IMG/VR virus record: IMGVR_UViG_3300044712_001937
Location: 186,001-250,000 of that record
Reading direction: 5' to 3' (one strand)
DNA length: 64,000 nucleotides
Shown: one piece after another, positions 1 through 64,000 of the stretch
Layout: every line of letters begins with the position of its first letter
Numbering within the stretch: the stretch's first letter is position 1
Made by a program: the position numbers and the translations under genes
The notes under the pieces: generated by a model
The model's database searches: none
What the model was told of the DNA's origin: nothing
What the model saw: only the letters and a program-made list of their open reading frames with translations

Positions 1-153
1 ATGAGTTTTAGTTTTTCTCAAACTAATGCTCAATGTATTGTAACAAAAGTTGATGGTGTAAACCCAACTTCCTTGTATCCAGAACCGCCTCCAGATATTC
101 CGCCTGAAGGCGGACCTGGCCCTGATACTGGCGGTCCTGGAAATCCAAAATAA
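1..153 (+). CDS. Small or 5'-truncated protein with Pro/Gly-rich tail
   Basis: Open frame MSFSFSQ...EPPPDIPPEGGPGPDTGGPGNPK*, followed by a terminator; may begin before the window. Confidence 0.55.
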   Translation: MSFSFSQTNAQCIVTKVDGVNPTSLYPEPPPDIPPEGGPGPDTGGPGNPK

Positions 154-160
154 GGAGTTT

Positions 161-198
161 AAAACTCCGGAATGTTCTATGAATGTTCCGGAGTTTTT
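161..198 (+). terminator. Rho-independent terminator
   Basis: AAAACTCCGGAA...TTCCGGAGTTTT inverted repeat with T-run. Confidence 0.8.
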
Positions 199-266
199 AT
201 TTAAACTGATTAGTAATGATATTTATTAAATTCTTTTTTTAAGTATGTATATAAAATACTGGAATT

Positions 267-611
267 ATGTTAACACAAGAAGTATTAGACAATCACATTC
301 TTTATTTAAAAAAGAATAAATATAGAAACAAAATCCAAGAACTTAAACTTGAGCATTGTACAGATAATAAAGGCGACTATATCTATCTTGTTCAAATCAT
401 TATAAAAAAATCATTACGCAATACCGGATATGGCTCTCTGGTATTGTCCGAAGTTATTAAAATAGCTAATGAACATAATGTACGCATTAAATTATGGGTT
501 AGTGGTATACTCGGTGGTGATGTTAAAAGATTATACGAATTCTATGGCAAACATGGATTCTTTTTAATTAAAAAAGATAATGATGGATATATGATTTATA
601 ATCCACATTGA
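267..611 (+). CDS. GNAT-family acetyltransferase
   Basis: Motif A RNTGYGSLVL and C-terminal LYEFYGKHGF. Confidence 0.75.
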   Translation: MLTQEVLDNHILYLKKNKYRNKIQELKLEHCTDNKGDYIYLVQIIIKKSLRNTGYGSLVLSEVIKIANEHNVRIKLWVSGILGGDVKRLYEFYGKHGFFLIKKDNDGYMIYNPH

Positions 612-807
612 AACATTTTTATTTAAAATCCGTATACATAATTGTCAGGGTTATACTTGGGTGAAGTAATCCAACCCTGCCTTATATTTTAACTTTAGAA
701 TAATTCTAAATTAGGTAGGTAGACTACTGATAATACAATCTATTTAATGAAACCATTGTACATATTTTAATTAATACCATTGTACGGTTATATTTTTTGG
801 TTTATCT

Positions 808-833
808 GTAACAATTTATTCTTACTCTCGTAT
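808..833 (+). promoter_or_regulatory. ECF-sigma-like promoter GTAACA-N14-TCGTAT (first of 19 copies)
   Basis: Bipartite motif with invariant 14-nt spacing, found upstream of gene starts. Confidence 0.75.
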
Positions 834-858
834 CATACACTAACCAATAAATATTATT

Positions 859-1668
859 ATGAAACATAAAAATACAATTCCAGAACCTAATATTAATGAA
901 GTTAATACAAACTGGTCAACTCCCTCATTGTCATTATTTTCTGCTATTAACAGTTTAAGAAAAGCTTTAAGTAGCGGCTATAAAGCACAATTAATCAGAA
1001 TGGTAAATGAAGATTGTGCTTATCCTATACTCGAAGACATTAAGAAATTAAAACAAGATTTCCGGGAATATACTGGTAATGGTGCATATATGCAAACCCG
1101 TGAAGATATCCTCAACAATACATCATACTCCGATTTTGAAAAACATCTCATGCTTAACTATAATACAGTTTTTGGTACAAGAGAAGCTATGCTTGAATAT
1201 TACCAAACTGGTAAACTTTCTAAAGATAACTTCTTTGGAGCTGGTATTTCACATCTGGTTAAAGTATCAGATATGGTTGAGTATTTAAAAGCAAACAATC
1301 AAGACGGTTCTGAAACTGAACGTATTGATATATTTACCAAACAATATCTAACTCTGGAAACCTCTGGTAAAAAACAATGGTACGATAATGTTAAACCTAT
1401 CAATGCCAGAAATAATCGTGTACCAAAGAAATTTAACCATAAGGTTTGGGTGGTACAAATATTGAACGAGAAACAGGGTAAACCTAATATCCCACTATAC
1501 CAAAGGTTTTTAATTAAAACGTTCAATATGGTTTTATACCCACTAAAATTCATACCTGTTAAATCGGTACTTAGAATGAATGAGTATAGTAATTATACCT
1601 TTCGAATTGGAGATGTGGTTAATGGTTTCTCTGTTGAGTTCCAGATACCAAAGAAATTTAAGTTTTAA
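859..1668 (+). CDS. Hypothetical protein
   Basis: 269-aa ORF directly behind the promoter motif. Confidence 0.8.
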   Translation: MKHKNTIPEPNINEVNTNWSTPSLSLFSAINSLRKALSSGYKAQLIRMVNEDCAYPILEDIKKLKQDFREYTGNGAYMQTREDILNNTSYSDFEKHLMLNYNTVFGTREAMLEYYQTGKLSKDNFFGAGISHLVKVSDMVEYLKANNQDGSETERIDIFTKQYLTLETSGKKQWYDNVKPINARNNRVPKKFNHKVWVVQILNEKQGKPNIPLYQRFLIKTFNMVLYPLKFIPVKSVLRMNEYSNYTFRIGDVVNGFSVEFQIPKKFKF

Positions 1669-1686
1669 ATATAAATCATTGTATAT

Positions 1687-1920
1687 ATGAATAATCAAAA
1701 AGTTAAAACAATTGCTGCTAATTCAGCAGCAATGTTAGAATTAGAATTACAAGAACTAATTAATAATAACTGCAATATAATAGCTGTAGTTCCAGCAATA
1801 TCTTCAATAGGTAGGTATAATTCATCTAATGGATATTCAGATTCAATTTATGTTGTAGTCTACGAAACTAAACCTTCCGTTAGTGTTTTACCTAATGGTG
1901 GTACTATTGTACAAATATAA
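1687..1920 (+). CDS. Hypothetical protein
   Basis: ORF in co-oriented run. Confidence 0.6.
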   Translation: MNNQKVKTIAANSAAMLELELQELINNNCNIIAVVPAISSIGRYNSSNGYSDSIYVVVYETKPSVSVLPNGGTIVQI

Positions 1921-2023
1921 AATATTAACAAAAATACTTAATTTGCTTTATAGTTTTGATTTTTTATCTAAGGATTTTTTGTATATTGAAAGTAAAATCA
2001 ATCTTTAACTTAATAATATTAAG

Positions 2024-2240
2024 ATGACAATAGAAGAATGTAAAAATAGAAGATGCTGCTAAATTAGCTCAGAAAGAATCTAAACAATATCCATCATTAA
2101 ATTGTCAAGCATCTTATAACTTAGGATTGTATGATGGCTTTATTATAGGTGCTAAATCCCAAGCAGCTAAAGAATATTGGTATGAACAATTTAAACAAGA
2201 TAATATCAAAGTCATTGAAGCAATTCAGGATATGAGCTAA
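2024..2240 (+). pseudogene. Frameshifted small ORF (extra A in A5 run)
   Basis: MTIEECK continues as IEDAAKLAQ...KEYWYEQFK if one A is removed at 2042-2046. Confidence 0.55.
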
Positions 2241-3138
2241 AAATATATAAAATTTGAATTTTAGATGATGATGAGAACGTTCTATTCTCGTAAGTCCTAC
2301 TTAGGGCGATAACAGTCATTGTTTAATATTTATTGGTTGTACCCATCCAAAGCTGCGATAGCTCGGATGGGTTTTCTTATTTAAAACCATTAGCAATGTT
2401 CGATTTGTATTGTCCAGTTTATTTTATTATTTACTGGACAAATATTCTCATACAAGTTTTAATTAAAAACATTCTCAGAGGTTTCACCTACCATACAATT
2501 GTACAGATTTTAATTAAAAACTATTCGTAATGATTGCTTTGCTAATAGTTTGTTTTATTTAAGATTTGTATTCGAGAATTTAAGTATTGTAATACCTAAA
2601 TACCTATTAGGAATGTCCTATATTTAGAACGATTCTAAATTACCATTGTACAGCTATTTATATTCATTCTAAATTATAAAATTTTATAAAATCAAGTTTG
2701 GTAAAAATTTTTATATGACTCGGTGTTCGACGTGGGGGCACTACGTTATTACATTTATTTTAGATTATTTTATCCATTATAGAAGATTTTAACCAATACT
2801 GACTAATATAATAGCTATTATAGGAGATTTTACCCTGAATATTAATTTTATCATTACTAATATTCACATTTTGTAATGTACAGGGTATAACTTACTGAAA
2901 ATAAACGCACATATTAAACCCACTATAGGTACAGTTTTCAACAGATTTTAATAGTTATAGTACATATAAAGTTGTATTTAAGTATTCAATTACCTAAATA
3001 GATAAATTCGAATAATAAAAGAGTATTAGAATAACTATATTACTTGTTATTTTATTCATATGTAATGTACGTGTTTTTATCTGTAACAAATATAATCTTT
3101 TCTCGTATCTAATATTGTAAATAATAAAAACTTTAAAT

Positions 3139-3351
3139 ATGGATATAATAATAGGAATGATTGAGTTTATATTAGTAGTAGTAACATTTATATTGACAAT
3201 ATTTACATTAATTAATCTGTATGATTTATTGTTAAATGATAAGTTAAATCCTGAACAGTTTAAAAGGTTAAGGATTAGAGTTATTTACTGGATATTATTA
3301 ACTATTCTGGTATGGTATTTACTTATAAAACTGTTTAAATATACAAGTTAA
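3139..3351 (+). CDS. Small membrane protein
   Basis: Two hydrophobic segments; behind promoter motif at 3083. Confidence 0.65.
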   Translation: MDIIIGMIEFILVVVTFILTIFTLINLYDLLLNDKLNPEQFKRLRIRVIYWILLTILVWYLLIKLFKYTS

Positions 3352-3382
3352 ATTAAATAAAACAAACTAAATAATTATAATT

Positions 3383-3592
3383 ATGAAAATTTTATTAGCG
3401 ATTACTTTTGTATTTGGAGTATTGCAATTTCTTTCAGTTTTAAAGGTATTTAATATATCACTTTCATTAATTACACGTGCAATAATACCTCATAATGAAA
3501 AAACTTTATTTGGTAAATTTATGGAAATATTGGGAGTTTGGTTTTTTTATTTCTCTCTATGTTTTCAGGCTTGGTATTGGTTGTTTAAATAA
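3383..3592 (+). CDS. Small membrane protein
   Basis: Hydrophobic ORF in run. Confidence 0.6.
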   Translation: MKILLAITFVFGVLQFLSVLKVFNISLSLITRAIIPHNEKTLFGKFMEILGVWFFYFSLCFQAWYWLFK

Positions 3593-3625
3593 AATAAACC
3601 TGAGAGATAAGAAGATTGTTAAAAG

Positions 3626-3663
3626 AAAAAACCTCAATGTTAGTATTAGCATTGGGGTTTTTT
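3626..3663. terminator. Bidirectional terminator
   Basis: A-run ACCTCAATG...CATTGGGGT T-run between convergent genes. Confidence 0.75.
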
Positions 3664-3682
3664 AATTTAGCTTGCAATTGTT

Positions 3683-4549
3683 TTAACTTTCGATAATATT
3701 TTTTATTATATCAACATCGAGTTTATATATTTTTGCAATAGTTTCGATATTAACATTTTTATCTGCAAATATTTTAATACTTTCTATAATATCTGGGTCA
3801 AGATAATTTTTAACCATGAGTTCAATTTGTTTATTTAATTCATTTGACTCAAATTGTTTCTCAATATTAATAATACAATTATTATCTACAGGTTTATTAT
3901 CAGCAGGTAAGTTATCTACAATATTTTTAAGTTTATTAATGACGTTAATTCTAATATTCATTGGTTGCTCTAACCAAAATTCATTCAGATTATTTAGTAA
4001 TCGTTCTTTATCATATTCTTCAAGTATAAGAAGAATGATTTTAACTAATTCATCTTTATTAAATTTTATAAATGAAGTATAGAATAAATCTAAAAACGTA
4101 ATATCAACATCAATAGGTTTTTTAACTTCCGGTTTAATATCCGTAATACTTATTGTTGTATTAGATACTGGCATATTAGATATTGGTATGGTTGGTATTG
4201 GAATAGTGGGAGTAATTGTTTTTTTCATATACTCCCATTTAATATTATCTATTCTTAAATCATCAGCATCGCCATTAATAAATTTAATGATTAATTTATT
4301 ATTTTTAACCAATTGATAATTCTCAGGTTTAGGAATGAAAGCATTAGCCATTAAGGAATGGATAGAAATTTTTTCTTTTTTCCCAAGATTATTATATAGA
4401 ACAGCATACCAATAATATTTATTTCTTTTAATATCCCAATATTGTTTAACTATATCAACTATTTCGGAGTTTATTATAGATTTAATGTTACCTTTGGAGC
4501 TAATAAAATATAGTTCTTCGTATCCAACAACAGGTTTCCATGTTTCCAT
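3683..4549 (-). CDS. NUMOD4 protein with degenerate HNH and C-terminal HTH
   Basis: ETWKPVVGYEELYFISSKGNIKS is NUMOD4; KFINGDADDLRIDNIKWE is HNH-like without His; terminal IETIAKIYKLDVDII is HTH-like. Confidence 0.7.
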   Translation of the reverse strand: METWKPVVGYEELYFISSKGNIKSIINSEIVDIVKQYWDIKRNKYYWYAVLYNNLGKKEKISIHSLMANAFIPKPENYQLVKNNKLIIKFINGDADDLRIDNIKWEYMKKTITPTIPIPTIPISNMPVSNTTISITDIKPEVKKPIDVDITFLDLFYTSFIKFNKDELVKIILLILEEYDKERLLNNLNEFWLEQPMNIRINVINKLKNIVDNLPADNKPVDNNCIINIEKQFESNELNKQIELMVKNYLDPDIIESIKIFADKNVNIETIAKIYKLDVDIIKNIIES

Positions 4550-4553
4550 ATCG

Positions 4554-5279
4554 TTAATTTATTCTTGCGACATTTCTTGCGCAATCGTTATAAACTTCAA
4601 TAATTTTATCTTTAAAAATACCACAAATATCAATTCCATCGAAAATATATTGGAATTTTGGTTTGCTTAGATTTCTGATAAACCAATCCCAATCGAATTT
4701 AGGATTAGTTTGGATGATTTGTTTAATTGCATTAATGAATCTATTTTTGATATAAACTTTTGAATATGGTTTAATAAGCATAAGTTTATCTGCAAATTCA
4801 CATGATGCTTTAAAATCAGTAACTAAAAAAGTTCCATTTTTTAAATTACCTCTTGTATTAACAACATCACTATTTGTTGCTAATATTATTGAGTATGATT
4901 CAGAGCGAAAATCTGGATAAAGAGTTTTGAATTTATTAATTAATTTATAATTTTCGTTACCGCCATTAGCATAGCCATTAACTAAATCATCATTTTTCCA
5001 AGGTTTTACTGCACTATTTCTTGCAATAACTGTTTCTCTTGTTTCATTGCTTGTTAATAAACATTTTAAAGGTACTTCGAGTTCGGTACATGCAATAAAA
5101 CGATGCATTCCGTCATAAATAACATAGGATTTTCCTTCTTTCTGGACTGTAATTGGGTCTAATAATCCATATAGTCTAATACTACGTTTTTTTTGCTCAA
5201 CGTTTGCTTGGTCAATGCTACGGTTAAATTTTCCGAATCTAAATTTGTCGTAATCGCTTGTTTCAAAATAAGTATTCAT
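4554..5279 (-). CDS. ParB/Srx-like N-terminal domain protein
   Basis: NRSID...GLLDPITV...IYDGMHRFIAC. Confidence 0.75.
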   Translation of the reverse strand: MNTYFETSDYDKFRFGKFNRSIDQANVEQKKRSIRLYGLLDPITVQKEGKSYVIYDGMHRFIACTELEVPLKCLLTSNETRETVIARNSAVKPWKNDDLVNGYANGGNENYKLINKFKTLYPDFRSESYSIILATNSDVVNTRGNLKNGTFLVTDFKASCEFADKLMLIKPYSKVYIKNRFINAIKQIIQTNPKFDWDWFIRNLSKPKFQYIFDGIDICGIFKDKIIEVYNDCARNVARIN

Positions 5280-5288
5280 GTTTTTAAA

Positions 5289-5570
5289 TTAAAGAGTTAT
5301 GTAATAATTTTGATGTGTAAATTTATTTTCATTTATATAATATCCTACTTGCATTATAATAGTATCGGTAACATCAGTTTTAGTTAATTTACCTTTTAGT
5401 AATTGATATAATCTACCTTTTCTGATTGATTTAATAGTAATTGAATATCCTGCTTGTTTTAAAGCTTCTAATCTGTCTTTAAGATAATGATTTGCTTTAA
5501 TTATATCTGAGACTTGGTTGAATTTATCTTTTTGTTTAGTATTAAGATTAAAAAACATTATACTTTGCAT
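5289..5570 (-). CDS. Hypothetical protein
   Basis: ORF in run; host-type promoter at about 5598-5630 on the minus strand. Confidence 0.65.
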   Translation of the reverse strand: MQSIMFFNLNTKQKDKFNQVSDIIKANHYLKDRLEALKQAGYSITIKSIRKGRLYQLLKGKLTKTDVTDTIIMQVGYYINENKFTHQNYYITL

Positions 5571-5733
5571 CTTACATTAATTTAGTTTTAAATTGAAACA
5601 AATGTAAATTGAAATATTTTATTATCCAAATAAATTATTAAAATATTTTCATGAAAATTATAATATGATTAATATATGTTAGTAACATTAGATTATTAAT
5701 TTCGTATATAAAACAAACAAAATAATATCAACC

Positions 5734-6189
5734 ATGAAAGATTTAATTATCCAAGCTTTAGACTCAGCGTTTCTCAAACTTGAAAGTCAAGTTCCATTAA
5801 ATAAAAAGAAATTTAAGTCTCTTAGTATTATGGATGTTAAACCTACAGAATTAGCTTCATTTATGTTAGATAATAACATTCCTGATACTGCTTATTTTGA
5901 TGGCAATGATAATGGTAATGATGGTTGGGATGATATTCTATTAACATGGGAAATATATGTTCCTACAAATGAAGATGATAATTTAAAGTTTAAGAAAAAT
6001 AGGTTTACGGATATTGCTTGGAGATTTATATATAAATTATTAATAACAAGTGGTTATAAGAGGGTTGGTTATAATACTGGTTTATTAAAGGAATTTAATG
6101 ATACTACTGTATATGATATGTATATCAATAAAGATTTTGATAGGCTTGTTAGGTATTACTCGTTAGCATTTGTTAAAATAGGTAAATAA
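5734..6189 (+). CDS. Hypothetical protein
   Basis: Behind promoter motif at 5682. Confidence 0.75.
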   Translation: MKDLIIQALDSAFLKLESQVPLNKKKFKSLSIMDVKPTELASFMLDNNIPDTAYFDGNDNGNDGWDDILLTWEIYVPTNEDDNLKFKKNRFTDIAWRFIYKLLITSGYKRVGYNTGLLKEFNDTTVYDMYINKDFDRLVRYYSLAFVKIGK

Positions 6190-6222
6190 TATAGATAGTT
6201 AAAATAAAATGAATAATATAAA

Positions 6223-6253
6223 TTTGTATTATTTAATTTATTTTATATATTTG
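6223..6253 (+). promoter_or_regulatory. Bacteroidota primary-sigma promoter (-33 TTTG, -7 TAnnTTTG)
   Basis: TTTG at 6223-6226, 19-nt gap, TATATTTG at 6246-6253. Confidence 0.75.
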
Positions 6254-6344
6254 CATAGTAATTGGTACTACATGCACTAAAATTGTACAATCTGGTAGAA
6301 TGACTGTCGAGTCAGATTATCAATTATTAAAAAGAATATAGGTT

Positions 6345-6416
6345 GGGCATGTGATGAGTAATGGTTAACCTTAATCAGAAATGATTGATATTAGTTCGAG
6401 TCTAAGCCTGTCCTCA
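6345..6416 (+). tRNA. Degenerate tRNA-like element, anticodon undetermined
   Basis: Acceptor GGGCATG/CCTGTCC; D-loop with TGG; T-arm TTAG-TTCGAGT-CTAA; anticodon loop only 6 nt or a GAAA tetraloop; no CCA. Confidence 0.5.
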
Positions 6417-6480
6417 AAGTCAGAATATTGAAAGGTATCTGTGCCTGTATTCTTATTATAATATTTAAATTAATTTTTAC

Positions 6481-7392
6481 ATGGAAGAAATTATAGGTTA
6501 TCGTTTAAAGTCGGAATATTATAAATATGAATCGGCTGCAATTCAAATCGGGAAATTGGGTGGTTGTGGTTGGTTATGTGATAATAGTGAAAATAAATTT
6601 CATCAACATAAATCTTTATTATTAGAGGGGAAATGTGTAACATCCGATAGTGATGCTGCTTCTTTATTTAAAGAAGCATTAATATTAGATTTATGGTTTG
6701 AACCTGTATATAATGATAAATCTATATATAAAGTTGGTGATTGGATTACGGTAATTAAAATTCCTACAATTGAGAATCATTGGTTAAATAATACCCAATA
6801 TAGAACTTTTAAATTAACTGCTAATCCCACAGTTTATAAATCTGGTGAAATGTGGTCAACATGTGGATATATTTATGATAGTATAGGTTCAGGTTATGGT
6901 ATTGAAGAAAGTTGTTTTAGACTTGCTACTTATAGTGAAATTCAGGAGGCATTAATTTCTGTTGCTAAAGAAAAGGGTTTTGTAATTAACTCCAATATTA
7001 TATCTTTAACTGGTGATAAGTTTAAATTATTGGGTTATGCTTTAACTTATTTATATGATGGTGATGTATTAACAGCATCATCAAATAGTAGGTATCAAGT
7101 TATATATAAAAATGGTGAATGGGCAAAAATAATTGAGCAACCTAATGTTGTTATTAATACTTATCATAGTAAAAATATTAGTGGCTATGTAAAAAATACA
7201 GTTGCCAATACTTATGTTGGTGAATTTTTTGATACTTATGTTATGTTCGGGGATGTTGAAATTGAGAAGGAAATATTTATTACAATAAACAGATGTAATA
7301 TTAAATCTAATCGTCAAATTGATAGTATTAATATTGGAGATTTAAAATTTAATAAAAAACAAATTAAAATAATTGCTGAGTATTTTTCATAA
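6481..7392 (+). CDS. Hypothetical protein, paralog of 15844
   Basis: Shared IGYxLK...DxWFEPxY and FRLATxxEI-like motifs. Confidence 0.8.
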   Translation: MEEIIGYRLKSEYYKYESAAIQIGKLGGCGWLCDNSENKFHQHKSLLLEGKCVTSDSDAASLFKEALILDLWFEPVYNDKSIYKVGDWITVIKIPTIENHWLNNTQYRTFKLTANPTVYKSGEMWSTCGYIYDSIGSGYGIEESCFRLATYSEIQEALISVAKEKGFVINSNIISLTGDKFKLLGYALTYLYDGDVLTASSNSRYQVIYKNGEWAKIIEQPNVVINTYHSKNISGYVKNTVANTYVGEFFDTYVMFGDVEIEKEIFITINRCNIKSNRQIDSINIGDLKFNKKQIKIIAEYFS

Positions 7393-7414
7393 CAATTTTA
7401 ATTAAAAATATTAC

Positions 7415-7810
7415 ATGAAAACCCAGAACAATTCTAAATTTAGAAATGTTAAAGAGTTTAAAACTCTTATTGAAAGATATGAGACTATAACACTTGAAGA
7501 AATTGAGGAAGTTTGGAGTAATAAAAAGGAAATAGAATCCTTGGATTTAGTTGGTGAATATTCCACTAAAGTTGCTTATAAGTTAACTGGTTTTGGTTGG
7601 AATTTTAGTTGTAGTTTATGTATTGCTTGTGATGAAATTTGTTCTGAATGTGTATATGAAATTAATTATGGATGTTTTAAATCTGAATTAAGAGAATCGT
7701 ATTATAATATTGTAAATTCAGAAACTGAATCTGAATTACTCAATGCTTTCCGTGAAAGAGCAAAAGTATTAAGATTATATGCAAAAGAGAATAATATAAA
7801 TATTGAATAA
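7415..7810 (+). CDS. Cys-rich hypothetical protein (tandem paralog 1)
   Basis: KEFKxLIERYE...LTGF...CxLC...CxxCVY. Confidence 0.8.
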   Translation: MKTQNNSKFRNVKEFKTLIERYETITLEEIEEVWSNKKEIESLDLVGEYSTKVAYKLTGFGWNFSCSLCIACDEICSECVYEINYGCFKSELRESYYNIVNSETESELLNAFRERAKVLRLYAKENNINIE

Positions 7811-8189
7811 TATCATGAAAACTAATAACAAACCAGAAAACATTAAAGAATTCAAGGCTTTAATTGAAAGATATGAGAGTATTAGTCTGGAAGAAATTGA
7901 AAAGAATTGGACTGGTTTTGGTGATAGTACAGCTAAATTATTAACTGGTTTTAGTTCAATAACAACATGTACACTTTGTATTCCTACATATAAAAATTCT
8001 AATTTATATGATTGTCATAAATGTGTTTATAGAATTAACTCAGGTTGTCTTAATTTAACATCATTATTAACATTATCATATAAAAAAATTTATAATTCAA
8101 GAACTCCGTTAGAATTATTAAATGCTTATCGTGAAAGAGCAATAGTATTAAGAGAGTTTGCAAAAGAGAATAAAATAAATATTAAATAG
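7803..8189 (+). CDS. Cys-rich hypothetical protein (tandem paralog 2)
   Basis: Obvious similarity to 7415 ORF. Confidence 0.8.
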   Translation: MNNIMKTNNKPENIKEFKALIERYESISLEEIEKNWTGFGDSTAKLLTGFSSITTCTLCIPTYKNSNLYDCHKCVYRINSGCLNLTSLLTLSYKKIYNSRTPLELLNAYRERAIVLREFAKENKINIK

Positions 8190-8192
8190 TAT

Positions 8193-8378
8193 ATGTATTG
8201 GACTTATGAAGAGGCTAAGAAGTATGTAAATGAGAATATGCCTAATATTAAAACGAAAGCTCAGTATGTTAAAGATAGGCAGAAATGGACAGAAGGATAT
8301 TTGCCTAAACGTCCTAATAAGGTATATGCTGATTGTGGTTGGGTGTCTTGGAATGAATTTTTAAATTATAAAGTTTAA
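8193..8378 (+). CDS. Small integrase-repeat-unit-like protein
   Basis: YEEAK...LPKRPNKVY...GWVSWNEFL pattern. Confidence 0.5.
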   Translation: MYWTYEEAKKYVNENMPNIKTKAQYVKDRQKWTEGYLPKRPNKVYADCGWVSWNEFLNYKV

Positions 8379-8445
8379 CTTCGTAACATTAGTATTCTAT
8401 TTTCGTATTCTATATTACGAACATAAACTTAAAATCTATATCTGC

Positions 8446-9438
8446 ATGAAACTTCTCGAAATCATTGAAAACTTAAAATCCGGTAAGCTTAAACTTAAAG
8501 ATGGGATTGGTCATTGTTTTAATCCTATTGAGGGTGATATTAAAAGGTTTTATGATTGGATATTAAAGTGTAAAGAGAAAAATGATACTATAGTTGAAAA
8601 AGCATTTTGTTCTATTTATACAGCTATTCTTGAAAAGGATTATCAGCATGGTGAAGTTTTTTGTGAATATGGTAATGATGGTTTATACTGTTTTGATTGT
8701 GGTAAACACTATCATCCTTATCTTATTGATGATTCAACATTAGGATTGATAGATACTCATGAGTATTACAGGTTAATAAAAGAGAATAATTACAATGAAA
8801 TTGTTTTAACTGATGCTAACTATAATATTAATTCCATTTGCCCTATATATGTCGATAAGCAGAAGGGTTATTTGACTTCTGAGATTGATATAACTTCCGG
8901 TGATTTAGTATTTAAAAACTATTTCAGTAAGGAGAAAATATATGAATTTCCTAAAAATGTTAAATATCATTCTGAGAATAGTATTAATGGAATACAAGGT
9001 AGAAAGAATTTAATGCAATATTTATCTACGTTGAATATTGGTTACGGACAAATGGGAAATATGAGTGTTTCTATATTCGTTAATAAGGATGGTTCTGAAA
9101 TCATAATTGGTAGGGATTATTCCTATAATGAAACTGATGGCGAGTTTGAAGTTAAGCACAAAGGATTTAAGAACATTGGCAAAATAAGTTTAGAGGTTTG
9201 GCGATGGATGTGTGGCGATGCCGATGTATTAAAATCAAATAAAGAACCAATGTCCAAGGAATTGAAATCTCTTATTAATAATCCTAAACAGGTTTATGGT
9301 TCTGATTATAAAGAAGAGATTGTTGCAAAGGTTAAAGCTGGAAGATGGGTTATTGAGCATTATTATGACTTCCAGACTAAAAGGGAGTTAATTTACAGTA
9401 GAATGTACTTGAAGAAAAATAATACCAATGTACAGTAA
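8446..9438 (+). CDS. Hypothetical protein
   Basis: 330-aa ORF behind promoter motif at 8383. Confidence 0.85.
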   Translation: MKLLEIIENLKSGKLKLKDGIGHCFNPIEGDIKRFYDWILKCKEKNDTIVEKAFCSIYTAILEKDYQHGEVFCEYGNDGLYCFDCGKHYHPYLIDDSTLGLIDTHEYYRLIKENNYNEIVLTDANYNINSICPIYVDKQKGYLTSEIDITSGDLVFKNYFSKEKIYEFPKNVKYHSENSINGIQGRKNLMQYLSTLNIGYGQMGNMSVSIFVNKDGSEIIIGRDYSYNETDGEFEVKHKGFKNIGKISLEVWRWMCGDADVLKSNKEPMSKELKSLINNPKQVYGSDYKEEIVAKVKAGRWVIEHYYDFQTKRELIYSRMYLKKNNTNVQ

Positions 9439-9862
9439 TATGGAAAACATAAAAGAAGTCAATGCTAAATTTAAAGAATATGTTGAAGGTAATATAATTA
9501 TTGCAAAATTCATGGGTGCAAGAATAGAGCATGATTATTCTTTTATTGAAAATGTTCAAGATGGTTTAGGATATTATTTCTTAAAAGAAAATGCGCCTGA
9601 AAATGATTTAAGATATTCTACTTCTGGAATAAAATATCATACATCGTGGGATTGGTTAATGCCAGTTGTTGAAAAGATTGAGAATTTTGGAAATTGTGAC
9701 ATTCAAATCCATAGTCATATATTTTATATTAATTTTGAAAATGGAAATTATAAAAAAGATTTTCATAGATATGAAAACTTAACTAAATTAGAAATGGTTT
9801 GGCTTGCTGTAGTGGAGTTTATTAAATGGTATGATGAAACCAAGAACACCAATGTACAGTAA
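9428..9862 (+). CDS. Hypothetical phage protein, paralog of 22507
   Basis: NxxIAxFM...YHTxWDWLMPVVEKI. Confidence 0.75.
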   Translation: MYSNMENIKEVNAKFKEYVEGNIIIAKFMGARIEHDYSFIENVQDGLGYYFLKENAPENDLRYSTSGIKYHTSWDWLMPVVEKIENFGNCDIQIHSHIFYINFENGNYKKDFHRYENLTKLEMVWLAVVEFIKWYDETKNTNVQ

Positions 9863-9921
9863 TATCAGACAAAATGAAACCAAGAACACCAATGTACAGT
9901 AATATCAGACAAAATGAAACC
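9834..9921 (+). repeat. Exact 40-bp tandem duplication (2.2 copies)
   Basis: ATGAAACCAAGAACACCAATGTACAGTAATATCAGACAAA twice, then ATGAAACC. Confidence 0.95.
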
Positions 9922-10228
9922 ACATAGAAAAGAAAAAATAGACCATACTGAATTTAGTAGATTACGTGAAATTTGCTATAATTATCACAAATTTCTGTGG
10001 ACTAAATTCAAAAGACGTATCAGAATTAAACGTTTAAATAAATAATTTAATATTAGAACACCAATGTACACAATGAATAAAACTGATATTAATATTAGGA
10101 AATCCGGTAAAACTTTTGTTAAAAAGGTAAAGAAATGTACTGCAAATAAAGGTGATTATTCATGTACAATTTGGGGTTCTCCTTGGTGTGATGAATGTGC
10201 ATTATATAAATAAATAAATAATTCAACC

Positions 10229-10444
10229 ATGACAATAAATAATGTTAATATTGGAGATAAATTCAAAATATATCCATCTTCAACTAAGATTGCTGAGGTT
10301 GTTGATTTTTATGAAATTAAAAGTCTTACAACCAATGAAGTTGTTGGTTATAAATGCATGGTAAGAGGTGTTGATACATTAGCAACCAATGTACATGAAG
10401 TTCCATTTGCTACAGTTGTTAGGAACAGGATTATTAATAAATAA
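10229..10444 (+). CDS. Hypothetical protein
   Basis: ORF ending the + block. Confidence 0.65.
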   Translation: MTINNVNIGDKFKIYPSSTKIAEVVDFYEIKSLTTNEVVGYKCMVRGVDTLATNVHEVPFATVVRNRIINK

Positions 10445-10500
10445 AGATAATTAATGTACAGATTTACAGTTTGGTAATGTACGTTAATTAAAGCCAAGCT

Positions 10501-10764
10501 TTAATCTACGATTTCAATAGTTAATTTTCTCCTATCTACATTTATATTTCCAGTTCTATGTTCGAATTTAAGTCTGGTGATAATTTTATCTAAAAGAGAT
10601 AGATTTGCTTGTTTATTATTTCCATTTTCCCAATGGTCTCTTACTTCGACAATATATCCTTTAAATAAAAGATTAATTGCAGCATCTGCTTGTCTTGTTG
10701 AATTTCCAGCACATCTATTTGTGTATAATTCAATGTTTTCTATTGTGTTTCTAATTTCTTTCAT
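10501..10764 (-). CDS. Hypothetical protein
   Basis: ORF in - block. Confidence 0.65.
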   Translation of the reverse strand: MKEIRNTIENIELYTNRCAGNSTRQADAAINLLFKGYIVEVRDHWENGNNKQANLSLLDKIITRLKFEHRTGNINVDRRKLTIEIVD

Positions 10765-10829
10765 GGTTATAGTTATATTATCTGATTATCAAGTTTTATT
10801 TTTTTTTGTAACTTCATAATATTTCTAAA

Positions 10830-11435
10830 TTAAATAGTTACTCTTAAATTAGCATCTACATTGGTAGATTGTTTTCTTCTTTTAAATTTATTTAGAAAAT
10901 TAAATTGTATATACCAATGATGAATATGCCATTTCGGGTGTTGATACCATTTTCTTTGTTTTCTGCAAATATCTGAGTATATCATACCTGCCATTCCATT
11001 AAATCTTTCTTCATGGTTTTCACATTTCCATTTATTTGTGATACTATCACCACCGCAATCTATGGGATTTTCAGCAAAGGTTATAATATCAAGTAAATGA
11101 TTTTTCATAAATTTATTTTGTTTCCTTCTATTTCCATTAAAATAAATCCAAGTAGCAGCATTATACATTTGCAGCAAAGTTCCGATTGTGCTAAAAATTT
11201 GTTTTCCGTCTTTGTCAAACCAATAATTGTGTTTGAAATTAAAATCAAATTCACTTTTAATTTCATCCAAAACATTTCCATCTAAATGTCTTGGTCTTAA
11301 AAACCAACCACAACTATCATCTGTTCCGTCTTTACAAGGGTCAACATGCCATATAGTAATTAAACTATTTCTATAGCCATTTTTGTTTTTAAATGGATTT
11401 CTAATTTCAAAAGCCACTGCCATTGGGTCGTGCAT
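10830..11435 (-). CDS. Hypothetical protein (Trp/His-rich)
   Basis: 201-aa ORF in - block. Confidence 0.8.
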   Translation of the reverse strand: MHDPMAVAFEIRNPFKNKNGYRNSLITIWHVDPCKDGTDDSCGWFLRPRHLDGNVLDEIKSEFDFNFKHNYWFDKDGKQIFSTIGTLLQMYNAATWIYFNGNRRKQNKFMKNHLLDIITFAENPIDCGGDSITNKWKCENHEERFNGMAGMIYSDICRKQRKWYQHPKWHIHHWYIQFNFLNKFKRRKQSTNVDANLRVTI

Positions 11436-11455
11436 ATTTTTCTAATTAAATGTTA

Positions 11456-11860
11456 TTATTTTATTTTTGGAGTATAATTTCTAATTGCATCATCAAAAAG
11501 ATATTTGAAAAGATAATTGGTATCATTTTCAATTGTTCCCATGAATACAGCAAATAATACGAATTGTTCCCAACCATCAATAACTGCAACAACATCATAT
11601 ATTTCTAATGGTTCATTAGTAACAAAACATTTAAGTTCTGATTCTTTTTGATATACTTTATAGTTTTTATTTAAAAAACCTATTTTAAGTAAATCAGTAA
11701 TTCCACCAAATTCTTGTATTTGTGGGTCGTTATTTAATGGTTGAGCTTTTATCCAGCCACCATTTCCATCTGATTGCTGAACATCACAATCATCATTTTC
11801 TACGATAACGAAATTTTTATCATAGATTGCTTTATTATTTTCATTAATTTTAAAGTTCAT
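11456..11860 (-). CDS. Hypothetical protein
   Basis: Overlapping stop/start with upstream gene. Confidence 0.7.
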   Translation of the reverse strand: MNFKINENNKAIYDKNFVIVENDDCDVQQSDGNGGWIKAQPLNNDPQIQEFGGITDLLKIGFLNKNYKVYQKESELKCFVTNEPLEIYDVVAVIDGWEQFVLFAVFMGTIENDTNYLFKYLFDDAIRNYTPKIK

Positions 11861-12063
11861 GGTAGATGTTTTAGTTTTTTATATTCATTATACTTTTCCA
11901 TATTTGATTTAAATAATCTAAATAAAAACATATCAACTTCAATCGTTGTTATATCACCTCTAAATCCATCATCAACAGATGGCGATGGTTCACAATGCAC
12001 AATATGTTTTGGTGATTGTGCTATTGCTCTTTCAATTTCTAATAATGTAAACGTTTCTTCCAT
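11857..12063 (-). CDS. Hypothetical protein
   Basis: ORF in - block. Confidence 0.65.
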   Translation of the reverse strand: MEETFTLLEIERAIAQSPKHIVHCEPSPSVDDGFRGDITTIEVDMFLFRLFKSNMEKYNEYKKLKHLP

Positions 12064-12068
12064 AGAAT

Positions 12069-12341
12069 TTAATACATTTTCTCATTTCTATAGCACATTA
12101 CAACCCAATAATATGGTTCTGTTACGAAATCAAATTCATGCATTAATCTGCCTGTAGGAATTGTGACGAATATCCAGAACGGAATCATGCATAACCATAT
12201 TAATATAATTAATATACAACTTCCTAAAATAATAAGCCAGCGTACAATAAATGGAAGCTTTGATTTTACTTTAGTTTCAATATTCTCTATATCGTTCATA
12301 AAATTTGGTTTAAATAAATTTAATTTTATATGCAAATACAT
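12069..12341 (-). CDS. Small membrane protein
   Basis: Hydrophobic core; true start may be internal. Confidence 0.55.
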   Translation of the reverse strand: MYLHIKLNLFKPNFMNDIENIETKVKSKLPFIVRWLIILGSCILIILIWLCMIPFWIFVTIPTGRLMHEFDFVTEPYYWVVMCYRNEKMY

Positions 12342-12393
12342 ATAAAATACAATAATTATCTAATTTTATACGTATTTGCATATAATTTATAGT

Positions 12394-12696
12394 TTATTTA
12401 AGAAGTTCACCTTTAAACCATTTTTGTTCGGTTTCGTTTGGGTTTTTCAAATATTGACCTAAAACGTCAATAATTTTATCACTACTTTCAATTGCGAAAT
12501 TATGGCAACCTACAGTTACGATATAACCAAAGTGTAATTGTCTTATTCCAATTTCTCTGATTTTGTTGTCAGATTTTCCAATGGCTTGTTCTTCAACTTC
12601 ATCACCTACTGGTCTGTCTTCACCCGTTGCTATTGCCAATGCTGGTGCTTCAGCTTGTGAATTTCTTGGTCTTAATAATCCGTTACCTTCATTCAT
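12394..12696 (-). CDS. Hypothetical protein
   Basis: ORF in - block. Confidence 0.7.
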   Translation of the reverse strand: MNEGNGLLRPRNSQAEAPALAIATGEDRPVGDEVEEQAIGKSDNKIREIGIRQLHFGYIVTVGCHNFAIESSDKIIDVLGQYLKNPNETEQKWFKGELLK

Positions 12697-12734
12697 AAAA
12701 TTTGTTTTTAATTGTTAATATTAATTTAAGTTAT

Positions 12735-13340
12735 TTATTTTATTTCAAGTCTGATATGATTAATTATGCAAGGTTTTATATTGAAATGGCATTTATCTCC
12801 ATGAGCTTCAATATCAATAGTGTTGGTATTTGGGTTGATATTGATTTTAATTAAAGTAGTATTAAGCATATATTCTAAATCTAAAGGGTTTAAGATTTTT
12901 TCAGGTTTATTATTATTTAAAACTTCGAGAATAATTCTTTCTTCGACATATATTGCGCCATTACCGTATTTTCCTTCAACTTCCAGATTACCATATCCAT
13001 CACCAATTAATTTATAGTCTTTGTTATGGGAAACATCTACTATTTTAAATTCGACATTATTCGGAATTTTGTATTTAGTTCTGAAGTCTTGATAAAATTT
13101 ATAGTCATTGGGTTTAAATTCAATAATTTTACCTATATGTTGGTTTGGGTTAAAATCGGTAGTTGATATATTTTCTGTAACTGTAGTATTAATTGAATCG
13201 GTTATAAAGGTTTTATATTTATTGATGATATTAACTATTTCACCAATAGTAAATTTATCATCTTTTCCTACATCTAAATTATGAGAAACCCTTAACAGGA
13301 TTTGATTTGCGATTTCGATTATATTACCATTATTTTCCAT
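12735..13340 (-). CDS. Hypothetical protein
   Basis: 201-aa ORF. Confidence 0.75.
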   Translation of the reverse strand: MENNGNIIEIANQILLRVSHNLDVGKDDKFTIGEIVNIINKYKTFITDSINTTVTENISTTDFNPNQHIGKIIEFKPNDYKFYQDFRTKYKIPNNVEFKIVDVSHNKDYKLIGDGYGNLEVEGKYGNGAIYVEERIILEVLNNNKPEKILNPLDLEYMLNTTLIKININPNTNTIDIEAHGDKCHFNIKPCIINHIRLEIK

Positions 13341-13472
13341 AATTCTTAATTTGTTTTTTGATGTTTCGTTTTCTTAATATTCGTTTCCATTTGCCTTTTT
13401 TAAACCAAGGAAAATCGTTTTTATTACCTTCATCCCAATATGGGATTTCAGATTTAATATTTTTAAATTTCA

Positions 13473-13748
13473 TTAATTTTTCTCTGTGAAAGAATTTATC
13501 TCCAAATCATTATACATCTGATATTCTAATTCAGTAATGGGTTTCCAGTTGATTAAACAAGCTTTTAGTTTAAACCTATTATTTTTTTCAACATGCATGG
13601 TTTCACCTTTAATATTATAATAATATAGCCAGACTAAAGGTTCAACATTTATTACTTCTTGCTTTTCTTCATAACTGGTTATAGTATAAGAATCAGAATT
13701 TCTATACTGAGTGATTTGTTTTTTGTAATGAATCCAGTAGTAGTTCAT
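13473..13748 (-). CDS. Hypothetical protein
   Basis: ORF in - block. Confidence 0.65.
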   Translation of the reverse strand: MNYYWIHYKKQITQYRNSDSYTITSYEEKQEVINVEPLVWLYYYNIKGETMHVEKNNRFKLKACLINWKPITELEYQMYNDLEINSFTEKN

Positions 13749-13759
13749 ATAATTAAGCT

Positions 13760-14080
13760 TTATATTGGATTATTTCTTTCATTAGGACAAACCCATCCAT
13801 TTTGGGTTTCAATTAAAATTTCACCACAGAAATCGCAAATATGTTCCTCTGATATTTTCTTTTTAATTTCATCTAAATTTAAATCATATTCAATTGATTC
13901 AAATTTATCATTTTCAATAAGAAATTTCACATAAGCTTCTATTGATTTTGCCAATTCTTCCGGTATTTTGTTTATATCGTCACATTCAACGATTAATCCT
14001 TTTAAATCAGGATTATCGAAGTATGCACAAAATCCGTTAATATCTTTTTTCTCTTTTACTATTTTTAGTTTTAAATCCAT
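13760..14080 (-). CDS. HicB-like N-terminal fold with C-terminal Zn ribbon
   Basis: GFCAYFDNPDLKGLIVECDDI..IPEELAKSIEAYV resembles HicB; CDFCG...WVCP. Confidence 0.45.
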   Translation of the reverse strand: MDLKLKIVKEKKDINGFCAYFDNPDLKGLIVECDDINKIPEELAKSIEAYVKFLIENDKFESIEYDLNLDEIKKKISEEHICDFCGEILIETQNGWVCPNERNNPI

Positions 14081-14086
14081 GATAGT

Positions 14087-14485
14087 TTAAATTATTTCCC
14101 AAAATTTTTTATTAACTATTTCATTAAATTCTGCTGGACAATTTTCTTGTCTACTAATTTTCTCACAAAATTCAGCAAGAATTTTAATATCTTCATCTTT
14201 AAATGTAACTAATTTTGGTTTATTAGATTTAATTTCTTCTTTTTTAACTCTGTTAGGTTTTGTATTACATAATTCCTCATCCCATTTGAGTAATCGTTTA
14301 ATAGCATTTCCACCTTCGGCAGCATTCTTACAATCAGCTAATGATTTACCAAACGTTGTAATACATTGCATTCCAGTTTCACCATCATAAGCATGAATGA
14401 TAACTTGGGAATAACCGAATTTATTTGCAATTTCTTTTGCTTGGGTTATTGGTATTCTTTTACCAGTTTTATTGTTAGTTGGCAT
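14087..14485 (-). CDS. Hypothetical protein
   Basis: ORF in - block. Confidence 0.7.
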   Translation of the reverse strand: MPTNNKTGKRIPITQAKEIANKFGYSQVIIHAYDGETGMQCITTFGKSLADCKNAAEGGNAIKRLLKWDEELCNTKPNRVKKEEIKSNKPKLVTFKDEDIKILAEFCEKISRQENCPAEFNEIVNKKFWEII

Positions 14486-14601
14486 AGTTTTAATTAAATT
14501 TGTTTCTAATCCAAATCTGAAAGATATTACCTAAACAAAAACCTATAAATATGAAAAATAGAATTAATAACATAATAATAGTTTAATCTTTAATAAATTC
14601 A

Positions 14602-14973
14602 TTATTTTTTAAAACTTTTTTGTCCTTCCAATAATTCGGCATGACTATCCTCAATTATGAGTTTAGTATGTGGATTATAATTATTGGCGAGATATTCCAT
14701 TACTGGAACAATTAAAGTTTCAAATTCATATTTATCATAATCAAAATTACTGAAATCTGGTGTTTTAACTAAATTTATATCAAACCAATATTCTACGCTG
14801 TCATTGATATAAATTAAATCTTCTCCATCTTTATCTGACCATTTTTGACAATCATTATCCCAATAAGCTACAAATCTTGAATATTTTTCAAATTTGGTTT
14901 TCTTATTAATTGCACCATAACAGTAGTATGCTCCGGATTCATGAGGTTTATTAGTTTCAAATACTTTCCACAT
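14602..14973 (-). CDS. Hypothetical protein
   Basis: First gene of - block, behind a host-type promoter near 14990-15020. Confidence 0.7.
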   Translation of the reverse strand: MWKVFETNKPHESGAYYCYGAINKKTKFEKYSRFVAYWDNDCQKWSDKDGEDLIYINDSVEYWFDINLVKTPDFSNFDYDKYEFETLIVPVMEYLANNYNPHTKLIIEDSHAELLEGQKSFKK

Positions 14974-15191
14974 AGTAAGTTATTTTTAGCAAATGTATTT
15001 TATATTATTCAATATTGCAAGAATAAAAATAAAAATAAATTAATGTGAATAATTTATTTTTAAAAATAGTTTAAATTATTTTTGGAGATATGAAATATTT
15101 TATTTAGTTTTGTTTTGTCCTATGAAAAAAGATTAGAAGAATGTTTAACTCGTTAAAGTGGCTGTTGGATACAGCTACACCTTAAGTTTTA

Positions 15192-15740
15192 ATGGGTGTT
15201 AAAATTAATATTAGAACAAATTATTTAATCTTTTTTATCATGAAAAATTTTTTAAGATTTGGTTTAGTTGTGATGTTAGTATTCACTGCATCATGTAGTG
15301 AGAATTCGATGAACGATGTTGTATTGAATGATTCAGATACGACAGGGGTTAGTAGACTTAAAGCAAGTTATGTTAGTTGCTGGTGTTTAACTTACATTCA
15401 AAACAAGTTTAAATTTGAAAAGGGTACTGGTTATGATGCTTTAGATTACGGTGTAATTTTAAAGAAAAAGGGTTATAGTAAGAAAAGTACACCTTCAAGT
15501 GGAGATATTGTAATTTTCCAACCCGAATATGGAAATCTTAATCCTACTTATGGTCATATCGGAGTAATAACTAACGTTCAATATGTAAAAAAAGGTAAAG
15601 AATATTGTTATTATTTAAAAGTAAAAGGTGCAAGACAAGGTGGTGATGAATTTAATGAATGTGGTTGTAATAATATTTCATATATGAATACGTATGTTAC
15701 AAGTAATAGAGTTAAATATATTGCGTATTGGAGAAAATAA
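15192..15740 (+). CDS. CHAP-domain lipoprotein (start probably ATG 15240)
   Basis: Signal MKNFLRFGLVVMLVFTASC; CWCLTY, PSSGDIVIFQP, YGHIGVI. Confidence 0.75.
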   Translation: MGVKINIRTNYLIFFIMKNFLRFGLVVMLVFTASCSENSMNDVVLNDSDTTGVSRLKASYVSCWCLTYIQNKFKFEKGTGYDALDYGVILKKKGYSKKSTPSSGDIVIFQPEYGNLNPTYGHIGVITNVQYVKKGKEYCYYLKVKGARQGGDEFNECGCNNISYMNTYVTSNRVKYIAYWRK

Positions 15741-15759
15741 ATAAATATGTTTAATAATT

Positions 15760-15789
15760 AAAAGGTGAGGATAAATTCTCACCTTTTTT
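15760..15789 (+). terminator. Rho-independent terminator
   Basis: AAAAGGTGAG...CTCACCTTTTTT. Confidence 0.85.
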
Positions 15790-15843
15790 ATTTGTTTTTT
15801 ATTCTCAATTTATTTAGTTTTGGTGTTTTAATTAATATTAATT

Positions 15844-17043
15844 ATGGATAATAAATTTTCTATTGATTATATAAAAACTCATAGAGTTGCAATATTTGTG
15901 ACAAGTTCAGAAGAAGTTAAAATATGCGATAAGTTATTGGGTTGGAGACATTATTATTATTACGATAATTTTCAATATAAAAAGCATTGTATTTCTGAAA
16001 CTCAGAATGGAAGTGAAGAGGTTTATATTAGAGATAAATATGAAATAATAAACGCCAGAGATTTCATTGAGTATAATAGTGGAATTATAAATATGAGAGA
16101 AAATAGTATTAAAACTGAAATAACTGTTATGAAAGAAGATACTAAAGAATTAATAGGTTATAAATTAAAATATCCTGAATATATTAAAGCAATTTCTGAA
16201 ATAATAGGATTTGCCTTTAACCGTGAAGGATTTGAAACTAACATTGGAAAATTTCAAACTACTTTATTTAAATTAAAAGAAGCAAGTGTCATAGATATTT
16301 GGTTTGAGCCAATCTATATAGAAAAAAAATTCGAAATCGGTCAATGGGTGTATTGGAGTGGTGTAAATCCTACATTTGGTAGGATTGTAAGTTATTCTTC
16401 ATCAATAAAGAATGATGCATATTATTTTGAATTGGATAATACAGTAAATGATAATAATTTATATAGGTCTCCCAATTTAGCAAGTTTAAGACTTGCAAGT
16501 GAGAATGAAATAAAACTACATTTAATTCACCTATTTGAAGAAAAGGGTTATAAAGGAAATAAATTTAAAGTATTAGTTGATAAATATAAAAATGAAATTT
16601 CAACATATAATATTCCAAATAATAAATTAAAGTTTATATATTATTATGATTCTGATGAATTTAAAGTTTCATGGGATAATAGTATTACATATACAATTTA
16701 TTTAAAAGGTGTATGGGCAGAAATTGTTAAAGATGATTATATATCATGTTATTTTGGAGAAGTTGAGTTTAAATTATATAAAGGAAACAATCTTGCTATA
16801 ACTGAACATGGTCGTATTCCTATGGTTGACATTAAGAAAGCTATAGATTATATTGAGAATCCACCAAAATTGGCAGAGTATGTATTAAGTATTCATTCCG
16901 ATAAATTTAGTGGGTATATTAAATTTCATGATATTGATAAAAATGAAATTATTTCTATAGGGTTTGGTTGTAAGAAAGGTAAGTTAAGTGAATTAAAATT
17001 GATATATGAAGCATATTGTAAATTAAATGATATTGATAATTAA
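15844..17043 (+). CDS. Hypothetical protein, paralog of 6481
   Basis: Shared motifs. Confidence 0.85.
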   Translation: MDNKFSIDYIKTHRVAIFVTSSEEVKICDKLLGWRHYYYYDNFQYKKHCISETQNGSEEVYIRDKYEIINARDFIEYNSGIINMRENSIKTEITVMKEDTKELIGYKLKYPEYIKAISEIIGFAFNREGFETNIGKFQTTLFKLKEASVIDIWFEPIYIEKKFEIGQWVYWSGVNPTFGRIVSYSSSIKNDAYYFELDNTVNDNNLYRSPNLASLRLASENEIKLHLIHLFEEKGYKGNKFKVLVDKYKNEISTYNIPNNKLKFIYYYDSDEFKVSWDNSITYTIYLKGVWAEIVKDDYISCYFGEVEFKLYKGNNLAITEHGRIPMVDIKKAIDYIENPPKLAEYVLSIHSDKFSGYIKFHDIDKNEIISIGFGCKKGKLSELKLIYEAYCKLNDIDN

Positions 17044-17048
17044 TAATT

Positions 17049-17252
17049 ATGAACAATTCTAATGCAGTTGGTAAAATTATAATCATTAAAGATTTGAATT
17101 TTAGTGATTATATGAAGGATAAAGATGGAAACATCAAAACATATGATAGTGTTGAGCAAGCTGATTTAGAGTGTGGCATGTATGAATTTCCGGATGTGTT
17201 GATATGTCAAATTGTTTCTAATCATGTAGAGGAAGATATTGAAACAATTTAA
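17049..17252 (+). CDS. Hypothetical protein
   Basis: ORF in run. Confidence 0.65.
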   Translation: MNNSNAVGKIIIIKDLNFSDYMKDKDGNIKTYDSVEQADLECGMYEFPDVLICQIVSNHVEEDIETI

Positions 17253-17451
17253 ATAAATTCTCGTATTAAAACACATTAAAACTTCATAATATGAATTGGT
17301 ATAAAACATTAGATATTCACACCAGAATTAATCTTAAAGATTTAAGCTATTTGATTTGTGGAATGAAATTTACTGATATGCTTTTAATCTTTACTTTAAG
17401 TGAAGCTATTGAAATACTTCATAATAAACTAATTATAGAAGGATTTAATGT

Positions 17452-17760
17452 ATGAAAAGTTTTAGAAAAGATTATTTTGGTTCAATTCATAATGATGAAA
17501 TTATAATAGCTTTTAATCCAAATCCGCAATTAGTAACATTGGAGGATTTGGAAGATTTAACAAAGCGTTATCTTTATAAAGAAGGTGATAAAATTGTAAC
17601 TCCTTTTGGAATTGAAACAATTAAAGAAATTAATAAAAATTATGGAATACAATACGGGTATGAATGGTTAATAACTGTTGAAGAAAATGAAAATCAATAT
17701 AAACCTTGCGAATTAATTGGGATTTATGTTAAAACAATTAAATTGGAGATTTTTAATTAA
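17452..17760 (+). CDS. Hypothetical protein
   Basis: ORF in run. Confidence 0.7.
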   Translation: MKSFRKDYFGSIHNDEIIIAFNPNPQLVTLEDLEDLTKRYLYKEGDKIVTPFGIETIKEINKNYGIQYGYEWLITVEENENQYKPCELIGIYVKTIKLEIFN

Positions 17761-17826
17761 AAACCTTATTTGTAACAAAATTAGGTTGTTTACGTATTGA
17801 TACATAATCAATAAAAATTAATCAAA

Positions 17827-18645
17827 ATGGCAAAAAAGACTAATATAAAACAAGCTAAAATTAATCCTAAATTAACTCCGGAACTGCATAAATCTATGTT
17901 GCTTATGCGTGATTTGGCTGATATGGAGAAAAAGGTTGCAGCAGGTTTAATTCCCACAAATCCAACACGTATATTTAAGGTTGATGAACGTATTCAGTTT
18001 GGTGCGCATAAAGAAACATATATTCGTGAGGTATATGATAATGGATTATACTATAAAATTGAGAGTTTAAACGTTCAACGTGAAAGGAATAATCCACCTC
18101 AGAATGAATTTCATATTATTGAGTGGGTGAGTTTATTTCCAATTAAATTTGAACCCACTAATTTCACTAAAATTGAGGAATATAGGATAAGGCAATATAA
18201 TTCAAGCATTGATTCGTTATTATCAATGGTTTACCATTCCGGAGTTGACTTCGATGTTGAATATCAACGTGAACATGTTTGGAAACTGGAAGATAAAATA
18301 AATTTAATTGATTCTATATTCAATAATATTGAGATTGGTATGTTTGTATTTGTGGAAAGAGAATATCCATATACTAAACGTCTTGAAATTATCGATGGTA
18401 AACAGAGATTAACTGCAATTCATGAATTTTATGAAGATAGATTTCAATATAAAGGATATTATTTTTCGCAATTATCCAATCCAGATAAGAATAAATTTAC
18501 AAGTCATGGTATTGCTTATGGTCAATTGGAAAATCCTACAAGGAAGGCTATTTTGGAGACCTTCATTAAAATGAATACTTGTGGAAAACCAATGGAAAAT
18601 AAACATATTGAAAATGTAAAGGAATTGTTAAAAACTGTTGAATAA
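17827..18645 (+). CDS. DUF262 (GmrSD N-terminal / ParB-like) protein
   Basis: YQREHVW...LIDSIFNNIEIG...IIDGKQRL...FIKMN. Confidence 0.85.
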   Translation: MAKKTNIKQAKINPKLTPELHKSMLLMRDLADMEKKVAAGLIPTNPTRIFKVDERIQFGAHKETYIREVYDNGLYYKIESLNVQRERNNPPQNEFHIIEWVSLFPIKFEPTNFTKIEEYRIRQYNSSIDSLLSMVYHSGVDFDVEYQREHVWKLEDKINLIDSIFNNIEIGMFVFVEREYPYTKRLEIIDGKQRLTAIHEFYEDRFQYKGYYFSQLSNPDKNKFTSHGIAYGQLENPTRKAILETFIKMNTCGKPMENKHIENVKELLKTVE

Positions 18646-18666
18646 TATTAATTTTTAATTAAAATT

Positions 18667-19047
18667 ATGAAAAGTGTTTGTGACTCATGTGGACATCAAA
18701 ACGAAGAAATTTGTAATACTTGTGAATTGATTAAGAAAGAATTAATTGATTTCAGATATAAAATAGATTCGGATAATATAACTTTATATGGTGCAGGTAA
18801 ATTCCATGAAGAAAAATTGGTTTTGGATAAAACGAAATCCAGTTTATTATTTATTGAATTATGGAAGTTTCTTAATATAGGTAAAGGAGAAAAGAACTAT
18901 TCGAAAAAAGAAATGGAACAGAATTTAATCTATTGTGTTTCTGAAATTGCAGCTAAATTAGGACATGCAAAAACATCGGAAGAAATGAAAGTCTGGAATG
19001 ATGAAACTCACAAATGGATTGATGAGAATTTAAATAATTTGGAGTAG
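18667..19047 (+). CDS. Hypothetical protein
   Basis: ORF in run. Confidence 0.7.
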   Translation: MKSVCDSCGHQNEEICNTCELIKKELIDFRYKIDSDNITLYGAGKFHEEKLVLDKTKSSLLFIELWKFLNIGKGEKNYSKKEMEQNLIYCVSEIAAKLGHAKTSEEMKVWNDETHKWIDENLNNLE

Positions 19048-19067
19048 TTAAATTACTCCACCGATAT

Positions 19068-19103
19068 AAAAACCCATGTAACATTATATGGGTTTTTTCG
19101 TAT
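19068..19103 (+). promoter_or_regulatory. Hairpin/terminator fused to promoter motif; related copies at 22444, 22963, 39411
   Basis: AAAACCCATGTAACATTATATGGGTTTTTTCGTAT. Confidence 0.75.
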
Positions 19104-19360
19104 ATAGATATATAACCAATAAAATTAAGCATATGGCAAAAAGTAAAGAATTTGAAGCTAAATATAAAGCAGAAGGTTTACGCAGAAGCCATATTCGTAA
19201 AGAAGAACGTATTGCCGAACGTAAACGTAAATTATATCAATACGGTAAAAGTTCTGATGGTCGATGTCCTGAGTGTGGTGGTCAAATGACTTGGTGTTCT
19301 GGCTGTCAGGTATGGAGTCGTACTTGTTGTGAAAAATATGGAACATGTATGTGTAATTAA
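19088..19360 (+). CDS. Small Cys-rich Zn-finger protein (start probably 19132)
   Basis: CPECGG...CSGC...CCEKYGTCMC. Confidence 0.65.
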   Translation: MGFFVYRYITNKIKHMAKSKEFEAKYKAEGLRRSHIRKEERIAERKRKLYQYGKSSDGRCPECGGQMTWCSGCQVWSRTCCEKYGTCMCN

Positions 19361-19601
19361 AAATATAATTATGGAAAGTGTAGGTCAATTTATTTATGGT
19401 AACGAAGTTTATTTACCTTTAGATTCTGTAAAAATTGGTGATTTATTCTTCACAGATTTTGAAGATAAAATTGCTGTTTATAAAAAAACAAAAAAAGGTA
19501 AGAAATTAATAAAAATTGTAGAAAATTATGGTGAGTTATATAAAATTGAAAACATTAATATTGAACCACCAGTATCAAATTTCATATTGTTAAACCCTTA
19601 A
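19329..19601 (+). CDS. Hypothetical protein
   Basis: ORF in run. Confidence 0.6.
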   Translation: MKNMEHVCVIKNIIMESVGQFIYGNEVYLPLDSVKIGDLFFTDFEDKIAVYKKTKKGKKLIKIVENYGELYKIENINIEPPVSNFILLNP

Positions 19602-19648
19602 ATTTATGTATATTTGTAACAATACATAAATTTATTCGTATATTACAT

Positions 19649-19706
19649 TGCGATTTAGCTCAGTGGTAGAGCCGAGGTGTCAGGAGTTCGATTCTCTTAG
19701 TCGCAA
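19649..19706 (+). tRNA. tRNA-like RNA lacking the whole anticodon arm
   Basis: Acceptor TGCGATT/AGTCGCA; D-arm GCTC-AGTGGTA-GAGC; only 9 nt CGAGGTGTC; T-arm AGGAG-TTCGATT-CTCTT. Confidence 0.8.
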
Positions 19707-19734
19707 CTAAAAACTAATCTTAAATAAAAAATAT

Positions 19735-20028
19735 ATGGCAAAGACTAATTGGAGTGAATGTGAAAGGGATGATTTAAATCAAATTCCTGTTGCATTAGAA
19801 AAAGGTTGGTTACCAGATTTTAACTATAAAGATAAAATGCAAGGTAGAATTACTCCTGAGAATTGTCCTCATGAAACTGTAAGTTTTTTTAAAAATGAAA
19901 AACATACATGGAAAGGATATAATCGAAATACTGGTGAAAGTTATTGGATTGTTGCCGATTTAATACATATGCGTTTCACCAATCATCGCCAGTATGATAC
20001 ATTGGAGTTAGTATTTGAAAACGAATAA
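19735..20028 (+). CDS. Hypothetical protein
   Basis: ORF in run. Confidence 0.7.
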   Translation: MAKTNWSECERDDLNQIPVALEKGWLPDFNYKDKMQGRITPENCPHETVSFFKNEKHTWKGYNRNTGESYWIVADLIHMRFTNHRQYDTLELVFENE

Positions 20029-20037
20029 AATTAAAAT

Positions 20038-20388
20038 ATGAAAACAAAACTTATTAAATGGTTAATTTCACTATTACAACCAAAATTTACTGTTGAGCAA
20101 ATCAAAAGAATCAATACTGCAAAAAATTTGTTCGAAATGTATTTTAACGGATTTGAAGATGAAGTTGAACCACAAAGTAATTTGTCTACATTTAGTTTAG
20201 GTATTACTAACTTTGAATTTGAATTCAAATCAAATTTATTGGTAATGACTGTAACATTACTTAGACCGGGATTATTAATTGGAAAACGTGGTTCAACTAT
20301 AGAAGGTTTAACAAAATACTTAACTTCCGAAAATGAACCAGTTGAGATTAAAATAAAAGAATCTAAACTTTGGAATAGTATAAAATAA
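20038..20388 (+). CDS. KH-domain protein (ribosomal protein S3-like KH)
   Basis: TLLRPGLLIGKRGSTIEGLTKYL carries the GxxG loop. Confidence 0.75.
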   Translation: MKTKLIKWLISLLQPKFTVEQIKRINTAKNLFEMYFNGFEDEVEPQSNLSTFSLGITNFEFEFKSNLLVMTVTLLRPGLLIGKRGSTIEGLTKYLTSENEPVEIKIKESKLWNSIK

Positions 20389-20405
20389 CAATAATACTTA
20401 TAACA

Positions 20406-20633
20406 ATGGGAATTTTATCAATTCAAGCAAAGTGTTCAGATATGTGTCATATATCATTCTCAGATAAAAATACTGGAATTGATATAGAGCATCAAGGTTA
20501 TGTTCCAAAAGGTATAGGTATTGGTGGTGGTGATATGATTAGACTGCAAATTGATACTGTAACTGGTAAAGTTTTATCAGCAGGTTTAATGACTGATGCT
20601 GATATAATTGAAGCAATTGAAAACGAAAAATAA
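20406..20633 (+). CDS. Hypothetical protein
   Basis: ORF in run. Confidence 0.7.
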   Translation: MGILSIQAKCSDMCHISFSDKNTGIDIEHQGYVPKGIGIGGGDMIRLQIDTVTGKVLSAGLMTDADIIEAIENEK

Positions 20634-20757
20634 AAATTATGAAAACAATATTAATTTACATTTTCAGTAATTTTGGAATAACATTAGCATTGTTTTTATT
20701 AATAATTCGTTTATTTTCAGAATTTTTTAAACTAAAAAATAACTAATAACATATTAT

Positions 20758-21108
20758 ATGATACTTAAGCTAAATATTAAAGCCACAAAAATTCAAGGTC
20801 AAAGTAAGTCTGAACTTATGGATAGACTTCACATGTACGGTTATACTGTAAGTAGTAAGTATGGAAGTTATTATGGTAGTATGAACGACAGAGATGAATA
20901 CATTCTTGTTGCAAACTTCCAGAAGGTAAATAAGAAGACCAAACAAGTAAAAAAGAATATTAAAGGTAAAATAAAAACTGTATCAACAATTATCCGTAGA
21001 GCGCATTGGATTGCGTATTACTATCGCATCCCTAAAGCTTGGCTTGAAGCAAGTGGTTCTAAAGTAGAACAACGTTCAAGAAATTTCGTAATTAAAAATA
21101 AAAAGTAA
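20758..21108 (+). CDS. Basic hypothetical protein
   Basis: ORF in run. Confidence 0.7.
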   Translation: MILKLNIKATKIQGQSKSELMDRLHMYGYTVSSKYGSYYGSMNDRDEYILVANFQKVNKKTKQVKKNIKGKIKTVSTIIRRAHWIAYYYRIPKAWLEASGSKVEQRSRNFVIKNKK

Positions 21109-21407
21109 TGAAAAAAAATGAAAATTTAATTCTTCAGATAGTATTAATATTATCAGTTGTTGGTGGAATTATAATTGGTTGTAGTAAAAAACCTGAACCA
21201 ATACCTAAAGATGGTGATAAAATTGAAAATTATGGGATATATAGCGATTTAGTTAAAGAAACATCAGGCAGAGGCTATAAAATTATAGTTATTGATAGCT
21301 GCGAATATATTTATGCTTGGTTTGGAGGTGGTTATGGAGGTGGTTCATTAACTCATAAAGGAAATTGTAAATTCTGTAAAGAAAGGTTGAAATTATGGAA
21401 AAATTAG
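21108..21407 (+). CDS. Putative lipoprotein
   Basis: Hydrophobic N-terminus ending IIIGC. Confidence 0.65.
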   Translation: MKKNENLILQIVLILSVVGGIIIGCSKKPEPIPKDGDKIENYGIYSDLVKETSGRGYKIIVIDSCEYIYAWFGGGYGGGSLTHKGNCKFCKERLKLWKN

Positions 21408-21604
21408 ATAAATTTGCAGATAATGATAATTGGAGTAATTGGATTGGTTTAAGAATCATCAAACATTCCAAGAAACCATTTAAAAATGGCAAGCAAGTCA
21501 ATATTGCAGTTTCAATGAAAACTAATCCAAATTCGAATAAAATGGGTTTTGAAGTTGAAGATGGTTCTATTGTCGATTGCCATCAATGTAAACTTTTTAA
21601 TTAA
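21395..21604 (+). CDS. Hypothetical protein
   Basis: ORF in run. Confidence 0.65.
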   Translation: MEKLDKFADNDNWSNWIGLRIIKHSKKPFKNGKQVNIAVSMKTNPNSNKMGFEVEDGSIVDCHQCKLFN

Positions 21605-22400
21605 AACTTGTATGAGCAAACTTAAGGATTTAATTTCAAAATATGGTAAGGATAAAATTAATACTTTCACCAAATATCCTTCCATATTAACACTTCATAA
21701 ATTAGGTGATAAAGGTAGGTTAACTCCTGAATTAACTACAGATGTTAGTGGTGAAACTATGTATGGTACTGAAAAGATTGATGGTACTAATACAAGAATC
21801 GTTTGTTATGGGTTTGATTATTTATTTGGTTCAAGAGAGAATATTCTATACTATTTTGAAGATTTATATTTTGACCCAGCACAAGGAATTGTTGATGGTT
21901 TAAAATCTTTGGAGATTGAGAAAATTATCCCCGTAACTGATGATTTTACTGTCATATACGGTGAATTTTATGGTGGAAAGGTTAGTTCAAATTCAAAGTG
22001 GTATGGTCAGGATAAAATAGGTTTCAGGGTATTTGATGTTGCTGTTTATAGCGAAGAAGATTTATTAATATTAGATAAAACATTGCCGGAGATATCGAGA
22101 TGGAGAGAAACCGAAACTGAGACTGGTATTATTTATGGTCAGAATTTTATCACCAGAGATGAGATTATTAATTTAATCCCAGAGTTTGAGTTAGTACCTT
22201 TAATCACTACTAATTTTGGACAATTAGGCGATTATTCACATCAAAATATTTTACAATATCTAAAAACCTATATACCTATAACTAATGTAGCTTTATCTGA
22301 AACAGCTATAAAGAAAACAGAAGGTTTAGTTTTACGTACTGATGATAGGTCAAAGATTGTGAAAATCAGGTTTGAAGATTACGAAAGAACTTTAAGATAA
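21549..22400 (+). CDS. RNA ligase, Rnl2-like nucleotidyltransferase (start probably 21611)
   Basis: Motif I EKIDGTN; IYGEFYG; FRVFDV; EGLVLR; terminal KIVKIR. Confidence 0.85.
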   Translation: MKLKMVLLSIAINVNFLIKTCMSKLKDLISKYGKDKINTFTKYPSILTLHKLGDKGRLTPELTTDVSGETMYGTEKIDGTNTRIVCYGFDYLFGSRENILYYFEDLYFDPAQGIVDGLKSLEIEKIIPVTDDFTVIYGEFYGGKVSSNSKWYGQDKIGFRVFDVAVYSEEDLLILDKTLPEISRWRETETETGIIYGQNFITRDEIINLIPEFELVPLITTNFGQLGDYSHQNILQYLKTYIPITNVALSETAIKKTEGLVLRTDDRSKIVKIRFEDYERTLR

Positions 22401-22506
22401 ACGTTAACTTCCGTAGATTTGGAGAGGTCTATTGATTTTAATTAAACCCATGTAACATTGCATGGGTTTTTTCGTATATAGATGCATAATCAATAAATTT
22501 TAAACT

Positions 22507-22860
22507 ATGAAAAATATATCTAAAGAAGAGATTTGGGATGCAAATAAATATATTGCTATGTTTATGGATTATGAAATATTTGGCAATACAGTTATTTGTG
22601 GTTCAGGTCAAAGACTACATATATCTGAATTCAATTACCATACTGATTATAGAGAATTAATGCCTGTTGTTGATAAAATAAATCGTAGGGATTGGGTTAC
22701 AATATTGGCTAATGAATGTAAAATTCATTCTTTAATGGTTAATGAATTTGAAACCATTCATGTAATTGAAGAAGGTTGTGAAGAAGTTAAAGAACCAATA
22801 TGGAAAGCCGTTTCCCAATATTGTAAATGGTTTATTATTGAGAAAAAAACAATGGAATAA
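22507..22860 (+). CDS. Hypothetical protein, paralog of 9428
   Basis: NKYIAMFM...NYHTDYRELMPVVDKI. Confidence 0.75.
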   Translation: MKNISKEEIWDANKYIAMFMDYEIFGNTVICGSGQRLHISEFNYHTDYRELMPVVDKINRRDWVTILANECKIHSLMVNEFETIHVIEEGCEEVKEPIWKAVSQYCKWFIIEKKTME

Positions 22861-23026
22861 GTTGTGAAATTTAAAATTATTCATATTTTTGTATTTACTA
22901 TTTGTTAAGAATATGTAAACAGTTTAACCAGAACTGGCATATTCACCAATGAAGATTGGACGAAACCCGTGTAACATTACATGGGTTTTTTCGTATATAG
23001 ATGTATAACCAATAAAAATTAAAATA

Positions 23027-24202
23027 ATGAGTGAAAATATTAAAGAACAAGGAGTACTTCATTTTTCATTAGGTGAGGAATTTGGAATCAGATTAATGGA
23101 GATTGCACAGGAACATCTTATATATGGTTATAATCCAGTTAAAGCAGTTGCTACCATTACTGATGGTCTTATTGGTTGTCCTTATGATTTTGCGTTAAAA
23201 ATATTAAAAGGCGATATCGTTTTATTTGTTGAAGGTGATGGATTAATAGCTACTGAACGTACAAGTGAAAACGATAAAATATTTCCGAAACTGGATATCC
23301 AAAACTGGATAACACGTAGACATAATGATATTGTTGAACATGGTGAAGTTTTAAAATCTGAATTAAAAACATTTCAATCCAAAATTCATAGAGATAATTA
23401 CAAATTTGAAATGAATTTTGATTATGATTCAATATTTAAATTCATTGCCGGAAACGATAATATAATTCTCGATGAATTAAGAGATAACAGCGATATAAAA
23501 CAAATTGAATTACTTATCTCTGTTACCAAAAAATACATTGACCATTCCTTGCAAATTAAATCCGCAATGGAATGGATTGTTAATACTTGGGGCGATGAAG
23601 ATGAAGAATATTCTAATATTATTGATGAGTGTTCGGATTCTTTAATGAATGTAATGAATCTTTTAAAAGATACATTATCTTTAGATTTTGATTTTGGTCT
23701 TATCGAAGATGACGAATTAGCTTCTTTTGTTGAAAACACAATTGAAATTGATAATATTATATCCAAAGGGATTGAACCAGTTGATATTATGGATAATTAC
23801 TCTGCGGGTTGGTTAAGTCCCGAAGGTGTATTTTATGGATTAAATGGTGATATAGCTAATATGTTGCATCAACAAATTGCAGATGCTTTAGTGGAAATAA
23901 ATATAATTCCTGAAAATTATAAAGAAAATGCTGTTAATCCAGATTCTTGGTTAGCTAAAAATGGTTGGGTTAAAATTCATGGAAATAATATTCAGTTTGA
24001 AGGTTGTTTAAATTACAGACTACAAAGTAAAAATATTAATTTGAGCAATAAACAAATTAATATTGTGAAATGTTATATTAATTATTGTCATTCAGGAATT
24101 ATGCGATTGGGTTGGAAATTGATTCCAGTAAGTGCAGCAAGATTTGAAATGATGGCAGAAGAGGATATTATTGCTTTGAATAAAGAATATTTTGAATATT
24201 AA
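23027..24202 (+). CDS. Hypothetical protein
   Basis: 391-aa ORF behind hairpin-promoter at 22963. Confidence 0.85.
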   Translation: MSENIKEQGVLHFSLGEEFGIRLMEIAQEHLIYGYNPVKAVATITDGLIGCPYDFALKILKGDIVLFVEGDGLIATERTSENDKIFPKLDIQNWITRRHNDIVEHGEVLKSELKTFQSKIHRDNYKFEMNFDYDSIFKFIAGNDNIILDELRDNSDIKQIELLISVTKKYIDHSLQIKSAMEWIVNTWGDEDEEYSNIIDECSDSLMNVMNLLKDTLSLDFDFGLIEDDELASFVENTIEIDNIISKGIEPVDIMDNYSAGWLSPEGVFYGLNGDIANMLHQQIADALVEINIIPENYKENAVNPDSWLAKNGWVKIHGNNIQFEGCLNYRLQSKNINLSNKQINIVKCYINYCHSGIMRLGWKLIPVSAARFEMMAEEDIIALNKEYFEY

Positions 24203-24253
24203 AATCATGTAACATAATACATTTTATTTCGTATATAATTAAAAATAAATAAT

Positions 24254-24556
24254 ATGAGTAAATACGATATTAATACACATGGCGATTTTAAGAAATACTA
24301 TGATAGTAAATATAAACGAAATTATTGGGTGCTTGGATATTTCGGTGGTGGTGCTGTCAATATAGTAGATGCATATGAACTTGCAAAACAATTCGCAGAT
24401 GCAATTAAAGTTCCATTGGAGACTGTACAAATCGATGAAGTGTTAAAGTCTCGCAGATATAAACATTTCAAGTTTTTATATTCAACTGTTGATGAACAAA
24501 AACCTGAAAAGGATAGTAACATAATAGAAAATGTATATCAATGGTTAACTGATTAA
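24254..24556 (+). CDS. Hypothetical protein
   Basis: Behind promoter motif at 24209. Confidence 0.75.
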   Translation: MSKYDINTHGDFKKYYDSKYKRNYWVLGYFGGGAVNIVDAYELAKQFADAIKVPLETVQIDEVLKSRRYKHFKFLYSTVDEQKPEKDSNIIENVYQWLTD

Positions 24557-24569
24557 AATTAATAAATTT

Positions 24570-24860
24570 ATGGAAGTAACTGAATATAAACTCAAGCTTA
24601 AAATTCTTAAAGAAGAATATGATACGAAATTAAATGAATTGCATACTGAATTTGCAATGTCTAATAATAACGTACATAATGGTGATGTATTCACAGACCA
24701 TATTGGAAGTGTTAAAGTTGACCGTATTGAAGTAACTCTTGCAAGTTCAGATAATATTCCATCGTGCGTGTATTATGGTTTTGAGGTGAAGAAAGATGGA
24801 ACACCTAAGAAAAGACCTTATTATCGCTTGGCGTACCAAATTAATGAAGTAAAAAAATAA
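24570..24860 (+). CDS. Hypothetical protein
   Basis: ORF in run. Confidence 0.7.
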   Translation: MEVTEYKLKLKILKEEYDTKLNELHTEFAMSNNNVHNGDVFTDHIGSVKVDRIEVTLASSDNIPSCVYYGFEVKKDGTPKKRPYYRLAYQINEVKK

Positions 24861-24864
24861 TAAA

Positions 24865-25080
24865 ATGCCTAAGAAAATTAATCATATTACTAATACTGAT
24901 GAATGTTGTGCACACTGTGGAATACCATTTAAATATTACTGGTATGATAAGGAAGAACGAAATGGAATTAGTGAAATTAAATGGAATGATAAATATCATA
25001 AACATTGTAGCGAGATTGTAACAGGTAGTGAGTGTAAAAGTTTACAAAAGTTAAACGAAGAAAGAAAAATAATCAAATAA
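24865..25080 (+). CDS. Hypothetical protein
   Basis: ORF in run. Confidence 0.6.
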   Translation: MPKKINHITNTDECCAHCGIPFKYYWYDKEERNGISEIKWNDKYHKHCSEIVTGSECKSLQKLNEERKIIK

Positions 25081-25089
25081 AATAACAAA

Positions 25090-25284
25090 ATGCCTGATAT
25101 TTTAAAATCATTTAAGGTACTCTGTAAGATTGATAAAAACGATGGGAATGGTATTAAAGACGATTATCCTGTATTCACTAAAGCTAATGATGATGTAGAT
25201 GCTGAAAAAAATGTGAAATATTATTGGGTAATGGAAAAACCGGAAGTTTCTTATTATGGTGTAACTAAAATAATTGAAATGTAA
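25090..25284 (+). CDS. Hypothetical protein
   Basis: ORF in run. Confidence 0.6.
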   Translation: MPDILKSFKVLCKIDKNDGNGIKDDYPVFTKANDDVDAEKNVKYYWVMEKPEVSYYGVTKIIEM

Positions 25285-25724
25285 TGTACATTAAAGAAAA
25301 AATATCGAAACATCAATATTTATTCAACATTTATTTTAATGATAATGTTGATAGTCCAAAGACTCTAATATCTTATTTATTATTAAAAGATTATTATAGG
25401 GATTTGGATATTAGCATGAATGAAGAATATGATTGGGGATATTATTTTATTGTGCGTAGGCATTTCTTACGCAAAATGAATAAATTAAATGGTGGTTACT
25501 GGAAATGTCATTATTGCGGAAAGGTTATAACAATCATGCAGGAACGTAATAGTAAATCTTTAAATAAAAATGCTATAACAGTTGACCATAAACTCGCATT
25601 AGCTAATGGTGGAGATTTACTTGATACTAAAAATATGGTTGAAAGTTGTTATAAATGTAATCATGAGAAAGAAGATAAATCTTATGATGAATTTAAAAAC
25701 TCCAAAGAAATTTGTTGTGTTTAA
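25284..25724 (+). CDS. HNH endonuclease
   Basis: CHYCG...TVDHKLALANGG...NMVESCYKCNHEK. Confidence 0.85.
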   Translation: MYIKEKISKHQYLFNIYFNDNVDSPKTLISYLLLKDYYRDLDISMNEEYDWGYYFIVRRHFLRKMNKLNGGYWKCHYCGKVITIMQERNSKSLNKNAITVDHKLALANGGDLLDTKNMVESCYKCNHEKEDKSYDEFKNSKEICCV

Positions 25725-25759
25725 ATTAATTTATATATTTGTCTAAAATATAACAAATA

Positions 25760-26593
25760 ATGAATGATAAAAAATCCATATGCGTATTATGCGGGAGAGA
25801 ATGGCTACCTGTAATTAAAAATTTATGCGAATGTGGAGGTTTTTGTACATGGGGGTTTGAACCAAATAAACCTGAAAGTTTTACTGTTGATGCCGAAGGA
25901 AATTGGCATTTAAAACCAATACCAATGATTGAAAAAAAGTCTATAAAACTATCCGATATTAAAGTTAATCTTCCATTCAATATACAAAAGAACATGTATA
26001 TTGGACATTTGATGGATTGGAAAGATGGTATCCATAAATATGGATATAAGGTGGATTTTGATGTTTTTTTACCAACAAAAGGAATTAATCTTCAACGTGA
26101 TTTTTGCTGGACAATTGAGCAAAAACAAGAACTTATATTATCGGTAATTAAAGGTGTAGATATTCAAACATTCACAGTTATAATTTATATTGAAGATAGT
26201 ATTAAAAGAGATACTACAATTAAATTCATAGATGGAAAGCAAAGATTCTCAACATTACTTGATTTCATTCAAGATAAATTTCCGGTAAAATTATTAGGTG
26301 AAAGTTATTTATATAGTGAACTTCCTAAAGATATTAAGGATGTTATTGACCATTTCGATATACATTTCAATCAAACATACGAATACCAAGATGATTTAAT
26401 ATCTGACGATATGAAAATAGCTTGGTTTGAACAAATTAACTTTGCTGGCACTCCCCAAGATATTGAACATTTAAATCGTTTAAAATCCGATAAGAAGATT
26501 CATAAATCTATTTGTAGTGCTGATAAAATTGGTGCTTGGTGTTTAGGATGTGAAGAAAGAAATAATTGTAAACTTTATCGCAATAATTTATGA
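25760..26593 (+). CDS. DUF262 protein with N-terminal Zn ribbon
   Basis: LQRDFCWT...LILSVIKG...FIDGKQRF...FEQINFAGTP. Confidence 0.8.
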   Translation: MNDKKSICVLCGREWLPVIKNLCECGGFCTWGFEPNKPESFTVDAEGNWHLKPIPMIEKKSIKLSDIKVNLPFNIQKNMYIGHLMDWKDGIHKYGYKVDFDVFLPTKGINLQRDFCWTIEQKQELILSVIKGVDIQTFTVIIYIEDSIKRDTTIKFIDGKQRFSTLLDFIQDKFPVKLLGESYLYSELPKDIKDVIDHFDIHFNQTYEYQDDLISDDMKIAWFEQINFAGTPQDIEHLNRLKSDKKIHKSICSADKIGAWCLGCEERNNCKLYRNNL

Positions 26594-26793
26594 AATTTTT
26601 ATTACAAACATTTTATATTTTTTTAGTCTTATTTATGATATTATATATTGGAATATCAGTTTATTGTGGTAACTGGAATCCTGTTTGTTGGAACATTAAT
26701 ATTAGAACATCATTTTTAGGATATAGTTTACTTACTTTATTTATTGCATTTGCAATTAGATTTTTCACATATTTAATTAATGAATATGAATAA
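26590..26793 (+). CDS. Small membrane protein
   Basis: Two hydrophobic helices. Confidence 0.6.
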   Translation: MKFLLQTFYIFLVLFMILYIGISVYCGNWNPVCWNINIRTSFLGYSLLTLFIAFAIRFFTYLINEYE

Positions 26794-27139
26794 TAAAAAA
26801 TTAACTCTCGAAGAAGCCAAAGCATTATCCATTAAGAAATGGGAATTCATTGTTGACCATAATGGAGATGAGGATGAAGATTTAATGTTTAAAGATTTTC
26901 CTGAATTACAAAATCTTAAAAATGATTGTGCTTTATGTGAATTATTTTACGATACCAAGGATGTAGGATTATATTGTTGTGCTGGTTGTCCTATTCGTCC
27001 TAATATTGATGATTATGATGATACTCAAAATACTGGTTGTTATCAAAAAATTCATCCTTATTATATTTGGAGTAGCATCAGCACTCAAGAAAATGCTCAA
27101 AAAGTTTTGGATTTAATTAAAAACTTTAAATATGAATAG
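26780..27139 (+). CDS. Cys-rich hypothetical protein
   Basis: CALCELF...CAGCP...GC pattern similar to 7415/7803/61936. Confidence 0.75.
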   Translation: MNMNNKKLTLEEAKALSIKKWEFIVDHNGDEDEDLMFKDFPELQNLKNDCALCELFYDTKDVGLYCCAGCPIRPNIDDYDDTQNTGCYQKIHPYYIWSSISTQENAQKVLDLIKNFKYE

Positions 27140-27602
27140 ATTAATCTTATTTATTTTTATTTTATTCTTAGGAATATCAGTTTATAGCCAGAATAATTAT
27201 ATAACTGGTTGTTTTTATATCAATAATAACGGTACATATTTTATGGGTACTAATCAAACTCAATATGCATTACCAATAAAAATTACAGCAGTTAATGAAA
27301 CTAAAAATCAACAAAGATTTTGGACAATTAATCTTCAACCATATAGTAGTTTTACAATAAATAAAGATAATGGATGGATATGGGAAGCTTATGAGAAATT
27401 ATATATTACCTTTAATAATGGTCAATCTATATATTGGGTTTTTTCGCCTAAAAATACATCATTTAAAGGTTTAATTCCAAAAAAATCTTGTCAAATTGCT
27501 GGTTGTAATTGCATGAAATATATGAGCGAAGCTGGTTCTGATTATCCATATGGAACGTGGTGTAAGAAATGTAATCATTCTATAAATTATCATACTAAAT
27601 AA
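27132..27602 (+). CDS. Secreted hypothetical protein
   Basis: Signal peptide; Cys-rich tail. Confidence 0.7.
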   Translation: MNRLILFIFILFLGISVYSQNNYITGCFYINNNGTYFMGTNQTQYALPIKITAVNETKNQQRFWTINLQPYSSFTINKDNGWIWEAYEKLYITFNNGQSIYWVFSPKNTSFKGLIPKKSCQIAGCNCMKYMSEAGSDYPYGTWCKKCNHSINYHTK

Positions 27603-27623
27603 ATTTAATTAAAAACTTTAAAT

Positions 27624-28058
27624 ATGAATAGATTATTTTGGTTATTATATGTAATTGGTATTATAATTTTAATATCATGTGCTGGAAAAGGTACAACTAC
27701 TGAAAAATTAAGTGGTGATGAAGCTAATCTTCCAGAGGAATTAAAAGGTTTAAAAGTATATAAAGTATCAACTGGTAATGGAAAATATGTTAATGTAGCT
27801 ATTTTAAATAGTACAGTTAACTCTTTTACATATCCTGTTGGTAAACATACTGAAAGTACGATTATGGTTAAATCTAAAGATGATAATAGTAATTTTATTA
27901 AATATTCATCTGGGTTTGATATATATCTTAATTTTATTGATGGCTCAGTTAGAACTATTCCTAATAATTTAAATGTAATTAGAGAATTTGATATTATTCA
28001 GGAAGGTGATACTTGTAAATTCAGGGAATTTGATATTAAAACTAAATCAATGTTATAG
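27624..28058 (+). CDS. Putative lipoprotein
   Basis: IIILISC lipobox-like. Confidence 0.7.
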   Translation: MNRLFWLLYVIGIIILISCAGKGTTTEKLSGDEANLPEELKGLKVYKVSTGNGKYVNVAILNSTVNSFTYPVGKHTESTIMVKSKDDNSNFIKYSSGFDIYLNFIDGSVRTIPNNLNVIREFDIIQEGDTCKFREFDIKTKSML

Positions 28059-28323
28059 TATGAAAAACATAATTTCAATTTGGAATAAACCGATAAGTCC
28101 CGTAATTTCATTTATCATGACATTTATTATGGGATTACTAATTTCTAATTTTGCATTTAAATATAGTTTTTGGATATTTTTAATTGCAATTCCTTATCTT
28201 TATCAATTAATATTTTTAGTTGTTTTAAAACATAAGGTAGCTGAATTACTTAGTGCAATCGGAAAACTCATGGAAATGATTAGAAACGCTACAGTTCCTA
28301 ATAAAGAAGAAAATGTGGACTAA
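27988..28323 (+). CDS. Small membrane protein (start probably 28060)
   Basis: Hydrophobic helices. Confidence 0.6.
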   Translation: MILFRKVILVNSGNLILKLNQCYSMKNIISIWNKPISPVISFIMTFIMGLLISNFAFKYSFWIFLIAIPYLYQLIFLVVLKHKVAELLSAIGKLMEMIRNATVPNKEENVD

Positions 28324-28460
28324 CGAATATAATCCAAAAATTTCAACATGGTATATAACCAAATGTAATGGTGAACGTAATCCTATGTATTGGAACAATC
28401 CACGAAAATTTTGGTCTGATTTCTCAGGGAAAACATATAAGCCAGAAGAAGTGATTTGGC

Positions 28461-28925
28461 TTGACGATTTTAAAATACAATAAAATGAGTGTACAATTAG
28501 ACGAACATGCATATCAGAGATTAATAGATGAAAACATCATCGCTCTTGAAAAATATATGCCAGAACATTCTTTAGAGAAAAAACATACAATTGAAGTTCT
28601 TAAATGGAGTGTTAATGAAATTTATCATAACACAAAATTAGATGTTTCAAAAATGGAGGCTAATGATGTTAGCAAAATAGTTAAACTATATATAGAATTC
28701 TTACGTACCTCCGGAGAAACTAAACTACAAAATCAAATTGATTTCGTTGAATATTTAAATAATAATTTAATTAAAACTCCAATATTCATTTCCATTATCA
28801 ATTCATTAAAGGAGTTACAATCAATTAAAAATAGTAGAAATTATCCTGACTGTCCACTTCATACATCTACTTGTCATTGGGATAGTTTTTGCCCTAAAAA
28901 TGTGAAATGTTTACTTAAAGAATAA
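28461..28925 (+). CDS. Hypothetical protein
   Basis: ORF in run. Confidence 0.7.
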   Translation: MTILKYNKMSVQLDEHAYQRLIDENIIALEKYMPEHSLEKKHTIEVLKWSVNEIYHNTKLDVSKMEANDVSKIVKLYIEFLRTSGETKLQNQIDFVEYLNNNLIKTPIFISIINSLKELQSIKNSRNYPDCPLHTSTCHWDSFCPKNVKCLLKE

Positions 28926-28928
28926 TTT

Positions 28929-29132
28929 ATGCTTATATATAAACCAACAACTACAATTCGTGATTTAAACACATCACATACTGCTGTTCAGGGTGAAGAT
29001 TGCATAGTTGAAGCTATTGAAATAAACGGAAAACATTCATATGCTGTCGTTTTAAATAGTCAGAATAATAAATTAAATATTCCACTCGATATTCTTGATA
29101 AATATTTTACTATATTTGAAGTTAAATGTTAA
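28929..29132 (+). CDS. Hypothetical protein
   Basis: ORF in run. Confidence 0.6.
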   Translation: MLIYKPTTTIRDLNTSHTAVQGEDCIVEAIEINGKHSYAVVLNSQNNKLNIPLDILDKYFTIFEVKC

Positions 29133-29135
29133 ACT

Positions 29136-29429
29136 ATGGAAACTCCAATAACAAAAGCAATTAAAGAGTTTGAAAGATTAAAAGGTGATAGTAAAACCTT
29201 AAAAGATATTATCTATCTTGATGGTGTACTGGCAATTCTGGATTCATTTAAAATTTATGAGGAAAAATTTTTAAATGATTTAGATGAAACTTTTTTAGCT
29301 GAAATAAGTTTAGATTATGATAGTACAGAATATAAACTTGTTAAAGCTAAAAACGAAACTGAAGCAAAAAAGAAAGTTAGTCAACTATATGGTTCAGTAA
29401 GGATTAATATATTAACCACAATTAAATAA
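29136..29429 (+). CDS. Hypothetical protein
   Basis: ORF in run. Confidence 0.65.
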   Translation: METPITKAIKEFERLKGDSKTLKDIIYLDGVLAILDSFKIYEEKFLNDLDETFLAEISLDYDSTEYKLVKAKNETEAKKKVSQLYGSVRINILTTIK

Positions 29430-29436
29430 TATAACT

Positions 29437-29742
29437 ATGAGTGATTCAAATAATGTAAAAATTGAAGTTAGATTAATTTCAGATAAAGAATTAACTGAAA
29501 AATATGGTGGATACTTACGCTATAATATAGGTGATTGTTTTAAAACTAATGATAATCATTATTATATGCAAAGAAGTGAAAATGTATTACATATTAAAGA
29601 TGGAGAACTTATCAATATCTTACATAATAGTGCATTAGATAAAGAAAAACTAATTAAAATTAGTGATGAAGAGTTTGCAGACCAATTGAAGACTACCATT
29701 TTTAATTTAGGAATTTACGCATATACTGAAAACAAAGAATAA
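29437..29742 (+). CDS. Hypothetical protein
   Basis: ORF in run. Confidence 0.65.
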   Translation: MSDSNNVKIEVRLISDKELTEKYGGYLRYNIGDCFKTNDNHYYMQRSENVLHIKDGELINILHNSALDKEKLIKISDEEFADQLKTTIFNLGIYAYTENKE

Positions 29743-29752
29743 ATTTAACACT

Positions 29753-29935
29753 ATGGAAACTATTACACTTTTAATCATTTTTGGACTTAAAACTTGGTCT
29801 ATAATCTACTCATTAATGTTACTATTCATAATAATAGTTCGTATTTGGAATAAAGATTTTAATTTTAATATAGAGTATAAAGAAAGTTTTATTTTTACTT
29901 TTTATTTTATGTCACTATATGCATGGACTTTGTAA
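29753..29935 (+). CDS. Small membrane protein
   Basis: Hydrophobic ORF. Confidence 0.55.
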   Translation: METITLLIIFGLKTWSIIYSLMLLFIIIVRIWNKDFNFNIEYKESFIFTFYFMSLYAWTL

Positions 29936-29981
29936 CATTTTATATTTAATCTCGTATATTAAATAAAATATAATTTAGGAT

Positions 29982-30275
29982 ATGGAAATTTTTCTTACAT
30001 ATAATACTGATGAACTGCATTCATTGCTTTTGAAAATATATTATGGAATTAAAGAAACTGCCAAAGATGGTGCTTTCTCCCATGTTCGAAGTAAATCAAA
30101 CGAAAATCACAATTCATATCATTTTCAACATTTAGTTGAAAATTCGAATTCAACTATTGATAATTTAAAAGCATTTTATCCTGAAACTGATAGTAGAAGA
30201 AATTGTTTCAAACATATTATTTTAGAGGAATTTGAACAAGAAGCTGAAAGGTTTTTAAACTCAGATATTTACTAA
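29982..30275 (+). CDS. Hypothetical protein
   Basis: Behind promoter motif at 29932. Confidence 0.7.
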   Translation: MEIFLTYNTDELHSLLLKIYYGIKETAKDGAFSHVRSKSNENHNSYHFQHLVENSNSTIDNLKAFYPETDSRRNCFKHIILEEFEQEAERFLNSDIY

Positions 30276-30277
30276 AT

Positions 30278-30493
30278 ATGTATGATATTAAGATAACTAA
30301 ACCAATATTAAATCTATTCAACGAATGTTTAACAAATGTTGAATTCTTGAATGATTTAGAAAAATTTGACCCAGATTATAAAGGTAATGAACCAACCAAA
30401 AATATGAGTGATTTTAAAAAGGTTATTTATGCATGTGTTTATGAAGGTTGGTTAATTGGAAGAAAAGAATATGATGAAAATAAATATCGATAA
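30278..30493 (+). CDS. Hypothetical protein
   Basis: ORF in run. Confidence 0.65.
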   Translation: MYDIKITKPILNLFNECLTNVEFLNDLEKFDPDYKGNEPTKNMSDFKKVIYACVYEGWLIGRKEYDENKYR

Positions 30494-30515
30494 TAAACTA
30501 AAAACTAATAATATA

Positions 30516-30796
30516 GTGTTTATATTTAGAGAAATCGTAAAAAACAAGAGTTTTATTTAACTGTAACTGCCGGAACTAATTTAGGTAATTATTTACCAAT
30601 TGGTCATTACGTAAAAGAAACTTATCGTGATGGTTCATATAAATGGTTTAAAGTTACTGAACGCAATGATAAATTTAATAAGTTTCCTCTTGAATTAGTT
30701 GAGGAAGAACAAGCTAATCTTCTTGATGAACTTCAACTTCAATATTTAAAAGAAGTTTACGGTAAAGATTCCGAATTAGTAGAAAAATATCTATAA
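30516..30796 (+). pseudogene. Probable frameshifted ORF (one A missing in A6 run)
   Basis: About 86 open codons without a start; joins GTG 30516 if one A is added at 30539-30544. Confidence 0.4.
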
Positions 30797-30807
30797 AAAT
30801 AATTAAC

Positions 30808-31098
30808 ATGAAAAATAAAAATTTTGTAATTTCTAATACTCCAGCAAAACTACCAATTCAAAGTACTATTTTATATTCATTTTTACTTTATTATTTTAAT
30901 GTAGATAATCTTTGGTGGGGTATTTTCATCACATTAATGTTAATTTGGTGGGCAATATCATTTTATGCAATATTCCACCAAGTTATAATTGATTTAAATT
31001 CAAATAAATTGGATGAAAATCTTGAAAAGATTGAAAATAAAAGTAATTTTGTTTTAATTTTACAAAATTTAATTAAAGAATTTAATAAAAATAAGTAA
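30808..31098 (+). CDS. Small membrane protein
   Basis: Two hydrophobic helices. Confidence 0.65.
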   Translation: MKNKNFVISNTPAKLPIQSTILYSFLLYYFNVDNLWWGIFITLMLIWWAISFYAIFHQVIIDLNSNKLDENLEKIENKSNFVLILQNLIKEFNKNK

Positions 31099-31100
31099 TA

Positions 31101-31412
31101 ATGGGATTAAAAACTTGGCAATTATCATCAGATGAAAATTTGACTGATGATGACAGACGAAAAATTGCAAATGAAATTATCCAAGGCAGTAATGGTGGAA
31201 TGTTTTATAGTGTACTTGAAAATAAAACTTCAAATCAATTAAACGAAATTCATTCTATTACACCAATTAGTATTATTGATGACTGTAAAGCTTTAATTAA
31301 ACAAGGTAGCATCTTAGCAGCAGTTAAATTCTATAAAGAAGAAACTGGCACAGGTTTAAGAGAAGCTAAAGATTTTATCGATAATTTACGTGAAGATTTA
31401 AAAAATAATTGA
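31101..31412 (+). CDS. Protein with ribosomal L7/L12 C-terminal-domain-like motif
   Basis: ILAAVKFYKEETGTGLREAKDFIDNL. Confidence 0.7.
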   Translation: MGLKTWQLSSDENLTDDDRRKIANEIIQGSNGGMFYSVLENKTSNQLNEIHSITPISIIDDCKALIKQGSILAAVKFYKEETGTGLREAKDFIDNLREDLKNN

Positions 31413-31416
31413 AAAT

Positions 31417-32865
31417 ATGAGTGATATTATCTTAACAAGAAAAATAAAACTTGGTGTTTATGTTCCAGAAATTATTGTTGATGAAAAAGAACGTAAAACA
31501 TATAAAGATTTTGTTTGGAGTTTATTACGGAATATTAATCGACAGAATTTTGAATTTCATAATCTATTAGTAAAAAAACTAATTGAAATTGATGCTATAA
31601 TTTCCTCTCGATTAAGTGTAGATGATAAATTTATCAAATTAAAAAATAATTATTTTAAAGATAAAAAAGTATCAAAACCTTATTTTGATTATATCAAACA
31701 AACACAAAAAGAATATATTGAATCGTTAAGTTATAAAAATATTAATTCTTATATTTATAATTATTTAGTTCAATATATTAAATCATTATCTGATGAACAA
31801 CAATTAATTAATTCATATTCTTATTGCGCAATATCTAAAAATGTTTGTGATAAATATAATGATGATTTATTTGATGTAAATAGAGGTATAAAAAACGTTG
31901 CCTTTTATAAAAATACTCAACCAATTCCTATTAATATAAAAGCACCTTCATATATTGATGAAAAAGGAGTTAAATCAAAATCATTGGGAAAGTTTTGGTT
32001 TAATAAACATGAAGATAAATATGTCTTTAAATTTAAATCTTCAAAAAAACATGATATTGAATTATTACTTTTATTTGGTAAAGATAGAAGTAATAATAGA
32101 ATTATGATTGATAGAATCTATAATAATGATTCTAATTATAAAATTTGTGATTCTGATATTCAAATTATAGATAATGAAATATTTTTATTATTAACAATAA
32201 AACAATTTAATATTGAAAATAAAATTCTCGATAAAAATAAGGTATTAGGAGTTGATTTAGGTATTAAATGTGCTGCATATATTGCTACAAATAATTCATT
32301 AGAAAGACAACAAATAGGTTCTAAAGAATTTGTACTATTAAAAACTAAATTGCAAATTGAAAAAGATAAAAGATTACTTCAACGAAATTCAATATTTTCA
32401 AAATCAGGGCATGGAAGAACAAGAAAACTTCAAAAATTAAATGATTTTAAAGAATATGAAAAGAATTTTAGAAATACTTTTAACCATCAAATATCTTCTG
32501 AAATTATAAGTCATGCAATTAAATGGAATTGTGGTCAAATTAATGTAGAAGATTTATCAGCAATACCTTTAGAAGAAAAAAATAAAAGAATTCTTCGTAA
32601 TTGGGCATATTTTGATTTATTAAATAAAATTGAATATAAAGCTAAAAAAAATGGAATAAACTTTTTAAAAGTTAATCCAGCATATACATCCCAAATATGT
32701 AATGTTTGTGGGAAAAAAGGTGAACGAATAAAACAAGATACTTTTATTTGTATTAATCAGGATTGTAAATTTCACGATAAACCAATTAATGCAGATTATA
32801 ATGCAGCAATTAATATTGCAAAAAATATTAACATAAAAAAAGAAGAAATTGTATCAATATCCTAA
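31417..32865 (+). CDS. cas12f: Compact type V effector (Cas12f/TnpB family), 482 aa
   Basis: RuvC-I VLGVDLG; RuvC-II NVEDLS; Zn finger TSQICNVCG...CINQDC; RuvC-III NADYNAA; adjacent array and anti-repeat. Confidence 0.85.
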   Translation: MSDIILTRKIKLGVYVPEIIVDEKERKTYKDFVWSLLRNINRQNFEFHNLLVKKLIEIDAIISSRLSVDDKFIKLKNNYFKDKKVSKPYFDYIKQTQKEYIESLSYKNINSYIYNYLVQYIKSLSDEQQLINSYSYCAISKNVCDKYNDDLFDVNRGIKNVAFYKNTQPIPINIKAPSYIDEKGVKSKSLGKFWFNKHEDKYVFKFKSSKKHDIELLLLFGKDRSNNRIMIDRIYNNDSNYKICDSDIQIIDNEIFLLLTIKQFNIENKILDKNKVLGVDLGIKCAAYIATNNSLERQQIGSKEFVLLKTKLQIEKDKRLLQRNSIFSKSGHGRTRKLQKLNDFKEYEKNFRNTFNHQISSEIISHAIKWNCGQINVEDLSAIPLEEKNKRILRNWAYFDLLNKIEYKAKKNGINFLKVNPAYTSQICNVCGKKGERIKQDTFICINQDCKFHDKPINADYNAAINIAKNINIKKEEIVSIS

Positions 32866-32889
32866 AATTATATTATATTTGTATCATCA

Positions 32890-33070
32890 TTTTGAATTTA
32901 AGTTCTTTGATATAATTGATATTATTGTTTTTAGTTAAACAATAATTATGGCTGGTTGTACAGCCAAAAGTGAGGTCGAAACCTAAAAAATGAATAATTT
33001 TGAGCAAAGTTTCATAGAACACTCACTAAATATCTTTCATTATTTTTAAATAAAATATTAATTTACAACA
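32890..33070 (+). ncRNA. Putative tracrRNA
   Basis: TATATTTG at 32874-32881; hairpins GGCTG-GTTGTA-CAGCC and AGGT-CGAA-ACCT; anti-repeats TATCTTTCA (33031) and TTTACAAC (33062); 5' end approximate. Confidence 0.65.
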
Positions 33071-33086
33071 AATTACATAAAGGTAT

Positions 33087-33451
33087 GTTGTAAACAACCA
33101 CAAATTGAAAGGTACTTACAACTATTTGGACATAGAAGTACTGATTATATCAGTTGTAAACAACCACAAATTGAAAGGTACTTACAACTCATTACTTACC
33201 TGCCTTTCTTTTATCTAAGTTGTAAACAACCACAAATTGAAAGGTACTTACAACGTGCTGGTAGTCCTCAGATTCGTTTAATTGTTGTAAACAACCACAA
33301 ATTGAAAGGTACTTACAACTATTCAATATACAAGAAATGTATTAAAAGAGTTGTAAACAACCACAAATTGAAAGGTACTTACAACCTATGGTTAGGATAC
33401 TGTTATTTTTTTCATGTTGTAAACAACCACAAATTGAAAGGTACTTACAAC
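33087..33451 (+). CRISPR. CRISPR array: 6 identical 36-nt repeats, 5 spacers (30,30,29,30,30 nt)
   Basis: Repeat GTTGTAAACAACCACAAATTGAAAGGTACTTACAAC at 33087, 33153, 33219, 33284, 33350, 33416. Confidence 0.98.
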
Positions 33452-33487
33452 AGTAGGAGAAGTTCGGGTTCGATTCCCACTACTCTA
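33452..33487 (+). pseudogene. tRNA T-arm remnant
   Basis: GGG-TTCGATT-CCC directly after the last repeat. Confidence 0.4.
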
Positions 33488-33500
33488 TTAAAATTAATTT

Positions 33501-33596
33501 GGTGCTGTTTGTAATGTTGGCTATACATTTTGTCCATGAAGCGTAAAGTGAAGTATGGCAAGCTCAACGTAGGTTCAATTCCTACCAGCACCACCA
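33501..33596 (+). tRNA. 96-nt tRNA-like RNA with encoded CCA and non-canonical anticodon arm
   Basis: GGTGCTG/CAGCACC-A-CCA; D-stem TGTA/TACA; T-arm GTAGG-TTCAATT-CCTAC. Confidence 0.75.
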
Positions 33597-33795
33597 AAAA
33601 ACCAACCGTTATACAGTATAAGCACTGATGTACCTAATAGTGAAGGTGTGATATGCATGAAAGCAAATTATTGTTGTGGGACGGCAATGGTTGTACAGGG
33701 AGTGTACCCTACACTCATAGGGACTGTGTAGATAAATCCTTTACTTGACTGGAAACTCATTTATGAAGAATCAAAAGGTCAGGTAAAGGATTTTT
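33597..33795 (+). ncRNA. Unidentified structured RNA or long terminator
   Basis: GC-enriched non-coding stretch; CAACCGTT/AATGGTTG; GAGTGTA/TACACTC overlapping CCCT/AGGG; AATCCTTTACTTGAC/GTCAGGTAAAGGATT. Confidence 0.5.
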
Positions 33796-35231
33796 CATAA
33801 ATTTGGATATATGGTGTTATAACATAATTGAGCAATTAATTTATGTCCAAGATTTGTACTATGTACTTTATCGTTTAAATAGTAAGTTGTATTATCGGCA
33901 TCAACCAATCCATTAAAAGCTGCATTAGTTGTAATAGGAATTGATATATAATTATTTTCTATTTGACCATTATCTATTAGAATATTTAACGCCTGTGATA
34001 TAGTCCAAAAAGTATCCCATTGACCTGCTGTATACCCAGCAGGTTTCATTGGTCTATTATGTATAACATATGTTTTAAAACCTTTAGCATTAGATGCGTT
34101 AACCAAGTTTATGATGTTAGCATAAATATAATTTTCATTTTTACCCGAAATTAAATCATTAGCACCAATCCAAATAATACTTATATTTTTTTGATAAGAC
34201 AAGTTATAAGCTGCATCTAAATGTGCTTGATAGTTAATTTTCATATCATCACTATTTTGACCGGGGACTGCATCATTAGTTAATATTCTCATTTTAGCCC
34301 CCATTAACAGAGTTTTCAGTTCAGTAGGATAATCTGTAGTAGCTCCTGCATATGCATAACTTAATGAATCACCATCAGTTAATATATTAATGGAATATGG
34401 AATTTTGGGTGTTATTGAATCAACAAGCAAATACTCAAAATCATCGGAAATTGTTTTGTTTAATTTTGAAAAAATAAAAAAATCAGCAGTAGTACCATTA
34501 CAAGAAAAAGCAGCTCCATTGTTTCGAGAAAATAAATTAAGTGTATTTGTTGTATTTGAATTAGCAATTAATGTTCCATTTCTACCAGATAATATTAAAT
34601 TTCTATTTTTGTACAATTCAGCTCTATCATCATTATATATCCATCGAGCTATCATTTTATCTAAACCCCAATTAGTAACAGTTGCATTACCTCCATTATC
34701 TACAGTAGTACGTCTTACAGCCCATGTATATCCATAATTTTGATGTAAATAATTTCCGTTTACTGATAAAACATTTGTTCCATGTTCCATCATAAGCCCA
34801 GCAGGTGCTTGGAAATTGCCAGTTAGAAAGACATCTATCCAAGTTGGTAATACTAATCCAGCAATATTAGATGTTTTATTAGTAACATTTGCCGATGGTT
34901 TGTTATTTAAAGTAACATCAGTGATATTGTATAAATATTGTTTTGCTGTATCAGTTTGTATTTCATGAGCTGTAGAAAATAAATTATATCTTTTTACAAT
35001 CTTATTATCTGTAATTTTTATTCCTGCCCTTGTTGATAATCCAACTAATCCTGACGAATTAATATTATTATTTTTACAAAATTTTAATATATTATTTACA
35101 TAATTTAAATCATTAATAATTCCTCCATCTGCTTCAACCATCTTCTTATATAATAATGTTTCAGATAACAATATATCATCATTTCTTCCAACTCCAATTT
35201 TATTTGCAATACCAATAGTTAAACGTCCCAT
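33795..35231 (-). CDS. SGNH/GDSL hydrolase with beta-rich N-terminal domain
   Basis: Block I TDGDSLS; block III IGANDL; block V DKVHST. Confidence 0.8.
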   Translation of the reverse strand: MGRLTIGIANKIGVGRNDDILLSETLLYKKMVEADGGIINDLNYVNNILKFCKNNNINSSGLVGLSTRAGIKITDNKIVKRYNLFSTAHEIQTDTAKQYLYNITDVTLNNKPSANVTNKTSNIAGLVLPTWIDVFLTGNFQAPAGLMMEHGTNVLSVNGNYLHQNYGYTWAVRRTTVDNGGNATVTNWGLDKMIARWIYNDDRAELYKNRNLILSGRNGTLIANSNTTNTLNLFSRNNGAAFSCNGTTADFFIFSKLNKTISDDFEYLLVDSITPKIPYSINILTDGDSLSYAYAGATTDYPTELKTLLMGAKMRILTNDAVPGQNSDDMKINYQAHLDAAYNLSYQKNISIIWIGANDLISGKNENYIYANIINLVNASNAKGFKTYVIHNRPMKPAGYTAGQWDTFWTISQALNILIDNGQIENNYISIPITTNAAFNGLVDADNTTYYLNDKVHSTNLGHKLIAQLCYNTIYPNL

Positions 35232-35234
35232 ATA

Positions 35235-35525
35235 TTATCTTCCAACTTGAATAATTGTTGCAGTATTACCACTATGAGCAATTATTTTTTTACATTTTAT
35301 GATATTCCAACCATCACCAGCATTGCTAAATTTAGTACGAATTGATTGGTTTTGATTTAATGGAACAACTGTTAACATACCTTCATCACCATTTACTTTA
35401 ATATAAAAACCAAAACCTGAATTATCAATATAACTTTCAGTAAGTAAATTTACACCAATATCTATACATTCTGATACATTTCCTATATCACTATCTTTAT
35501 TACTTGTTAAATAATTTTGTGCCAT
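35235..35525 (-). CDS. Small hypothetical protein, possibly virion-associated
   Basis: Coupled to the SGNH gene. Confidence 0.7.
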   Translation of the reverse strand: MAQNYLTSNKDSDIGNVSECIDIGVNLLTESYIDNSGFGFYIKVNGDEGMLTVVPLNQNQSIRTKFSNAGDGWNIIKCKKIIAHSGNTATIIQVGR

Positions 35526-35633
35526 ACTTATTAAATTTATTAATAAATACTTAATTTATTATAAAATATATTGATATATGTAACTAAAATTTTTTAATTT
35601 CGTATATTTACCTGAAATTAAATCATTATTTAT

Positions 35634-36017
35634 ATGGAAGCTAATTTTGAACATGAAACAATTAAAATTCCTGATTTTATTTTACTTAAAGAAAGTATTA
35701 AAGAAAATAAACAATTATTAGTTCAGATTGGTCAGTTAAAAGGTGAAATTGATTATTTAAATAATTGTATTAAAGAACTACAAATAAAAGATAAAATTAC
35801 CCAAGGTAATGAAATTGTCGCTAAAATAAAAAAAGAAGAAATGTATACGTTATTAAAAAAACGTAATAATCAATTAGCTAAAAGAGTAAATAGGCAACTT
35901 AAAATAATAAGTAATTTATCTGCTCAAAATATTCAACTTCAAAATAATATTGATTCATTAAAACTTTCTAATGATTTCTCTTTATTTATACCATTAGATA
36001 AAGTAAACAAACTTTAA
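35634..36017 (+). CDS. Coiled-coil hypothetical protein
   Basis: Behind promoter motif at 35580. Confidence 0.7.
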   Translation: MEANFEHETIKIPDFILLKESIKENKQLLVQIGQLKGEIDYLNNCIKELQIKDKITQGNEIVAKIKKEEMYTLLKKRNNQLAKRVNRQLKIISNLSAQNIQLQNNIDSLKLSNDFSLFIPLDKVNKL

Positions 36018-36195
36018 ATAATATTAGTTTATGAATAAAGTATATGTGAATGGTTTTGTCTGGTATGCTGATATAAGCAATAGAATGCTCTATGAAGATT
36101 TAAATAAAACATCCGGTACTTCATTTAAATTTCTTACTGATAATGAAATCAAACAAATTAATGATTCTATTAAATATCCACGTAAATCTTAACAT

Positions 36196-36480
36196 ATGAA
36201 AAATACAAGTTTCGCTTTATATTATATATTAATTTCTATATTTGGTATTGCAATCTTATATATTTTATATATTTCTGTAATTAATCCATTTTCCGGTGTT
36301 AATCAAAAAGTTGTTAATGGAAATTTAATCACAACAGGCATTTATAAAGGAAAAGAAATATTCATATTTAAAGATACTATTCATAGTTTTAGTAATGATA
36401 CAATAAAATACATTCGATATCATCAGGCATTAAATGAAATTAATGCATATGTTAGATTTGAAACCAAAATATGTAAATAA
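36196..36480 (+). CDS. Membrane-anchored hypothetical protein
   Basis: N-terminal TM segment. Confidence 0.65.
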   Translation: MKNTSFALYYILISIFGIAILYILYISVINPFSGVNQKVVNGNLITTGIYKGKEIFIFKDTIHSFSNDTIKYIRYHQALNEINAYVRFETKICK

Positions 36481-36482
36481 TT

Positions 36483-36929
36483 ATGAAATATCAAATTCTC
36501 GCAATTATACATGTTAAATCTGATTTTCCTAAACTTCTGGAGTTTGGAATGGAACATACAGATTTAAATGATTCTATTGAAGCAATGAAGATTTGTGATT
36601 CAGAAGGTGATGCTCATAAATTCTTAATTGAAAAAGCTAAATTATATAATGAAAGACATTTCGGAAATGAAACCGATTTGAAATTAATGCTCAATGAAAT
36701 TGAAATGGGTTGTTTAACTCTTAATGGAGTTACTGCCTACATTTCCGAAGTAGAAGAATGTTATATTATTAGAGTTAAAGAATCCGGAACTGAAATTCAA
36801 CATTACGATAATATTGAAGATGCAAGAATTGGACTTTCAACTTTTGAAGATATTGATATTATTGAAGGAAATTATACTGAAAACTATTATGAAATTTTTG
36901 ATACTTTAACCAATAAAATTGTTGAGTGA
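36483..36929 (+). CDS. Hypothetical protein
   Basis: ORF in run. Confidence 0.7.
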   Translation: MKYQILAIIHVKSDFPKLLEFGMEHTDLNDSIEAMKICDSEGDAHKFLIEKAKLYNERHFGNETDLKLMLNEIEMGCLTLNGVTAYISEVEECYIIRVKESGTEIQHYDNIEDARIGLSTFEDIDIIEGNYTENYYEIFDTLTNKIVE

Positions 36930-37156
36930 TGGTAAATAGTTTAAATAGCCGAATTGTAGAATTAACCAAAATGATTGATGAGTTTGATAAAAAATTTGGA
37001 GAAATAGATGTTAAAACATTAAATCCAAAAGATAGAACTGCATTAGTTAAACTCAAAAAACAGATTAATAAATTTCGTCAACAAAAAAAATCAATGCAAG
37101 ATACATTGAATATGATGAAAAAATTTGGTGCAACTGATATAATAATTGGTGATTAG
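36926..37156 (+). CDS. Coiled-coil hypothetical protein
   Basis: ORF in run. Confidence 0.65.
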   Translation: MMVNSLNSRIVELTKMIDEFDKKFGEIDVKTLNPKDRTALVKLKKQINKFRQQKKSMQDTLNMMKKFGATDIIIGD

Positions 37157-37260
37157 TAGATTTTACATAGATAAACTACAAATACTCGATTATCTATTCA
37201 TAATTTGCAACAATTTCATTTGAAATTCGTAATTCAACAAAACATTAAAACAATTTCAAT

Positions 37261-37449
37261 ATGAAAACATTATTTAAAATCTTAATAGTATTAATCATTG
37301 CACTATTCGTAATTGATTATTTTCATCCTGATGGAAAGATATTCCATAAAGCAGGTAAAGTTGGAAAAACAATCATAAAAGAAGCTCCTGCCAAAATAGG
37401 TAAAGCCTATAATGAGGTTAAAGAAGGTGTTCAAGACTCAACCAAATAA
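37261..37449 (+). CDS. Small membrane protein
   Basis: Behind promoter motif at 37207. Confidence 0.65.
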   Translation: MKTLFKILIVLIIALFVIDYFHPDGKIFHKAGKVGKTIIKEAPAKIGKAYNEVKEGVQDSTK

Positions 37450-37687
37450 GATAAAAATGGAAGGAACATATTTCGTAATCAGAAATTCAGATGGTGAAAC
37501 TACTGTCAGAATTATAAGTAAAGAACAATTACTTGAAGATATTGAAAATGGTGAGTTTGGAGATGTATTGACGGAAATTCCCGAAAACTCCGATACTAAT
37601 TATTGGGGAGAAAGTGTACTTATAATTAAAGGAAAATTAGTAGTACCAATAGCAGAACAAGTAGTGACTAAATACAGTATTGAATAA
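37412..37687 (+). CDS. Hypothetical protein (start probably 37457)
   Basis: ORF in run. Confidence 0.65.
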   Translation: MRLKKVFKTQPNKIKMEGTYFVIRNSDGETTVRIISKEQLLEDIENGEFGDVLTEIPENSDTNYWGESVLIIKGKLVVPIAEQVVTKYSIE

Positions 37688-37950
37688 ATTTAATTAAAAT
37701 ATATGATAAAGAAAAAATGGAAATGGGTAATTGACCAATGGTTAGAAGATAAAGTTTGGGTGAATATTCCAAAAGAACATCAAAGTCCTCATTTTTTCTT
37801 TTTACTTGGTTTTGTAACAGCAATCATAATTTTTACTCTTATAACTTTAATTTAAAATATTAACAGCATATGGGCAATGCAATGAACCCACAATAATCGA
37901 TAATGTTTCTGTCTATTGTGGTTATTTAATATTGGTAACACTTATAATTT

Positions 37951-38190
37951 ATGATGGGTCGTGAAGTAAAAAATCAAAAAGGTGAATATTTTACACTTAC
38001 TGAAGATGAAGAAAAATATGTAAGAGCATTAGAACGATTAAGTAAAATGAATCCCGGAAGAATACAACTAATGGCAAACGGTACAATTAGTATCCGAATA
38101 AATGGAATATGGCATAACGATAGCATAGATGGACATCATAAAGCATTTTCAATTCAATGCGAAGGCGGTGACGGGGGTGATAATTATTAA
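37951..38190 (+). CDS. Hypothetical protein
   Basis: ORF in run. Confidence 0.7.
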   Translation: MMGREVKNQKGEYFTLTEDEEKYVRALERLSKMNPGRIQLMANGTISIRINGIWHNDSIDGHHKAFSIQCEGGDGGDNY

Positions 38191-38247
38191 TTTCTTTTTA
38201 ACTTATATATTAAATAAATTACCATAAACCTTAATAAAATAAATATT

Positions 38248-38619
38248 ATGCCAACAATTAAAATTGAAAAAACATTCGAGATTAGCAACCAAGATATTGA
38301 AGACCTTTTAGTTACAGCATTTGAAGGTGGAATAAATTATTGGTGTGATAAAGTTATCATTAAAGAATATCCGGAGTCATTAGAAGATAAAAATATGTTA
38401 GCTTCTGATATATTGGCTCATGGTGCAGTTTTAACTTTATGTGATGCTGAAAGTTCTGATAAATGGGATTTAACATTAGATAAATTTACCCAAGGTTTAA
38501 AAATGCATCTCGAAAATACTGAATATTCCAGCATGGAAGATTTAATGGATTCTTATGATGCAAATGATGCAGATTGTATTATTCAATATGCTATATTTAA
38601 CGAATTAATATTTGGATAA
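38248..38619 (+). CDS. Acidic hypothetical phage protein
   Basis: AFEGGINYW...DADCIIQYAIFNELIFG. Confidence 0.75.
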   Translation: MPTIKIEKTFEISNQDIEDLLVTAFEGGINYWCDKVIIKEYPESLEDKNMLASDILAHGAVLTLCDAESSDKWDLTLDKFTQGLKMHLENTEYSSMEDLMDSYDANDADCIIQYAIFNELIFG

Positions 38620-38621
38620 TT

Positions 38622-39026
38622 ATGGAAGTTATTGATGTTAAAACATTAGGAAGTTTAGCTACTTCAACATATTTTAGAAATGATAATAAACAAACTATTA
38701 AAGTTGAAGTTAGAATTCGTACTCATTGTAGTGTAGTTAATCAATTAACAACATTTTACTATAATATGTATTTGAGAAAATATAAAGGTAGAAAATTCCG
38801 TTACATTATGACTGGAAATAATCAAGATAAAGATAAATACTCTCAATGGATTGATGAACAAAGTCTCTATATTGCATATCATAATCATTGGAATAATATT
38901 AATCCACTCAAACAATTTAGTAAAACATATTTAAATGGTAATCCTACTTCTTTTTCAGTTGAACCTGTATTACCAGATAAACCAAATGAAATAAAAACCT
39001 TACGTGCTGATAATAAATTTAAATAA
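38622..39026 (+). CDS. Hypothetical protein
   Basis: ORF in run. Confidence 0.7.
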   Translation: MEVIDVKTLGSLATSTYFRNDNKQTIKVEVRIRTHCSVVNQLTTFYYNMYLRKYKGRKFRYIMTGNNQDKDKYSQWIDEQSLYIAYHNHWNNINPLKQFSKTYLNGNPTSFSVEPVLPDKPNEIKTLRADNKFK

Positions 39027-39033
39027 AATAATT

Positions 39034-39391
39034 ATGAGAACACAAATTTTTGCATACAAAGGAATTGTTGCAGCAATTACCGATTTAGAAGATGGTAAAT
39101 TTCTTAATGACCCATTAGCAGGTGGACAATTAGATTGATATAACCAAAGAAGCAAAGGAGTTAATAAGAAAAGCTCCAAGAGAAGGTGGTTCATTTGCAG
39201 CAATAATGCTTACTAAACATGGTGATGGCTCAGATTCATCAATAGGTTTAATCGGATTTAGAAAACATTTATATGCTGGTGAAGACCTGTGTATAGGTAG
39301 GGATTGTGATGTTTCAGTATTGGAAGATTGCAATGAAACCGAAATCGAACTTCCTGTAGATTTTGTTAAGTTTATCGATGAAAACTTTTAA
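39034..39391 (+). pseudogene. ORF split by a +1 frameshift at GAT-TGA-T
   Basis: MRTQIF...GGQLD* (stop 39136-39138) continues in the +1 frame as DITKEAKELIRK...DENF*. Confidence 0.6.
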
Positions 39392-39444
39392 ATAAAATAG
39401 GAAGAAAAATAAAAACCCATGTAAGATTACATGGGTTTTTTTAT

Positions 39445-40341
39445 TTAATACTTAATTCTTCCATCCACACTCCCATCATTACGGATAGATAATTTTTTAC
39501 CGCATCCTTTACATTCATATCTTATTGAATTACCTCTCTTTCCATCTTTAACAATATGATTACTTCCACAATACTTACAAATCATGTTTCTATCTATTAC
39601 CTTATCAACTGGCTTATAATTTAAACATTTATCTTTTTTTCTTTGTAAACTAATATTAGCATCTTTATATATAAAATCAATAAGTTTAAGTATTTCAGAT
39701 GTTTTAATAAAGACTAATTGATATACTATTTGTTTACTTTTACCTCTTGGTAATTTTTCATTTATATTCCAACAATTAATATCGATTGATTTTAAGTATG
39801 AATCTAATTCATAAATAAATGTTTTTGAAACTGAACAAAACTCAATGGTTATTAAATTTTTTCTTTTAGCTCTGATATAAATGCTACCATCAGCATCAAA
39901 AAATCCTCTAATAAAATGAGAAATTAAATTTTCATTAATATCCGGAATTTTTAACATTTCTTTATTTTCATATGATTTTCTTGGGTAAACTCCATTATTT
40001 AATAAATCATGATAAAGTTCTTTTGAAGATTTAGCTAATGATTTTTGTTTCCCTGAATTTTTATTATGCTTAGAAAAATCATATTCTCCAAGATTGAAGA
40101 ATGGGAAATTTTCATGTAGTGAATATATTAAATTTTCATCATCTTTATGAATTGAAATCCTTGTTAAAAATCTAATTCTATTATTTTTCTCAACATAATT
40201 ACTAATAGTACCATCACCATACATAAATCCTAATAAATATGCTTTTTCTTGAGTATCAATTTTTTCTAATTCTCTATTATATTCCATATATTTAAATTTT
40301 CTATAAATACTGTACACATATACAAAAAACCACCAAATCAT
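39445..40341 (-). mobile_element. LAGLIDADG homing endonuclease with C-terminal Zn ribbon
   Basis: YLLGFMYGDGTI and FIRGFFDADGSI; CKYCGS...YECKGCGK; opposite to the local gene direction. Confidence 0.9.
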
Positions 40342-40411
40342 ATTTTTATTTGCAACAATTTATTACATTTGTCGTATTATTGATTACTATAACCAATAAA
40401 AATAAAGTAGT

Positions 40412-42697
40412 ATGATTATCAATATAGATAAATTTTCAGACCAAGAAACAGTTTCAACATGTGAAGAAAATGATATTGTATTATCAAAGGATTCTCAAAG
40501 TATGTTTTTTTCATTATTCACAAAAAACATATACTCAAATCCAATTGGTAGTATAGTTCGTGAAATAACTTCAAATTGTTTTGATAGTCATATTGAAGCT
40601 GGTTGTAATATGCCTGTTTTAATTAAAAAAAGTATAGAAAAAGATACTAATACAAATTACATATCGTTTATCGATTATGGTGTTGGAATGTCACCTGAAA
40701 GAATAGATAAAGTATTTAGAGTGATGTTTTCATCAACAAAACGCTCAGATAACGCACAAATAGGGGGCTTCGGACTCGGTTCGAAAAGTTGCCTTGCTTA
40801 CAAGCGTAGCACAGGTTTTGGCGAAGGTGAATATGACAATTCGTATTATATTATTACAGTATATGATAAGATTAAATACATATACAATATATATGAAGGT
40901 CAAAAATGCCCAAAAATATCCTTACTTCATAGTGAACCAACCGAAGATGGTAATGGTACAGAAGTTAAAATTCCTGTATTAGAAAAAGATTTACGTACAT
41001 TCGAATATGAAATGATACGTCAATTATATTATTTCGAAAATATTATTTTTGAAGGTTTCGACAGCACTAAACTTACAAACGATTATCAAATTATCAGGGG
41101 AAAATCATTCCTATTCAGAGGTAATGAATACAAAGATTCAATCCATGTTTGTTTAGGTAGGGTTGCATATCCTTTAGATTATAATACTTTAGGTTTAAAC
41201 GAATCAGATTATCGTTTACCTGTAGCAATTAAATTAAATGTTGGTGATATAAATGTTGTTGCCAGTCGTGAAGGTTTAGATTATTCTGAAAAAACTATTA
41301 AGGTAGTTAAAGCTAAACTGGAAGAAGTTAAAAGTGAAATTATTGGTTTGATTTCCAAACAATATGAGAACATTGTTACATTGGAAGATTATTTTAAAGT
41401 TAAATCTAAGTTTGGATTTCTTTATTTCTCAAACGGTTTATCTATTAATGTAGGTAATGTTATTAGTGTTAAAGATATTAACTATAAAAACTTTCGATAT
41501 AATTCACTTAAATCAATTCCAAAAGATACTGAATTATTTAAGCTGTTTTTCAATGTTGAAGCTTATGGTAAAAAATTAAATAAGAATGTACACCGTAGAA
41601 CCATATTTTTTGATGGAAGTTTCGATGAAATTCTAAGAAAAAATTTCGTTTACTATATAGATACTCCAATGGAACGTAAAAGAATTAAACGTGCTTATAT
41701 GAAGTCTCTGCATGAAACATATTTTGTAATTAGGAAAAATAATTTCATTCATTCAACTAATAGAGAAACAATTTGTGATTTGTTCAATGTTAATTTTAAC
41801 AGTTTTTACAATAAATCAACTGATGGTCAATGTACGGAACTTACTGATTTTTCAAAAACATTGTTAATGTTAAGAGATGAGTTGTTTGAAATTGTTACAA
41901 AATATCGTCAGGATTATAATGAAGTTAATGTTCCGGAAAATTTCATTCTTGAAAAGAAAAGAAATATTATCGATACTAAGATACTTAGAGAAACTAAAAT
42001 TCAAGTTAAATTCTTTGGTGTCAGTGGTAAAGATAAAGTTAAATTATCAGCATTGTTCGATTTAAACATTCCAATTTTTTATGGTTCACAGGATGATGAA
42101 AATAAATTAAACAATGCCAGATATATTCATACTACATTGTTCGGTGGTGGGTCAATGATTTCATATTATGAAGAATATGGTAATAAAATTAACTTTAATT
42201 CAGATAAAAAGGGTATATTGTTCATAATGTTAAGTAAGGGTAATTTAAAATATATGCAATATTGCAAAAAAGCTTACCATATAGATAATTATTACTGGAA
42301 AATGCTTCATCGTAAAGCTGACATGGTTTATGATTACTTCAACAGTTTTGAATTTATTCAATCATATCAAAACTTATCATCAATGTACAAGTCTAATAAG
42401 TTTGATATAATTAATAAAGATTGGGGACGTAAAATTAAAAAAGTTAATGAATATTATCAAAAAATAATTTCAAATAAAAATAAAAATATTGGTGATATTC
42501 GTCAATACTTAACTCCTTATTTTAATTTATCTAATTTAAATCAAAGTACTGAAAATAAAAAAATAAGCAGTATACTTGATGATATTTATAAATTAAAAAC
42601 TGCTAATGAAAAATCTATTAGGTATATTAATATGCCAAATGATTTTTCAACAGATGAAGTATTAATTGATATATTAAAAAAAGTTATGATATTTTAA
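40412..42697 (+). CDS. rIIA: rIIA-like protein (GHKL ATPase N-terminus)
   Basis: IYSNPIGSIVREITSNCFDSH; DYGVGMS; STKR...IGGFGLGSKS; followed by rIIB. Confidence 0.85.
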   Translation: MIINIDKFSDQETVSTCEENDIVLSKDSQSMFFSLFTKNIYSNPIGSIVREITSNCFDSHIEAGCNMPVLIKKSIEKDTNTNYISFIDYGVGMSPERIDKVFRVMFSSTKRSDNAQIGGFGLGSKSCLAYKRSTGFGEGEYDNSYYIITVYDKIKYIYNIYEGQKCPKISLLHSEPTEDGNGTEVKIPVLEKDLRTFEYEMIRQLYYFENIIFEGFDSTKLTNDYQIIRGKSFLFRGNEYKDSIHVCLGRVAYPLDYNTLGLNESDYRLPVAIKLNVGDINVVASREGLDYSEKTIKVVKAKLEEVKSEIIGLISKQYENIVTLEDYFKVKSKFGFLYFSNGLSINVGNVISVKDINYKNFRYNSLKSIPKDTELFKLFFNVEAYGKKLNKNVHRRTIFFDGSFDEILRKNFVYYIDTPMERKRIKRAYMKSLHETYFVIRKNNFIHSTNRETICDLFNVNFNSFYNKSTDGQCTELTDFSKTLLMLRDELFEIVTKYRQDYNEVNVPENFILEKKRNIIDTKILRETKIQVKFFGVSGKDKVKLSALFDLNIPIFYGSQDDENKLNNARYIHTTLFGGGSMISYYEEYGNKINFNSDKKGILFIMLSKGNLKYMQYCKKAYHIDNYYWKMLHRKADMVYDYFNSFEFIQSYQNLSSMYKSNKFDIINKDWGRKIKKVNEYYQKIISNKNKNIGDIRQYLTPYFNLSNLNQSTENKKISSILDDIYKLKTANEKSIRYINMPNDFSTDEVLIDILKKVMIF

Positions 42698-42757
42698 GTA
42701 ACAAATTCAAATTAATATCGTATATTTACGCAAAACAAAATAACTAAATATAAAATT

Positions 42758-43948
42758 ATGGCAAATAAAATAAGTATTCACGTAGTTAAAACAGGTAATA
42801 CTGTCCACATTAGTCTTGGTGGCAAGCTTATTGATAAAAACTGCGGTAATCCTAAAGAAGCTGATGAGTTATTTAAAATAGTTCTTGCTGCGAAGGAAAA
42901 TCCAAGTGAAGATAACTTACGCAAAATTCGTGCATATGTAAATGAAAAATTGCGTGTAGCATATTTAACAGGATTAGAACATGACCCAGATACTGGTGAA
43001 GTATTCTTGGCAGGTTTCAATACCCCAATTCCTCAAACATTGGTTGATATTATCAGGGAGTATCACGAAAATAAATATCCGTTAACACCAATTTTTAACT
43101 TCTGGAAGTTATTAATGATTAATCCGGATAAGCGTGTACGTGAAAGTTTATTCAAATTTATTACTGCTCACGATTTCTCATTAACAGATATGGGATATAT
43201 GATTGTTTATAAAGCAGTATATTTAAAAGACCAAAAACCTGTTCGTGATACTACTTATGAAGATTTCATAAGCACTCAATATCTTCACGTAAAGAATAAC
43301 TGGAAATGTAGTCCTAATAAATATGTGGTTTATAAAAACCTTGCAGATTTTACTTTTGCAATTACAAAATATGAAACTGCTAAGACTTGGGACGAAAAAG
43401 AAAAAAATATCGAAATTCTTGGTAAACTTGGCGATATCTATTCAGCCATTGTTGTTGAAGATAATAAACCGCTTCAATACACTGATATGTATTCCCAAAC
43501 CATGACCATTGAACTTGGTGTACCAGCGAAGAAGGAAAGAAAAGATTGTGATGCTAATCCAGATAAGAATTGCTCTAATGGATTACATTGCGGTGCAACA
43601 AACTATGTAAGCAATTATGCCAAGAAGACAAGTCATATTCTTGTATGTTTTGTCAATCCAATGAATGTTATAGCAGTACCACATTATAACCATTCAAAAA
43701 TGAGGGTTTCAGAATATTTTCCATTCGCTTTAGCTGAATATGATTTTGATAAGAAAAAGATTTCAATTATTGAAGAAAAATATTTCGAAAATGATTATAA
43801 AGCTTATGAAGTTATAGAACTCGAAAAATTGGTTACTAAAGTGAAATCAGAAGAAAAACCAATTGAAAAAGCACAAAATGCCGAAGATGAAGTACGTCCA
43901 ATGTCTGAATTATTAAAAATTATTGAGGGAAGAATGATTGATTTATAA
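42758..43948 (+). CDS. rIIB: rIIB-like protein
   Basis: YKAV...CSNGLHCG...VNPMNVIAVP...KMRVSEY; tandem with rIIA. Confidence 0.85.
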   Translation: MANKISIHVVKTGNTVHISLGGKLIDKNCGNPKEADELFKIVLAAKENPSEDNLRKIRAYVNEKLRVAYLTGLEHDPDTGEVFLAGFNTPIPQTLVDIIREYHENKYPLTPIFNFWKLLMINPDKRVRESLFKFITAHDFSLTDMGYMIVYKAVYLKDQKPVRDTTYEDFISTQYLHVKNNWKCSPNKYVVYKNLADFTFAITKYETAKTWDEKEKNIEILGKLGDIYSAIVVEDNKPLQYTDMYSQTMTIELGVPAKKERKDCDANPDKNCSNGLHCGATNYVSNYAKKTSHILVCFVNPMNVIAVPHYNHSKMRVSEYFPFALAEYDFDKKKISIIEEKYFENDYKAYEVIELEKLVTKVKSEEKPIEKAQNAEDEVRPMSELLKIIEGRMIDL

Positions 43949-43968
43949 TTAAATTAATTATATTTTGT

Positions 43969-44002
43969 AAAAACCGATATCTTTATAAGATATCGGTTTT
44001 TT
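43969..44002 (+). terminator. Rho-independent terminator
   Basis: AAAAACCGATATCTT...AAGATATCGGTTTTTT. Confidence 0.85.
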
Positions 44003-44016
44003 ATATTTATTTAAAT

Positions 44017-44553
44017 ATGACTAAAGAAGAAAAGAAAATATATCAAAAAAAATATGAAATTGTTAATAAACAAAGAATTAGAGAATTACGTATTCAACGT
44101 GATATAAAAAATAAAGAAAAAATAAGGAATCAACAAATAATATATAAATTAAAAAATTCTGAAAAAATAAAAGAATATAATAAAACATGGCGAAAAAATA
44201 ATTCTGAAAAAGCAAAAGAATGGGTAATGAATAATAAAGATAAAAGAAAAATTATTGATAAAAATTATAAATCAAATAATAAAGAAAAAGTGATTAGTTA
44301 TAAATTAAAGAAAAATTATGGAATTACATTAGCACAATATAATGAAATGCTTACTAATCAAAATAATTCATGCTTAATTTGTAATACTAATCAAAATGAA
44401 TTATCAAAAAAATTAGTAGTAGACCATGACCATTTAACTGGAAAAGTTAGAGGTTTATTGTGTGATAAATGTAATAGAGGATTGGGGCATTTTAATGATA
44501 ATATTGAAACTTTAATTCAAGCAATCAAATACTTGGGGTCTAATAAGATTTAA
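44017..44553 (+). CDS. Endonuclease VII-like HNH homing endonuclease
   Basis: QNNSCLIC...VVDHDHLTGKVRGLLCDKCNRGLG; basic repeat-like N-terminus. Confidence 0.9.
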   Translation: MTKEEKKIYQKKYEIVNKQRIRELRIQRDIKNKEKIRNQQIIYKLKNSEKIKEYNKTWRKNNSEKAKEWVMNNKDKRKIIDKNYKSNNKEKVISYKLKKNYGITLAQYNEMLTNQNNSCLICNTNQNELSKKLVVDHDHLTGKVRGLLCDKCNRGLGHFNDNIETLIQAIKYLGSNKI

Positions 44554-44570
44554 AATTCTGGGACTTTTTT

Positions 44571-44915
44571 TTGCAACATATATTCATAAATTTCGTACTT
44601 AAATATGTAAAAATTAGGAAAAATATGAAAAACGCCAATATTTATCGTAAAGAATTAAGTGAAATTAAAGCTAAAGAAATTGCTTTAAAAAATAGTATAG
44701 GTAAAAGACTTTATACTTTAGCTCTTAATTATCCGGATGCTATTGTAAGTAAAGTTGGTGATACTCCAATTAAAGCTAAAAGAATTGCATCAGCATTTTA
44801 TATTGAATCAATTGAATTATCAGCACAGATTGATTGTATTGAACGAATTGAAAAATATATTGAAAGTATTTCTCCAGTAAAGCAGCTTGAAATTAATTGG
44901 GAAAACATAAAATAA
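44571..44915 (+). CDS. Hypothetical protein (start probably 44625)
   Basis: Behind promoter motif at 44573. Confidence 0.65.
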   Translation: MQHIFINFVLKYVKIRKNMKNANIYRKELSEIKAKEIALKNSIGKRLYTLALNYPDAIVSKVGDTPIKAKRIASAFYIESIELSAQIDCIERIEKYIESISPVKQLEINWENIK

Positions 44916-44922
44916 GAAAATC

Positions 44923-45303
44923 ATGGAACTAATTAAAAAGAAAATTAAAGACTTAATTAATTTTTCATTTGCTGAATCTCAACCCGATGAAAATATTAGT
45001 TTGGCAAAGACCATTAAAAAGGTATTAATAGAACATATTGTTAATGAACTGAAAATACTTTCCAAAGAAAATAATACTATTCTTGGTCGTGTAATTAAGT
45101 TTTCAGTTAATGATTCTTATGCATATTATGTTATTGTTAATATAAGAGATGTAAATGTTGATATTGTTTGGCTTGATTATGGAAAAGGTTATCAGAATCT
45201 TAAATTTACTGAATTTGATACAATTCCTTTTGATTATGCAAATGAGAAAGTACAAAAAGAAGATGAATTTGAAATATCTGAACCTGAAAAAATTAGTATA
45301 TGA
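44923..45303 (+). CDS. Hypothetical protein
   Basis: ORF in run. Confidence 0.7.
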   Translation: MELIKKKIKDLINFSFAESQPDENISLAKTIKKVLIEHIVNELKILSKENNTILGRVIKFSVNDSYAYYVIVNIRDVNVDIVWLDYGKGYQNLKFTEFDTIPFDYANEKVQKEDEFEISEPEKISI

Positions 45304-45575
45304 ATATATTTTTAATTAAAAAAATAATTTGGGGAATAATCACACTAATTGTAATGTTAATGTCATGTATTTGTATTATGTACAGTATTGGTGGTTTCTC
45401 TAAAGCCAAGTTTTTGTTTGCATCATTATCAATATCTTCAAACATATTTAATTTATTATTTATGTTACCAGTTATTGTTTGTTGCTTAATTGCGTTATTT
45501 GTCTGTCTTAAAAAATTTTTCAATTATAATGCAAAACAGAAACTGTTTAATTATGTCAACAATAAAATTTTGTAA
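45300..45575 (+). CDS. Small membrane protein
   Basis: Two TM segments. Confidence 0.6.
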   Translation: MNIFLIKKIIWGIITLIVMLMSCICIMYSIGGFSKAKFLFASLSISSNIFNLLFMLPVIVCCLIALFVCLKKFFNYNAKQKLFNYVNNKIL

Positions 45576-45764
45576 ATCAATATTTTTTATCTAATTTTAA
45601 ATTTTTTAATTTCAAATAAATTATGACAACAAAAATAAGCGAAAACGAAATAAATGAGCAAATTGATTTAGCAAATCAAGCAATTAATGATGGTGGTAAA
45701 TTTACCTTTTTGTCTTATGAAGATGGCGTTAAAACTGCATTAGAATGGATAATGGGTAATACTG

Positions 45765-46247
45765 ATGTTAAACCAATGGAAGATTAATCATATGACTATT
45801 ACTTATCTTAAAGGTGATGTAACATATCCAATTGGTGATGGTAATAAAATAATACCGCACTGTTGTAATGATTCTTCAAAATGGGGGCGTGGTTTCGTCT
45901 TGGCTCTCAGCAAACGTTGGAGAGAACCCGAAGAAGTTTATCGTTCAGTAAAACTAGAAAATCTTATTCTTGGAAAAGTTCAATTCATTTGTGTTGAAAA
46001 TGATATTATTGTTGCAAACATGGTTGGTCAACATGATATTAAACCTAATGAATTAGGCGAACCTCCTGTTAGATATTGGGCAATAAGAAAATGTTTACAA
46101 CAAGTAAACCGCATGGCAAAATTATCTAATTCAACAATACATTGCCCTAAGTTCGGAAGTGGCTTAAGTGCTGGAAAATGGGAAGAGATTGAAAAAATTA
46201 TTATAGAAACTATTGAAGTGGATGTATTTGTTTATGATTTAATTTAA
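45765..46247 (+). CDS. Macro domain (ADP-ribose processing) protein (start probably 45792)
   Basis: YLKGDVT...HCCND...WGRGFV...IHCPKFGSGLSAGKWEEI. Confidence 0.85.
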   Translation: MLNQWKINHMTITYLKGDVTYPIGDGNKIIPHCCNDSSKWGRGFVLALSKRWREPEEVYRSVKLENLILGKVQFICVENDIIVANMVGQHDIKPNELGEPPVRYWAIRKCLQQVNRMAKLSNSTIHCPKFGSGLSAGKWEEIEKIIIETIEVDVFVYDLI

Positions 46248-46253
46248 AATAAT

Positions 46254-46622
46254 ATGGAAAACAAATCTATAAAAATTAATGTACCCGAAGGGTTTGAAAT
46301 TGATAAGGATAAATCAACGTTTGATGAAATTATTTTTAAGCCAAAACAGAGTTTTGAAAAAGATATGTCAGACTTTTTGTTTAATATTATCAATGGTTCA
46401 ACCATGATAATGACTGAAAAGGATGAAGTCACATATTATAAAGATAATGAATGGATTCTGCAACAGGATTTTAAAAAAGATAATTTATGGGTTAGATATT
46501 CATTAATTTGGGTAATTTTTGAGAAAAAATATAGTCTTAACAACCAACAAATCAGTGATTTTATTAAGGGTTGGGTAGAAACCAACCTAAATTGGAAGGG
46601 ATTAACACCAGGTTGCTGGTGA
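46254..46622 (+). CDS. Hypothetical protein whose C-terminus is encoded by a CRISPR-like repeat (copy A)
   Basis: Ends WVETNLNWKGLTP-GCW*, with the stop inside the spacer. Confidence 0.85.
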   Translation: MENKSIKINVPEGFEIDKDKSTFDEIIFKPKQSFEKDMSDFLFNIINGSTMIMTEKDEVTYYKDNEWILQQDFKKDNLWVRYSLIWVIFEKKYSLNNQQISDFIKGWVETNLNWKGLTPGCW

Positions 46623-46675
46623 AGAAACGATTGAAAACAGGTAGAAACCAACCTAAATTGGAAGGGATTAACACC
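46574..46675 (+). CRISPR. In-gene mini-array A (repeat, 30-nt spacer, repeat)
   Basis: GGTAGAAACCAACCTAAATTGGAAGGGATTAACACC at 46574 and 46640 (identical); spacer AGGTTGCTGGTGAAGAAACGATTGAAAACA. Confidence 0.75.
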
Positions 46676-46700
46676 AGATAATATAAAATTTATATAATTT

Positions 46701-47054
46701 ATGTATAATAAACCATTAGTAGTATTAGCAAAGAAATTAGGATTTGAAAGTAAATTTTTTTCAGACCAACCTTGGAAGTTCTCAGAACGTGAACCGATGA
46801 GATATCAATTATGGCTGGAGGAATTAAAACAATGGTTAATCAATAATTATGATTTATATGTTGAAGTTCCAAAAACGATGAGCACTTTTATTAATAATGA
46901 ATCATACAAAAAAACTTATAAATTTACATTTAATATAAAAGATATTACTGATGAGCATTTTAAAACAACTTCTTTAAATGGATTCGATTCATATTTAAAA
47001 GCATTAGAAGTTGGCGTTCATAGAACATTAATTTATATAGATGAAATAAAATAA
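46701..47054 (+). CDS. Hypothetical protein, paralog of 50846
   Basis: LKQWL...YV...F/YxxYxxALExG. Confidence 0.7.
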   Translation: MYNKPLVVLAKKLGFESKFFSDQPWKFSEREPMRYQLWLEELKQWLINNYDLYVEVPKTMSTFINNESYKKTYKFTFNIKDITDEHFKTTSLNGFDSYLKALEVGVHRTLIYIDEIK

Positions 47055-47120
47055 TTATTAAAATATTTTGTATCTTTATGCGATATATTATAAAATAACC
47101 TTATTTAATCCTGAAATTAT

Positions 47121-47531
47121 ATGGACGTAGCTTTTCTAACTACCGATTTTAAACTACCAGATTATTCAAATGAATTATTAACCGCAGCACAAGCAATTGA
47201 AAAACTTAAGGATGAAATTGAAACTATAAATCTAAATAAAACAATTACTGATAAATCTCATGAAATAATATTTGAGCGTATCATTAAAGTTTTAGATTAT
47301 GTTGGAAAATTATCACAACCTTCATTTGAAATTGAGTATAAATTGGAAGAATTGTATATAATAAACTATCCACATTCTCCAGAGCTTGCAAAAAAATTAT
47401 GGCAAGACCACTATGAAAATATTCATCATCCATTCGATTTATTAAAAAACAGATGTTTTAGATTAATTGAAGAATTGGATGCAATATTTCATATAATTCA
47501 CAAAAGGCATCCAAGAAACTGGAAACCATAA
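47121..47531 (+). CDS. Hypothetical protein
   Basis: ORF in run. Confidence 0.75.
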   Translation: MDVAFLTTDFKLPDYSNELLTAAQAIEKLKDEIETINLNKTITDKSHEIIFERIIKVLDYVGKLSQPSFEIEYKLEELYIINYPHSPELAKKLWQDHYENIHHPFDLLKNRCFRLIEELDAIFHIIHKRHPRNWKP

Positions 47532-47559
47532 ACTATTAATATACCTTAAATTTAATAAC

Positions 47560-47967
47560 ATGGAAAACAAATCTATAAAAATTAACGTACCCGAAGGGTT
47601 TGAAATTGATAAAGATAAATCAAGTTTCGAAGAAATCGTTTTTAAAATAAAACAAGATATAAATAAAGAAATGTCAGATTTCTTATTTAAAATCGTCAAT
47701 GGTTGTATGATGAAAATGACTGATGAAAATAAAATCACTTATTATAAGGATGATGAGTGGATTTTACAACAGGATTTTAAAAAGAGTTATTTATGGATTA
47801 GATATTCATTAATTTGGGAAATTTTCGAGAAAAAATATGCTCTTAACTATCAACAAATCAAGAATTTTATAGTGGGTTGGGTAGAAACAAACCTAAATTG
47901 GAAGGGATTAACACCGCGACCTAAATGGAGTAATGTTCCTCATGAGGTAGAAACAAACCTAAATTAG
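47560..47967 (+). CDS. Hypothetical protein whose C-terminus runs through repeat-spacer-repeat (copy B)
   Basis: Ends WVETNLNWKGLTP-RPKWSNVPHE-VETNLN*. Confidence 0.85.
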   Translation: MENKSIKINVPEGFEIDKDKSSFEEIVFKIKQDINKEMSDFLFKIVNGCMMKMTDENKITYYKDDEWILQQDFKKSYLWIRYSLIWEIFEKKYALNYQQIKNFIVGWVETNLNWKGLTPRPKWSNVPHEVETNLN

Positions 47968-47981
47968 AAGGAATTAATACC
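47880..47981 (+). CRISPR. In-gene mini-array B (repeat, 30-nt spacer, degenerate repeat)
   Basis: GGTAGAAACAAACCTAAATTGGAAGGGATTAACACC at 47880; spacer GCGACCTAAATGGAGTAATGTTCCTCATGA; trailer GGTAGAAACAAACCTAAATTAGAAGGAATTAATACC at 47946. Confidence 0.75.
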
Positions 47982-48014
47982 TAAATATTAAACTGTAATT
48001 TACTTCTAACACAG

Positions 48015-48043
48015 AAAAAACCTGTATATTCTACAGGTTTTTT
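48015..48043. terminator. Bidirectional terminator at the strand switch
   Basis: AAAAAACCTGTA...TACAGGTTTTTT. Confidence 0.85.
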
Positions 48044-48258
48044 ATTTTGATAAGTATTTGACCAAGTAAAACTAACACAGAACCAATAATCCACCACCAA
48101 ATATTTTCTTGTATAATATTCCATGTTAATTTCAACCAATCTGGATGATAAAAATAAAAATTTATTAATAATATTATTAAAATAACAGCTCCAAATGCGA
48201 AACAAATTATTGATATTAAAATTCTAAAACCAATTAAATCTTTTAAAAAATTTTTCAT
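48031..48258 (-). CDS. Small membrane protein
   Basis: Two TM segments. Confidence 0.55.
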   Translation of the reverse strand: MKNFLKDLIGFRILISIICFAFGAVILIILLINFYFYHPDWLKLTWNIIQENIWWWIIGSVLVLLGQILIKIKNL

Positions 48259-48268
48259 ATTTTAACTT

Positions 48269-48469
48269 TTAATCATTATCAACACCATCATCTATTAACC
48301 ATCCTAAGAACATTCCAAAGAATAATATCCAACTTAACATTGATAAGAAAAACATTAAAATTCCAGCATCAAAATCAATACTATTTTGTTTCTTATCTCT
48401 TAATAGATATATTCCCCACATAAATGATACAATATATCCAATTATCCATATTTTAATACAAATATTCAT
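48269..48469 (-). CDS. Small membrane protein
   Basis: Two TM segments. Confidence 0.55.
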   Translation of the reverse strand: MNICIKIWIIGYIVSFMWGIYLLRDKKQNSIDFDAGILMFFLSMLSWILFFGMFLGWLIDDGVDND

Positions 48470-48663
48470 ATTGCTTTTTTTAATTAACCAAATTTATGAC
48501 AAATAAATATGCAAGTCAAGTAAAATTTGAAAAATATGATATATGAAAGAAAATTCATAATTAATAAATTATTACCTATAATTGTAATAATATAATTTAT
48601 TACATATTATCATAATAAACTAAATTTAATACAGCAGAATAAACTAATTTTAATACAAAAAAT

Positions 48664-48695
48664 AAACCCGGATATCTTAAATGATATCCGGGTTT
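48664..48695 (-). terminator. Terminator after the SPFH gene
   Basis: AAACCCGGATATC...GATATCCGGGTTT. Confidence 0.85.
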
Positions 48696-48719
48696 ATAAT
48701 TTAATTAAGCAAATTTAAA

Positions 48720-50621
48720 TTATGCTTTTTTATCTGATTTAGGTGTTGCAACAGGAGTGATTGAATTATTTACTGGATTAATATAATTCAGCATTTGTAT
48801 CGCAGCTAAACTATCGATTGAACTTCCACCTTGACCACCTGTAATTAATATCTTAGGCATAAGTTCTAATTTACCTGCAGCAATTGCATCAATCATTTTC
48901 AATTTACCGAATGCATCCTGACCAATAGCTTTAGCTTGTTCTTCATATGCTTTAGCAGTTGCATTACCTTTTAATTCAATAACATTAGCTTCAGCAGTAC
49001 CAGTTTTTGTTGTTCTTTCAGCTTCAGCAACAGCTTGAAGAGTAATAGATTGAGCATTACCTTCAGCTTTAAGAACGTTAGATGCTTTATCACCTTCAGC
49101 TTTAAGAATATTAGATTTCTTTTCACCTTCAGCTTCTTTAACTTTCTGTGCAGCAATTTTTTCTGCAATAACTACGCCTTGGTCTGCTTTAACAAGTTCA
49201 CCTTGAATATCTGCAATACTCTTTTGTTTTTCCAAATCCTGACGGGTTTGTTGTGTGATAATTTGAGTAGAGTAGGTTTTATTGGTTTCTTCGGCAATCT
49301 TACGGTCAGTCAAAGTTTTCATTAAGTCAGCAGGTGGAACGATATCACCGATTAATGTATCAACAGCAGTTACGTTATATTCTTTTAATACTGAAGATAT
49401 ATGCATTTTTGATTCAGTTTGACGTTCTTTTCTATCAACCAAGAAAGCAATAACATCTGAATTTTGAGCAGAGTTACGGAAATAGTTACCAATTGTTGGC
49501 TCAAGTACTTGAGAAACCAAGTTCTTCATATTACCAAAACGTGCGATAACTTTAGATGCTTCAGTTGAAGGTACATGTATAATCTGACTTACATCAAGAT
49601 TGAAAGCAAAACCGTCTTTTGAACGTACAGTAATAGTAGAAAGATTTTCATCTAACTTATGTGATTCATTACGATTATTTGCCCAATTTAATACAATGTT
49701 TGTAGTTGGAACAACTTCCATTCTTTGAGTTGCAGGATTAATTGCATATTTGCCGGGGTCGAATGGAACATTCCAAACGCCTTTTTTGCCGTTTGCAACA
49801 ATATTTCCATGACCAAATTTTTCACCTGTTAAATCTTCACCTTTATCACCAACAAATGAAATAATAACACCAACAGAACCAATTGGAACTTCAGTTAATG
49901 GAACTTCCTTAAAACTTACAAACCAAGGATTAAAATTATATGTACCTGACTGTACGATTTGAGATTGAATACCTCTTTGACCTCCATTATTCAAGAAAGA
50001 TTCTATATCTTGAAAATTATTATGGTTTGGTACTTCTTTACCTGCAATTTCACCTGATGGTAATGGTTCTCCATCTAAGGTTGTTATAACCCCTACCATA
50101 TTTTCATTAATACGGGTAATTTCTTTTGCTACAATTTTAAATAAATTAGTGTTAATACGATATGACCCTGCAGGTATATATGTTGCTTGTCTACCTTTTT
50201 GTCCACCGTTTTGTAAAAATGCTGCAGCATCAGTAAAATCTTGACATTCTACATATCTACCTAAAATTGAACCGACAGTTATAGCTTTTCCATCTTCAGC
50301 ATACACTAAACCAATACATCCAGAAGGTATATTAGTTAATGGTACTAATTTTACATCAAATTTCCAAGGATATAACCAAAAATGAAAACCCGGTGTTAGA
50401 GTCTGTGCCTGATAACCAGCTTCACCGTTTATAGCAAACAAACGTCCTTCAGATAATGCAAGAGCACCACCCCAGAATCTAAACTTTTTGTTTACAAGAC
50501 CAACTTTATCTTCCGGAACATTAATAATTCCGAATAGTCGCATAATACCGTTAAAGAAAACGATACTTAAAATTATTAGTAGAATCCACCAATAATTCGA
50601 TAATAAACCTAATACAATCAT
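48720..50621 (-). CDS. SPFH/Band-7 (flotillin-like) membrane protein
   Basis: N-terminal TM; repeated PGxYxINP beta units; VRSKDGFAFNLDV...FRNSAQ; Ala/Glu coiled-coil tail. Confidence 0.9.
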   Translation of the reverse strand: MIVLGLLSNYWWILLIILSIVFFNGIMRLFGIINVPEDKVGLVNKKFRFWGGALALSEGRLFAINGEAGYQAQTLTPGFHFWLYPWKFDVKLVPLTNIPSGCIGLVYAEDGKAITVGSILGRYVECQDFTDAAAFLQNGGQKGRQATYIPAGSYRINTNLFKIVAKEITRINENMVGVITTLDGEPLPSGEIAGKEVPNHNNFQDIESFLNNGGQRGIQSQIVQSGTYNFNPWFVSFKEVPLTEVPIGSVGVIISFVGDKGEDLTGEKFGHGNIVANGKKGVWNVPFDPGKYAINPATQRMEVVPTTNIVLNWANNRNESHKLDENLSTITVRSKDGFAFNLDVSQIIHVPSTEASKVIARFGNMKNLVSQVLEPTIGNYFRNSAQNSDVIAFLVDRKERQTESKMHISSVLKEYNVTAVDTLIGDIVPPADLMKTLTDRKIAEETNKTYSTQIITQQTRQDLEKQKSIADIQGELVKADQGVVIAEKIAAQKVKEAEGEKKSNILKAEGDKASNVLKAEGNAQSITLQAVAEAERTTKTGTAEANVIELKGNATAKAYEEQAKAIGQDAFGKLKMIDAIAAGKLELMPKILITGGQGGSSIDSLAAIQMLNYINPVNNSITPVATPKSDKKA

Positions 50622-50845
50622 AGTTAAATTTAATTTTAATTAATAATAAAGATATATTTATTTGTTTGTTTTTTCATAATAATCTTTATACATTTGATAC
50701 TTACCAGCTTCGTATGGATATAATGAGTATAATAAATATAGAATAATTCCTGCAATTATAATATAAATTAACCAATTGGCAATTTTTCCTAAGAATTTAT
50801 CTATTTTTATCCAAAAAGAACTATAATTAATCATAATAAAGATAT

Positions 50846-51157
50846 TTATTTCTTTTTAAGAATTTCCATCGCTTTTTGTAAACCTATTTCTAACGCATCT
50901 TCATAGGTTTTATATCGATTACCTTGAGAATATGCTAAATTAGACGAATCATCATCTACTCTCCAATTATATGAATCATCAAATTTAACACTAAAAACAT
51001 AAATATGTCTAACTTCACGAAGATAACGCTGAAGTTTAGTTTGAGTAATTGAAAAAGAATTAATTCTTAGCCATTTATCTAAAATACATTTATAATAAAT
51101 GAATCCGATTTCTTTAACTAATTTAGCTGTTTTGTGTGTTATAATTTGGTCTTCCAT
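50846..51157 (-). CDS. Hypothetical protein, paralog of 46701
   Basis: TQTKLQRYLRE...YKTYEDALEIGL. Confidence 0.7.
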   Translation of the reverse strand: MEDQIITHKTAKLVKEIGFIYYKCILDKWLRINSFSITQTKLQRYLREVRHIYVFSVKFDDSYNWRVDDDSSNLAYSQGNRYKTYEDALEIGLQKAMEILKKK

Positions 51158-51543
51158 TATTCTTCAGGAAATTCGCAATTACTTTCATCAATAAATGAAA
51201 TCAATCCCGGTGCATAATCAAATTTAATACAATTCATAGCTGCTTCAATATCATCATCAATTAATAGAAAATCATCAGATGATACGTTTTGATTTTTAAT
51301 TGGAACAACTAATTTCATTGCAAGATTAACTAATACTAAATCTTTATTTATTTTAACGTTACATTTTGGTAAACTTTCCCAAATTCGTTTTAAATCATTT
51401 CGTTTAGTACAAGCTATTACAATATGAGTATTATCAACAATTAACGGAAAATAACCCATTAAACAATGACTTTTTTCCATAGTATAGATTTGAATAATTT
51501 TCCAACCATTCAAATTAGTGTCTTGTAAATCAGCTAATTTCAT
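51157..51543 (-). CDS. Hypothetical protein
   Basis: ORF in - block. Confidence 0.65.
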   Translation of the reverse strand: MKLADLQDTNLNGWKIIQIYTMEKSHCLMGYFPLIVDNTHIVIACTKRNDLKRIWESLPKCNVKINKDLVLVNLAMKLVVPIKNQNVSSDDFLLIDDDIEAAMNCIKFDYAPGLISFIDESNCEFPEE

Positions 51544-51545
51544 TA

Positions 51546-51800
51546 TTAAAAATTTGAATTAATTTCGTCTTCTAATTCTTTATTTATCATTTTAAGTTCT
51601 TCTTCACTAAGCAAATCCATTTCGTTGAATTCTCTATCTTCAGGATAGGTTGATTCAAGATACTCATTAATTTTATGCTCGGCAAAATCATCCATTAATC
51701 TTAATATTTCATTTAAAGTAAGTTGAATTAAAGGGTGATTTATTTGAGCTATGACAGGAATTCCAGCATCATTGCTCAATAAAAAATCTTTTGCAGTCAT
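51546..51800 (-). CDS. Hypothetical protein
   Basis: ORF in - block. Confidence 0.65.
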   Translation of the reverse strand: MTAKDFLLSNDAGIPVIAQINHPLIQLTLNEILRLMDDFAEHKINEYLESTYPEDREFNEMDLLSEEELKMINKELEDEINSNF

Positions 51801-51964
51801 AATATTAATGTTTATGTTTTTTAAAAATACTAATACTTTTTACCAATCTAATTTTAAGTCTGGGTTTATCTTCATATTTTTCACATAAATCAGTAATTAT
51901 TTCTGCTGCAATAAATTTAGTTATAGTCTTACTAAAAAAACTATCTTTTTTCTTATAAGATACT

Positions 51965-52498
51965 TTATAAAGATTCAGGGTTTTCATTTATATTAATTTT
52001 AGGTAAATTTGCGTTATAATAACTATATAATTCATCCAAATTCTTATAACATCTATCTTCGTTTCGATAAACATATCTATCATTTGGATATTTGAACATA
52101 TATACAACATGTCTACTTTTCCGATTCCAACCTTTAACAATAACTCTCATTACTTTCATTGCTTTTATACAACTTTCATCAATAATAAGAACATATTGAC
52201 CAACACGATATTTAGTTGGGTATTCATTTATATCTTTCTTAATTTTTTTAAAAATGTTAAAAGATAATATTAAATCTCTAATATCGTCATAAATAGTATA
52301 TCTATCACGATTTCCACCTTCATCAAGCCATTCCACATCATTTGTAATATATTCTTTATCGCCAATTTGAAAATACATTTCTGGAGAATCAGCATAATTT
52401 TTCCAGCCATATACTATAAAATTTTTATACTTAACAATAACTTTATTCTCAAACCCTGCTTCTTTTGGAAGTCTTTCAGATGCTTTAACCCATTTCAT
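51965..52498 (-). CDS. Hypothetical protein (DUF551-like N-terminus)
   Basis: MKWVKASERLP start motif. Confidence 0.65.
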   Translation of the reverse strand: MKWVKASERLPKEAGFENKVIVKYKNFIVYGWKNYADSPEMYFQIGDKEYITNDVEWLDEGGNRDRYTIYDDIRDLILSFNIFKKIKKDINEYPTKYRVGQYVLIIDESCIKAMKVMRVIVKGWNRKSRHVVYMFKYPNDRYVYRNEDRCYKNLDELYSYYNANLPKININENPESL

Positions 52499-52506
52499 GA
52501 TTATAC

Positions 52507-52737
52507 TTATTTAAATTTTTTCCAAAGTTTATCCATTGTCATATTACCAGTTATTTTGGTATTAGCAATAAAATTTGCAAATGCACGAGCTTCTTGTTCA
52601 GCATATACATCCATTGCAGATAGTGCAGGTTCTTGATATGCTAAAGGAAAATTCTTAGTTGATATAGAAGTTATACCTCTATCTATAGTAAATTTAACAT
52701 ATTGTTCCTGTAATATTTCTTCTTTAGTTTTATCCAT
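52507..52737 (-). CDS. Hypothetical protein
   Basis: ORF in - block. Confidence 0.65.
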   Translation of the reverse strand: MDKTKEEILQEQYVKFTIDRGITSISTKNFPLAYQEPALSAMDVYAEQEARAFANFIANTKITGNMTMDKLWKKFK

Positions 52738-52883
52738 AATATTATAATATACATTTAATGATTAATAAAAAGAAAATCCAAAAGCATATTCCTGCAAATA
52801 TTTCAAACCATCTTGGATATACTGTATATGTTTTAAAAAACATTAAATGACATATGGCTTCTAATAATCTATTCATATAGTTA

Positions 52884-53102
52884 TTAAATAAAATGATTAT
52901 GACATGCATCATCTATCCAAACAGTACCAGCTTTATCTTTTTGATAAACTCTTTCTCTGGTTTTTGTTTCTTTACCACATAAAACACAAACATTAATTTC
53001 GGTATGATACCAATATTTAAGTTTTGGTTTTTTGCCTTTTTGTAATAAAAATGTTTTTGAATTTGGAAAATTAGGCATACCCATTAAATTAAATTCAGGC
53101 AT
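52884..53102 (-). CDS. Small Zn-finger-like protein
   Basis: CVLCG...DDACHNH. Confidence 0.55.
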   Translation of the reverse strand: MPEFNLMGMPNFPNSKTFLLQKGKKPKLKYWYHTEINVCVLCGKETKTRERVYQKDKAGTVWIDDACHNHFI

Positions 53103-53126
53103 TTTTAATCTGTTTAAGTAATTTCT

Positions 53127-53327
53127 TTAAACCTTTCCCATCTTTAATTGTACTTCCGGAATGCCAACCTGAATATGGAAAATAATATACTTTATGTCCA
53201 TAAAGATGAATTGTAGTTCAGTTTCACTTTGAAAAGTGATGGTATAACCCAAACTTTCAATTTCTTTTTTAGCGAATTCTAATCGTTTGGGTTCTAATGT
53301 ATTTTGCCTTTCAATATCTAATCGCAT
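53127..53327 (-). CDS. Hypothetical protein
   Basis: ORF in - block. Confidence 0.55.
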   Translation of the reverse strand: MRLDIERQNTLEPKRLEFAKKEIESLGYTITFQSETELQFIFMDIKYIIFHIQVGIPEVQLKMGKV

Positions 53328-53328
53328 A

Positions 53329-54192
53329 TTATTTTACGTTTTCTTTTCCGGTTTTAAAAACATTAATGGTGCTATCACTTAAGAAGCCATACTGAAAATT
53401 AATCTTTTCAAGTTTCAATGCTTTATTATATAGATTATTTGGAAAGGTATCAAGTAATGTGTTATTTTTATTGGCAATTACTTGGCATTCCTTTTCAATA
53501 TTGAAATAACCCTCACGTTGACTTGTGATGAAATTACTTAAATCTGTATAGAATTTAGTAAATTCTTCATATGGAATTTGTTGATTTTCTCTCACCCATT
53601 TCCAAGTGACATTTTTACCATCAGCACGATTTTCCATAATTATCTGGGTAACCAGTATAAATGTTTCACGATTAATATTGGTAATTTTATCCTTCTGCAA
53701 ATAAGTTTTCCATAATTTATCATAAAATCCTTGCTTCTCTTGAACTTTTTGAGTATAAGTGTTGTGATATAGCTTAGAAGTATTATAAATGAATTTACAG
53801 TCTTTATATACGGTTTTAGTTAAACCAATTAACTTAAATATTAATATGATTACAATTATCCAAAATATCCACTTTTTGATAGATTTCCAGATATTAAATG
53901 GTTTATCATCATTATCATCACATTTAGAATATTTATTTTCAGTATCTTCATATATAAATTCTAAAGGTGTATCTTTACTATCTAATTCCCAAAATGAAAT
54001 AATTGCCCATACAATGCCTATAATAGTGACAATTGTAGTAACACCATAATGAAACCAACCCCATTTTTTATCTTTATCTCCAAAAATATCGAAATTGGTA
54101 TTATACAACCATAGTGTTATAAAAAATAACACAACTAATAGAATAAAAGCACCTATTTGTGTTTGAAGTCTCGTAAATTTAAATTTTTTCAT
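53329..54192 (-). CDS. Membrane protein with possible LemA-like helical C-terminus
   Basis: Three TM segments, then a helical domain ending LLDTFPNNLY. Confidence 0.6.
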   Translation of the reverse strand: MKKFKFTRLQTQIGAFILLVVLFFITLWLYNTNFDIFGDKDKKWGWFHYGVTTIVTIIGIVWAIISFWELDSKDTPLEFIYEDTENKYSKCDDNDDKPFNIWKSIKKWIFWIIVIILIFKLIGLTKTVYKDCKFIYNTSKLYHNTYTQKVQEKQGFYDKLWKTYLQKDKITNINRETFILVTQIIMENRADGKNVTWKWVRENQQIPYEEFTKFYTDLSNFITSQREGYFNIEKECQVIANKNNTLLDTFPNNLYNKALKLEKINFQYGFLSDSTINVFKTGKENVK

Positions 54193-54196
54193 AATT

Positions 54197-54385
54197 TTAG
54201 TTTTTTAATGTGAATATTTGTATCCAACCTTGTGCATTTAAAGCATTATCAAGGTTTTGTTTGTTTAAAAATATTGGGTTTAAATGTTTGCATTCGTCAC
54301 ATAGATAATGCCCGTTACTCCAACACTTTCCATTAGGTTTTCCGGGAGAATATGATTTCGTTGGGCAATCTATTAAATTATTCAT
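54197..54385 (-). CDS. Hypothetical protein
   Basis: ORF in - block. Confidence 0.55.
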   Translation of the reverse strand: MNNLIDCPTKSYSPGKPNGKCWSNGHYLCDECKHLNPIFLNKQNLDNALNAQGWIQIFTLKN

Positions 54386-54653
54386 CGAATTGTTTTAAAA
54401 AATCTTCAATTTCTTCTTTAGTAAACGATTCAAAATAACTCTCTAAAAACAAATCTAAACCATTTAATCTGAAAGTTAAATCACCAAAAATGAATTTAGG
54501 ATATTCTTCATCCTTAAAATCTTCAACAATTTCATCAATAATCTCAGTAACTTCACTTTCATCAATAAAGTGTTTATTATAATTTGAATTACTTAATTCA
54601 TAATATATTAAATCTCGTAATTCTTGTTCATTTTTAATTACCTGTTTAATCAT
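54378..54653 (-). CDS. Acidic hypothetical protein
   Basis: ORF in - block. Confidence 0.65.
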   Translation of the reverse strand: MIKQVIKNEQELRDLIYYELSNSNYNKHFIDESEVTEIIDEIVEDFKDEEYPKFIFGDLTFRLNGLDLFLESYFESFTKEEIEDFLKQFDE

Positions 54654-55120
54654 AATTTATCAATATCTTCGTTAATATCTACGAGTAATGCTGCGCTCAT
54701 TAAATGATGTTCGCCATCCGTATCAGGCAGAGTATCATGACCATTTAAATAACAAATAGCTTTAATTTTATTACCTGATAAATCGTGAAAATTTATTTGG
54801 TCAAATATTTCACCGACATCAGGTTTAAGAAAAAATCGTGATGTTGATTTAACCAAATATGTAATTCTTTTCCATTCTTTTAAATTTGTCAATGCTTCAT
54901 TTTCAGTTGAGTCAGCATCAAATGTTAAACTAATATTTCTTGGTTTTTCAATAATTTTGGTTAAACCTTCACTACTTATAGGATAATATCCATGAATAGA
55001 ATTTGCACCTTTATTTTCGAGTTTAACTATTTTAATTTTTCCAAGCAACTCTCTAATTTTATCATCACTTTTTCTTTTGTATCGGTAATATAAACCGGAT
55101 ACTGAATATTTATCTTCCAT
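54650..55120 (-). CDS. Hypothetical protein
   Basis: ORF in - block. Confidence 0.75.
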   Translation of the reverse strand: MEDKYSVSGLYYRYKRKSDDKIRELLGKIKIVKLENKGANSIHGYYPISSEGLTKIIEKPRNISLTFDADSTENEALTNLKEWKRITYLVKSTSRFFLKPDVGEIFDQINFHDLSGNKIKAICYLNGHDTLPDTDGEHHLMSAALLVDINEDIDKL

Positions 55121-55142
55121 AGTTTTATAAATAATTTAGTTA

Positions 55143-55586
55143 TTATCTTTTAGTTAAAGGTTCTATTGTTGATTCTTCTTTTGGAATTCCAGATAGATTT
55201 GAAATTAAATTCCACATATATTTATTCCATGCTGTCATAGCTAAAATATTTGAGGATTCAGACCCATCAATATCCCAACAAGTATTTATTTTTTCACCGC
55301 ATTTACAAACTACAATATATGAATTCGGATATGCATTTTCACTTAAATCTTTAATGACTTCTGGAGTTCCACCACACTTGCATAAATAAAGATGAGAAGG
55401 AATTATTTTCTCAATTTCATTAATAACTTTTTTAAGTCTAAGCATTTCATTCCAGACTTCAGTATAATCAAAATCATTTCTACACCAAATTGGATTTTCA
55501 TCACCATAACCAAAATCACGTGCTTTTAATTCTTTCTCGTAATTTTGAATTAATATACTTCTTATTTCAGAAAGTCTATGATTCAT
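55143..55586 (-). CDS. Hypothetical protein with Lar-like Zn ribbon
   Basis: CKCGG...VVCKCG...AMTAWNK. Confidence 0.55.
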   Translation of the reverse strand: MNHRLSEIRSILIQNYEKELKARDFGYGDENPIWCRNDFDYTEVWNEMLRLKKVINEIEKIIPSHLYLCKCGGTPEVIKDLSENAYPNSYIVVCKCGEKINTCWDIDGSESSNILAMTAWNKYMWNLISNLSGIPKEESTIEPLTKR

Positions 55587-55748
55587 TTTAAAACAATTTC
55601 ATGTGAAAATAATTACTTAAAAATACTAATATCATTGTTAAAGCTGTAAATAAATTTCCAAATTTTAATTTATTATCTTTTACAAAAAATGCTTTAACAT
55701 TTCCATGTAACAAATAAACAAAAATTATAATAGAAAACCAACTCATAT

Positions 55749-56198
55749 TTATTTTTTTTCTTTTTTTAATTTTTTTTCATAGTTTTTAACTTCTTTTATT
55801 GCATTATTAAATGCTGATTGAATTGAAGTGCCGTTAATAGTAATAGTGTAATTATTTAAATTTCTAAGATGAACTGTCCAAGTATTAAAATCAGCTAAAG
55901 GTATTTGGCAAATTGCTTCAACATAGTAACCTTTAGGAATATATGCATCAAGAGTTATATTATCCTTCAATAATTTAAATAATATCATAAATATAATAGA
56001 TATTACTAATGAAATTGATAAAATATATCGACCTATGATAAATATCATTAGTTGAATTTCTGGACTATTGGTGATAACTTCTTTAGCTTTAAAGCCAAAA
56101 ACACAAAATTCAAATATTACTAATAAAATCATAAAACTATAAAAACAAGCCATATATAGTATTATGAATAGCCAAATATTTTTAAGTATTTTTTTCAT
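55749..56198 (-). CDS. Membrane protein
   Basis: Two N-terminal TM segments. Confidence 0.65.
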   Translation of the reverse strand: MKKILKNIWLFIILYMACFYSFMILLVIFEFCVFGFKAKEVITNSPEIQLMIFIIGRYILSISLVISIIFMILFKLLKDNITLDAYIPKGYYVEAICQIPLADFNTWTVHLRNLNNYTITINGTSIQSAFNNAIKEVKNYEKKLKKEKK

Positions 56199-56652
56199 TT
56201 TTAAATGTTAAAGTTTCAACATCAACTTTGATTCCGGTTAATATTTTAATTAATTCTACAACATTTCCTAATAAAAGATATGGTGAATTTAAATGAACAT
56301 CACATTGAGTATTCTTTACATACTCAATAGCTTTATCAATATTAATTTTTTCATTTTTAAAAATAAGATAACTTATTTTATATTTCATTACTTCTTTAGG
56401 AACTTTAAAGAAAAAATCTCCTGCATATATTCCAACATAATCATCGAATGCTTGAATTTGAGTAGTATAGGAAGGTAAATTAAATCTTCTTTCAGTGTTA
56501 AAGTTATTGTTAAAAATACATTCAATACCATGAAGTTGTTTTGAAGCAGATTCAATTTGACTTCTAATATAATCCGGTAAAGAATAAATCTTTTCTTGAA
56601 TTTCAGTATATTCTTCTATAGACCGTGCAGTTATTTTTATTGAATATTCCAT
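56182..56652 (-). CDS. Hypothetical protein
   Basis: ORF in - block. Confidence 0.7.
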   Translation of the reverse strand: MEYSIKITARSIEEYTEIQEKIYSLPDYIRSQIESASKQLHGIECIFNNNFNTERRFNLPSYTTQIQAFDDYVGIYAGDFFFKVPKEVMKYKISYLIFKNEKINIDKAIEYVKNTQCDVHLNSPYLLLGNVVELIKILTGIKVDVETLTFKNEKNT

Positions 56653-56654
56653 AA

Positions 56655-56987
56655 TTATTCAACTTTTTTAATTATTATATTCATATTTGGTTTAAATACA
56701 TCAATATTTTTTCCAGTTGCACCGAATGTTGAATTCTCAGCAATTCTTCTTGAGATAATATTTGCACTAAGATTTTTTTGAAATTCGTTAAACCAATATT
56801 CCTTAACACTTTCATCTTTAGTTGCAAAATCAATTAATAAACTGTTAAGTTCAATGACACCACCTTCATTGGCATGAACTAAACCAACTACATTACATTT
56901 TTTTATAAAATCATTTGCAGCTTTTTTCATAATATTAATTATATTGGTTTTTATATACGAATTCAAAATCAGGCATTTCAACTCCAT
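56655..56987 (-). CDS. Hypothetical protein
   Basis: ORF in - block; start may be internal. Confidence 0.55.
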   Translation of the reverse strand: MELKCLILNSYIKTNIINIMKKAANDFIKKCNVVGLVHANEGGVIELNSLLIDFATKDESVKEYWFNEFQKNLSANIISRRIAENSTFGATGKNIDVFKPNMNIIIKKVE

Positions 56988-57510
56988 TATTTACATAATA
57001 AAGATATGCTGCTTTATATATACAAATATCACTTATCCATGAAAGATTTTCAATTTCAGCAGGAGTATTTTTAGTAATTTTTAACGGAGATTCGTTTGTA
57101 GTATTACAACTATAATTATGTTTTTGTTTAGTTCGATATGTTTCATCAATCAAATGAAAATCTTTTTTATGATATCCAAATGCCCAAGCCATATCATATT
57201 TTTTTTCAAATACTGCCACATCCCAGAACTTTTTCTTTTCTTCTTCAGTATTACCTTTAACTATCTTTCCAGTTCCATTAGTCCAATCAATAAAATCTTC
57301 TCTACTAAACCAACCAAAATTAAAACATTTTTGATTATTTGGATTTAACCAATAATATGCAATACCATCTTTTTCAATTGATTTCTCCAATTTATTCATT
57401 GGAGAACAAATTGAATTTGCTTTTATTAATTGCTCAATAGTAGGTTCAGGAACAAATGTAGATACACCTTTAGCGACATTAGAAAATATTGATTTAAAAT
57501 AGTTTTTCAT
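56935..57510 (-). CDS. Hypothetical protein
   Basis: Behind minus-strand promoter motif at 57529-57554. Confidence 0.75.
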   Translation of the reverse strand: MKNYFKSIFSNVAKGVSTFVPEPTIEQLIKANSICSPMNKLEKSIEKDGIAYYWLNPNNQKCFNFGWFSREDFIDWTNGTGKIVKGNTEEEKKKFWDVAVFEKKYDMAWAFGYHKKDFHLIDETYRTKQKHNYSCNTTNESPLKITKNTPAEIENLSWISDICIYKAAYLYYVNNGVEMPDFEFVYKNQYN

Positions 57511-57540
57511 TTGATTTATTTTTCAAATATACGATAATTA

Positions 57541-58311
57541 TTAAGTTTTGTTACTTTTTTGGTAATATTCTTTTACAGCATCCGACATAGCGAATTCTAT
57601 ACAAATATTTATATAAAATCTGCGCATTAATGGACTCCAATGTTTATGTGATTTAACATATTGAATAGCTGCGACTTCTATTGGATTATCAATATTGATA
57701 ATTTTAATTCCTCTTCCTTTTTCAGGAATAGTGCATGTAAGTTCATCATGTAGTGAACGTAATAATTCCTCAACATGACCTTCTTCTCTGGTATGTCTTA
57801 AAAATCTATATTCAACATAAATTTCATCAACGGGATTTTCAACCCAAGTTTTTAGAAACTCAACCGAAAATGTTGGAAAGTTTTCATAAATAGGCATACC
57901 AGAAATATCTTCATATCCATGAAATTTATCAAGTTCAGGATATGAACCAATTATTTTATTACAAAAAGCTAATGGAAATTTTTCATCATATATACTAATT
58001 TTATTAGTACGATTAGATATATAGTAATCACCTTTTTTAATTTCTTCATCAGAGAGTAATACTAATTGATAACATGATAAATCCCATTTATTATAAACTG
58101 CATTTTTTAAAAAAATATCATTAGCAATTACATATGAAGATGGTTTAAATTTACCTGTAGGTTTACTATTCCAAACACTTTCCTGATTATATGTAGGGTC
58201 ATTAGCATCTTTTAACCATGTTTCATATTCTTCTTCCATATAATTACAAATATCGCCAACTTTAGCATCTCTATTAAGTTTAATAATTGCTAATTTATGC
58301 TTTTTATACAT
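57541..58311 (-). CDS. Hypothetical protein
   Basis: 256-aa ORF. Confidence 0.8.
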   Translation of the reverse strand: MYKKHKLAIIKLNRDAKVGDICNYMEEEYETWLKDANDPTYNQESVWNSKPTGKFKPSSYVIANDIFLKNAVYNKWDLSCYQLVLLSDEEIKKGDYYISNRTNKISIYDEKFPLAFCNKIIGSYPELDKFHGYEDISGMPIYENFPTFSVEFLKTWVENPVDEIYVEYRFLRHTREEGHVEELLRSLHDELTCTIPEKGRGIKIINIDNPIEVAAIQYVKSHKHWSPLMRRFYINICIEFAMSDAVKEYYQKSNKT

Positions 58312-58315
58312 GATT

Positions 58316-58672
58316 TTATTTATTTTGATTAAACCAACTATCTATATTTGTTTTTTTATATGATTTAATAGTAACACTAATACCATCATGAAAATCAGTT
58401 CCTTTTAAAGCAGCATTATTTTTTATATAATCCCAAAGAATTTTTTTGCATAAATTTTTAGCTTCTTTTTCAGTAAAAATTTTTTCTTCAGGTTCTTTTA
58501 AATCATAATGTGCCCTAAATCTTTTCATTTCTTCATCGGTTAAATTTCCACCTTCCCAATCCAAAATACCTAATTCTTTATCAATTTCCCATTGACGTTC
58601 TGCAGATAATTTAAAAAAATTTTTAGGTCTTCGAAATGACATTTCAAACATTTCATGCTCATTCATACTCAT
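58316..58672 (-). CDS. Hypothetical protein
   Basis: ORF in - block. Confidence 0.7.
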   Translation of the reverse strand: MSMNEHEMFEMSFRRPKNFFKLSAERQWEIDKELGILDWEGGNLTDEEMKRFRAHYDLKEPEEKIFTEKEAKNLCKKILWDYIKNNAALKGTDFHDGISVTIKSYKKTNIDSWFNQNK

Positions 58673-58674
58673 AA

Positions 58675-59610
58675 TTATTTAAATTTCCAAATAAATGATT
58701 TATATTGCTTTCTTATTCCTCTACAACATTCTGAAATTCCAGTTGCATTATAATTAAGCGTTTTTACAATTTCTTGTCCTGAATTCCATTCTTTTATTAT
58801 ATTATTATTAATATCATATTGTATTATTTTTTTTTCGTTATTAATTGAATTCCAATTAACATTATTTTTTGTAAAATAATTTTTAATTGCAGTAATTGGA
58901 ATATTATATTTTTTATGCAAGCCATATATAGTATATTTTCCACTTAAAAAATCATTTTTAAGTATAGGATATAAATTCTTATAATAATTAATTCCATTTA
59001 TTTCAATATTTTTATTTTTATAAGGTATTTCCTTCCATTTATGTTTATAATCACTAATAGGGCATTTACCTATATATTTTAAAAAATTATTAACTTTTTT
59101 TCTAGGTATATTAATCAAATATTGCGTATCTGTTTTTCTCAATGGTTTAGCATCAAAATCAGATAATTTTTCACATAAAAAAATAATTTCATCATACGTA
59201 AATGAATTTGTATGTAATTTAATATATCCATATTTTTTTTCAAGCTCACCATCACCAATATACCACATCAATAATAAATTTTTATTAATTTCAATATCAA
59301 GCGGTACTATTTTAATTTTATTTGCATAAAATCTTAAATATTGTTCAGTAAATACTGATAATGATTTAGTTCTAAATGAGTAATTAATATATGTTTTTTT
59401 AGTTCTATTATCAAAAATTTCTTTTTTTACTATTACTCGATTATTTTCATTACAATATTCTAAAAAAAATTGATGTATATATTCAGTGTGTTGTTTTGAA
59501 GATGATAAATATTTAAAAGATGCATTTTTTCCATTTTTATGTAATTCTAAATGACCATCACCTAATAAGCAACCTTCTAAAATTTTTTGTGTATATGTAA
59601 AATCATTCAT
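58675..59610 (-). mobile_element. LAGLIDADG homing endonuclease with C-terminal NUMOD1-like HTH
   Basis: ILEGCLLGDGHL; LLMWYIGDGEL; tail IIQYDINNNIIKEWNS...GISECCRG...FIWKFK. Confidence 0.9.
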
Positions 59611-59716
59611 GATAAATATTTTTTACATAAATACACAAAATTTTTAAAAATATCTTCAAAGTTATTTTTTTATTAAAAAGTATTATTTGCACTACTATTC
59701 ACATATATTTTTAATT

Positions 59717-59914
59717 TTAAAACAAGTCTTTATAATCATCACATGCCGGGTCATTCTGAGATATAATTTTTCCAGTAATATCACATTTAAATTCTAAAAA
59801 TGATATTGGTAACATAACTCCAGTTTTTTTAAACTGTTCTATACGTTTTTTAGAAATTTCTTCAGATGATAAAGACCTTTCTTTTTTATTTTTACATGTA
59901 AAACAATCAGGCAT
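59717..59914 (-). CDS. Small Cys-containing protein
   Basis: CFTC...CDITG...ACDDY. Confidence 0.6.
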   Translation of the reverse strand: MPDCFTCKNKKERSLSSEEISKKRIEQFKKTGVMLPISFLEFKCDITGKIISQNDPACDDYKDLF

Positions 59915-59920
59915 AATATA

Positions 59921-60469
59921 TTAATATTGAGGATTATTTTTTATTACGTCAGCTAAAATTTTCAAACCAATTAAATTATCAATATGATAGCAATCAACAT
60001 ATCTTTCAATAGTTAATTTTCCTTCGTTACAAAGTTTTGAAACTTCTTCAACTGTAATTGGAATGTATTCCTTTTTAAGAATATTACTGTATATTTTTTC
60101 ATAACCAATATTTTCTAATTGCTTATCAAAATCATCATCATAAATAGGTTGTGCACCATATTCATCTGGACTCGGACAACCACAATGACCACCAGTACGT
60201 ATGATATTTCCCATAATTTCAGAATCATTATTAGGATGTTTCATATTATATAAATCCATTGCAATTTTTAATGGTAATCCTTTTTCACCATCAGGTACAG
60301 TTGCAATCCAATAAGTCCATGCTCGTTTAAAAGTCCAATTTCCAACTCTACCTACATGTTTATAGGGAACTTCACCTTTCCCTTCACACTCAATAATTGG
60401 TATACCTGCTAAATATAATTCTTCTTTTACTAAATTATCAGCATTTATATCTCCAGCTAAATTTTTCAT
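59921..60469 (-). CDS. Hypothetical protein
   Basis: Behind a host-type promoter at 60488-60518 (minus strand). Confidence 0.8.
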   Translation of the reverse strand: MKNLAGDINADNLVKEELYLAGIPIIECEGKGEVPYKHVGRVGNWTFKRAWTYWIATVPDGEKGLPLKIAMDLYNMKHPNNDSEIMGNIIRTGGHCGCPSPDEYGAQPIYDDDFDKQLENIGYEKIYSNILKKEYIPITVEEVSKLCNEGKLTIERYVDCYHIDNLIGLKILADVIKNNPQY

Positions 60470-60519
60470 AAATTATTTTTAAGTAGACAAATATATAATT
60501 TTGTAATTAAAAAACAAAA

Positions 60520-61017
60520 TTAATAACGATAAATAAATCCATCTGGATGATAACAAGTAGCTTCTTGTTTCATTTTCACTCCATGACAACGCAGAAAATG
60601 ACCTTTAATTTCCATTGTTTGGTCTCTTCCACCATTTGATATTGCAGCTAAAATACCAAACATTCCACTCACTGCTGAATTTTCATCATATTCTCCATTC
60701 TTATTTTTAGGAATTGAGATTCCGGATGCTTGGCGAGTTTTTGGTTTATTTTTATATTTCCAATCATTCCGAAATAGCATATAAAGTTCTTCAAGAAAAG
60801 TTGTTGCAGACATAACCTTAATATCTGCAACCATTTTCACGAAATTATCCGAAGGTTTTTTTCCAAATTCTTTTAATATTCCCTTAAATATACCTTCGAG
60901 AATATCATGACTTAAATCAGAAGTAGTTGCACCTCTACCTGAATAATATTCAGGACGTGTAGACATTCGGTTATTACGAATAATGTCTTTTAATTTTTCA
61001 AAATTATCTATTATCAT
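60520..61017 (-). CDS. Hypothetical protein
   Basis: ORF in - block. Confidence 0.75.
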   Translation of the reverse strand: MIIDNFEKLKDIIRNNRMSTRPEYYSGRGATTSDLSHDILEGIFKGILKEFGKKPSDNFVKMVADIKVMSATTFLEELYMLFRNDWKYKNKPKTRQASGISIPKNKNGEYDENSAVSGMFGILAAISNGGRDQTMEIKGHFLRCHGVKMKQEATCYHPDGFIYRY

Positions 61018-61022
61018 GACTT

Positions 61023-61949
61023 TTAGTTATATAAATTACTATTAAGAATATATTTTAACACATCTGGAGTTATGTAATGAAGCAATTCTTTATCAATTGA
61101 TTCAATTTCAAAACTTTTATCATTAAAAGTAATTTTATTTATAGTATCATTACGTTCTTTAAGCAAGTCTCTAACCTGAGTAGAAGATGATTCCATGATG
61201 GTAGATTCTGCGGTAAGATAAATATGAGGATATTTAAAATACCACGCATTTTGAAGAGGCTGGTAACCTTTTCTTGGAACTATAACCATTCGTATCATTC
61301 TTTCGAGTTCTTCAAAATTTACCCATGTATCGAATGAATTTGCATTATCTAATCCAACAACAAGAGAAAAATTATAACGTTCGTTTAATTCTTTCTCCAT
61401 TTTTAACTTTTTAATCATATAATATGATTCGCCTTTTAATTTATGCTGAATTTCATAATCAAATATTTTAATTCTCGCATCAACTTTTGCTGCAAGTTTA
61501 CACATTTCCAAACGGTGTTCTGGACTTTCCATTATTTTTCCGTTCATATGTTCATATGCCGGAACAAGCCAAACTTCATCAAATTCGCCACTGGTATTCA
61601 ATATAAATTGTGCTGCCTGAATATGACCTATTGTTATTGGGTTGAAAGCACCACCATATAATGCAACTTTAGTTTTTCGACCTAATGATAAATATTGTTG
61701 TCTTCTGCTTTCAATTTTCTCTAAAGTTCTACCAATTAATTCAGCAGCATCCCAACCATTTTCATTACATAACTGTAATAGTGATGCTAAGATATCTCCG
61801 GTTTCTTCTTTAAGATTAATTACATCTTGCCATTTCATGAGTTCAAAGAATTCACCTTGAATATCTTTTAAACGTTCTTTTAATGGAGTATAACCAAAAT
61901 GTTCTGTGAACACATCATTTACAACTTTTTGAATTTTATTTATTTCCAT
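61023..61949 (-). CDS. nadD: MazG-like pyrophosphatase fused to nicotinate/nicotinamide-nucleotide adenylyltransferase
   Basis: N-terminal DIQGEFFEL...LKEETGDILA; C-terminal YGGAFNPITIGH, WLVPAYEH, VVGLDNA, SSTQVR. Confidence 0.85.
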   Translation of the reverse strand: MEINKIQKVVNDVFTEHFGYTPLKERLKDIQGEFFELMKWQDVINLKEETGDILASLLQLCNENGWDAAELIGRTLEKIESRRQQYLSLGRKTKVALYGGAFNPITIGHIQAAQFILNTSGEFDEVWLVPAYEHMNGKIMESPEHRLEMCKLAAKVDARIKIFDYEIQHKLKGESYYMIKKLKMEKELNERYNFSLVVGLDNANSFDTWVNFEELERMIRMVIVPRKGYQPLQNAWYFKYPHIYLTAESTIMESSSTQVRDLLKERNDTINKITFNDKSFEIESIDKELLHYITPDVLKYILNSNLYN

Positions 61950-62355
61950 AAGTTATTTTAGTTAAATTATTATCAATTTCAACAATTTTATCTTGTAATA
62001 GTTTTCGATTCTCAATTTCAAAAATTGAATCATCTTTAGATTCTTTAATGAATGTTTTTATTTCTCTCCAGAATAATCTTCGAATTCTTAATTGTTCTAA
62101 ATCGAAATTATCTTTAGGTTTAGTTCCAGATTTTAAGCAACCCTTATCATTATTATTTGATAGTGGACAATCAGTATAGTTACAATTATTATTTTCTTTA
62201 TCGAAATAAGGTTTACACATTTGACAATTTAAAGAAAATATAGTAATACCATAATCATCTCTTAATTTTTTAGAATTTAAATTAAGAGAAATAATATCAT
62301 TAAACTGATTAATAATATTATTACAATATTCTAATATTTTATCTTTTTCAGACAT
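61936..62355 (-). CDS. Cys-rich hypothetical protein
   Basis: CQMC...CxxxxCPL...GC. Confidence 0.7.
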   Translation of the reverse strand: MSEKDKILEYCNNIINQFNDIISLNLNSKKLRDDYGITIFSLNCQMCKPYFDKENNNCNYTDCPLSNNNDKGCLKSGTKPKDNFDLEQLRIRRLFWREIKTFIKESKDDSIFEIENRKLLQDKIVEIDNNLTKITYGNK

Positions 62356-62357
62356 AA

Positions 62358-62567
62358 TTATTTATTCATAAATCGTTTTACAATTTCCACGTCAATAAGA
62401 CTATTTATACGAAGTGCTCTTGTAAATTCTGTACCAATTTGTGGATTTTCAGTAAGTATATAGTTACCTAATTTATATGGTAAATCACCATATTTTTTAC
62501 AGGCAATATTATTCTTTATTGAACGTAGTTCATCATCAGTATAAAATTTTATATCTTCGCTTTTCAT
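62358..62567 (-). CDS. Hypothetical protein
   Basis: ORF in - block. Confidence 0.6.
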   Translation of the reverse strand: MKSEDIKFYTDDELRSIKNNIACKKYGDLPYKLGNYILTENPQIGTEFTRALRINSLIDVEIVKRFMNK

Positions 62568-63166
62568 TGAATTTTATGTATTAATGAATTTATTAACCCA
62601 AATGTGCTACCAATTAAATGTTTATCTTCATTAGTTAATGACTTAAATTCAGGATTTTTAATTAAAAGTTGAAGATTATCTTTAAATGGAATTAATGATT
62701 TTATATTTTCAATCCAAACCGGATTAAGAAGAATATCAATATTTCTATCTTCTTTCCATCTGAATATTTTGAATTCAGAAAGATTAGCTTTTCCAATTTC
62801 CCATTCACCATATTCAAAAACACTTCTTAATAAATTACCATTACCTTCCAACATCCATTTGCAAGATTTAACAGCACCCCAATGATTTGAATATCGAAAT
62901 ACATCACCATTTTCAGTAATTGCATATTCACTACCACTCGGACTTTTATGTTGGTAAATTAAATTTTGTTTCATAACACCAAAATCCCATGTTTCATGAA
63001 TATTATCGTGAGTATTTTCAATTTTTTTGAAATCAACACTCGTACAAATATGAAAGTTTGAAGTGTTAATTGTAGTATTAAGCTCACGAAAATGTATATA
63101 TCGGATATTTTCAAGCTCATTAATGAGCTTTAAATTTTCTTCAATATGTTCTTTAGGTATCATCAT
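62564..63166 (-). CDS. Hypothetical protein
   Basis: Behind promoter motif at 63187-63212. Confidence 0.8.
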   Translation of the reverse strand: MMIPKEHIEENLKLINELENIRYIHFRELNTTINTSNFHICTSVDFKKIENTHDNIHETWDFGVMKQNLIYQHKSPSGSEYAITENGDVFRYSNHWGAVKSCKWMLEGNGNLLRSVFEYGEWEIGKANLSEFKIFRWKEDRNIDILLNPVWIENIKSLIPFKDNLQLLIKNPEFKSLTNEDKHLIGSTFGLINSLIHKIQ

Positions 63167-63235
63167 TATAATTCATTTTTTATAAGATACGATAAATCAT
63201 TCAATATGTTACAAAAAAACCCACTAATTAGTGGG

Positions 63236-63643
63236 TTAAATTTTATCTTCAATTGCCAAACATTGATTTATTAAATCATATTTATCATCTGATTTAAAAA
63301 TAATAGGTTTAAATGTTATACCAAATTCACTAAGAAAAAAGCATTTAGCTCTTTTATTACCAATATATATTCTTTTAATTAAACCATTATTATCGAAATT
63401 CATTACCCTTAACTTTCCACTACGCCAAATAATATGATTTTTTTTAACTTCTGGAGGGATATATTGAAATGAACCATTCTCTATTCTACCACCTCCAAAA
63501 TATGTTGGATTTAAATATGTTACAAATTTACCATTTTTTCTCATTTCTTCAACACATGCCTTATGGTCATAACTTACATATATAAATTTACAACCAGATA
63601 AAACAACTTCTTTAATGATGTGATATGGTATAGTTGAAATCAT
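63236..63643 (-). CDS. Hypothetical protein
   Basis: ORF followed by hairpin AAAACCCACTAATTAGTGGGTT. Confidence 0.7.
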   Translation of the reverse strand: MISTIPYHIIKEVVLSGCKFIYVSYDHKACVEEMRKNGKFVTYLNPTYFGGGRIENGSFQYIPPEVKKNHIIWRSGKLRVMNFDNNGLIKRIYIGNKRAKCFFLSEFGITFKPIIFKSDDKYDLINQCLAIEDKI

Positions 63644-63656
63644 AAACCCTTTGATA

Positions 63657-63842
63657 TTAATAAAAACAACAAATTAATAAGTAGAAAAACAAGAAACAGC
63701 ATAAACCAAACTTCAGGTTTTTTAATTCAACTATAAATTCTTTCCAGAATTTTTTACTTTTATCGTAACTCGATGCATTCATTCCTTTAACCAAAAATAC
63801 TATGGTTAAATATAGTAGTACTTGTAAAACATATATATTCAT
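63657..63842 (-). CDS. Small membrane protein
   Basis: Two hydrophobic segments. Confidence 0.55.
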   Translation of the reverse strand: MNIYVLQVLLYLTIVFLVKGMNASSYDKSKKFWKEFIVELKNLKFGLCCFLFFYLLICCFY

Positions 63843-64000
63843 ATAAATTTTAATTTAAAGTTATTATTTCAACATTTCTGCATAGCTACGTATTGACTCA
63901 TAATCATTTAAATTATTCTTCAAAAATGTAACTTGTCTTAAATACAGTTCCTTACTTAATATTCCAGATTGAATTAATGCGAAGCCATCATTCATGTCTT

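What the first reader, a model, noticed from the sequence alone, without database searches (positions are those of the whole stretch)
808..63212. Nineteen copies of an ECF-sigma-like promoter with invariant spacing
Seen in sequence: G(T/C/A)AAC(A/T)-N14-(T/A)CGTA at + strand 808, 3083, 5682, 8383, 17241, 17772, 19078, 19616, 22452, 22971, 24209, 29932, 35580, 37207, 40352, 42698 and 44573, and on the - strand at 57529-57554 and 63187-63212. All are at or near gene starts, in the sense direction and with exactly 14 nt between boxes. Established: AAC-N16-CGT(A) is the classic ECF sigma consensus, as in B. subtilis SigW/SigX. Separate TAnnTTTG host promoters also occur. Inference: this is a second temporal regulon run by a phage-encoded or hijacked host ECF sigma.
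Basis: partly seen in the sequence, partly recalled or inferred. Interest (0 to 1): 0.65.

Follow-up and report, generated by a model that had tools for sequence, protein, structure and literature searches.

The report
Phage ECF-sigma promoter regulon
A 365-kb uncultivated giant phage carries about 65 copies of a textbook ECF-sigma promoter in front of its non-structural genes, along with its own ECF sigma factor genes, so it most likely redirects the host RNA polymerase with a self-encoded sigma.

Summary
All 19 sites exist (chance expectation 0.12), plus one variant site at 610-634. The window is bases 186001-250000 of a complete 364.7-kb virus record from rhizosphere metagenomes. Genome-wide, G[ACT]AAC-N16-CGTA occurs 64 times; every other spacing from 8 to 25 gives 0-4. 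Of the 64 sites, 57 are intergenic, 60 face the downstream gene and 51 have an ORF start 7-41 nt downstream.

The motif precedes rIIA, rIIB, a helicase, NAMPT, many small ORFs and tRNA clusters. It does not precede virion genes, which use a separate late motif, GTATTTAT. A third, Bacteroidota-type host promoter class (TTG..TAnnTTTG) is also present.

The phage encodes two ECF sigma factors, both outside the window. In nine related phage lineages, a sigma-1 homologue sits at the head of a same-strand array of the same motif. Upstream of rIIA only the two boxes are conserved. Sigma-1's closest solved relative is B. subtilis SigW, whose promoter is TGAAAC-N16-CGTA.

The sigma is phage-encoded, probably sigma-1, though sigma-2 is not excluded. 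No RNA data exist, so start sites and timing are untested. This is a new member of a known kind: a phage sigma-driven temporal class.

The parts
610..634 (+).
   Evidence: PWM scan, score 19.2; sequence; downstream element conserved in 4 phages
808..832 (+). ECF-type promoter; ORF 859-1668 (269 aa) starts 26 nt downstream
3083..3107 (+). ECF-type promoter; ORF 3139-3351 (70 aa) starts 31 nt downstream
5682..5706 (+). ECF-type promoter; ORF 5734-6189 (151 aa) starts 27 nt downstream
8383..8407 (+). ECF-type promoter; ORF 8446-9438 (330 aa) starts 38 nt downstream
17241..17265 (+). ECF-type promoter (GAAACA -35 box); small ORF (54 aa) starts 25 nt downstream
17772..17796 (+). ECF-type promoter; ORF 17827-18645 (272 aa, GmrSD_N-like domain) starts 30 nt downstream
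19078..19102 (+). ECF-type promoter; its -35 box sits in the loop of a hairpin (19068-19097) and the T-run forms the spacer; ORF starts 30 nt downstream
19616..19640 (+). ECF-type promoter 8 nt upstream of a 58-nt tRNA-like gene (19649-19706)
22452..22476 (+). ECF-type promoter fused to an intrinsic terminator hairpin (22444-22469); ORF 22507-22860 starts 30 nt downstream
22971..22995 (+). ECF-type promoter fused to a terminator-like hairpin (22962-22989); ORF 23027-24202 (391 aa) starts 31 nt downstream
24209..24233 (+). ECF-type promoter; ORF 24254-24556 (100 aa) starts 20 nt downstream
29932..29956 (+). ECF-type promoter; ORF 29982-30275 (97 aa) starts 25 nt downstream
35580..35604 (+). ECF-type promoter; ORF 35634-36017 (127 aa) starts 29 nt downstream
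37207..37231 (+). ECF-type promoter (GCAACA); ORF 37261-37449 (62 aa) starts 29 nt downstream
40352..40376 (+). ECF-type promoter of rIIA (40412-42697, 761 aa); both boxes invariant in five phages while the spacer and flanks diverge
42698..42722 (+). ECF-type promoter of rIIB (42758-43948, 396 aa)
44573..44597 (+). ECF-type promoter (GCAACA); ORF of 96 codons starts 27 nt downstream
57530..57554 (-). ECF-type promoter; ORF 56935-57510 (191 aa) starts 19 nt downstream
63188..63212 (-). ECF-type promoter; ORF 62564-63166 (200 aa) starts 21 nt downstream
19649..19706 (+). tRNA-like RNA gene transcribed from the 19616 promoter; it has acceptor, D and T arms but no anticodon arm
   Evidence: Rfam tRNA 43.2 bits over the whole model in 58 nt; fold; not called by ARAGORN

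Best explanation
The motif tGTAACA-N14-TCGTAt (AAC-N16-CGTA) is the -35/-10 pair of a phage-specific promoter class. The host core RNA polymerase reads it when loaded with a phage-encoded ECF (group 4) sigma factor.

The most likely factor is 'sigma-1', at G000 174270-174938. That is 11 kb upstream of the window and at the head of the densest promoter array. Sigma-1 itself is probably made from a host-type promoter. It then switches on about 65-70 transcription units, many of them short, which carry the non-structural programme: rIIA/rIIB, a helicase, NAMPT, small takeover-type ORFs, tRNA clusters and small RNAs.

Virion genes are left to a separate late promoter class, GTATTTAT. In several units the -35 box lies in the loop of the preceding gene's terminator hairpin and the T-run forms the spacer, so termination and re-initiation are fused into one roughly 40-nt cassette.

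Shown: the motif's statistics, position, orientation and conservation; the sigma genes; and the linkage between sigma genes and promoter arrays.
For: - **Enrichment in the window:** 19 sites against 0.12 expected.
- **Enrichment in the genome:** 64 sites at N16 against 0-4 at every other spacing. A PWM scan gives 66-73 sites against 1-6 in reversed sequence.
- **Position and orientation:** 57 of 64 sites are intergenic where 10.9% of the genome is (P about 3e-47). 51 of 64 have an ORF start 7-41 nt downstream, and 60 of 64 are on the strand of the downstream gene.
- **A single class:** of 177 intergenic G[TCA]AAC boxes, 55 have CGTA at exactly N16 and nothing else stands out.
- **Two ECF sigma genes in the phage:** sigma-1 scores TIGR02937 93.9 bits, Sigma70_r2 50.6 and r4_2 42.1. 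Sigma-2 scores TIGR02937 67.9 bits. No RNAP beta or beta' was found.
- **Conservation in close relatives:** four relatives with rIIA only 49-54% identical carry 20-35 copies each, against 0-2 in controls. Upstream of rIIA only the two boxes are invariant.
- **Linkage to sigma-1:** in nine lineages whose sigma-1 homologue is 34-48% identical (G000, G002, G003, G005-G008, L051/52, L053), the motif array starts within about 0.6-2.6 kb downstream of the sigma gene on the same strand. Whole-record counts are 41-70 against 1-17 in controls. A jumbo phage with only a 25%-identical sigma shows no enrichment, 7 against 6.
- **Closest solved relative:** B. subtilis SigW (62.8 bits, with a near-identical region 4.2 helix). 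SigW promoters are TGAAAC..CGTA with a -35-proximal T-tract (PMC5758882), and the same T-tract is seen in these phages.
- **Gene content:** the class drives non-structural genes. Tail sheath and virion proteins carry the other motif.
Against: - There is no transcript evidence. Only DNA runs from rhizosphere metagenomes hold the phage.
- Sigma-2 is also conserved in every relative.
- Sigma-1 linker length does not track the N16 versus N17 preference of the lineages.
- The promoter that first expresses sigma-1 is unclear. An exact host-type -7 box occurs upstream in only 3 of 9 lineages, and degenerate ECF-like boxes occur in others.
- The host is unknown.
Confidence: 0.62

Rival explanations
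1. The same promoter class is read by the second phage ECF sigma (sigma-2, G000 313192-313806, co-transcribed with the primase-like gene). Sigma-1 would then have another small or AT-only regulon.
For: Sigma-2 is present in every motif-bearing relative and is better conserved than sigma-1, at 39-57% identity. Its region 4 helix is almost invariant. The primase/sigma-2 operon has a conserved host-type TATATTTG box 11-13 nt before its ATG in 8 of 9 loci, so sigma-2 should be made early. G004 has 20 motifs and sigma-2 but no detected sigma-1, although that record is only 66% complete.
Against: Sigma-2 is never adjacent to the arrays, whereas sigma-1 always is. Sigma-2 resembles canonical CGTA-reading ECFs less well: 35 bits to SigW against 62.8, and Sigma70_r4_2 below its cut-off. 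It also has a 50-80-residue Ser/Thr/Asn-rich linker that is atypical for a sigma with strictly fixed spacing.
Confidence: 0.2
2. A host ECF sigma, for example an envelope-stress sigma activated by infection, reads the motif, either alone or as the igniting step before the phage sigma takes over.
For: The motif is indistinguishable from a generic bacterial ECF consensus (PMC5758882). Bacteroidetes genomes average about 22 ECFs (PMC7826278). The promoter that first expresses sigma-1 is not clearly of host sigma-A type.
Against: The phage and all its relatives carry their own ECF sigmas, physically linked to the arrays. The preferred spacing switches between N16 and N17 among phage lineages, which is easier to explain by a co-evolving phage factor. 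The host is unidentified, so no host ECF sigma with this specificity could be looked for.
Confidence: 0.07
3. The two boxes are bound by a non-sigma phage transcription factor (MotA-like sigma appropriation, or an activator/repressor), and the true -10 lies elsewhere.
For: Many spacers carry a lineage-specific palindrome: TTTTTAATTAAAAA in G000, L051 and G006, and TTTAGGATATCCTAAA in G008. These look like operators for a dimeric protein.
Against: The palindrome occurs in only a subset of sites, whereas the two asymmetric boxes are in all of them. The box sequences, the spacing and the distance to start codons all match ECF promoters. No host-type -7 element accompanies most sites.
Confidence: 0.05
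4. The motif is not a promoter. It is a repeated terminator, 5'-UTR or recombination element spread by duplication.
For: Some copies sit in terminator hairpins, and a few neighbouring copies are near-identical.
Against: Most spacers and flanks are unrelated in sequence. The boxes alone are conserved at orthologous positions across phages about 50% diverged. Only 7 of 64 sites are terminator-like (hairpin of -5 kcal/mol or better plus a T-run).
Confidence: 0.03

Closest known systems
B. subtilis SigW/SigX/SigM-type ECF promoters (TGAAAC-N16-CGTA; -35-proximal T-tract)
   Same: It has the same two boxes (AAC and CGTA), the same 16-nt distance and a T-rich stretch just after the -35 box (PMC5758882). 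SigW is the closest solved homologue of sigma-1.
   Different: It is encoded and used by a virus, with about 65 promoters in 365 kb. No anti-sigma partner gene is recognisable next to the sigma gene. The sigma carries a conserved N-terminal extension of about 45 residues that bacterial relatives lack. The host is probably Bacteroidota, not Firmicutes.
Phage-encoded sigma cascades: SPO1 gp28 and gp33/34, phiEco32/7-11 gp36, T4 gp55
   Same: A phage sigma redirects host core RNAP to a phage-specific promoter class that defines a temporal gene set (PMC13401047, PMC8948821, PMC2988021). Jumbo 'group 2' phages lack their own RNAP but encode sigmas (PMC7824862).
   Different: Those sigmas are divergent, and T4 late promoters lack a -35 element. 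Here the sigma and the promoter are canonical ECF. The ECF classification 2.0 explicitly did not capture phage ECFs (PMC7826278). Two ECF sigmas plus a weak gp55-like candidate coexist here.
crAss-like phage 'sigma-W' genes
   Same: These are the nearest sigma-1 relatives among deposited phage genomes, at about 27-34% identity. They also come from phages of Bacteroidota hosts.
   Different: They are only distantly related. No promoter regulon was examined for them here.
Bacteroidota housekeeping sigma-A promoters (TTG / TAnnTTTG)
   Same: They are present in the same genome, with about 41 intergenic matches, including the one in front of the primase/sigma-2 operon.
   Different: They are a different class with different boxes and variable spacing. 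The ECF-type sites generally lack TAnnTTTG.

Membership tests
ECF (group 4 sigma-70) dependent promoter | -35 element containing AAC | tested here: met
   G[T/C/A]AAC[A/T] is invariant in all sites
ECF (group 4 sigma-70) dependent promoter | -10 element containing CGT | tested here: met
   CGTA is invariant, flanked by T on both sides in 46 of 56 sites
ECF (group 4 sigma-70) dependent promoter | Rigid spacer, 16-17 nt between AAC and CGT | tested here: met
   64 hits at N16 against 0-4 at any other spacing. Some sister lineages prefer N17
ECF (group 4 sigma-70) dependent promoter | A cognate ECF sigma available in the same system | tested here: met
   Two phage ECF sigma genes pass the Pfam and TIGR02937 cut-offs
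ECF (group 4 sigma-70) dependent promoter | Transcription start a few nt downstream of the -10 box, dependent on the sigma | not testable with these tools
   No RNA run holds the phage. The only indirect constraint is that the tRNA-like gene starts 8 nt after CGTA
ECF sigma factor (protein, sigma-1) | [quoted passage not shown] | tested here: met
   Sigma70_r2 at residues 87-152 and Sigma70_r4_2 at 195-246 of the 256-aa frame; Sigma70_ECF 32 bits; TIGR02937 93.9 bits against a cut-off of 42.9. The extra N-terminal segment is not a known sigma region
ECF sigma factor (protein, sigma-1) | Co-transcribed anti-sigma factor (common, not universal) | tested here: inconclusive
   The ORF after sigma-1 encodes an 84-aa protein. 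It was not scanned against any family library, so an anti-sigma partner is neither shown nor excluded
Phage sigma-driven temporal promoter class (SPO1/phiEco32/T4 type) | Phage-encoded sigma plus a phage-specific promoter motif limited to a functional subset of genes | tested here: met
   The ECF class precedes rIIA/B, a helicase, NAMPT, small ORFs and tRNAs. The late class precedes tail sheath and virion proteins. The two classes are almost mutually exclusive along the genome
Phage sigma-driven temporal promoter class (SPO1/phiEco32/T4 type) | Time-ordered expression after infection | not testable with these tools
   The phage is uncultivated and no transcriptome exists
Bacteroidota sigma-A promoter | -7 element TAnnTTTG with an upstream TTG | tested here: not met
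   The ECF-type sites have no conserved TAnnTTTG; only a few overlap one by chance or design
E. coli-type sigma-70 promoter | TTGACA-N17-TATAAT enriched | tested here: not met
   68 matches against 61.3 expected in 17000-25000

The most novel reading that the evidence does not exclude
The promoters deliberately mimic a host envelope-stress ECF regulon. Under this reading, the membrane damage of infection activates a host ECF sigma, which fires the first promoters, including the degenerate ECF-like sites in front of sigma-1. The phage's own anti-sigma-free SigW-like sigma then locks the regulon on by feed-forward. The palindromic spacers (TTTTTAATTAAAAA, or TTTAGGATATCCTAAA in a sister lineage) would be operators for a phage repressor that shuts the class off later.
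Probability: 0.12. Interest if true: 0.75.

Novelty: new member of a known kind. Interest (0 to 1): 0.55.

Why it matters
- **An annotation key.** The motif gives a sequence-level key to the transcription programme of a whole clade of uncultivated 290-365-kb phages from soil, rhizosphere and other metagenomes. Three promoter classes can now be read directly from the DNA. These sort hundreds of genes of unknown function into host-dependent, sigma-dependent non-structural and late sets.
- **A gap in the ECF picture.** Canonical ECF sigmas with canonical promoters operate in viruses, a group the current ECF classification left out.
- **Candidate tools.** A family of sigma/promoter pairs with lineage-specific spacing (N16 or N17) could serve as orthogonal expression parts.
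- **Compact design.** The fused terminator-promoter cassettes are an economical way to insulate single-gene units.

Tried and rejected
- **Similarity to deposited phages:** megablast of 8 kb against the deposited phage collection gave no match.
- **RNA evidence:** The look-up of sequencing runs found only four DNA runs from rhizosphere metagenomes and none on record as RNA. Read laying was therefore not used, and start sites could not be mapped.
- **Own RNA polymerase:** Pfam RNAP beta and beta' domains gave no hit.
- **Link to the bS21-encoding Bacteroidetes jumbo phages (PMC9723584):** no S21 gene was found.
- **A second bipartite motif that could belong to the other sigma:** dyad and k-mer enrichment on the 133 remaining upstream regions found only the host-type CTTGCAT/TAnnTTTG promoter. 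No upstream element accompanies the late motif.
- **Alternative -10 variants** (CGTC, CGAC, TGTA) at N16: none enriched.
- **Covariation of sigma-1 linker length with N16 or N17 preference:** none.
- **gp55-type late sigma:** only a weak candidate, phrog_234 at E 0.002-0.003. Direct BLASTP of T4 gp55 against sigma-2 showed nothing.
- **Close bacterial source of sigma-1:** the best genome hits are at most 36% identical and scattered over Acidobacteriota, Cyanobacteria, Tenacibaculum and others.
- **Kin search for a virus record:** No host genome could be tested for the motif.
- **Rfam match for the conserved hairpin RNA:** none meaningful.

Full report
**Context.** The window is bases 186001-250000 of a complete 364,702-bp IMG/VR virus record with direct terminal repeats. 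It has 26% G+C. It encodes 49 tRNAs and a tmRNA. Only rhizosphere metagenomes hold it. Only 4% of its genes have a Shine-Dalgarno-like core, and A is enriched at -13 to -11 and at -3. From my own knowledge, that is the Bacteroidota style of translation initiation. Together with the TAnnTTTG promoters, it points to a Bacteroidota host. No RNAP beta or beta' domain was detected.

**Observation.** Shuffles give 0.12 on average. The minus-strand coordinates are one base inside those given.

Genome-wide there are 56 strict matches against 3 for the reversed control. The looser G[ACT]AAC-N16-CGTA gives 64. Scanning spacings from 8 to 25 nt gives 64 hits at 16 and 0-4 everywhere else, so the 'invariant spacing' claim is very solid.

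The position matrix reads tGTAACA-N14-TCGTAt, with a mild T preference just after the -35 box and an A about 10 nt after CGTA. A PWM scan finds 66-73 sites against 1-6 in reversed sequence. It adds a window site at 610-634 with CCGTA.

**Promoter-like behaviour.**
- 57 of the 64 sites are intergenic, although only 10.9% of the genome is (binomial P about 3e-47).
- 51 sites have an ORF of at least 40 codons starting 7-41 nt downstream, with a median near 29.
- 60 sites are on the strand of the downstream gene.

Most of the sites without an ORF precede RNA genes. These include tRNA clusters at about 104-120 kb, the tRNA-like gene at window 19649 and a conserved hairpin RNA.

**One class only.** Among 177 intergenic G[TCA]AAC boxes, 55 have CGTA at N16 and no other tetramer stands out. 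Among 176 intergenic CGTA boxes, 55 have G[TCA]AAC 16 nt upstream.

**Other promoter classes.** K-mer enrichment revealed a second phage motif, GTATTTAT(A)nnAAA. It lies 22-26 nt before start codons, has no -35 element, and occurs in 71 upstream regions. It precedes the tail sheath, virion and tail-spike proteins and a giant endolysin-domain protein, so it is the late class. It is nearly absent from the window.

A third class is the Bacteroidota-type TTG-N17-21-TAnnTTTG, often with CTTGCAT at -33. It has about 41 intergenic matches, eight of them in the window.

The ECF-type class precedes:
- rIIA and rIIB;
- a GmrSD_N-like protein;
- an SF2 helicase, NAMPT and an AAA_33 kinase;
- many small ORFs of unknown function.

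The three classes occupy largely different genome regions.

**Sigma factors.** The genome encodes two ECF-type sigmas.
- Sigma-1 is at G000 174168/174270-174938, plus strand. It scores TIGR02937 93.9 bits, r2 50.6 and r4_2 42.1.
- Sigma-2 is at G000 313192-313806, minus strand. It scores TIGR02937 67.9 bits, with r4 near the cut-off.

Sigma-1 lies immediately upstream of the densest motif run, which begins at 175322 and continues into the window. A 113-aa ORF at 279624-279965 is a weak gp55-like candidate.

**Comparative evidence.** Four IMG/VR relatives, with rIIA 49-54% identical, carry the motif 20-35 times each against 0-2 in controls. They also carry both sigma genes. The exception is a 66%-complete record that lacks sigma-1. 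An alignment of the five rIIA upstream regions shows TTTG-AACA and CGTA invariant while the spacer and flanks diverge. That is a classic phylogenetic footprint.

The sigma-1 family has about 20 metagenomic members and no close bacterial relative; the best is at most 36% identical. Further contigs and jumbo records with sigma-1 homologues at 34-48% identity all show the same layout. The sigma gene is followed on the same strand by an array of G[TAC]AAC-N16/17-CGTA sites, each about 25-35 nt before a small ORF.

Whole-record counts, against reversed controls:

| Record | Motif count | Control |
|---|---|---|
| G005 | 70 | 4 |
| G006 | 65 | 17 |
| G007 | 41 | 4 |
| G008 | 47 | 1 |
| G009 (only a 25%-identical sigma) | 7 | 6 |

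Some lineages prefer N16 and others N17.

**Which sigma?** The points in favour of sigma-1 are:
- its constant adjacency to the arrays;
- its closest solved homologue, B. subtilis SigW (62.8 bits), with a near-identical region 4.2 helix;
- the SigW promoter, which is TGAAAC..CGTA with a -35-proximal T-tract (PMC5758882).

Sigma-2 matches SigW more weakly, at 35 bits. It has a long low-complexity linker. It always follows a primase-like gene, and that operon carries a conserved terminator plus a TATATTTG box 11-13 nt before its ATG, which makes it an early, host-transcribed operon.

Sigma-2 is not excluded, however. It is in every relative, and I found no motif for it. Linker length in sigma-1 does not track the N16 or N17 preference. 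Upstream of sigma-1 genes, 3 of 9 lineages have an exact TAnnTTTG box and several have degenerate ECF-like boxes. How sigma-1 is first expressed therefore remains open.

**Architecture.** In 7 sites (19078, 22452 and 22971 in the window) the -35 box sits in the loop of a GC-rich hairpin and the following T-run forms the spacer. The independent terminator scan also calls 22444-22469. The same design is frequent in G003, L053 and G006. Other sites carry a lineage-specific palindrome in the spacer.

**Comparison with known systems.** The system works like the phage sigma cascades of SPO1, phiEco32/7-11 and T4 (PMC13401047, PMC8948821, PMC2988021). It also fits the 'group 2' jumbo-phage strategy of using own sigmas with host RNAP (PMC7824862). 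The promoter itself meets every sequence-level criterion of an ECF promoter. Phage ECFs were explicitly not captured by ECF classification 2.0 (PMC7826278). My paper searches found no description of this clade or regulon, but that search is not exhaustive.

**Verdict.** It is a new member of a known kind and of moderate interest.

Noticed in passing
window 35543-35550 (-), 59627-59634 (-); genome-wide in G000: A second phage promoter class, GTATTTAT(A)nnAAA. It has no -35 element and lies 22-26 nt before ATG in 71 upstream regions. It drives the tail sheath, virion proteins and a 1733-aa endolysin-domain protein, so it is the late class. It is almost absent from the window.
   Followed up: yes
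window 5599-5629 (-), 14990-15020 (-), 15792-15822 (+), 48489-48519 (-), 60488-60517 (-): Bacteroidota-type host promoters, TTG-N17-21-TAnnTTTG, often with CTTGCAT as the -33 box. There are about 41 intergenic matches in the genome. A conserved one lies 11-13 nt before the primase/sigma-2 operon in 8 of 9 related loci.
   Followed up: yes
window 19649-19706 (+): A 58-nt tRNA-like gene with acceptor, D and T arms but no anticodon arm. Rfam tRNA scores 43 bits and ARAGORN does not call it. It lies 8 nt after an ECF-type promoter. It could be a decoy or regulatory mini-tRNA.
   Followed up: partly
window ~641-680 (+); G000 ~179040-179080; L051 ~17870-17910; L138 ~10410-10450: A conserved element of about 40 nt, a GC-rich hairpin around a GGGTG..GTAATCC..ACCCT core. 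It sits directly downstream of ECF-type promoters and has no ORF. It is conserved in four diverged phages and has no Rfam match. No covariation is visible with only four copies.
   Followed up: partly
window 19068-19097, 22444-22469, 22962-22989: Fused terminator-promoter cassettes. The -35 box lies in the hairpin loop and the terminator T-run serves as the promoter spacer. The same design is common in sister phages (G003, L053, G006).
   Followed up: yes
G000 175322-183126 (outside the window); L051, L138; G008: Many promoter spacers hold a lineage-specific palindrome: TTTTTAATTAAAAA in G000, L051 and G006, and TTTAGGATATCCTAAA in G008. This could be an operator for a dimeric regulator or a bend-inducing T/A-tract. 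TTTAATTAAA also sits just upstream of the hairpin at window 22452.
   Followed up: no
G000 104111-148110 and 164405-164477 (outside the window); window 33501-33596: The genome has 49 tRNA genes and a tmRNA (111992-112351), including a CUA-anticodon (amber suppressor type) tRNA at 148036-148110. The only ARAGORN tRNA in the window is an odd 96-nt 'tRNA-His' with anticodon atg, which is borderline in Rfam (29.5 bits against a cut-off of 29).
   Followed up: no
G000 174270-174410 (sigma-1 N-terminus, outside the window): Sigma-1 homologues share a conserved extension of about 45 residues (KYNKS..AW...WSD.LK.AWNI.KNG) ahead of region 2. It is absent from bacterial ECFs and from the G001/G002 orthologue. 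It gives weak hits to small PHROGs of unknown function.
   Followed up: partly
G000 279624-279965 (-) (outside the window): A 113-aa ORF whose only PHROG hit is the T4 gp55 late-sigma family (E 0.003). It is a possible minimal late sigma for the GTATTTAT class.
   Followed up: partly
whole genome: Only 4% of genes have a Shine-Dalgarno-like core, and A is enriched at -13 to -11 and -3. A recurrent AACCAATAA leader lies between the ECF-type promoters and the ATG. This is Bacteroidota-style translation initiation.
   Followed up: partly
window 17827-18645 (+); G000 129157-130623: Genes in the ECF class include a GmrSD_N-domain protein and a full NAMPT (NAD salvage). Both are of a kind associated with defence and counter-defence.
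   Followed up: no

What the first reader, a model, noticed from the sequence alone, without database searches (positions are those of the whole stretch)
31417..33451. Phage-encoded compact Cas12f-like system without adaptation genes
Seen in sequence: a 482-aa protein with all three RuvC acidic residues (D in VDLG, E in VEDL, D in NADY) and a Zn finger, a tracr-like region, and six perfectly identical repeats. There is no cas1, cas2 or cas4 nearby. Established: large phages are known to carry miniature type V systems lacking adaptation modules, and 36-nt GTTG...CAAC repeats with about 30-nt spacers are typical of Bacteroidota II-C/VI-B arrays. Inference: this is an active hypercompact nuclease that borrows host Cas1-Cas2 and targets competing elements. 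It may be a new subfamily of editing interest.
Basis: partly seen in the sequence, partly recalled or inferred. Interest (0 to 1): 0.75.

Follow-up and report, generated by a model that had tools for sequence, protein, structure and literature searches.

The report
Jumbo-phage CRISPR-Cas12f with tracrRNA
A complete 365-kb phage genome carries a real miniature CRISPR system (a 482-aa Cas12f nuclease, its helper RNA and a six-repeat array) but no spacer-acquisition genes; the locus is clean and well supported, but phage Cas12f systems of this kind are already known.

Summary
Window 31417-32865 (+) encodes a 482-aa protein with the RuvC D-E-D triad and a CxxC...CxxxxC zinc finger. Six identical 36-nt repeats with five 29-30-nt spacers lie at 33087-33451.

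Its closest sequence and fold matches are experimentally characterised Cas12f nucleases (Al3Cas12f, AsCas12f, CnCas12f1), well ahead of TnpB, Cas-lambda and Cas12p.

Between gene and array lies a conserved, structured RNA of about 146 nt (32902-33047). One of its hairpin loops pairs with the last 6 nt of the repeat, and its 3' tail pairs with repeat positions 23-28. Both pairings covary across relatives, so this is a tracrRNA.

The host record is a complete 364.7-kb phage with direct terminal repeats. It has no Cas1, Cas2, Cas4 or TnpA.

In 12 related protein clusters the gene-tracr-array order is kept wherever enough flanking sequence exists, while spacers differ. Phages with identical Cas12f carry different spacers at the tracr-proximal end. 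One relative's spacer matches an unrelated phage 30/30 next to a 5' ATT.

No target was found for the window's own five spacers.

Verdict: a new member, in a distinct phage clade, of the known type V-F kind. Huge-phage V-F systems without adaptation genes were reported in 2020. Use of a host Cas1-Cas2 is inferred, not shown.

The parts
31417..32865 (+). cas12f gene: 482-aa RuvC nuclease with a zinc-finger TNB domain. Catalytic residues D280, E378, D460; cysteines C428/C431/C445/C450.
   Evidence: ORF. Pfam Cas12f1-like_TNB 65 bits; NCBIfam guided_TnpB 148.7 bits. PDB phmmer: Al3Cas12f 6e-48, AsCas12f 1e-39, CnCas12f1 9e-39. AF2 model pLDDT 86; Foldseek TM 0.72/0.77 to Al3Cas12f.
32874..32881 (+). 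TATATTTG, a TAnnTTTG-type (Bacteroidota -7-like) motif 21 nt upstream of the conserved tracr 5' block. Possible tracrRNA promoter (inference).
   Evidence: Conserved in the six aligned loci, four distinct lineages. That TAnnTTTG is the Bacteroidota -7 element is from my own knowledge, not tested here.
32902..33047 (+). tracrRNA, about 146 nt; exact ends unknown. It has a conserved 5' GTTCTTTGA block, a variable hairpin and a hairpin GGCTG-GTTGTA-CAGCC whose loop pairs with the last 6 nt of the repeat. It also has a long-range AGTGAGG/CACTCACT stem and an inner stem GAAAC/GUUUC. The 3' anti-repeat TATCTTTCA pairs with repeat TGAAAGGTA and is followed by a T-run.
   Evidence: Alignment. RNAalifold: 18 pairs, 11 with compensatory changes. 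Named structure including the two intermolecular helices: 96.3% of cells paired, 9 pairs compensatory, 0/500 shuffles, slid controls 28-54%. The covariance model finds it on the gene's strand in over 40 related loci.
33048..33086 (+). Leader between the tracr terminator and the first repeat. It ends in GGTAT next to repeat 1.
   Evidence: In relatives, new or different spacers sit at this end and degenerate repeats at the far end.
33087..33451 (+). CRISPR array: six identical 36-nt repeats and five spacers of 29-30 nt, transcribed in the same direction as cas12f.
   Evidence: The repeat's 3' half (GGTA...ACAAC) is conserved across the family.
33452..33487 (+). 3' remnant of a tRNA-Tyr gene directly abutting the terminal repeat. 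It forms the array trailer and would be the 'guide' of the last repeat transcript.
   Evidence: 19/20 match to the 3' end of the phage's tRNA-Tyr at genome 120004-120088. Not conserved in relatives.
33501..33596 (+). 96-nt tRNA-like gene. It has a 7-bp acceptor stem, a T arm and an encoded CCA, but a non-canonical middle part. It is a neighbour of the system, not part of it.
   Evidence: ARAGORN. Rfam tRNA 29.5 bits and tmRNA-like 31 bits. Fold. 21/23 match to the tRNA-Tyr at genome 119781-119864.

Best explanation
This is a bona fide type V-F (Cas12f1-like) CRISPR-Cas locus carried by a 365-kb jumbo phage.

Shown here: a single-copy 482-aa Cas12f gene is followed on the same strand by a structured tracrRNA gene of about 146 nt, a short leader and a six-repeat array. 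The tracrRNA can pair with each repeat at two places. Its hairpin loop GUUGUA pairs with the last six repeat nucleotides, which is a pseudoknot next to the guide. Its 3' tail pairs with repeat positions 23-28.

Inferred from the characterised relatives Al3Cas12f, AsCas12f and CnCas12f1: a Cas12f dimer loads one tracrRNA:crRNA duplex, consisting of a repeat-derived 5' handle and roughly 20 nt of spacer. It recognises a T-rich 5' PAM on double-stranded DNA and cuts both strands with the single RuvC site (D280/E378/D460).

Inferred from relatives: the guides are directed against other phages competing for the same host. Because the complete genome has no Cas1, Cas2 or Cas4, new spacers would be inserted at the tracr-proximal end by an adaptation module supplied in trans by the infected cell. 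The most plausible donor is a Bacteroidota type II-C Cas1-Cas2, which makes spacers of the same 29-30-nt length.
For: Effector identity.
- PDB sequence search gives Al3Cas12f 6e-48, AsCas12f 1e-39, CnCas12f1 9e-39, Un1Cas12f 7e-19 and Cas12p 1e-13. ISDra2 TnpB is not found at E<=1.
- Foldseek on an AF2 model (pLDDT 86) gives Al3Cas12f TMq 0.72/TMt 0.77 and AsCas12f 0.66/0.74. TnpB 8H1J scores 0.51 and Cas-lambda 0.42.
- The catalytic triad and the four zinc-finger cysteines are conserved.

tracrRNA.
- 11 of 18 RNAalifold pairs have compensatory changes.
- The two intermolecular helices covary. Loop GTTGTA/GTTGTG/GTTGCA matches repeat ends TACAAC/CACAAC/TGCAAC. Tail ATACCCC matches GGGGTAT, and TATCGTTC matches GAACGGTA.
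- Overall 96.3% of cells pair, 0/500 shuffles reach this, and slid controls give 28-54%.
- The same RNA family lies beside the gene in Alistipes-type loci. For that enzyme family, tracrRNAs and T-rich PAMs were determined experimentally (PMC13186708).

Conserved association with changing content.
- All 12 homologue clusters at 48-71% identity have the tracr after the gene wherever sequence exists, and 36-nt repeats follow where the contig continues.
- Phages with the identical protein P0007 carry 0 or 1 spacer at this array, with three different spacers seen.
- Phages with the identical protein P0009 share only the cas-distal spacer and differ in 5-6 proximal ones. Distal repeats are degenerate in L009 and L095.

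No adaptation or transposition genes. Cas1, Cas2, Cas4 and Y1 TnpA are absent from the complete genome, which has direct terminal repeats and is rated 100% complete.

Trans donor plausibility. In 5 Bacteroidales genomes with related Cas12f loci, Cas1 was found in 4, always on another contig. The one inspected is cas9-cas1-cas2 with a 47-nt-repeat array and 29-30-nt spacers. The Cas12f array of the same genome has 30-31-nt spacers.

Target. A relative's only spacer matches 30/30 a different phage contig that encodes terminase and portal, with a 5' flank of GGATT.
Against: - None of the window's five spacers has a match. Five 23-mers were tried in IMG/VR, one 22-mer in JGI metagenomes and the whole array in GenBank phages. 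Its targets and PAM are therefore unknown.
- No expression or cleavage data exist.
- The phage's host is unidentified. A sample of 401 Bacteroidota genomes gave nothing useful.
- No array variation was seen for this particular phage, because the public contigs break at the array.
- The homodimer prediction gave no answer.
- A type II-C adaptation module selects a 3' PAM. Whether such spacers would carry the 5' PAM that Cas12f needs is unresolved.
- Spacer differences between strains could also arise by recombination rather than integration.
Confidence: 0.85

Rival explanations
1. The strain-to-strain spacer differences do not come from Cas1-Cas2 integration borrowed from the host. They come from recombination between arrays of co-infecting phages or host arrays with similar repeats. 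The system would then be a guide-swapping rather than an adapting one.
For: No adaptation genes are in the genome. Identical repeats make homologous exchange easy. All six repeats of the window's array are identical, which fits homogenisation.
Against: The variation is polar: only the cas-distal spacer is shared between L011 and L014. Distal repeats are degenerate. Spacer length is tightly 29-31 nt. All of these are hallmarks of leader-end integration. No second source of the same repeat was found in IMG/VR or in the metagenome collection.
Confidence: 0.25
2. The effector binds but does not cut, or the locus is an inactive relic. It would act as a programmable repressor, like the 'dCas14' case in huge phages, or do nothing.
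For: No targets were found for the five spacers. Al-Shayeb 2020 describe a phage Cas14 lacking a catalytic residue. Activity is untested.
Against: The RuvC triad and zinc finger are intact and conserved. The repeats are perfect. The tracr pairing is intact. Relatives show spacer turnover and a perfect protospacer in a rival phage.
Confidence: 0.07
3. The array is a phage 'mini-array' that feeds guides to a host effector (Cas13b or Cas9 of Bacteroidota) and is only coincidentally next to a TnpB-like gene.
For: The repeat (36 nt, GTTG...TTGAAAGGTA...ACAAC, 30-nt spacers) resembles Bacteroidota type VI-B repeats as I recall them. This was not tested here.
Against: The adjacent tracrRNA covaries with the repeat at two helices across 8 lineages. 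The gene-tracr-array order is kept in over 40 loci. The same 36-nt repeat type accompanies all family members, including characterised Al3Cas12f-type loci.
Confidence: 0.04
4. It is an IS200/IS605-type TnpB with an omega-RNA, and the repeats are unrelated.
For: NCBIfam's generic guided_TnpB model passes its cut-off (148.7 vs 100 bits), and Pfam OrfB_IS605 gives a weak hit.
Against: There is no Y1 TnpA, and the genome has only one full-length copy of the gene (a second TNB-domain match at 144562 is below Pfam's cut-off). The RNA starts 37 nt after the stop codon rather than overlapping the gene's 3' end. It pairs with a separate repeat transcript. Characterised TnpBs are far more distant than Cas12f in sequence and fold.
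Confidence: 0.02

Closest known systems
Al3Cas12f (Cas12f-MG119-28, Alistipes; PDB 9NZO/9NZR; PMC13186708)
   Same: It is the best sequence hit (E 6e-48 over residues 129-471) and the best fold hit (TM 0.72/0.77). It shares the FGRDxSNN motif, the RuvC triad and the zinc finger. It has a long helical REC, a 36-nt repeat ending ...CCAAC/ACAAC, and small arrays about 230 nt downstream. The same tracrRNA family is detected by my covariance model in Alistipes loci. As reported, it has a T-rich PAM, a 129-156-nt guide and is an obligate dimer.
   Different: Identity is only about 28-37%. The window's clade is a separate, fully supported branch with a long stem, made of phage or phage-like contigs. 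It is encoded by a jumbo phage from rhizosphere samples rather than by a gut bacterium. Its PAM and activity are unknown.
AsCas12f / CnCas12f1 / SpCas12f1 / OsCas12f (type V-F1, PDB 8J12, 8HR5, 9I8Y, 9NZQ)
   Same: Same domain order and fold (TMt 0.64-0.74), a tracrRNA-dependent guide and no adjacent adaptation genes.
   Different: 23-28% identity. They come from Firmicutes and other bacteria, and their repeats and tracrRNAs are unrelated in sequence.
Huge-phage type V-F / 'Cas14' variants (Al-Shayeb et al. 2020, PMC7162821)
   Same: The same biological situation: class 2 miniature effectors next to small arrays in phages over 200 kb, almost all lacking Cas1/Cas2/Cas4. Their spacers target competing phages or host genes.
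   Different: I could not obtain those sequences, so whether this protein belongs to one of their named groups (Cas14i-k) is untested. That paper gives no tracrRNA or strain-level spacer-turnover analysis for this clade.
Un1Cas12f1 (Cas14a1; PDB 7C7L, 7L48)
   Same: Miniature dimeric V-F effector with a tracrRNA. Its repeat, as I recall it (not tested here), also starts GTTG and ends GCAAC.
   Different: Much more distant (E 7e-19, TM about 0.6). It comes from archaea (DPANN).
ISDra2 / ISFba1 TnpB with omega-RNA (PDB 8H1J, 8EXA, 8IAZ)
   Same: Same ancestral RuvC/TNB core. A pseudoknot next to the guide is a shared RNA feature (from my own knowledge of these structures).
   Different: There is no transposase, no transposon ends and only one full-length copy. 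The guide RNA is split into tracr and crRNA, with exchangeable spacers. Fold similarity is only TMq 0.46-0.51.
Cas-phi (Cas12j), Cas-lambda (Cas12l), Cas12p 'hacker': other phage-encoded type V effectors
   Same: Phage-borne, compact, without adaptation genes.
   Different: They are larger (500-800 aa), and Cas-phi and Cas-lambda need no tracrRNA. Similarity is weak: Cas12p E 1e-13 with TMq 0.47, Cas-lambda TMq 0.42.

Membership tests
Type V-F CRISPR-Cas (Cas12f) | Single small (about 400-700 aa) effector with a C-terminal split RuvC domain carrying the D-E-D triad | tested here: met
   482 aa. E378 and D460 are invariant and D280 is at least 90% conserved in 65 homologues. All three align to the Al3Cas12f motifs.
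Type V-F CRISPR-Cas (Cas12f) | Zinc-finger TNB (target nucleic-acid binding) domain inserted in RuvC | tested here: met
   Pfam PF07282 Cas12f1-like_TNB scores 65 bits against a cut-off of 26. The four cysteines are invariant.
Type V-F CRISPR-Cas (Cas12f) | Closer to characterised Cas12f than to TnpB or other Cas12 subtypes | tested here: met
   The phmmer and Foldseek rankings both put Al3/As/Cn/Sp/Os Cas12f first. TnpB, Cas12p, Cas12m, Cas12k and Cas-lambda are far behind. No joint tree with named reference sequences could be built, because PDB sequences are not exportable.
Type V-F CRISPR-Cas (Cas12f) | Conserved physical association with a CRISPR array whose spacers vary | tested here: met
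   Arrays lie 100-330 nt downstream in most of about 60 related loci. Spacers differ between phages with identical effectors.
Type V-F CRISPR-Cas (Cas12f) | tracrRNA with an anti-repeat | tested here: met
   Covariation supports both tracr:repeat helices and the internal stems. The covariance model finds the RNA family-wide. Expression was not tested.
Type V-F CRISPR-Cas (Cas12f) | Acts as an asymmetric homodimer on one guide RNA | tested here: inconclusive
   The complex prediction returned 'no answer' (score 0.18, mark 0.42).
Type V-F CRISPR-Cas (Cas12f) | PAM-dependent, RNA-guided dsDNA cleavage (5' T-rich PAM) | not testable with these tools
   The only hint is one protospacer for a relative's spacer, with a 5' flank of ...GGATT.
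IS200/IS605 TnpB-omega-RNA transposon | Associated Y1 TnpA and/or transposon ends, multiple copies, omega-RNA overlapping the gene's 3' end with a fixed guide | tested here: not met
   No PF01797 hit in the genome. Only one full-length copy (a second, sub-threshold TNB match at 144562). The RNA starts 37 nt after the stop codon and pairs with separate repeats.
Autonomous (adaptation-competent) CRISPR-Cas locus | cas1 and cas2 (with or without cas4) in the locus or genome | tested here: not met
   There are no hits at E<=1 in the complete 364,702-bp genome, while the control genomes were positive.
Phage-encoded Cas-lambda / Cas-phi | 700-800-aa effector, crRNA only (no tracrRNA), self-processing | tested here: not met
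   The protein is 482 aa, a tracrRNA is present, and fold TMq to Cas-lambda is 0.42.

The most novel reading that the evidence does not exclude
A whole clade of phage Cas12f loci keeps an up-to-date immune memory without any integrase of its own. During infection the host's Cas1-Cas2 (probably the type II-C module of Bacteroidota, which makes the same 29-30-nt spacers) would insert new spacers at the phage's tracr-proximal leader. The phage would thereby 'learn' rival phages through the machinery of the cell it is killing. The strain-resolved differences seen here would be the natural record of this: identical effector, 0 or 1 different spacers; shared distal spacer, divergent proximal ones.
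Probability: 0.45. Interest if true: 0.55.

Novelty: new member of a known kind. Interest (0 to 1): 0.4.

Why it matters
It adds a cleanly delimited, complete example of a phage CRISPR system: effector, tracrRNA with a covariation-supported fold, leader and array. It sits in a finished 365-kb phage genome that provably lacks adaptation genes.

The clade offers natural strain series in which spacer gain can be read off. That makes the long-standing idea of trans-adaptation by host Cas1-Cas2 directly testable, using a defined leader-repeat substrate.

Practically, it is another 482-aa Cas12f with a defined guide RNA scaffold, from an AT-rich soil phage. It might have a different PAM or temperature profile from the gut-derived Al3Cas12f family. 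Many Cas12f orthologues already exist, though, so the editing interest is incremental.

Tried and rejected
- Spacer targets. Spacers W1-W5 as 23-mers against IMG/VR, W3 as a 22-mer against JGI metagenomes, and the whole array against GenBank phages all gave no real hit. Arrays of two relatives against GenBank phages gave none. All 24 spacers and pseudo-spacers of the clade were compared with the phage genome and all fetched loci at up to 5 mismatches. There was no self- or cross-targeting.
- Other copies of the repeat. A 30-mer of the repeat gave no hit in IMG/VR or the metagenomes, so no host array with this exact repeat was found.
- Host search. The array was run against 401 Bacteroidota genomes. 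The only hit was a 28/30 match spanning a spacer-repeat junction inside a coding-like region of a 1.5-kb contig. I judged it to be chance.
- Rfam. No family reaches its gathering score on the tracr, either here or in 18 related loci. The weak DUF2693-RNA similarity (22.8 vs 81 bits) was dropped.
- Array variation in public runs. The phage is present in four rhizosphere runs, but the Logan contigs break at the array, so nothing can be said.
- Homodimer prediction: no answer.
- Conserved accessory gene. The upstream ORFs are not conserved between relatives, and the neighbours have no CRISPR-related domains.
- Repeat-like motif in the leader as a self-regulatory cr-like RNA. No match of the leader to the region upstream of cas12f was found in 7 loci.
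- The tRNA-like sequence after the last repeat as part of the system. It is absent in relatives and is explained as a decayed tRNA-Tyr copy.
Full report
**1. What is there**

The window lies at 186001-250000 of a single 364,702-bp virus record. The record has direct terminal repeats, is rated 100% complete and has 26.3% G+C. It carries rIIA/rIIB genes, 49 tRNA genes and a tmRNA, so it is a jumbo phage. Public runs that hold it are rhizosphere metagenomes.

At 31417-32865 (+) is a 482-aa ORF. From 33087 to 33451 there are six identical 36-nt repeats separated by spacers of 30, 30, 29, 30 and 30 nt. No other copy of the repeat exists in the genome, even with six mismatches, and no spacer matches the phage itself.

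**2. The protein**

Pfam finds the Cas12f1-like TNB zinc-finger domain. NCBIfam's generic RNA-guided TnpB-family model passes its cut-off, and the Cas12f2 model does not.

Against all PDB sequences the order is:
- Al3Cas12f, 6e-48
- AsCas12f, 1e-39
- CnCas12f1, 9e-39
- RhCas12f, SpCas12f1 and OsCas12f
- Un1Cas12f, 7e-19
- Cas12p, 1e-13

ISDra2 TnpB is not reported even at E<=1.

An AlphaFold2 model built on 65 homologues has pLDDT 86 and pTM 0.71. Over its full length it superposes on Al3Cas12f (TM 0.72/0.77) and AsCas12f (0.66/0.74). TnpB reaches 0.51 and Cas-lambda 0.42.

E378, D460 and the four zinc-finger cysteines are invariant in both alignments, and D280 is at least 90% conserved.

Al3Cas12f comes from Alistipes. 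It is reported as an obligate dimer that uses a 129-156-nt guide and a T-rich 5' PAM (PMC13186708).

**3. The RNA between gene and array**

Aligning the intergenic DNA of relatives shows a conserved element that starts 37 nt after the stop codon with GTTCTTTGA and ends in a T-run.

RNAalifold on eight lineages predicts 18 pairs, 11 of them with compensatory double changes.

Two stretches of this RNA are complementary to the repeat rather than to the RNA itself:
- The 6-nt loop of a covarying hairpin is complementary to the last six repeat nucleotides. The window has GTTGTA with TACAAC. Relatives have GTTGTG with CACAAC, GTTGCA with TGCAAC, and GTTGGA with TTCAAC through a G-U pair.
- The 3' tail is complementary to repeat positions 23-28. 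The window has TATCTT(TCA) with (TGA)AAGGTA, and relatives have ATACCCC with GGGGTAT and TATCGTTC with GAACGGTA.

I counted a named structure that includes both intermolecular helices. 96.3% of cells form standard pairs, nine pairs change on both sides, no shuffle out of 500 reaches this, and sliding the partners drops pairing to 28-54%.

A covariance model built from the eight sequences finds full-length matches in more than 40 related loci. They are always on the gene's strand and nearly always between gene and array. They include the Alistipes/Rikenellaceae loci of the Al3Cas12f type.

This is a tracrRNA, with a pseudoknot next to the guide as in other Cas12f/TnpB RNAs (the comparison is from my own knowledge). 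No Rfam family covers it.

A TAnnTTTG motif conserved upstream (32874-32881) resembles the Bacteroidota -7 promoter element. That is inference only.

**4. Is the association with the array real?**

Twelve protein clusters share 48-71% identity with the window's protein. For each of them, the contigs I could fetch show the tracr directly after the gene. Where the contig continues, 36-nt repeats with the conserved 3' half GGTA...ACAAC and a period of 65-67 nt follow. Many contigs end at or just after the first repeat, as assemblies do at arrays.

More distant relatives (30-40% identity) occur in IMG/VR phage contigs and in Bacteroidales MAGs. Most of them also have small arrays of 2-13 repeats downstream, with the same 36-nt repeat type.

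In a maximum-likelihood tree the window's clade (8 rows) has 100/100 support. It sits on a long stem, apart from the bacterial clade of Alistipes, Prevotella and Bacteroidaceae.

**5. The arrays are dynamic**

Phages encoding the identical protein P0007 have, at this array, either a solitary repeat with no spacer (five contigs) or two repeats around one spacer. Three different spacers occur in three contigs. One of the solitary-repeat contigs, L001, has a second identical repeat 3.6 kb downstream, so a further array may exist there.

Two contigs encoding the identical protein P0009 have identical tracr, leader and trailer. They share only the spacer farthest from the gene and differ in the five or six nearer ones.

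In L009 and L095 the repeats farthest from the gene are degenerate.

Together this indicates polar insertion at the tracr-proximal end, which is the signature of Cas1-Cas2 integration.

Yet the window's complete genome has no Cas1, Cas2 or Cas4. It also has no Y1 transposase, and cas12f is its only full-length gene of this family.

In five Bacteroidales genomes with related loci, Cas1 was found in four, always on a different contig. The one I inspected is a classical type II-C module (Cas9, Cas1, Cas2). It has a 47-nt repeat beginning GTTGTG and ending ACAAC, with spacers of 29-30 nt. The Cas12f array of the same genome has spacers of 30-31 nt.

Use of an adaptation module in trans is therefore plausible for the whole family, bacterial and viral. 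It has been hypothesised before for V-F1 (bioRxiv 10.1101/2024.04.09.587696) and for phage arrays (PMC7162821). It remains an inference. Recombination between arrays is the main rival, and the PAM compatibility of a II-C donor with Cas12f is unresolved.

**6. Targets**

None of the window's five spacers found a match.

The single spacer of one P0007-phage strain matches 30/30 a 7-kb IMG/VR contig that encodes a terminase large subunit and a portal protein. The match lies inside a glycosyltransferase-like gene, and the 5' flank is GGATT. This is one data point in a relative. It fits inter-phage targeting and a T-containing 5' PAM, and it says nothing directly about this phage.

**7. What lies after the array**

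The sequence abutting the last repeat (33452-33487) is a 3' remnant of a tRNA-Tyr gene, matching 19/20 the 3' end of the phage's own tRNA-Tyr at genome 120004-120088.

It is followed at 33501-33596 by a 96-nt tRNA-like gene. That gene has a perfect acceptor stem, a T arm and an encoded CCA, but an aberrant central part. It is related to the neighbouring tRNA-Tyr at genome 119781-119864.

Relatives have nothing of the kind after their arrays. It is not part of the system. It may mark the place where the cassette was inserted.

**8. Comparison and novelty**

Functionally and by every membership feature I could test, this is a type V-F1-like Cas12f system.

Phage-borne V-F/'Cas14' variants lacking adaptation genes were described in huge phages in 2020. 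Further phage miniature Cas12 enzymes have been characterised since, including Cas-phi, Cas-lambda and Cas12p.

What is new here is modest. It is a distinct phage clade at about 28-37% identity to the nearest characterised enzyme. It has a fully delimited guide-RNA architecture supported by covariation. And there is strain-level evidence for spacer turnover in loci that lack an integrase.

I rate it a new member of a known kind, with interest 0.4.

**9. Limits**

- There is no expression, PAM or cleavage evidence.
- The host is unknown.
- The dimer prediction gave no answer.
- Reference Cas12f/Cas14 sequences with names could not be placed in my tree.
- All collection scans need exact matches, so diverged protospacers would be missed.

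Noticed in passing
window 33452-33487: A 3' remnant of a tRNA-Tyr gene directly abuts the terminal CRISPR repeat (19/20 to the 3' end of the phage tRNA-Tyr at genome 120004-120088). It would be the 'guide' of the last repeat transcript. It may mark insertion of the cas12f-tracr-array cassette into a tRNA paralogue.
   Followed up: partly
window 33501-33596: A 96-nt tRNA-like gene with a perfect 7-bp acceptor stem, a T arm and an encoded CCA. A long irregular hairpin replaces the D and anticodon arms. ARAGORN calls it tRNA-His(atg). Rfam scores it 29.5 bits as tRNA and 31 bits as a tmRNA-like acceptor/T-arm. Its function is unknown.
   Followed up: partly
genome 148036-148110 (outside the window): A tRNA with a CUA anticodon, which is a TAG suppressor, stands among 49 tRNAs. 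A tmRNA lies at genome 111992-112351. This could mean TAG recoding in part of the phage genome. ORFs around the finding read normally in code 11.
   Followed up: no
window 19649-19706: Rfam tRNA hit of 43 bits that is only 58 nt long and is not called by ARAGORN. It may be a truncated or unusual tRNA.
   Followed up: no
window 33048-33086, and the leaders of L009, L094, L106, L107, L109: The motif AACAACCACAAA is conserved 25-40 nt upstream of the first repeat in relatives. In the window the same motif sits inside the repeat (positions 7-18). L094's leader looks like a degenerate copy of the window's repeat. The motif could be a leader element recognised during spacer integration, or a fossil repeat.
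   Followed up: partly
L018, L020, L021, L022 (IMG/VR phage contigs): In this sister group the tracr-like RNA lies upstream of the cas12f-like gene. L018 has arrays and tracr copies on both sides of the gene.
   Followed up: no
L001 5659-5694 and 9360-9395: In a relative with a solitary repeat after the tracr, a second identical repeat lies 3.6 kb downstream, at the end of the fetched locus. These phages may carry a second array.
   Followed up: no
window 33795-35231 (-): The convergent 478-aa ORF has a C-terminal GDSL/SGNH esterase domain (Pfam 33.6 bits). It may be a tail-associated deacetylase. A strong 19-bp hairpin at 33731-33796 looks like a shared terminator.
   Followed up: partly
window 40412-43948 and 58675-59610: rIIA and rIIB homologues lie at 40412-43948. 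A LAGLIDADG plus HNH homing-endonuclease ORF lies at 58675-59610 on the minus strand.
   Followed up: partly
window 9834-9922: A perfect 40-nt tandem repeat, 2.2 copies (TRF score 178).
   Followed up: no
genome 144562-144720 (outside the window): A weak second match to the Cas12f TNB zinc-finger domain (22 bits, below the cut-off) in a 245-aa frame next to the tRNA cluster.
   Followed up: no

What the first reader, a model, noticed from the sequence alone, without database searches (positions are those of the whole stretch)
33087..47981. In-gene repeats are diverged relatives of the Cas12f array repeat located 13 kb away
Seen in sequence: ungapped alignment gives 24/36 (copy A) and 25/36 (copy B) identity to GTTGTAAACAACCACAAATTGAAAGGTACTTACAAC, with the same 36/30 geometry. 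The terminal palindrome shows a compensatory change (T2-A35 becomes G2-C35). The tracr anti-repeat UAUCUUUCA pairs 9/9 with the canonical repeat and still 8/9 with the in-gene repeat (G-U allowed). Inference: the mini-arrays could supply extra guides to the phage Cas12f, act as RNA anti-CRISPR decoys against a host effector with similar repeats, or share the same host integrase.
Basis: partly seen in the sequence, partly recalled or inferred. Interest (0 to 1): 0.75.

Follow-up and report, generated by a model that had tools for sequence, protein, structure and literature searches.

The report
CRISPR mini-arrays anchored inside phage genes
Two small genes of a 365-kb phage each end in a CRISPR repeat that starts a real, changeable mini-array. 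The same gene-plus-array design recurs in hundreds of related phage proteins, and I found no description of it.

Summary
The four in-gene 36-mers match the Cas12f array repeat at 24, 24, 25 and 23 of 36 positions. They are the four best non-self matches in the window, and composition-matched shuffles give P of about 1e-6.

They are genuine mini-CRISPR arrays, but the main point was missed. Repeat 1 of each array is the last 12 codons (VETNLNWKGLTP) of a conserved small phage protein.
- Related phages carry the same gene followed by 1 to 6 repeats with unique 29-32 nt spacers.
- Near-identical phages carry different spacers.
- The gene-distal repeat is degenerate.
- A profile search finds 624 cluster representatives. 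Thirty of the top 150 read through a repeat-spacer-repeat unit.

Use by the resident Cas12f is doubtful. Seven orthologous loci define two tracrRNA:repeat duplexes by covariation. The in-gene repeats pair with the central duplex no better than non-cognate repeats, and they fail the 3'-terminal duplex (4 of 6 against 6 of 6).

The complete phage genome has no Cas1. The resemblance sits in the leader-proximal two thirds of the repeat. The best reading is therefore that both array types are filled in trans by one host integrase. The effector that uses the mini-arrays is unresolved.

The parts
31417..32865 (+). cas12f (482 aa), a type V-F effector
   Evidence: Pfam Cas12f1-like_TNB at 5.9e-18. The best solved relatives are Cas12f nucleases 9nzr and 9nzo at E 6e-48. 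NCBIfam places it in the guided_TnpB subfamily. Orthologs at 54-71% identity each have a tracr region and an array.
32902..33086 (+). tracrRNA region. The hairpin is at 32950-32965 with loop GTTGTA at 32955-32960. The anti-repeat TATCTTTCA is at 33031-33039, after CACTCACTAA at 33020-33029.
   Evidence: Alignment of seven orthologous loci. The loop hexamer and the anti-repeat covary with the 3' end and the centre of each locus's repeat.
33087..33451 (+). Main V-F CRISPR array: six identical 36-nt repeats and five spacers of 29-30 nt
   Evidence: No spacer matched the phage collection.
46254..46622 (+). Family gene A (122 aa). Its codons for VETNLNWKGLTP are repeat 1 of mini-array A. The stop codon lies in the spacer.
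   Evidence: Differences from gene B by codon position are 19/11/31. The AlphaFold model has pLDDT 76.7 and an alpha/beta fold.
46574..46675 (+). Mini-array A: repeat 46574-46609, spacer 46610-46639, repeat 46640-46675
47560..47967 (+). Family gene B (135 aa), a paralog 76% identical to A. The ORF reads through the spacer into repeat 2, where TGG has become TAG.
47880..47981 (+). Mini-array B: repeat 47880-47915, spacer 47916-47945, degenerate repeat 47946-47981 (3 changes)
48015..48043 (+). Intrinsic-terminator-like hairpin 34 nt after mini-array B. It suggests the array is transcribed as the 3' end of the gene's mRNA.
   Evidence: It is the only terminator-like site in 45500-48400.

Best explanation
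The two loci are genuine CRISPR mini-arrays built on a fixed seed. The seed is the last 12 codons of a conserved small phage protein, which double as the leader-proximal first repeat. The body of the gene takes the place of the leader.

Shown:
- The gene-plus-repeat fusion is conserved.
- The number of repeats varies from 1 to 6.
- Spacers are 29-32 nt and differ between near-identical phages.
- The gene-distal repeat decays.
- The repeat belongs to the same sequence class as the phage's V-F repeat.

Inferred:
- The complete phage genome encodes no Cas1, so new spacers are probably inserted in trans by a host Cas1-Cas2 integrase. The same integrase probably serves the Cas12f array. This would explain the shared 36/30 geometry, the shared polarity and the similarity concentrated in repeat positions 1-26.
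- The array is probably transcribed with the gene and cut into guides used in conflicts with other mobile elements.
- The effector is not settled. The resident Cas12f-tracrRNA pair looks like a poor fit, so a host effector or an unrecognised one is slightly favoured.
- Embedding repeat 1 in a selected coding sequence would protect the seed from loss, so the array could regrow after collapse.
For: Ten close homologs all end in the invariant TNLNWKGLTP, while the rest of the protein is 39-75% identical.

In 21 distinct gene copies with DNA, 18 have at least 2 repeats. There are 43 spacers: 32 of 30 nt, 7 of 29, 3 of 31 and 1 of 32.

Near-identical loci L089, L095, L096 and L097 share the repeat and flanks but no spacer. 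Terminal repeats are degenerate at the gene-distal end.

The profile search found 624 representatives at E<=1e-3. Thirty of the top 150 carry the C-terminal peptide again 21-23 residues further on.

Nucleotide-level constraint sits on top of the protein constraint. The codons CTA, AAT, AAG and ACA are invariant in 12-13 copies. The periodic pattern with the lysine codon AAG hits 13 IMG/VR loci, and the pattern with AAA hits none.

Similarity to the V-F repeat has P of about 1e-6. In-gene repeat classes average 21.6/36 to the window's V-F repeat, against 14.8-18.1 to six other V-F repeats. The similarity lies in positions 1-26.

No Cas1 was found in the 364.7-kb genome, which has direct terminal repeats. 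V-F arrays beside identical Cas12f proteins also differ in spacers.

There is a precedent for one integrase serving arrays with different repeats: the type II-C and VI-B systems of Flavobacterium columnare (PMC8092290).
Against: - No protospacer was found for any spacer in the phage's own genome, in related phages, in GenBank phages or in IMG/VR. One 25/30 match is at chance level.
- No host, no host integrase and no host array with a similar repeat was identified.
- No RNA run was listed, so transcription and processing are untested.
- Overall synonymous-codon identity in the repeat codons (0.68) is not higher than in the rest of the gene (0.72). Most of the conservation could therefore be protein-level.
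- Apart from the window's own genome, every record whose completeness is known is a fragment, so co-occurrence with any effector cannot be judged.
Confidence: 0.6

Rival explanations
1. The mini-arrays supply extra guides to the phage's own Cas12f through the resident tracrRNA.
For: Cas12f is the only effector recognised in the complete genome. The in-gene repeats are closer to this phage's V-F repeat than to any other V-F repeat. They share its strand and geometry. The central anti-repeat still pairs 8/9.
Against: In the seven orthologous loci the tracr hairpin loop pairs perfectly with the last six bases of the cognate repeat (shifted by one base in L087), with duplex energies of -4.3 to -6.4 kcal/mol. 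In-gene repeats give 4/6 non-contiguous pairs and -1.8 to 0 kcal/mol. Their central duplex (-6.2) equals non-cognate repeats (-2.0 to -6.6), against -8.9 for the cognate pair. All ten in-gene repeat classes end in ACACC or AGACC, never in ACAAC. G001 carries 16 such repeats but has no Cas12f ortholog and no tracr motif in its 218 kb, which is 66% of the genome.
Confidence: 0.22
2. The repeats are RNA decoys (Racr-like) or hijacked guides for a host effector whose repeat they mimic.
For: Phage mini-arrays and solitary repeat units with these roles are known (PMC11656645, PMC10651486). Some homologs carry a single in-gene repeat without a spacer (L008). The core AAATTGRAAGG also occurs in 47-nt type II-C-like repeats of Flavobacteriales (L032 and L040).
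Against: A scan of 185,579 species genomes for the periodic core found no array whose repeat matches beyond the core, with a best of 21-23/36. A looser pattern in 401 Bacteroidia genomes gave nothing. Known Racrs are non-coding and match host repeats at 90% or more. Rapid spacer turnover is not needed for a decoy.
Confidence: 0.2
3. The arrays are neutral by-products. A host integrase mistakes a repeat-like codon string for a repeat, and the inserts have no function.
For: The peptide is under protein-level selection, and variation falls almost only on synonymous sites. No target was found for any spacer.
Against: Eighteen of 21 gene copies carry spacers. The design persists across very divergent family members, including a 42% GC element with five tandem gene-plus-array modules. 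Several synonymous sites are invariant, and the AAG codon is always used in genomes of 26-33% GC.
Confidence: 0.15
4. The units are protein-coding tandem repeats, for example variable cassettes between conserved recognition peptides, and are not CRISPR arrays.
For: The period is 66 nt, which is 22 codons. Many ORFs read through two or three units.
Against: Eleven of 43 spacers are not multiples of three. Gene A stops four codons into its spacer, and repeat 2 of array B carries a stop. Distal repeats decay.
Confidence: 0.03

Closest known systems
Virus-borne mini-CRISPR arrays (for example the Saccharolobus portogloboviruses SPV1 and SPV2, as summarised in PMC11656645)
   Same: One or a few spacers sit in a viral genome with no adaptation genes nearby. 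The virus presumably relies on Cas proteins encoded elsewhere, and the role is presumably in conflicts between viruses.
   Different: Known examples have repeats identical to the host's arrays and spacers that hit related viruses. Here no host match and no target was found. The first repeat is the coding 3' end of a conserved gene family, which the papers I read do not describe.
Type V-F (Cas12f) arrays with tracrRNA, including the one 13 kb upstream
   Same: Repeats are 36 nt and spacers about 30 nt, with the same polarity. Identity is 24-25/36, concentrated in positions 1-26.
   Different: The arrays are not next to cas12f or the tracr region. Their 3' end is ACACC instead of the ACAAC that pairs with the tracr loop in every ortholog.
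Spacer acquisition in trans between CRISPR types (type II-C Cas1-Cas2 filling the VI-B array in Flavobacterium columnare, PMC8092290)
   Same: Arrays without their own integrase gain spacers. The two repeats have equal length but different sequence and share a motif at one end.
   Different: Here the recipient arrays lie on a phage and inside genes. The donor integrase has not been identified.
RNA anti-CRISPRs and solitary repeat units (PMC10651486)
   Same: A CRISPR repeat is carried by a phage away from cas genes. Some homologs (L008) have a lone repeat.
   Different: Racrs are non-coding small RNAs with their own promoter that closely mimic a host repeat. These repeats are coding, carry spacers and match no known host repeat.

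Membership tests
CRISPR array (repeat-spacer array built by spacer integration) | Direct repeats of constant length separated by unique spacers of nearly constant length | tested here: met
   Repeats are 36 nt. The 43 spacers are 29-32 nt, with a mode of 30.
CRISPR array (repeat-spacer array built by spacer integration) | Spacer content differs between otherwise near-identical loci, and the array is polar with a degenerate terminal repeat | tested here: met
   L089, L095, L096 and L097 share the repeat and flanks but no spacer. Degenerate repeats sit at the gene-distal end.
CRISPR array (repeat-spacer array built by spacer integration) | Spacers match protospacers in mobile elements | tested here: inconclusive
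   No match was found in the phage's own genome, G001, G002, the other loci, GenBank phages or IMG/VR. Shuffled spacers give 0.6 chance hits per set.
CRISPR array (repeat-spacer array built by spacer integration) | Transcribed and processed into crRNAs | not testable with these tools
   No RNA run was listed. Only a terminator-like site after array B bears on this.
Cognate array of the window's Cas12f-tracrRNA | The last six bases of the repeat pair with the tracr hairpin loop | tested here: not met
   The pairing is 6/6 in six of the seven orthologous loci and shifted by one base in L087. In-gene repeats give 4/6 non-contiguous pairs, -1.8 to 0 kcal/mol against -4.3 to -6.4.
Cognate array of the window's Cas12f-tracrRNA | The centre of the repeat pairs with the anti-repeat that follows CACUCACUAA | tested here: inconclusive
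   The pairing is 8/9 with two G-U pairs. Its energy of -6.2 kcal/mol lies within the non-cognate range (-2.0 to -6.6), and the cognate value is -8.9.
Cognate array of the window's Cas12f-tracrRNA | Lies beside cas12f and the tracr region | tested here: not met
   The arrays are 13 kb away, among genes for an rIIA-like ATPase, endonuclease VII, a LAGLIDADG endonuclease and an SPFH protein.
Host-exploiting viral mini-array | Repeat identical or nearly identical to a host CRISPR repeat | tested here: inconclusive
   None was found in GTDB species genomes with the periodic core pattern, nor in 401 Bacteroidia genomes. The host is unknown.
RNA anti-CRISPR (solitary repeat unit) | A lone non-coding repeat without a spacer that closely mimics a host repeat | tested here: not met
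   The window copies have two repeats plus a spacer and lie in coding sequence. No host repeat matches.
Protein tandem repeat or multi-cassette precursor | Units keep the reading frame and lack stop codons | tested here: not met
   Eleven of 43 spacers break the frame. There are stops in spacer A and in repeat B2.

The most novel reading that the evidence does not exclude
A large phage protein family carries a built-in CRISPR seed. Its last 12 codons serve both as a conserved peptide and as the leader-proximal repeat, so phages without any integrase can grow and regrow their own guide arrays using host adaptation enzymes. The protein itself may take part, for instance by recruiting the integrase to its own gene or by handling the RNA. 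This would be a new way for viruses to own CRISPR memory. It would also be a rare case of one sequence selected both as protein and as a CRISPR repeat.
Probability: 0.35. Interest if true: 0.9.

Novelty: new variant of a known kind. Interest (0 to 1): 0.8.

Why it matters
Phage mini-arrays are known, but they are described as non-coding copies of host arrays. Here the first repeat is hard-wired into a conserved gene in hundreds of protein clusters, from genomes of 26% to 42% GC. The arrays still change their spacers.

If this holds, it shows how viruses can keep a CRISPR array without an integrase and without losing it. It also gives a simple sequence signature for finding such arrays. Current array finders and gene callers would misread them as ORFs, or as arrays too short to report.

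It also gives a natural experiment on what an integrase needs from a repeat, as opposed to what an effector needs. The two array types in this phage share the leader-proximal part and differ at the effector-facing end.

Tried and rejected
1. Chance similarity. Rejected by the whole-window scan and by shuffles.

2. A conserved terminal palindrome with a compensatory change. Rejected because pair 2-35 is mismatched in other repeat classes. Single-repeat folds are not unusual, with z scores of -0.07 to -2.25.

3. A second tracrRNA matched to the in-gene repeat. Conserved tracr motifs occur once in G000 and not at all in G001 or G002. A hairpin-loop scan for GGTGTT or GTGTTA followed by an anti-repeat found only the arrays' own antisense strand. 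That scan was crude, so this is not excluded.

4. Fold of the family protein. The model has pLDDT 76.7. There was no PDB match at E<=0.001, and AlphaFold DB matched only uncharacterised proteins. Pfam, PHROGs and NCBIfam gave no hit apart from one marginal reverse-transcriptase match for gene B (E 0.009, below cut-off).

5. Host arrays. My recalled Cas13b-like repeat pattern found nothing in 401 Bacteroidia genomes. That pattern came from memory and is not evidence either way.

6. Rfam. No CRISPR direct-repeat family matched.

7. Population variation from public runs. The runs hold only contigs, which break at the repeats, so this was uninformative.

8. The search for related loci. With the family alignment it failed because the family is too divergent. 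With Cas12f it found nothing in IMG/VR.

9. Family genes next to Cas12f orthologs. None lies within 3-4 kb.
Full report
SETTING

The window is bases 186001-250000 of a 364,702-bp virus record. The record has direct terminal repeats, is rated complete, and is 26.3% GC. Public runs that hold it are rhizosphere metagenomes.

At 31417-32865 lies a 482-aa Cas12f. It has the Pfam Cas12f1-like TNB domain. Its best solved relatives are Cas12f nucleases at E 6e-48, and NCBIfam places it in the guided_TnpB subfamily. It is followed by a 220-nt non-coding stretch and then an array of six identical 36-nt repeats at 33087-33451.

THE OBSERVATION

They match the main repeat at 24, 24, 25 and 23 of 36 positions, on the same strand.
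- No other 36-mer on either strand of the window exceeds 22.
- One million shuffles of the in-gene repeat average 10.5 matches. They reach 24 once and never reach 25.
- Each pair of repeats encloses a 30-nt spacer.
- No further array of this geometry exists in the genome.

WHAT THE REPEATS SIT IN

Repeat 1 of each mini-array is the last 12 codons of a small gene. The genes are 46254-46622 (122 aa) and 47560-47967 (135 aa), and their products are 76% identical paralogs.

The genes are real. Differences between the paralogs fall 19/11/31 on codon positions 1/2/3. The model folds as an alpha/beta domain with pLDDT 76.7.

Ten close homologs are 39-75% identical overall, yet all end in the invariant TNLNWKGLTP followed by unrelated short tails. 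The tails are translated spacer.

THE ARRAYS ARE REAL AND ACTIVE

Contigs that carry homologs show the same gene followed by 1, 2, 3, 4 or 6 repeats at a 65-68 nt period.
- Of 21 distinct gene copies, 18 have at least one spacer.
- The 43 spacers measure 30 nt (32 spacers), 29 nt (7), 31 nt (3) and 32 nt (1).
- Eleven of these break the reading frame, and several carry stops. The downstream units are therefore not coding, which removes the protein-repeat reading.
- The gene-distal repeat is often degenerate. The gene end is therefore the leader end.
- Loci L089, L095, L096 and L097 have the same repeat and almost the same flanks but no spacer in common.
- The V-F arrays behave alike. Three loci with an identical Cas12f protein have zero, one and one spacers, and the two spacers differ.

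HOW WIDE THE DESIGN GOES

A profile of the ten homologs finds 624 cluster representatives at E<=1e-3 among 1.84 billion proteins. Nearly all matches run to the C-terminal motif, roughly (V/I/L)E..L..KG.TP.

In 30 of the top 150, an eight-residue stretch recurs 21-23 residues further on. This is the footprint of an ORF reading through a repeat-spacer-repeat unit. It is a lower bound, because a stop in the spacer hides the array. The repeated peptide differs between lineages, so the repeat diverges with its gene.

One 42% GC contig has five tandem gene-plus-mini-array modules that were called as a single 760-aa protein.

No Pfam, PHROGs or NCBIfam family covers the protein. No solved fold matches it.

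TWO LAYERS OF CONSTRAINT

Among 13 repeat variants of the close group, variation falls almost only on synonymous sites of the gene's frame. This points to selection on the peptide.

Some synonymous sites do not vary. CTA, AAT, AAG and ACA are fixed in 12-13 copies. A periodic search of IMG/VR finds 13 loci with the lysine codon AAG before GGN and none with AAA, in genomes of 26-33% GC. The stretch AATTGGAAGGG is invariant within the close group. A similar core, AAATTGAAGGG, appears in some repeats of the 42% GC element, where the peptide differs.

Overall synonymous identity in the repeat codons (0.68) is not above that of the gene body (0.72). The nucleotide-level layer is therefore local, not general.

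RELATION TO CAS12F

Orthologs of the Cas12f at 54-71% identity come with the same layout: gene, roughly 220 nt, then an array of 36-nt repeats.

Aligning seven loci shows a conserved hairpin. In six loci its loop hexamer is the exact complement of the last six bases of that locus's repeat: GTTGTA with TACAAC, GTTGTG with CACAAC, and GTTGCA with TGCAAC. In the seventh, L087, six bases of a larger loop pair with the repeat one base in from its end.

A stretch after CACTCACTAA changes in step with the centre of the repeat.

The in-gene repeats meet the central rule at 8/9. Their duplex energy (-6.2 kcal/mol) equals that of foreign Cas12f repeats (-2.0 to -6.6) and falls short of the cognate pair (-8.9). 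They fail the terminal rule, with 4/6 non-contiguous pairs and -1.8 to 0 kcal/mol against -4.3 to -6.4. All ten in-gene repeat classes end in ACACC or AGACC.

G001 is a 218-kb relative, 66% complete, with 16 such repeats. It has only an ordinary TnpB, no Cas12f ortholog and no tracr motif. Five other records are 6-54% complete and show no Cas12f.

Use by the resident Cas12f is therefore possible but not favoured.

WHERE THE SIMILARITY LIES

In-gene repeat classes average 21.6/36 identity to this phage's V-F repeat, against 14.8-18.1 to six other V-F repeats.
- Over positions 1-26, the window's own in-gene repeats score 18-19 against its V-F repeat. The V-F orthologs score 13-18.
- Over positions 27-36, all in-gene classes score 5-6 and the V-F orthologs score 7-8.

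The leader-proximal part is the part an integrase must recognise. The 3' part is what the tracrRNA and effector see.

The genome has no Cas1. One integrase is known to serve two arrays with different repeats of equal length in Flavobacterium columnare (PMC8092290). I therefore infer a shared host integrase for both array types. This is inference, not demonstration.

WHAT IS NOT KNOWN

No spacer has a target in the phage's own genome, in G001 or G002, in the other loci, in GenBank phages or in IMG/VR. One 25/30 match is at the level of shuffled controls.

In-gene spacers are richer in G+C (33.7%) than the phage (26.3%, P 8e-6). They are therefore not drawn from these genomes.

No host array with a similar repeat turned up. 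The 47-nt repeats of two Flavobacteriales share the core and 24-26/36 with the V-F repeat, but only 21/36 with the in-gene repeat.

No RNA data were listed. The neighbouring genes are not cas genes. A terminator-like hairpin directly after array B fits transcription as part of the gene's mRNA.

VERDICT

The resemblance is real, and the loci are genuine, dynamic mini-arrays. The surprising part is that they are anchored in the coding 3' end of a large, unannotated phage gene family. I did not find this in the reviews and papers I could read.

The mechanism I commit to has four parts:
- a gene-embedded first repeat with the gene as leader;
- filling in trans by a host integrase shared with the V-F array;
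- guides for conflicts between mobile elements;
- an effector still open, with the resident Cas12f a minority option.

Noticed in passing
window 33452-33486 and 33501-33596: The last repeat of the main array abuts a tRNA 3' fragment (T-arm GGTTCGATTCC plus acceptor strand). A 96-nt tRNA-like gene follows. ARAGORN calls it tRNA-His with anticodon ATG. Rfam scores it just at the tRNA threshold and also gives a partial tmRNA match.
   Followed up: partly
L062-L065, 3692-3850 (just upstream of the cas12f ortholog P0017): A 52-aa ORF directly before cas12f carries the N-terminal motif of the in-gene-repeat family (INVPDGYEIDKEKSTFEKIVFK), at E 0.005 against the family profile. It is a faint link between the two systems. 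Nothing similar lies upstream of the window's cas12f.
   Followed up: partly
L099 9001-11283 (JGI contig of 148.5 kb, 42% GC): Five tandem modules, each a family gene body plus a 1-3 repeat mini-array, were called as one 760-aa protein. An ordinary TnpB gene lies 9 kb upstream.
   Followed up: partly
L062, L063, L064 (identical Cas12f protein P0017): The V-F array has one repeat and no spacer in L062. L063 and L064 have two repeats, with different spacers. Spacer content therefore changes while the protein stays identical.
   Followed up: partly
window 32902-32982: The 5' part of the tracr region gives a weak match to the Rfam family 'DUF2693 RNA' (22.8 bits, E 0.8, far below threshold). It is probably chance.
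   Followed up: no
window 19649-19706: Rfam finds a tRNA (43 bits) only 58 nt long that ARAGORN does not call.
   Followed up: no
G000:C1:144562-144720 (outside the window): A second, weak match to the Cas12f/TnpB zinc-ribbon domain (22.3 bits, below cut-off) lies in a 245-aa open frame.
   Followed up: no
window 39445-44553 and 48720-50621: The neighbourhood of the mini-arrays holds a LAGLIDADG homing endonuclease, an rIIA-like HATPase protein (761 aa), endonuclease VII and, on the minus strand, an SPFH/Band 7 protein. The SPFH gene has 33-nt coding tandem repeats at 48979-49135.
   Followed up: partly

Follow-up and report, generated by a model that had tools for sequence, protein, structure and literature searches.

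The 3′ ends of two paralogous phage genes, here called A and B, raise the question of whether a protein-coding sequence can also serve as the start of a CRISPR array. Both genes lie in the window, the 64-kb stretch of a 365-kb phage genome that we analysed, and each of their 3′ ends consists of two 36-nt repeats with a unique 30-nt spacer between them:

46254..46622, + strand: family gene A, 122 aa (ORF list, family alignments and profile search)
46574..46609, + strand: repeat A1, 36 nt, within the coding sequence of gene A
46610..46639, + strand: spacer A, 30 nt, GC 0.40
46640..46675, + strand: repeat A2, exactly identical to A1
47560..47967, + strand: family gene B, 135 aa, paralogue of gene A (ORF list)
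47880..47915, + strand: repeat B1, 36 nt, A at position 10
47916..47945, + strand: spacer B, 30 nt, GC 0.43
47946..47981, + strand: repeat B2, distal and degenerate, 3 changes relative to B1
48015..48043, + strand: intrinsic-terminator-like hairpin, 34 nt past array B (consensus scan only)

Repeat A1 corresponds to the last 12 conserved codons of gene A (VETNLNWKGLTP). With a search pattern admitting C or A at position 10, A1, A2 and B1 matched without mismatch and B2 with three, and no other site in the window matched at up to three mismatches. The four repeats and two 30-nt spacers reported in a preliminary description of this DNA, which had placed the start of CRISPR-type units within the coding 3′ ends, were thus recovered. 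The two spacers are unrelated to each other and richer in GC than the window (~0.26). The stop codon of gene A falls inside spacer A (the protein ends in GLTPGCW), and ORF B runs through spacer B (RPKWSNVPHE) and continues with VETNLN to a stop codon in the degenerate B2. The paralogues are 82% identical across their first 300 nt, and repeat position 10 is C in A1 and A2 and A in B1 and B2, which bears out the earlier proposal that the repeat was duplicated independently in each paralogue. The hairpin past array B suggests that the transcript of gene B carries the array as a 3′ tail.

In contigs of related phages, the number of repeats per family-gene end ranged from one to six:

1 repeat: L003 (both paralogues), L049, L051, L052
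2 repeats: genes A and B of the window
3 repeats: L006, L010, L044, L046, L050, L138
4 repeats: L002, second array of L013/L146
6 repeats: first array of L013, L009/L047

In many family members the repeat is solitary, and a relative with a 218-kb genome has three embedded arrays. Of 31 unique spacers collected across the relatives, 26 measure 30 nt, three 29 nt and two 31 nt; none is common to different lineages, and the number of units varies (1-6) between related genomes. The downstream repeats always reproduce the 12 codons that end the gene they follow, also where these codons have diverged (for example VEVNTEWRGLAP, VEKNTKWSGITP and VATALNCKDFTP), so that divergence of the repeat between lineages goes along with divergence of the protein C-terminus, and the 36+30 geometry is constant across lineages with differing repeats. 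Degenerate repeats lie farthest from the gene in six arrays (window B, L013 array 1, L044, L050, L010 and L138). The survey of homologues for varying numbers of 36+30-nt units that the preliminary description had called for was therefore positive, and its suggestion that the ORF acts as the leader is upheld by the one to six units, the unique 29-31-nt spacers and the degenerate farthest repeats. Like CRISPR arrays in general, the embedded arrays comprise at least two direct repeats in the 23-55 nt range with unique spacers of similar length, vary in unit number and spacer content, and show polar decay of the terminal repeat. The point of difference is the leader: generic arrays have a non-coding, AT-rich one, whereas here the upstream sequence and the first repeat are coding.

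The gene family that hosts these arrays is large, with at least 733 protein clusters recovered by profile search; an in-frame period of 12+10 residues (12-residue unit, 22-residue period) was found in 28 of the 150 best representatives among the 733 clusters. The array layout at the gene end is common to hundreds of related phage genes, and distant array-bearing members are known from contigs of 1-2 kb. The family protein had no match in Pfam, PHROGs or PADLOC. An AlphaFold model of the gene A protein (pLDDT 80) matched no fold in the PDB, and a fold search with the family protein returned uncharacterised phage proteins only. Family genes bearing arrays were left uncalled by the JGI gene caller, an omission that would fit masking of CRISPR sequences in the JGI pipeline, as we infer.

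Comparison of codons showed that the repeat is constrained at the peptide level and at the nucleotide level. In the closest clade, repeat variation is almost wholly synonymous. Repeat position 34, the third base of a Thr codon, is A in each of 19 genes, whereas position 10, likewise a Thr third base, takes all four bases; Val is always encoded by GTR, though the preferred codon is GTT (59%), and three rare codons (AAG, CTA and AAC) are invariant. Taken as a whole, the repeat has a synonymous-codon identity of 0.644, no higher than the 0.646 of the remaining gene, and the nucleotide constraint is visible only at particular positions. No base pairs were predicted when 13 repeat variants were folded as a consensus, and folds of single repeats were no better than those of shuffles, indicating that the repeat holds no conserved hairpin. 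An Rfam scan of the locus returned neither CRISPR-DR nor any other credible family.

A candidate partner for these arrays is encoded on the same strand 13 kb away, and thus not adjacent to them:

31417..32865, + strand: Cas12f-family effector (type V-F / V-U3-like), 482 aa
32866..33086, + strand: candidate tracrRNA, a conserved non-coding stretch between cas12f and its array
33087..33451, + strand: canonical array, 6 repeats of 36 nt (GTTG...ACAAC type) and 5 spacers of 29-30 nt

The preliminary description did not mention this effector or the canonical array with its related repeat. The effector matched Pfam Cas12f1-like_TNB (5.9e-18), NCBIfam guided_TnpB (2.7e-43), the PDB entry 9nzr 'Cas12f Nuclease' (6e-48) and the PADLOC models Cas12u3 (3e-82) and Cas12f (1e-78), and the columns of its candidate RuvC Asp-Glu-Asp triad (D280, E378, D460) are conserved among relatives. 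The arrangement characteristic of type V-F, a miniature Cas12f effector with RuvC and zinc ribbon adjoining an array, is found at this canonical locus and not at the embedded arrays. Alignment of 32866-33086 with three other phage Cas12f loci revealed conserved blocks between cas12f and the array in all four; the duplex energy of the candidate tracrRNA with the repeats was no better than with shuffled repeats, which makes that calculation uninformative. Spacer acquisition occurs on phage genomes of this Cas12f clade, since otherwise identical contigs with a solitary repeat after cas12f differ there by one clean repeat+spacer insertion. None of the window's 103 ORFs was found to encode Cas1, Cas2 or Cas4. 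The form GTTG...CAAC first suggested a Cas13b-like repeat, a reading that was dropped on finding a Cas12f locus with that repeat type in the window.

Embedded and canonical repeats are identical at 24 of 36 positions, in the same register and on the same strand (the best of 20,000 shuffles reached 21), and their conserved cores (tTG.A.GG and ACA.C) fall at the same places. Among the repeats of 27 phage Cas12f/TnpB arrays, the nearest to the embedded repeat was that of the phage's own Cas12f. Phage Cas12f cannot, however, be the general partner of the family: the 218-kb relative gave no indication of this Cas12f clade, being unrepresented among the 80 top-ranking Cas12f loci and devoid of the tracr motif, and no family gene lies within 3 kb of any of 80 phage Cas12f/TnpB loci.

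In our judgement both loci are probably genuine CRISPR mini-arrays of the 36-nt-repeat/30-nt-spacer class of phage Cas12f (type V-F), with leader and first repeat both provided by the 3′ terminus of a small conserved gene. No description of a gene-end repeat that doubles as the first CRISPR repeat was found in the literature searched. A Cas1-Cas2-type integrase, supplied by the host or encoded in the remaining ~300 kb of the phage, would read the end of the family gene as a leader-repeat junction and insert ~30 nt beside the gene while duplicating the embedded repeat. The family-gene mRNA, ending in the array, would then be the pre-crRNA, and this phage may load the resulting guides into its own Cas12f to attack rival phages or other targets. 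The protein's C-terminal extensions would not be a selected function but would arise as a by-product of this layout.

The spacers and the cellular repeats bear on two alternatives in which the host's CRISPR machinery plays the leading part. Spacers A and B had no protospacer in cultured phages, IMG/VR or 1 Mb of fetched loci, and across these searches only self-matches of the relative L143 emerged, in which both spacers match the carrier genome (30/30 positions for the spacer nearer to the gene and 27/30 for the distal one), an awkward result if the effector cuts DNA. The two L143 protospacers have an AAAT flank in common. We consider it unlikely that the embedded repeat mimics a class 2 repeat of the host (probably a member of the Bacteroidota), with host Cas1-Cas2 adding spacers and a host effector using the guides against rival phages. 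Such host dependence would accommodate the absence of adaptation genes from the window, the arrays of up to six repeats in relatives without detectable phage Cas12f and the 27/30 match between a spacer of one relative and a gene of that relative's own phage type; viral mini-arrays that use host Cas proteins against related viruses are a precedent (PMC11656645; PMC7162821), and Flavobacterium adaptation modules serve foreign 36-bp-repeat arrays in trans (PMC8092290). On the other hand, no cellular array with the exact 25-nt repeat core was present in 185,579 species represented by one genome each, and of 29 cellular loci with an 11-nt core at array spacing in the same genomes none contained a sequence that came as close to the repeat as 12 mismatches. 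A host repeat identical or nearly identical to the viral one, the hallmark of host mini-arrays, was thus missing from these genomes, an absence that is no proof; the type II-C or VI-B host partner proposed earlier found no backing in this search. Moreover, the repeat varies widely among phage lineages and changes in step with the phage gene, not with a known host repeat, and the nearest repeat found was the phage's own. We regard as quite unlikely that the embedded repeat is a decoy, either an RNA or DNA mimic that soaks up a Cas effector in the manner of solitary-repeat RNA anti-CRISPRs (Racrs), which are established (PMC10651486), or a trap that diverts the integrase, with the arrays as scars rather than guide factories; in the latter variant phage-derived spacers would land in phage DNA, sparing the host array. 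The solitary repeats of many family members and the self-derived spacers of L143 speak for such a role. Against it stand the lack of a host repeat to mimic among the 185,579 species and the composition of the spacers in AT-rich jumbo relatives, whose mean GC of 0.35, compared to 0.26 for their genomes, argues that they are not random samples of self. The 13 spacers of the 218-kb phage likewise had no self match in the 29.7 kb searched, a weak test in that, by our own estimate, this outcome would be expected ~15% of the time even if all were self-derived.

The remaining alternatives dispense with guides altogether. Selection of the insertions for adding variable 10-residue cassettes and copies of the 12-residue motif to the C-terminus, which the preliminary description had raised as possible in-frame protein diversification, appears very improbable. 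Although the 66-nt period preserves the frame and in some genes the ORF extends across one to three units, the spacers are no more open in the frame of the gene (22 of 31) than in the other two (21 and 16 of 31), 5 of the 31 break the frame (29 or 31 nt), most tails end within 2-10 codons and distal repeats decay. Ordinary tandem duplication or chance repetition without CRISPR machinery explains the mere presence of direct repeats and nothing more; it has hardly any probability given inserts that are unrelated to one another and to their flanks, a 36+30 geometry that is maintained while the repeats differ, and a count of zero matches to the repeat pattern in shuffled window sequence.

Beyond the mini-array reading that we prefer, a bolder version is conceivable, and we put it forward only tentatively: the 3′ end of the family gene would be a dedicated protein-coding 'array seed', a portable leader-plus-repeat module that brings a Cas1-Cas2 integrase to phage DNA, so that arrays are repeatedly born from coding sequence, the canonical Cas12f repeat has the same origin and the small protein is a new CRISPR-associated factor. 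If true, production of the small protein would be coupled to production of guides, because cleavage in the first repeat removes the stop codon, and depending on the lineage the module would arm the phage effector, silence the phage's own genes or divert host adaptation.

CRISPR leaders and repeats are generally held to be non-coding, and array finders commonly throw out repeats inside ORFs. The omega-RNA of TnpB overlaps the 3′ end of its own gene and, as proposed here, a guide-RNA scaffold lies within the 3′ end of a protein gene with the guide directly downstream; in our case, however, the overlapped gene encodes an unrelated 120-residue protein and not a nuclease, and the guides are part of an expandable array. 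Off-target ('neo-CRISPR') integration of spacers by Cas1-Cas2 at leader-repeat-like sites, reportedly described by Nivala and colleagues in 2018 as rare laboratory events at arbitrary sites, also duplicates a native sequence of repeat length around the inserted spacer and so turns ordinary DNA into a repeat, but the site described here is conserved and recurrent over hundreds of lineages, and its repeat is under nucleotide-level constraint. Huge phages carry compact CRISPR arrays with Cas12f/Cas14-type (type V-F, V-U) systems (Al-Shayeb et al. 2020, PMC7162821), which the present 365-kb carrier resembles in its miniature type V effector, the lack of adaptation genes nearby, its short arrays, 36-nt repeats and ~30-nt spacers. 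Unlike in those systems, extra arrays begin in the coding 3′ ends of a conserved family, away from the effector, and the embedded repeat differs from the canonical one at 12 of 36 positions. Virus-borne mini-CRISPR arrays serve interviral conflict (reviewed in PMC11656645; modelled in PMC7099407), and ours are similar in being virus-carried, in having one to few spacers without adjacent cas genes and in the match of one relative's spacer to a gene of its own phage type. By contrast, described viral mini-arrays are non-coding with repeats identical to those of the host, whereas our searches yielded no match in a host, and the first repeat is translated, evolving together with the protein. Family members with a single repeat resemble the solitary repeat units in phage genomes known as Racrs (PMC10651486), yet Racrs are small non-coding RNAs that mimic the host repeat, and the unit considered here is coding, is frequently accompanied by spacers and had no host counterpart that we could find.

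In the family as a whole, one repeat would be read twice, as an RNA or DNA signal and as protein, across at least 733 clusters, and it co-evolves with the codons that it contains. The family thereby constitutes a natural series for discerning which repeat positions are truly required by integrase and effector. The failure of the JGI gene caller to call the family gene where arrays are present exposes a blind spot of annotation. Finally, the embedded arrays offer an example of how arrays may originate from ordinary sequence, and bear on how phages that lack adaptation genes may gain spacers.

Genes A and B, two paralogous small phage genes with 82% identity over their first 300 nt, carry embedded repeat-spacer-repeat arrays at their 3' ends, and the repeats, 30-nt inserts, GC values, position-10 base and ORF ends reported in the preliminary description are all present in the window. 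The 36-nt unit occurs there in four copies, with no others at ≤3 mismatches and no matches in window shuffles, and the inter-repeat distance is exactly 30 nt in both arrays. The two 30-mers are mutually unrelated (GC 0.40 and 0.43 versus ~0.26 for the window), while at repeat position 10 the two gene A copies have C and the two gene B copies have A.

Embedded arrays and upstream gene (window coordinates)
45765-46247: gene immediately upstream of gene A; PHROG 335 ('phosphatase'), 1e-25; PADLOC DarG, weak, 0.0047
46254-46622: ORF A, stop three codons into the spacer
46574-46609 and 46640-46675: 36-nt repeats, gene A
47560-47967: ORF B, spacer read through, stop inside the degenerate second repeat
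47880-47915 and 47946-47981: 36-nt repeats, gene B

A first search recovered ten homologues (39-76% overall identity), in all of which TNLNWKGLTP is unchanged and in nine of which the preceding Val and Glu are kept. In a search of 1.84 billion representatives 733 clusters matched the family profile, and among the best 150 of these, 28 display a 12-residue unit that recurs every 22 residues, the peptide being particular to each, a count that is blind to arrays with a stop codon in the first spacer. It had been proposed that homologues be surveyed for 0..n units of 36+30 nt, and the DNA of relatives indeed shows 1-6 repeats with spacers of 29-31 nt.

Repeats on the family-gene end (L numbers, loci of relatives)
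1 repeat: L003 (both paralogues), L049, L051, L052
2 repeats: window genes A and B
3 repeats: L006, L010, L044, L046, L050, L138
4 repeats: L002, second array of the 218-kb phage
6 repeats: two further arrays of the 218-kb phage

The 31 unique spacers are all 29-31 nt long (26 are 30 nt) and none is common to different lineages. Repeat and peptide both differ in distant lineages (VEVNTEWRGLAP, VETNTEWKGLTP, VEKNTKWSGITP, VATALNCKDFTP, VEEHFKLMLLTP), and in every lineage the downstream repeats are copies of the last 36 nt of their own gene. The degenerate repeat is the farthest one in window gene B, array 1 of L013, L044, L050, L010 and L138, a divergent first repeat being confined to L006. Since the downstream copies reproduce the gene's own end and decay at the far side, spacers are added on the gene side. 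Judged by sequence, the family-gene end is both leader and first repeat, which bears out the earlier proposal that the ORF acts as leader. In one six-repeat array of the 218-kb phage (L009/L047) the fifth repeat is the variant typical of other arrays in that genome, which suggests that repeat-spacer units are exchanged between its arrays. One of three otherwise collinear contigs with the same embedded array (L008) carries an IS607-like insertion (serine recombinase and TnpB fragment) at 1-1299.

The repeat appears to be read in two codes. Across the 11 genes of the closest clade the peptide is kept, the exceptions being two substitutions in L006 and one, Lys to Arg, in L010; apart from these, variation at the six variable repeat positions is synonymous, which shows selection on the protein. 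Repeat position 34, the third base of a Thr codon, is A in 19/19 genes, whereas at position 10, also a Thr third base, all four bases occur among those genes; GTA and GTG are the only Val codons used, though GTT accounts for 59% of this phage's Val codons; the closest clade has fixed the rare codons AAG (17% usage), CTA (5%) and AAC (19%); and the blocks GGTAG, TTG and ACACC are retained where amino acids differ. Such frozen synonymous sites mark a nucleic-acid constraint in addition to protein selection. Synonymous identity as a whole is no higher in the repeat (0.644) than elsewhere (0.646), so this constraint is position-specific. The suggestion that spacers diversify the protein in frame is not supported by these sequences, which give no sign of selection for translated spacers: the gene frame is stop-free in 22/31 spacers and the other two frames in 21/31 and 16/31, five of 31 spacers have lengths that are not a multiple of three, and most C-terminal tails stop after 2-10 codons.

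A relaxed search for the embedded repeat turned up a canonical (non-embedded) array, part of a complete-looking phage type V-F locus that was absent from the preliminary description.

Type V-F locus (window coordinates)
31417-33451: whole locus
Directly upstream of the canonical array: Cas12f-family gene, 482 residues; Pfam Cas12f1-like_TNB 5.9e-18; NCBIfam guided_TnpB 2.7e-43; PDB 9nzr 'Cas12f Nuclease' 6e-48; PADLOC Cas12u3 3e-82, Cas12f 1e-78
Between cas12f and array: 220-nt non-coding block
33087-33451: canonical array, six 36-nt repeats of GTTG...ACAAC type, five spacers of 29-30 nt
33452-33596: tRNA-like sequence abutting the array
33501-33596: tRNA-His, 96 nt, anticodon ATG (ARAGORN)

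Candidate catalytic positions of the Cas12f-family protein are conserved among relatives, and three further phage Cas12f loci conserve the 220-nt block, which makes it a candidate tracrRNA. The bases right after the last canonical repeat look like the T-arm end of a tRNA.

Embedded and canonical repeats, aligned in register on the same strand, are identical at 24/36 positions, which exceeds all 20,000 shuffles (maximum 21), and the canonical repeat of the same phage is the best match to the embedded repeat among 27 distinct phage Cas12f/TnpB-associated array repeats. Conserved positions of embedded repeats coincide with those of Cas12f arrays. In a sister Cas12f clade, near-identical phages are told apart by the clean insertion of a single repeat plus a single 29-30-nt spacer at the solitary repeat that follows cas12f, so acquisition does occur on phage genomes of this kind. 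The four contigs (L054-L057, about 7659-7760) encode one and the same Cas12f protein and are identical over the 40 nt that precede the repeat. Downstream of the candidate tracrRNA, L054 and L056 have a solitary repeat and L055 and L057 a repeat-spacer-repeat with different spacers, the downstream flank of L055 being that of L054 and the flank of L057 differing. Together they capture phage genomes in the course of gaining spacers. The link between embedded arrays and Cas12f has its limits. No Cas1, Cas2 or Cas4 was found among the 103 ORFs of the window, and 13 kb separate the embedded arrays from cas12f. Of 80 phage Cas12f/TnpB loci, not one lies within 3 kb of a family gene; the 218-kb relative, with three embedded arrays, is absent from the best 80 Cas12f loci, and the tracr motif was not found in it. 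No cellular array with the repeat core was found in one genome each of 185,579 species. In Flavobacterium there is precedent for a host module acting in trans on arrays of 36-bp repeats (PMC8092290).

No match to the window's spacers turned up in the window itself, in 1 Mb of retrieved phage DNA, in 50,697 phage records or in IMG/VR. The one informative case is L143, a 13-kb contig (embedded array, 4256-4423; self-matches, 3529-3558 and 9517-9546). Its gene-proximal spacer is identical to a stretch of the same genome (30/30) and its distal spacer agrees with another at 27/30, a score for which the chance expectation over all DNA searched is about 1e-4. This pattern fits the newest-at-gene polarity. 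Both protospacers are flanked by AAAT. The genes are on the plus strand and the two matches on the other, so that RNA in the array sense would be antisense to the mRNA in each case. The L143 spacers may be by-products of self-sampling, a trap for the integrase, regulators, or a means of attacking rivals that are nearly identical. Spacers of AT-rich jumbo relatives have a GC of 0.35 versus 0.26 for their genomes and therefore are not all self samples; a self-match test on the 218-kb phage found none in the 14% of its genome covered.

The family protein is modelled confidently as a small alpha/beta domain (pLDDT 80), for which a fold search returned no solved-structure match and, in BFVD, uncharacterised phage proteins only; Pfam, PHROGs and PADLOC gave no match. 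A 52-residue ORF just upstream of cas12f in L054-L057 (5692-5850) matches the N-terminal family motif only (INVPDGYEIDKEKSTFE), and the same stretch of a family gene in the 218-kb relative matches crAss-like phage cr116_1 at the DNA level, a hint that the N-terminal module is mobile and that the host belongs to the Bacteroidota. At window 47496-47570 (minus strand), antisense to the start of gene B, lies a weak, sub-threshold match to the Bacteroidetes FopS sRNA family (28.5 bits, E 0.11). The window spans 186001-250000 of a 364.7-kb IMG/VR contig from an AT-rich jumbo phage that carries rIIA/rIIB-like genes, endonuclease VII, homing endonucleases and RNA ligase; the gene at 45765-46247 looks macrodomain-like and may serve in counter-defence.

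Huge phages with arrays and with miniature type V effectors (PMC7162821), virus-borne mini-arrays (PMC11656645) and solitary-repeat RNA anti-CRISPRs (PMC10651486) are already known. A full-text literature search returned no CRISPR array in which the translated end of a conserved gene serves as leader and first repeat and in which that repeat co-evolves with the protein across hundreds of lineages. In L146 both array-bearing family genes (6186-6999 and 7598-8255) were left uncalled by the JGI gene caller. This may reflect CRISPR masking by the pipeline, which, if true, would explain why the overlap of gene and array went unnoticed.
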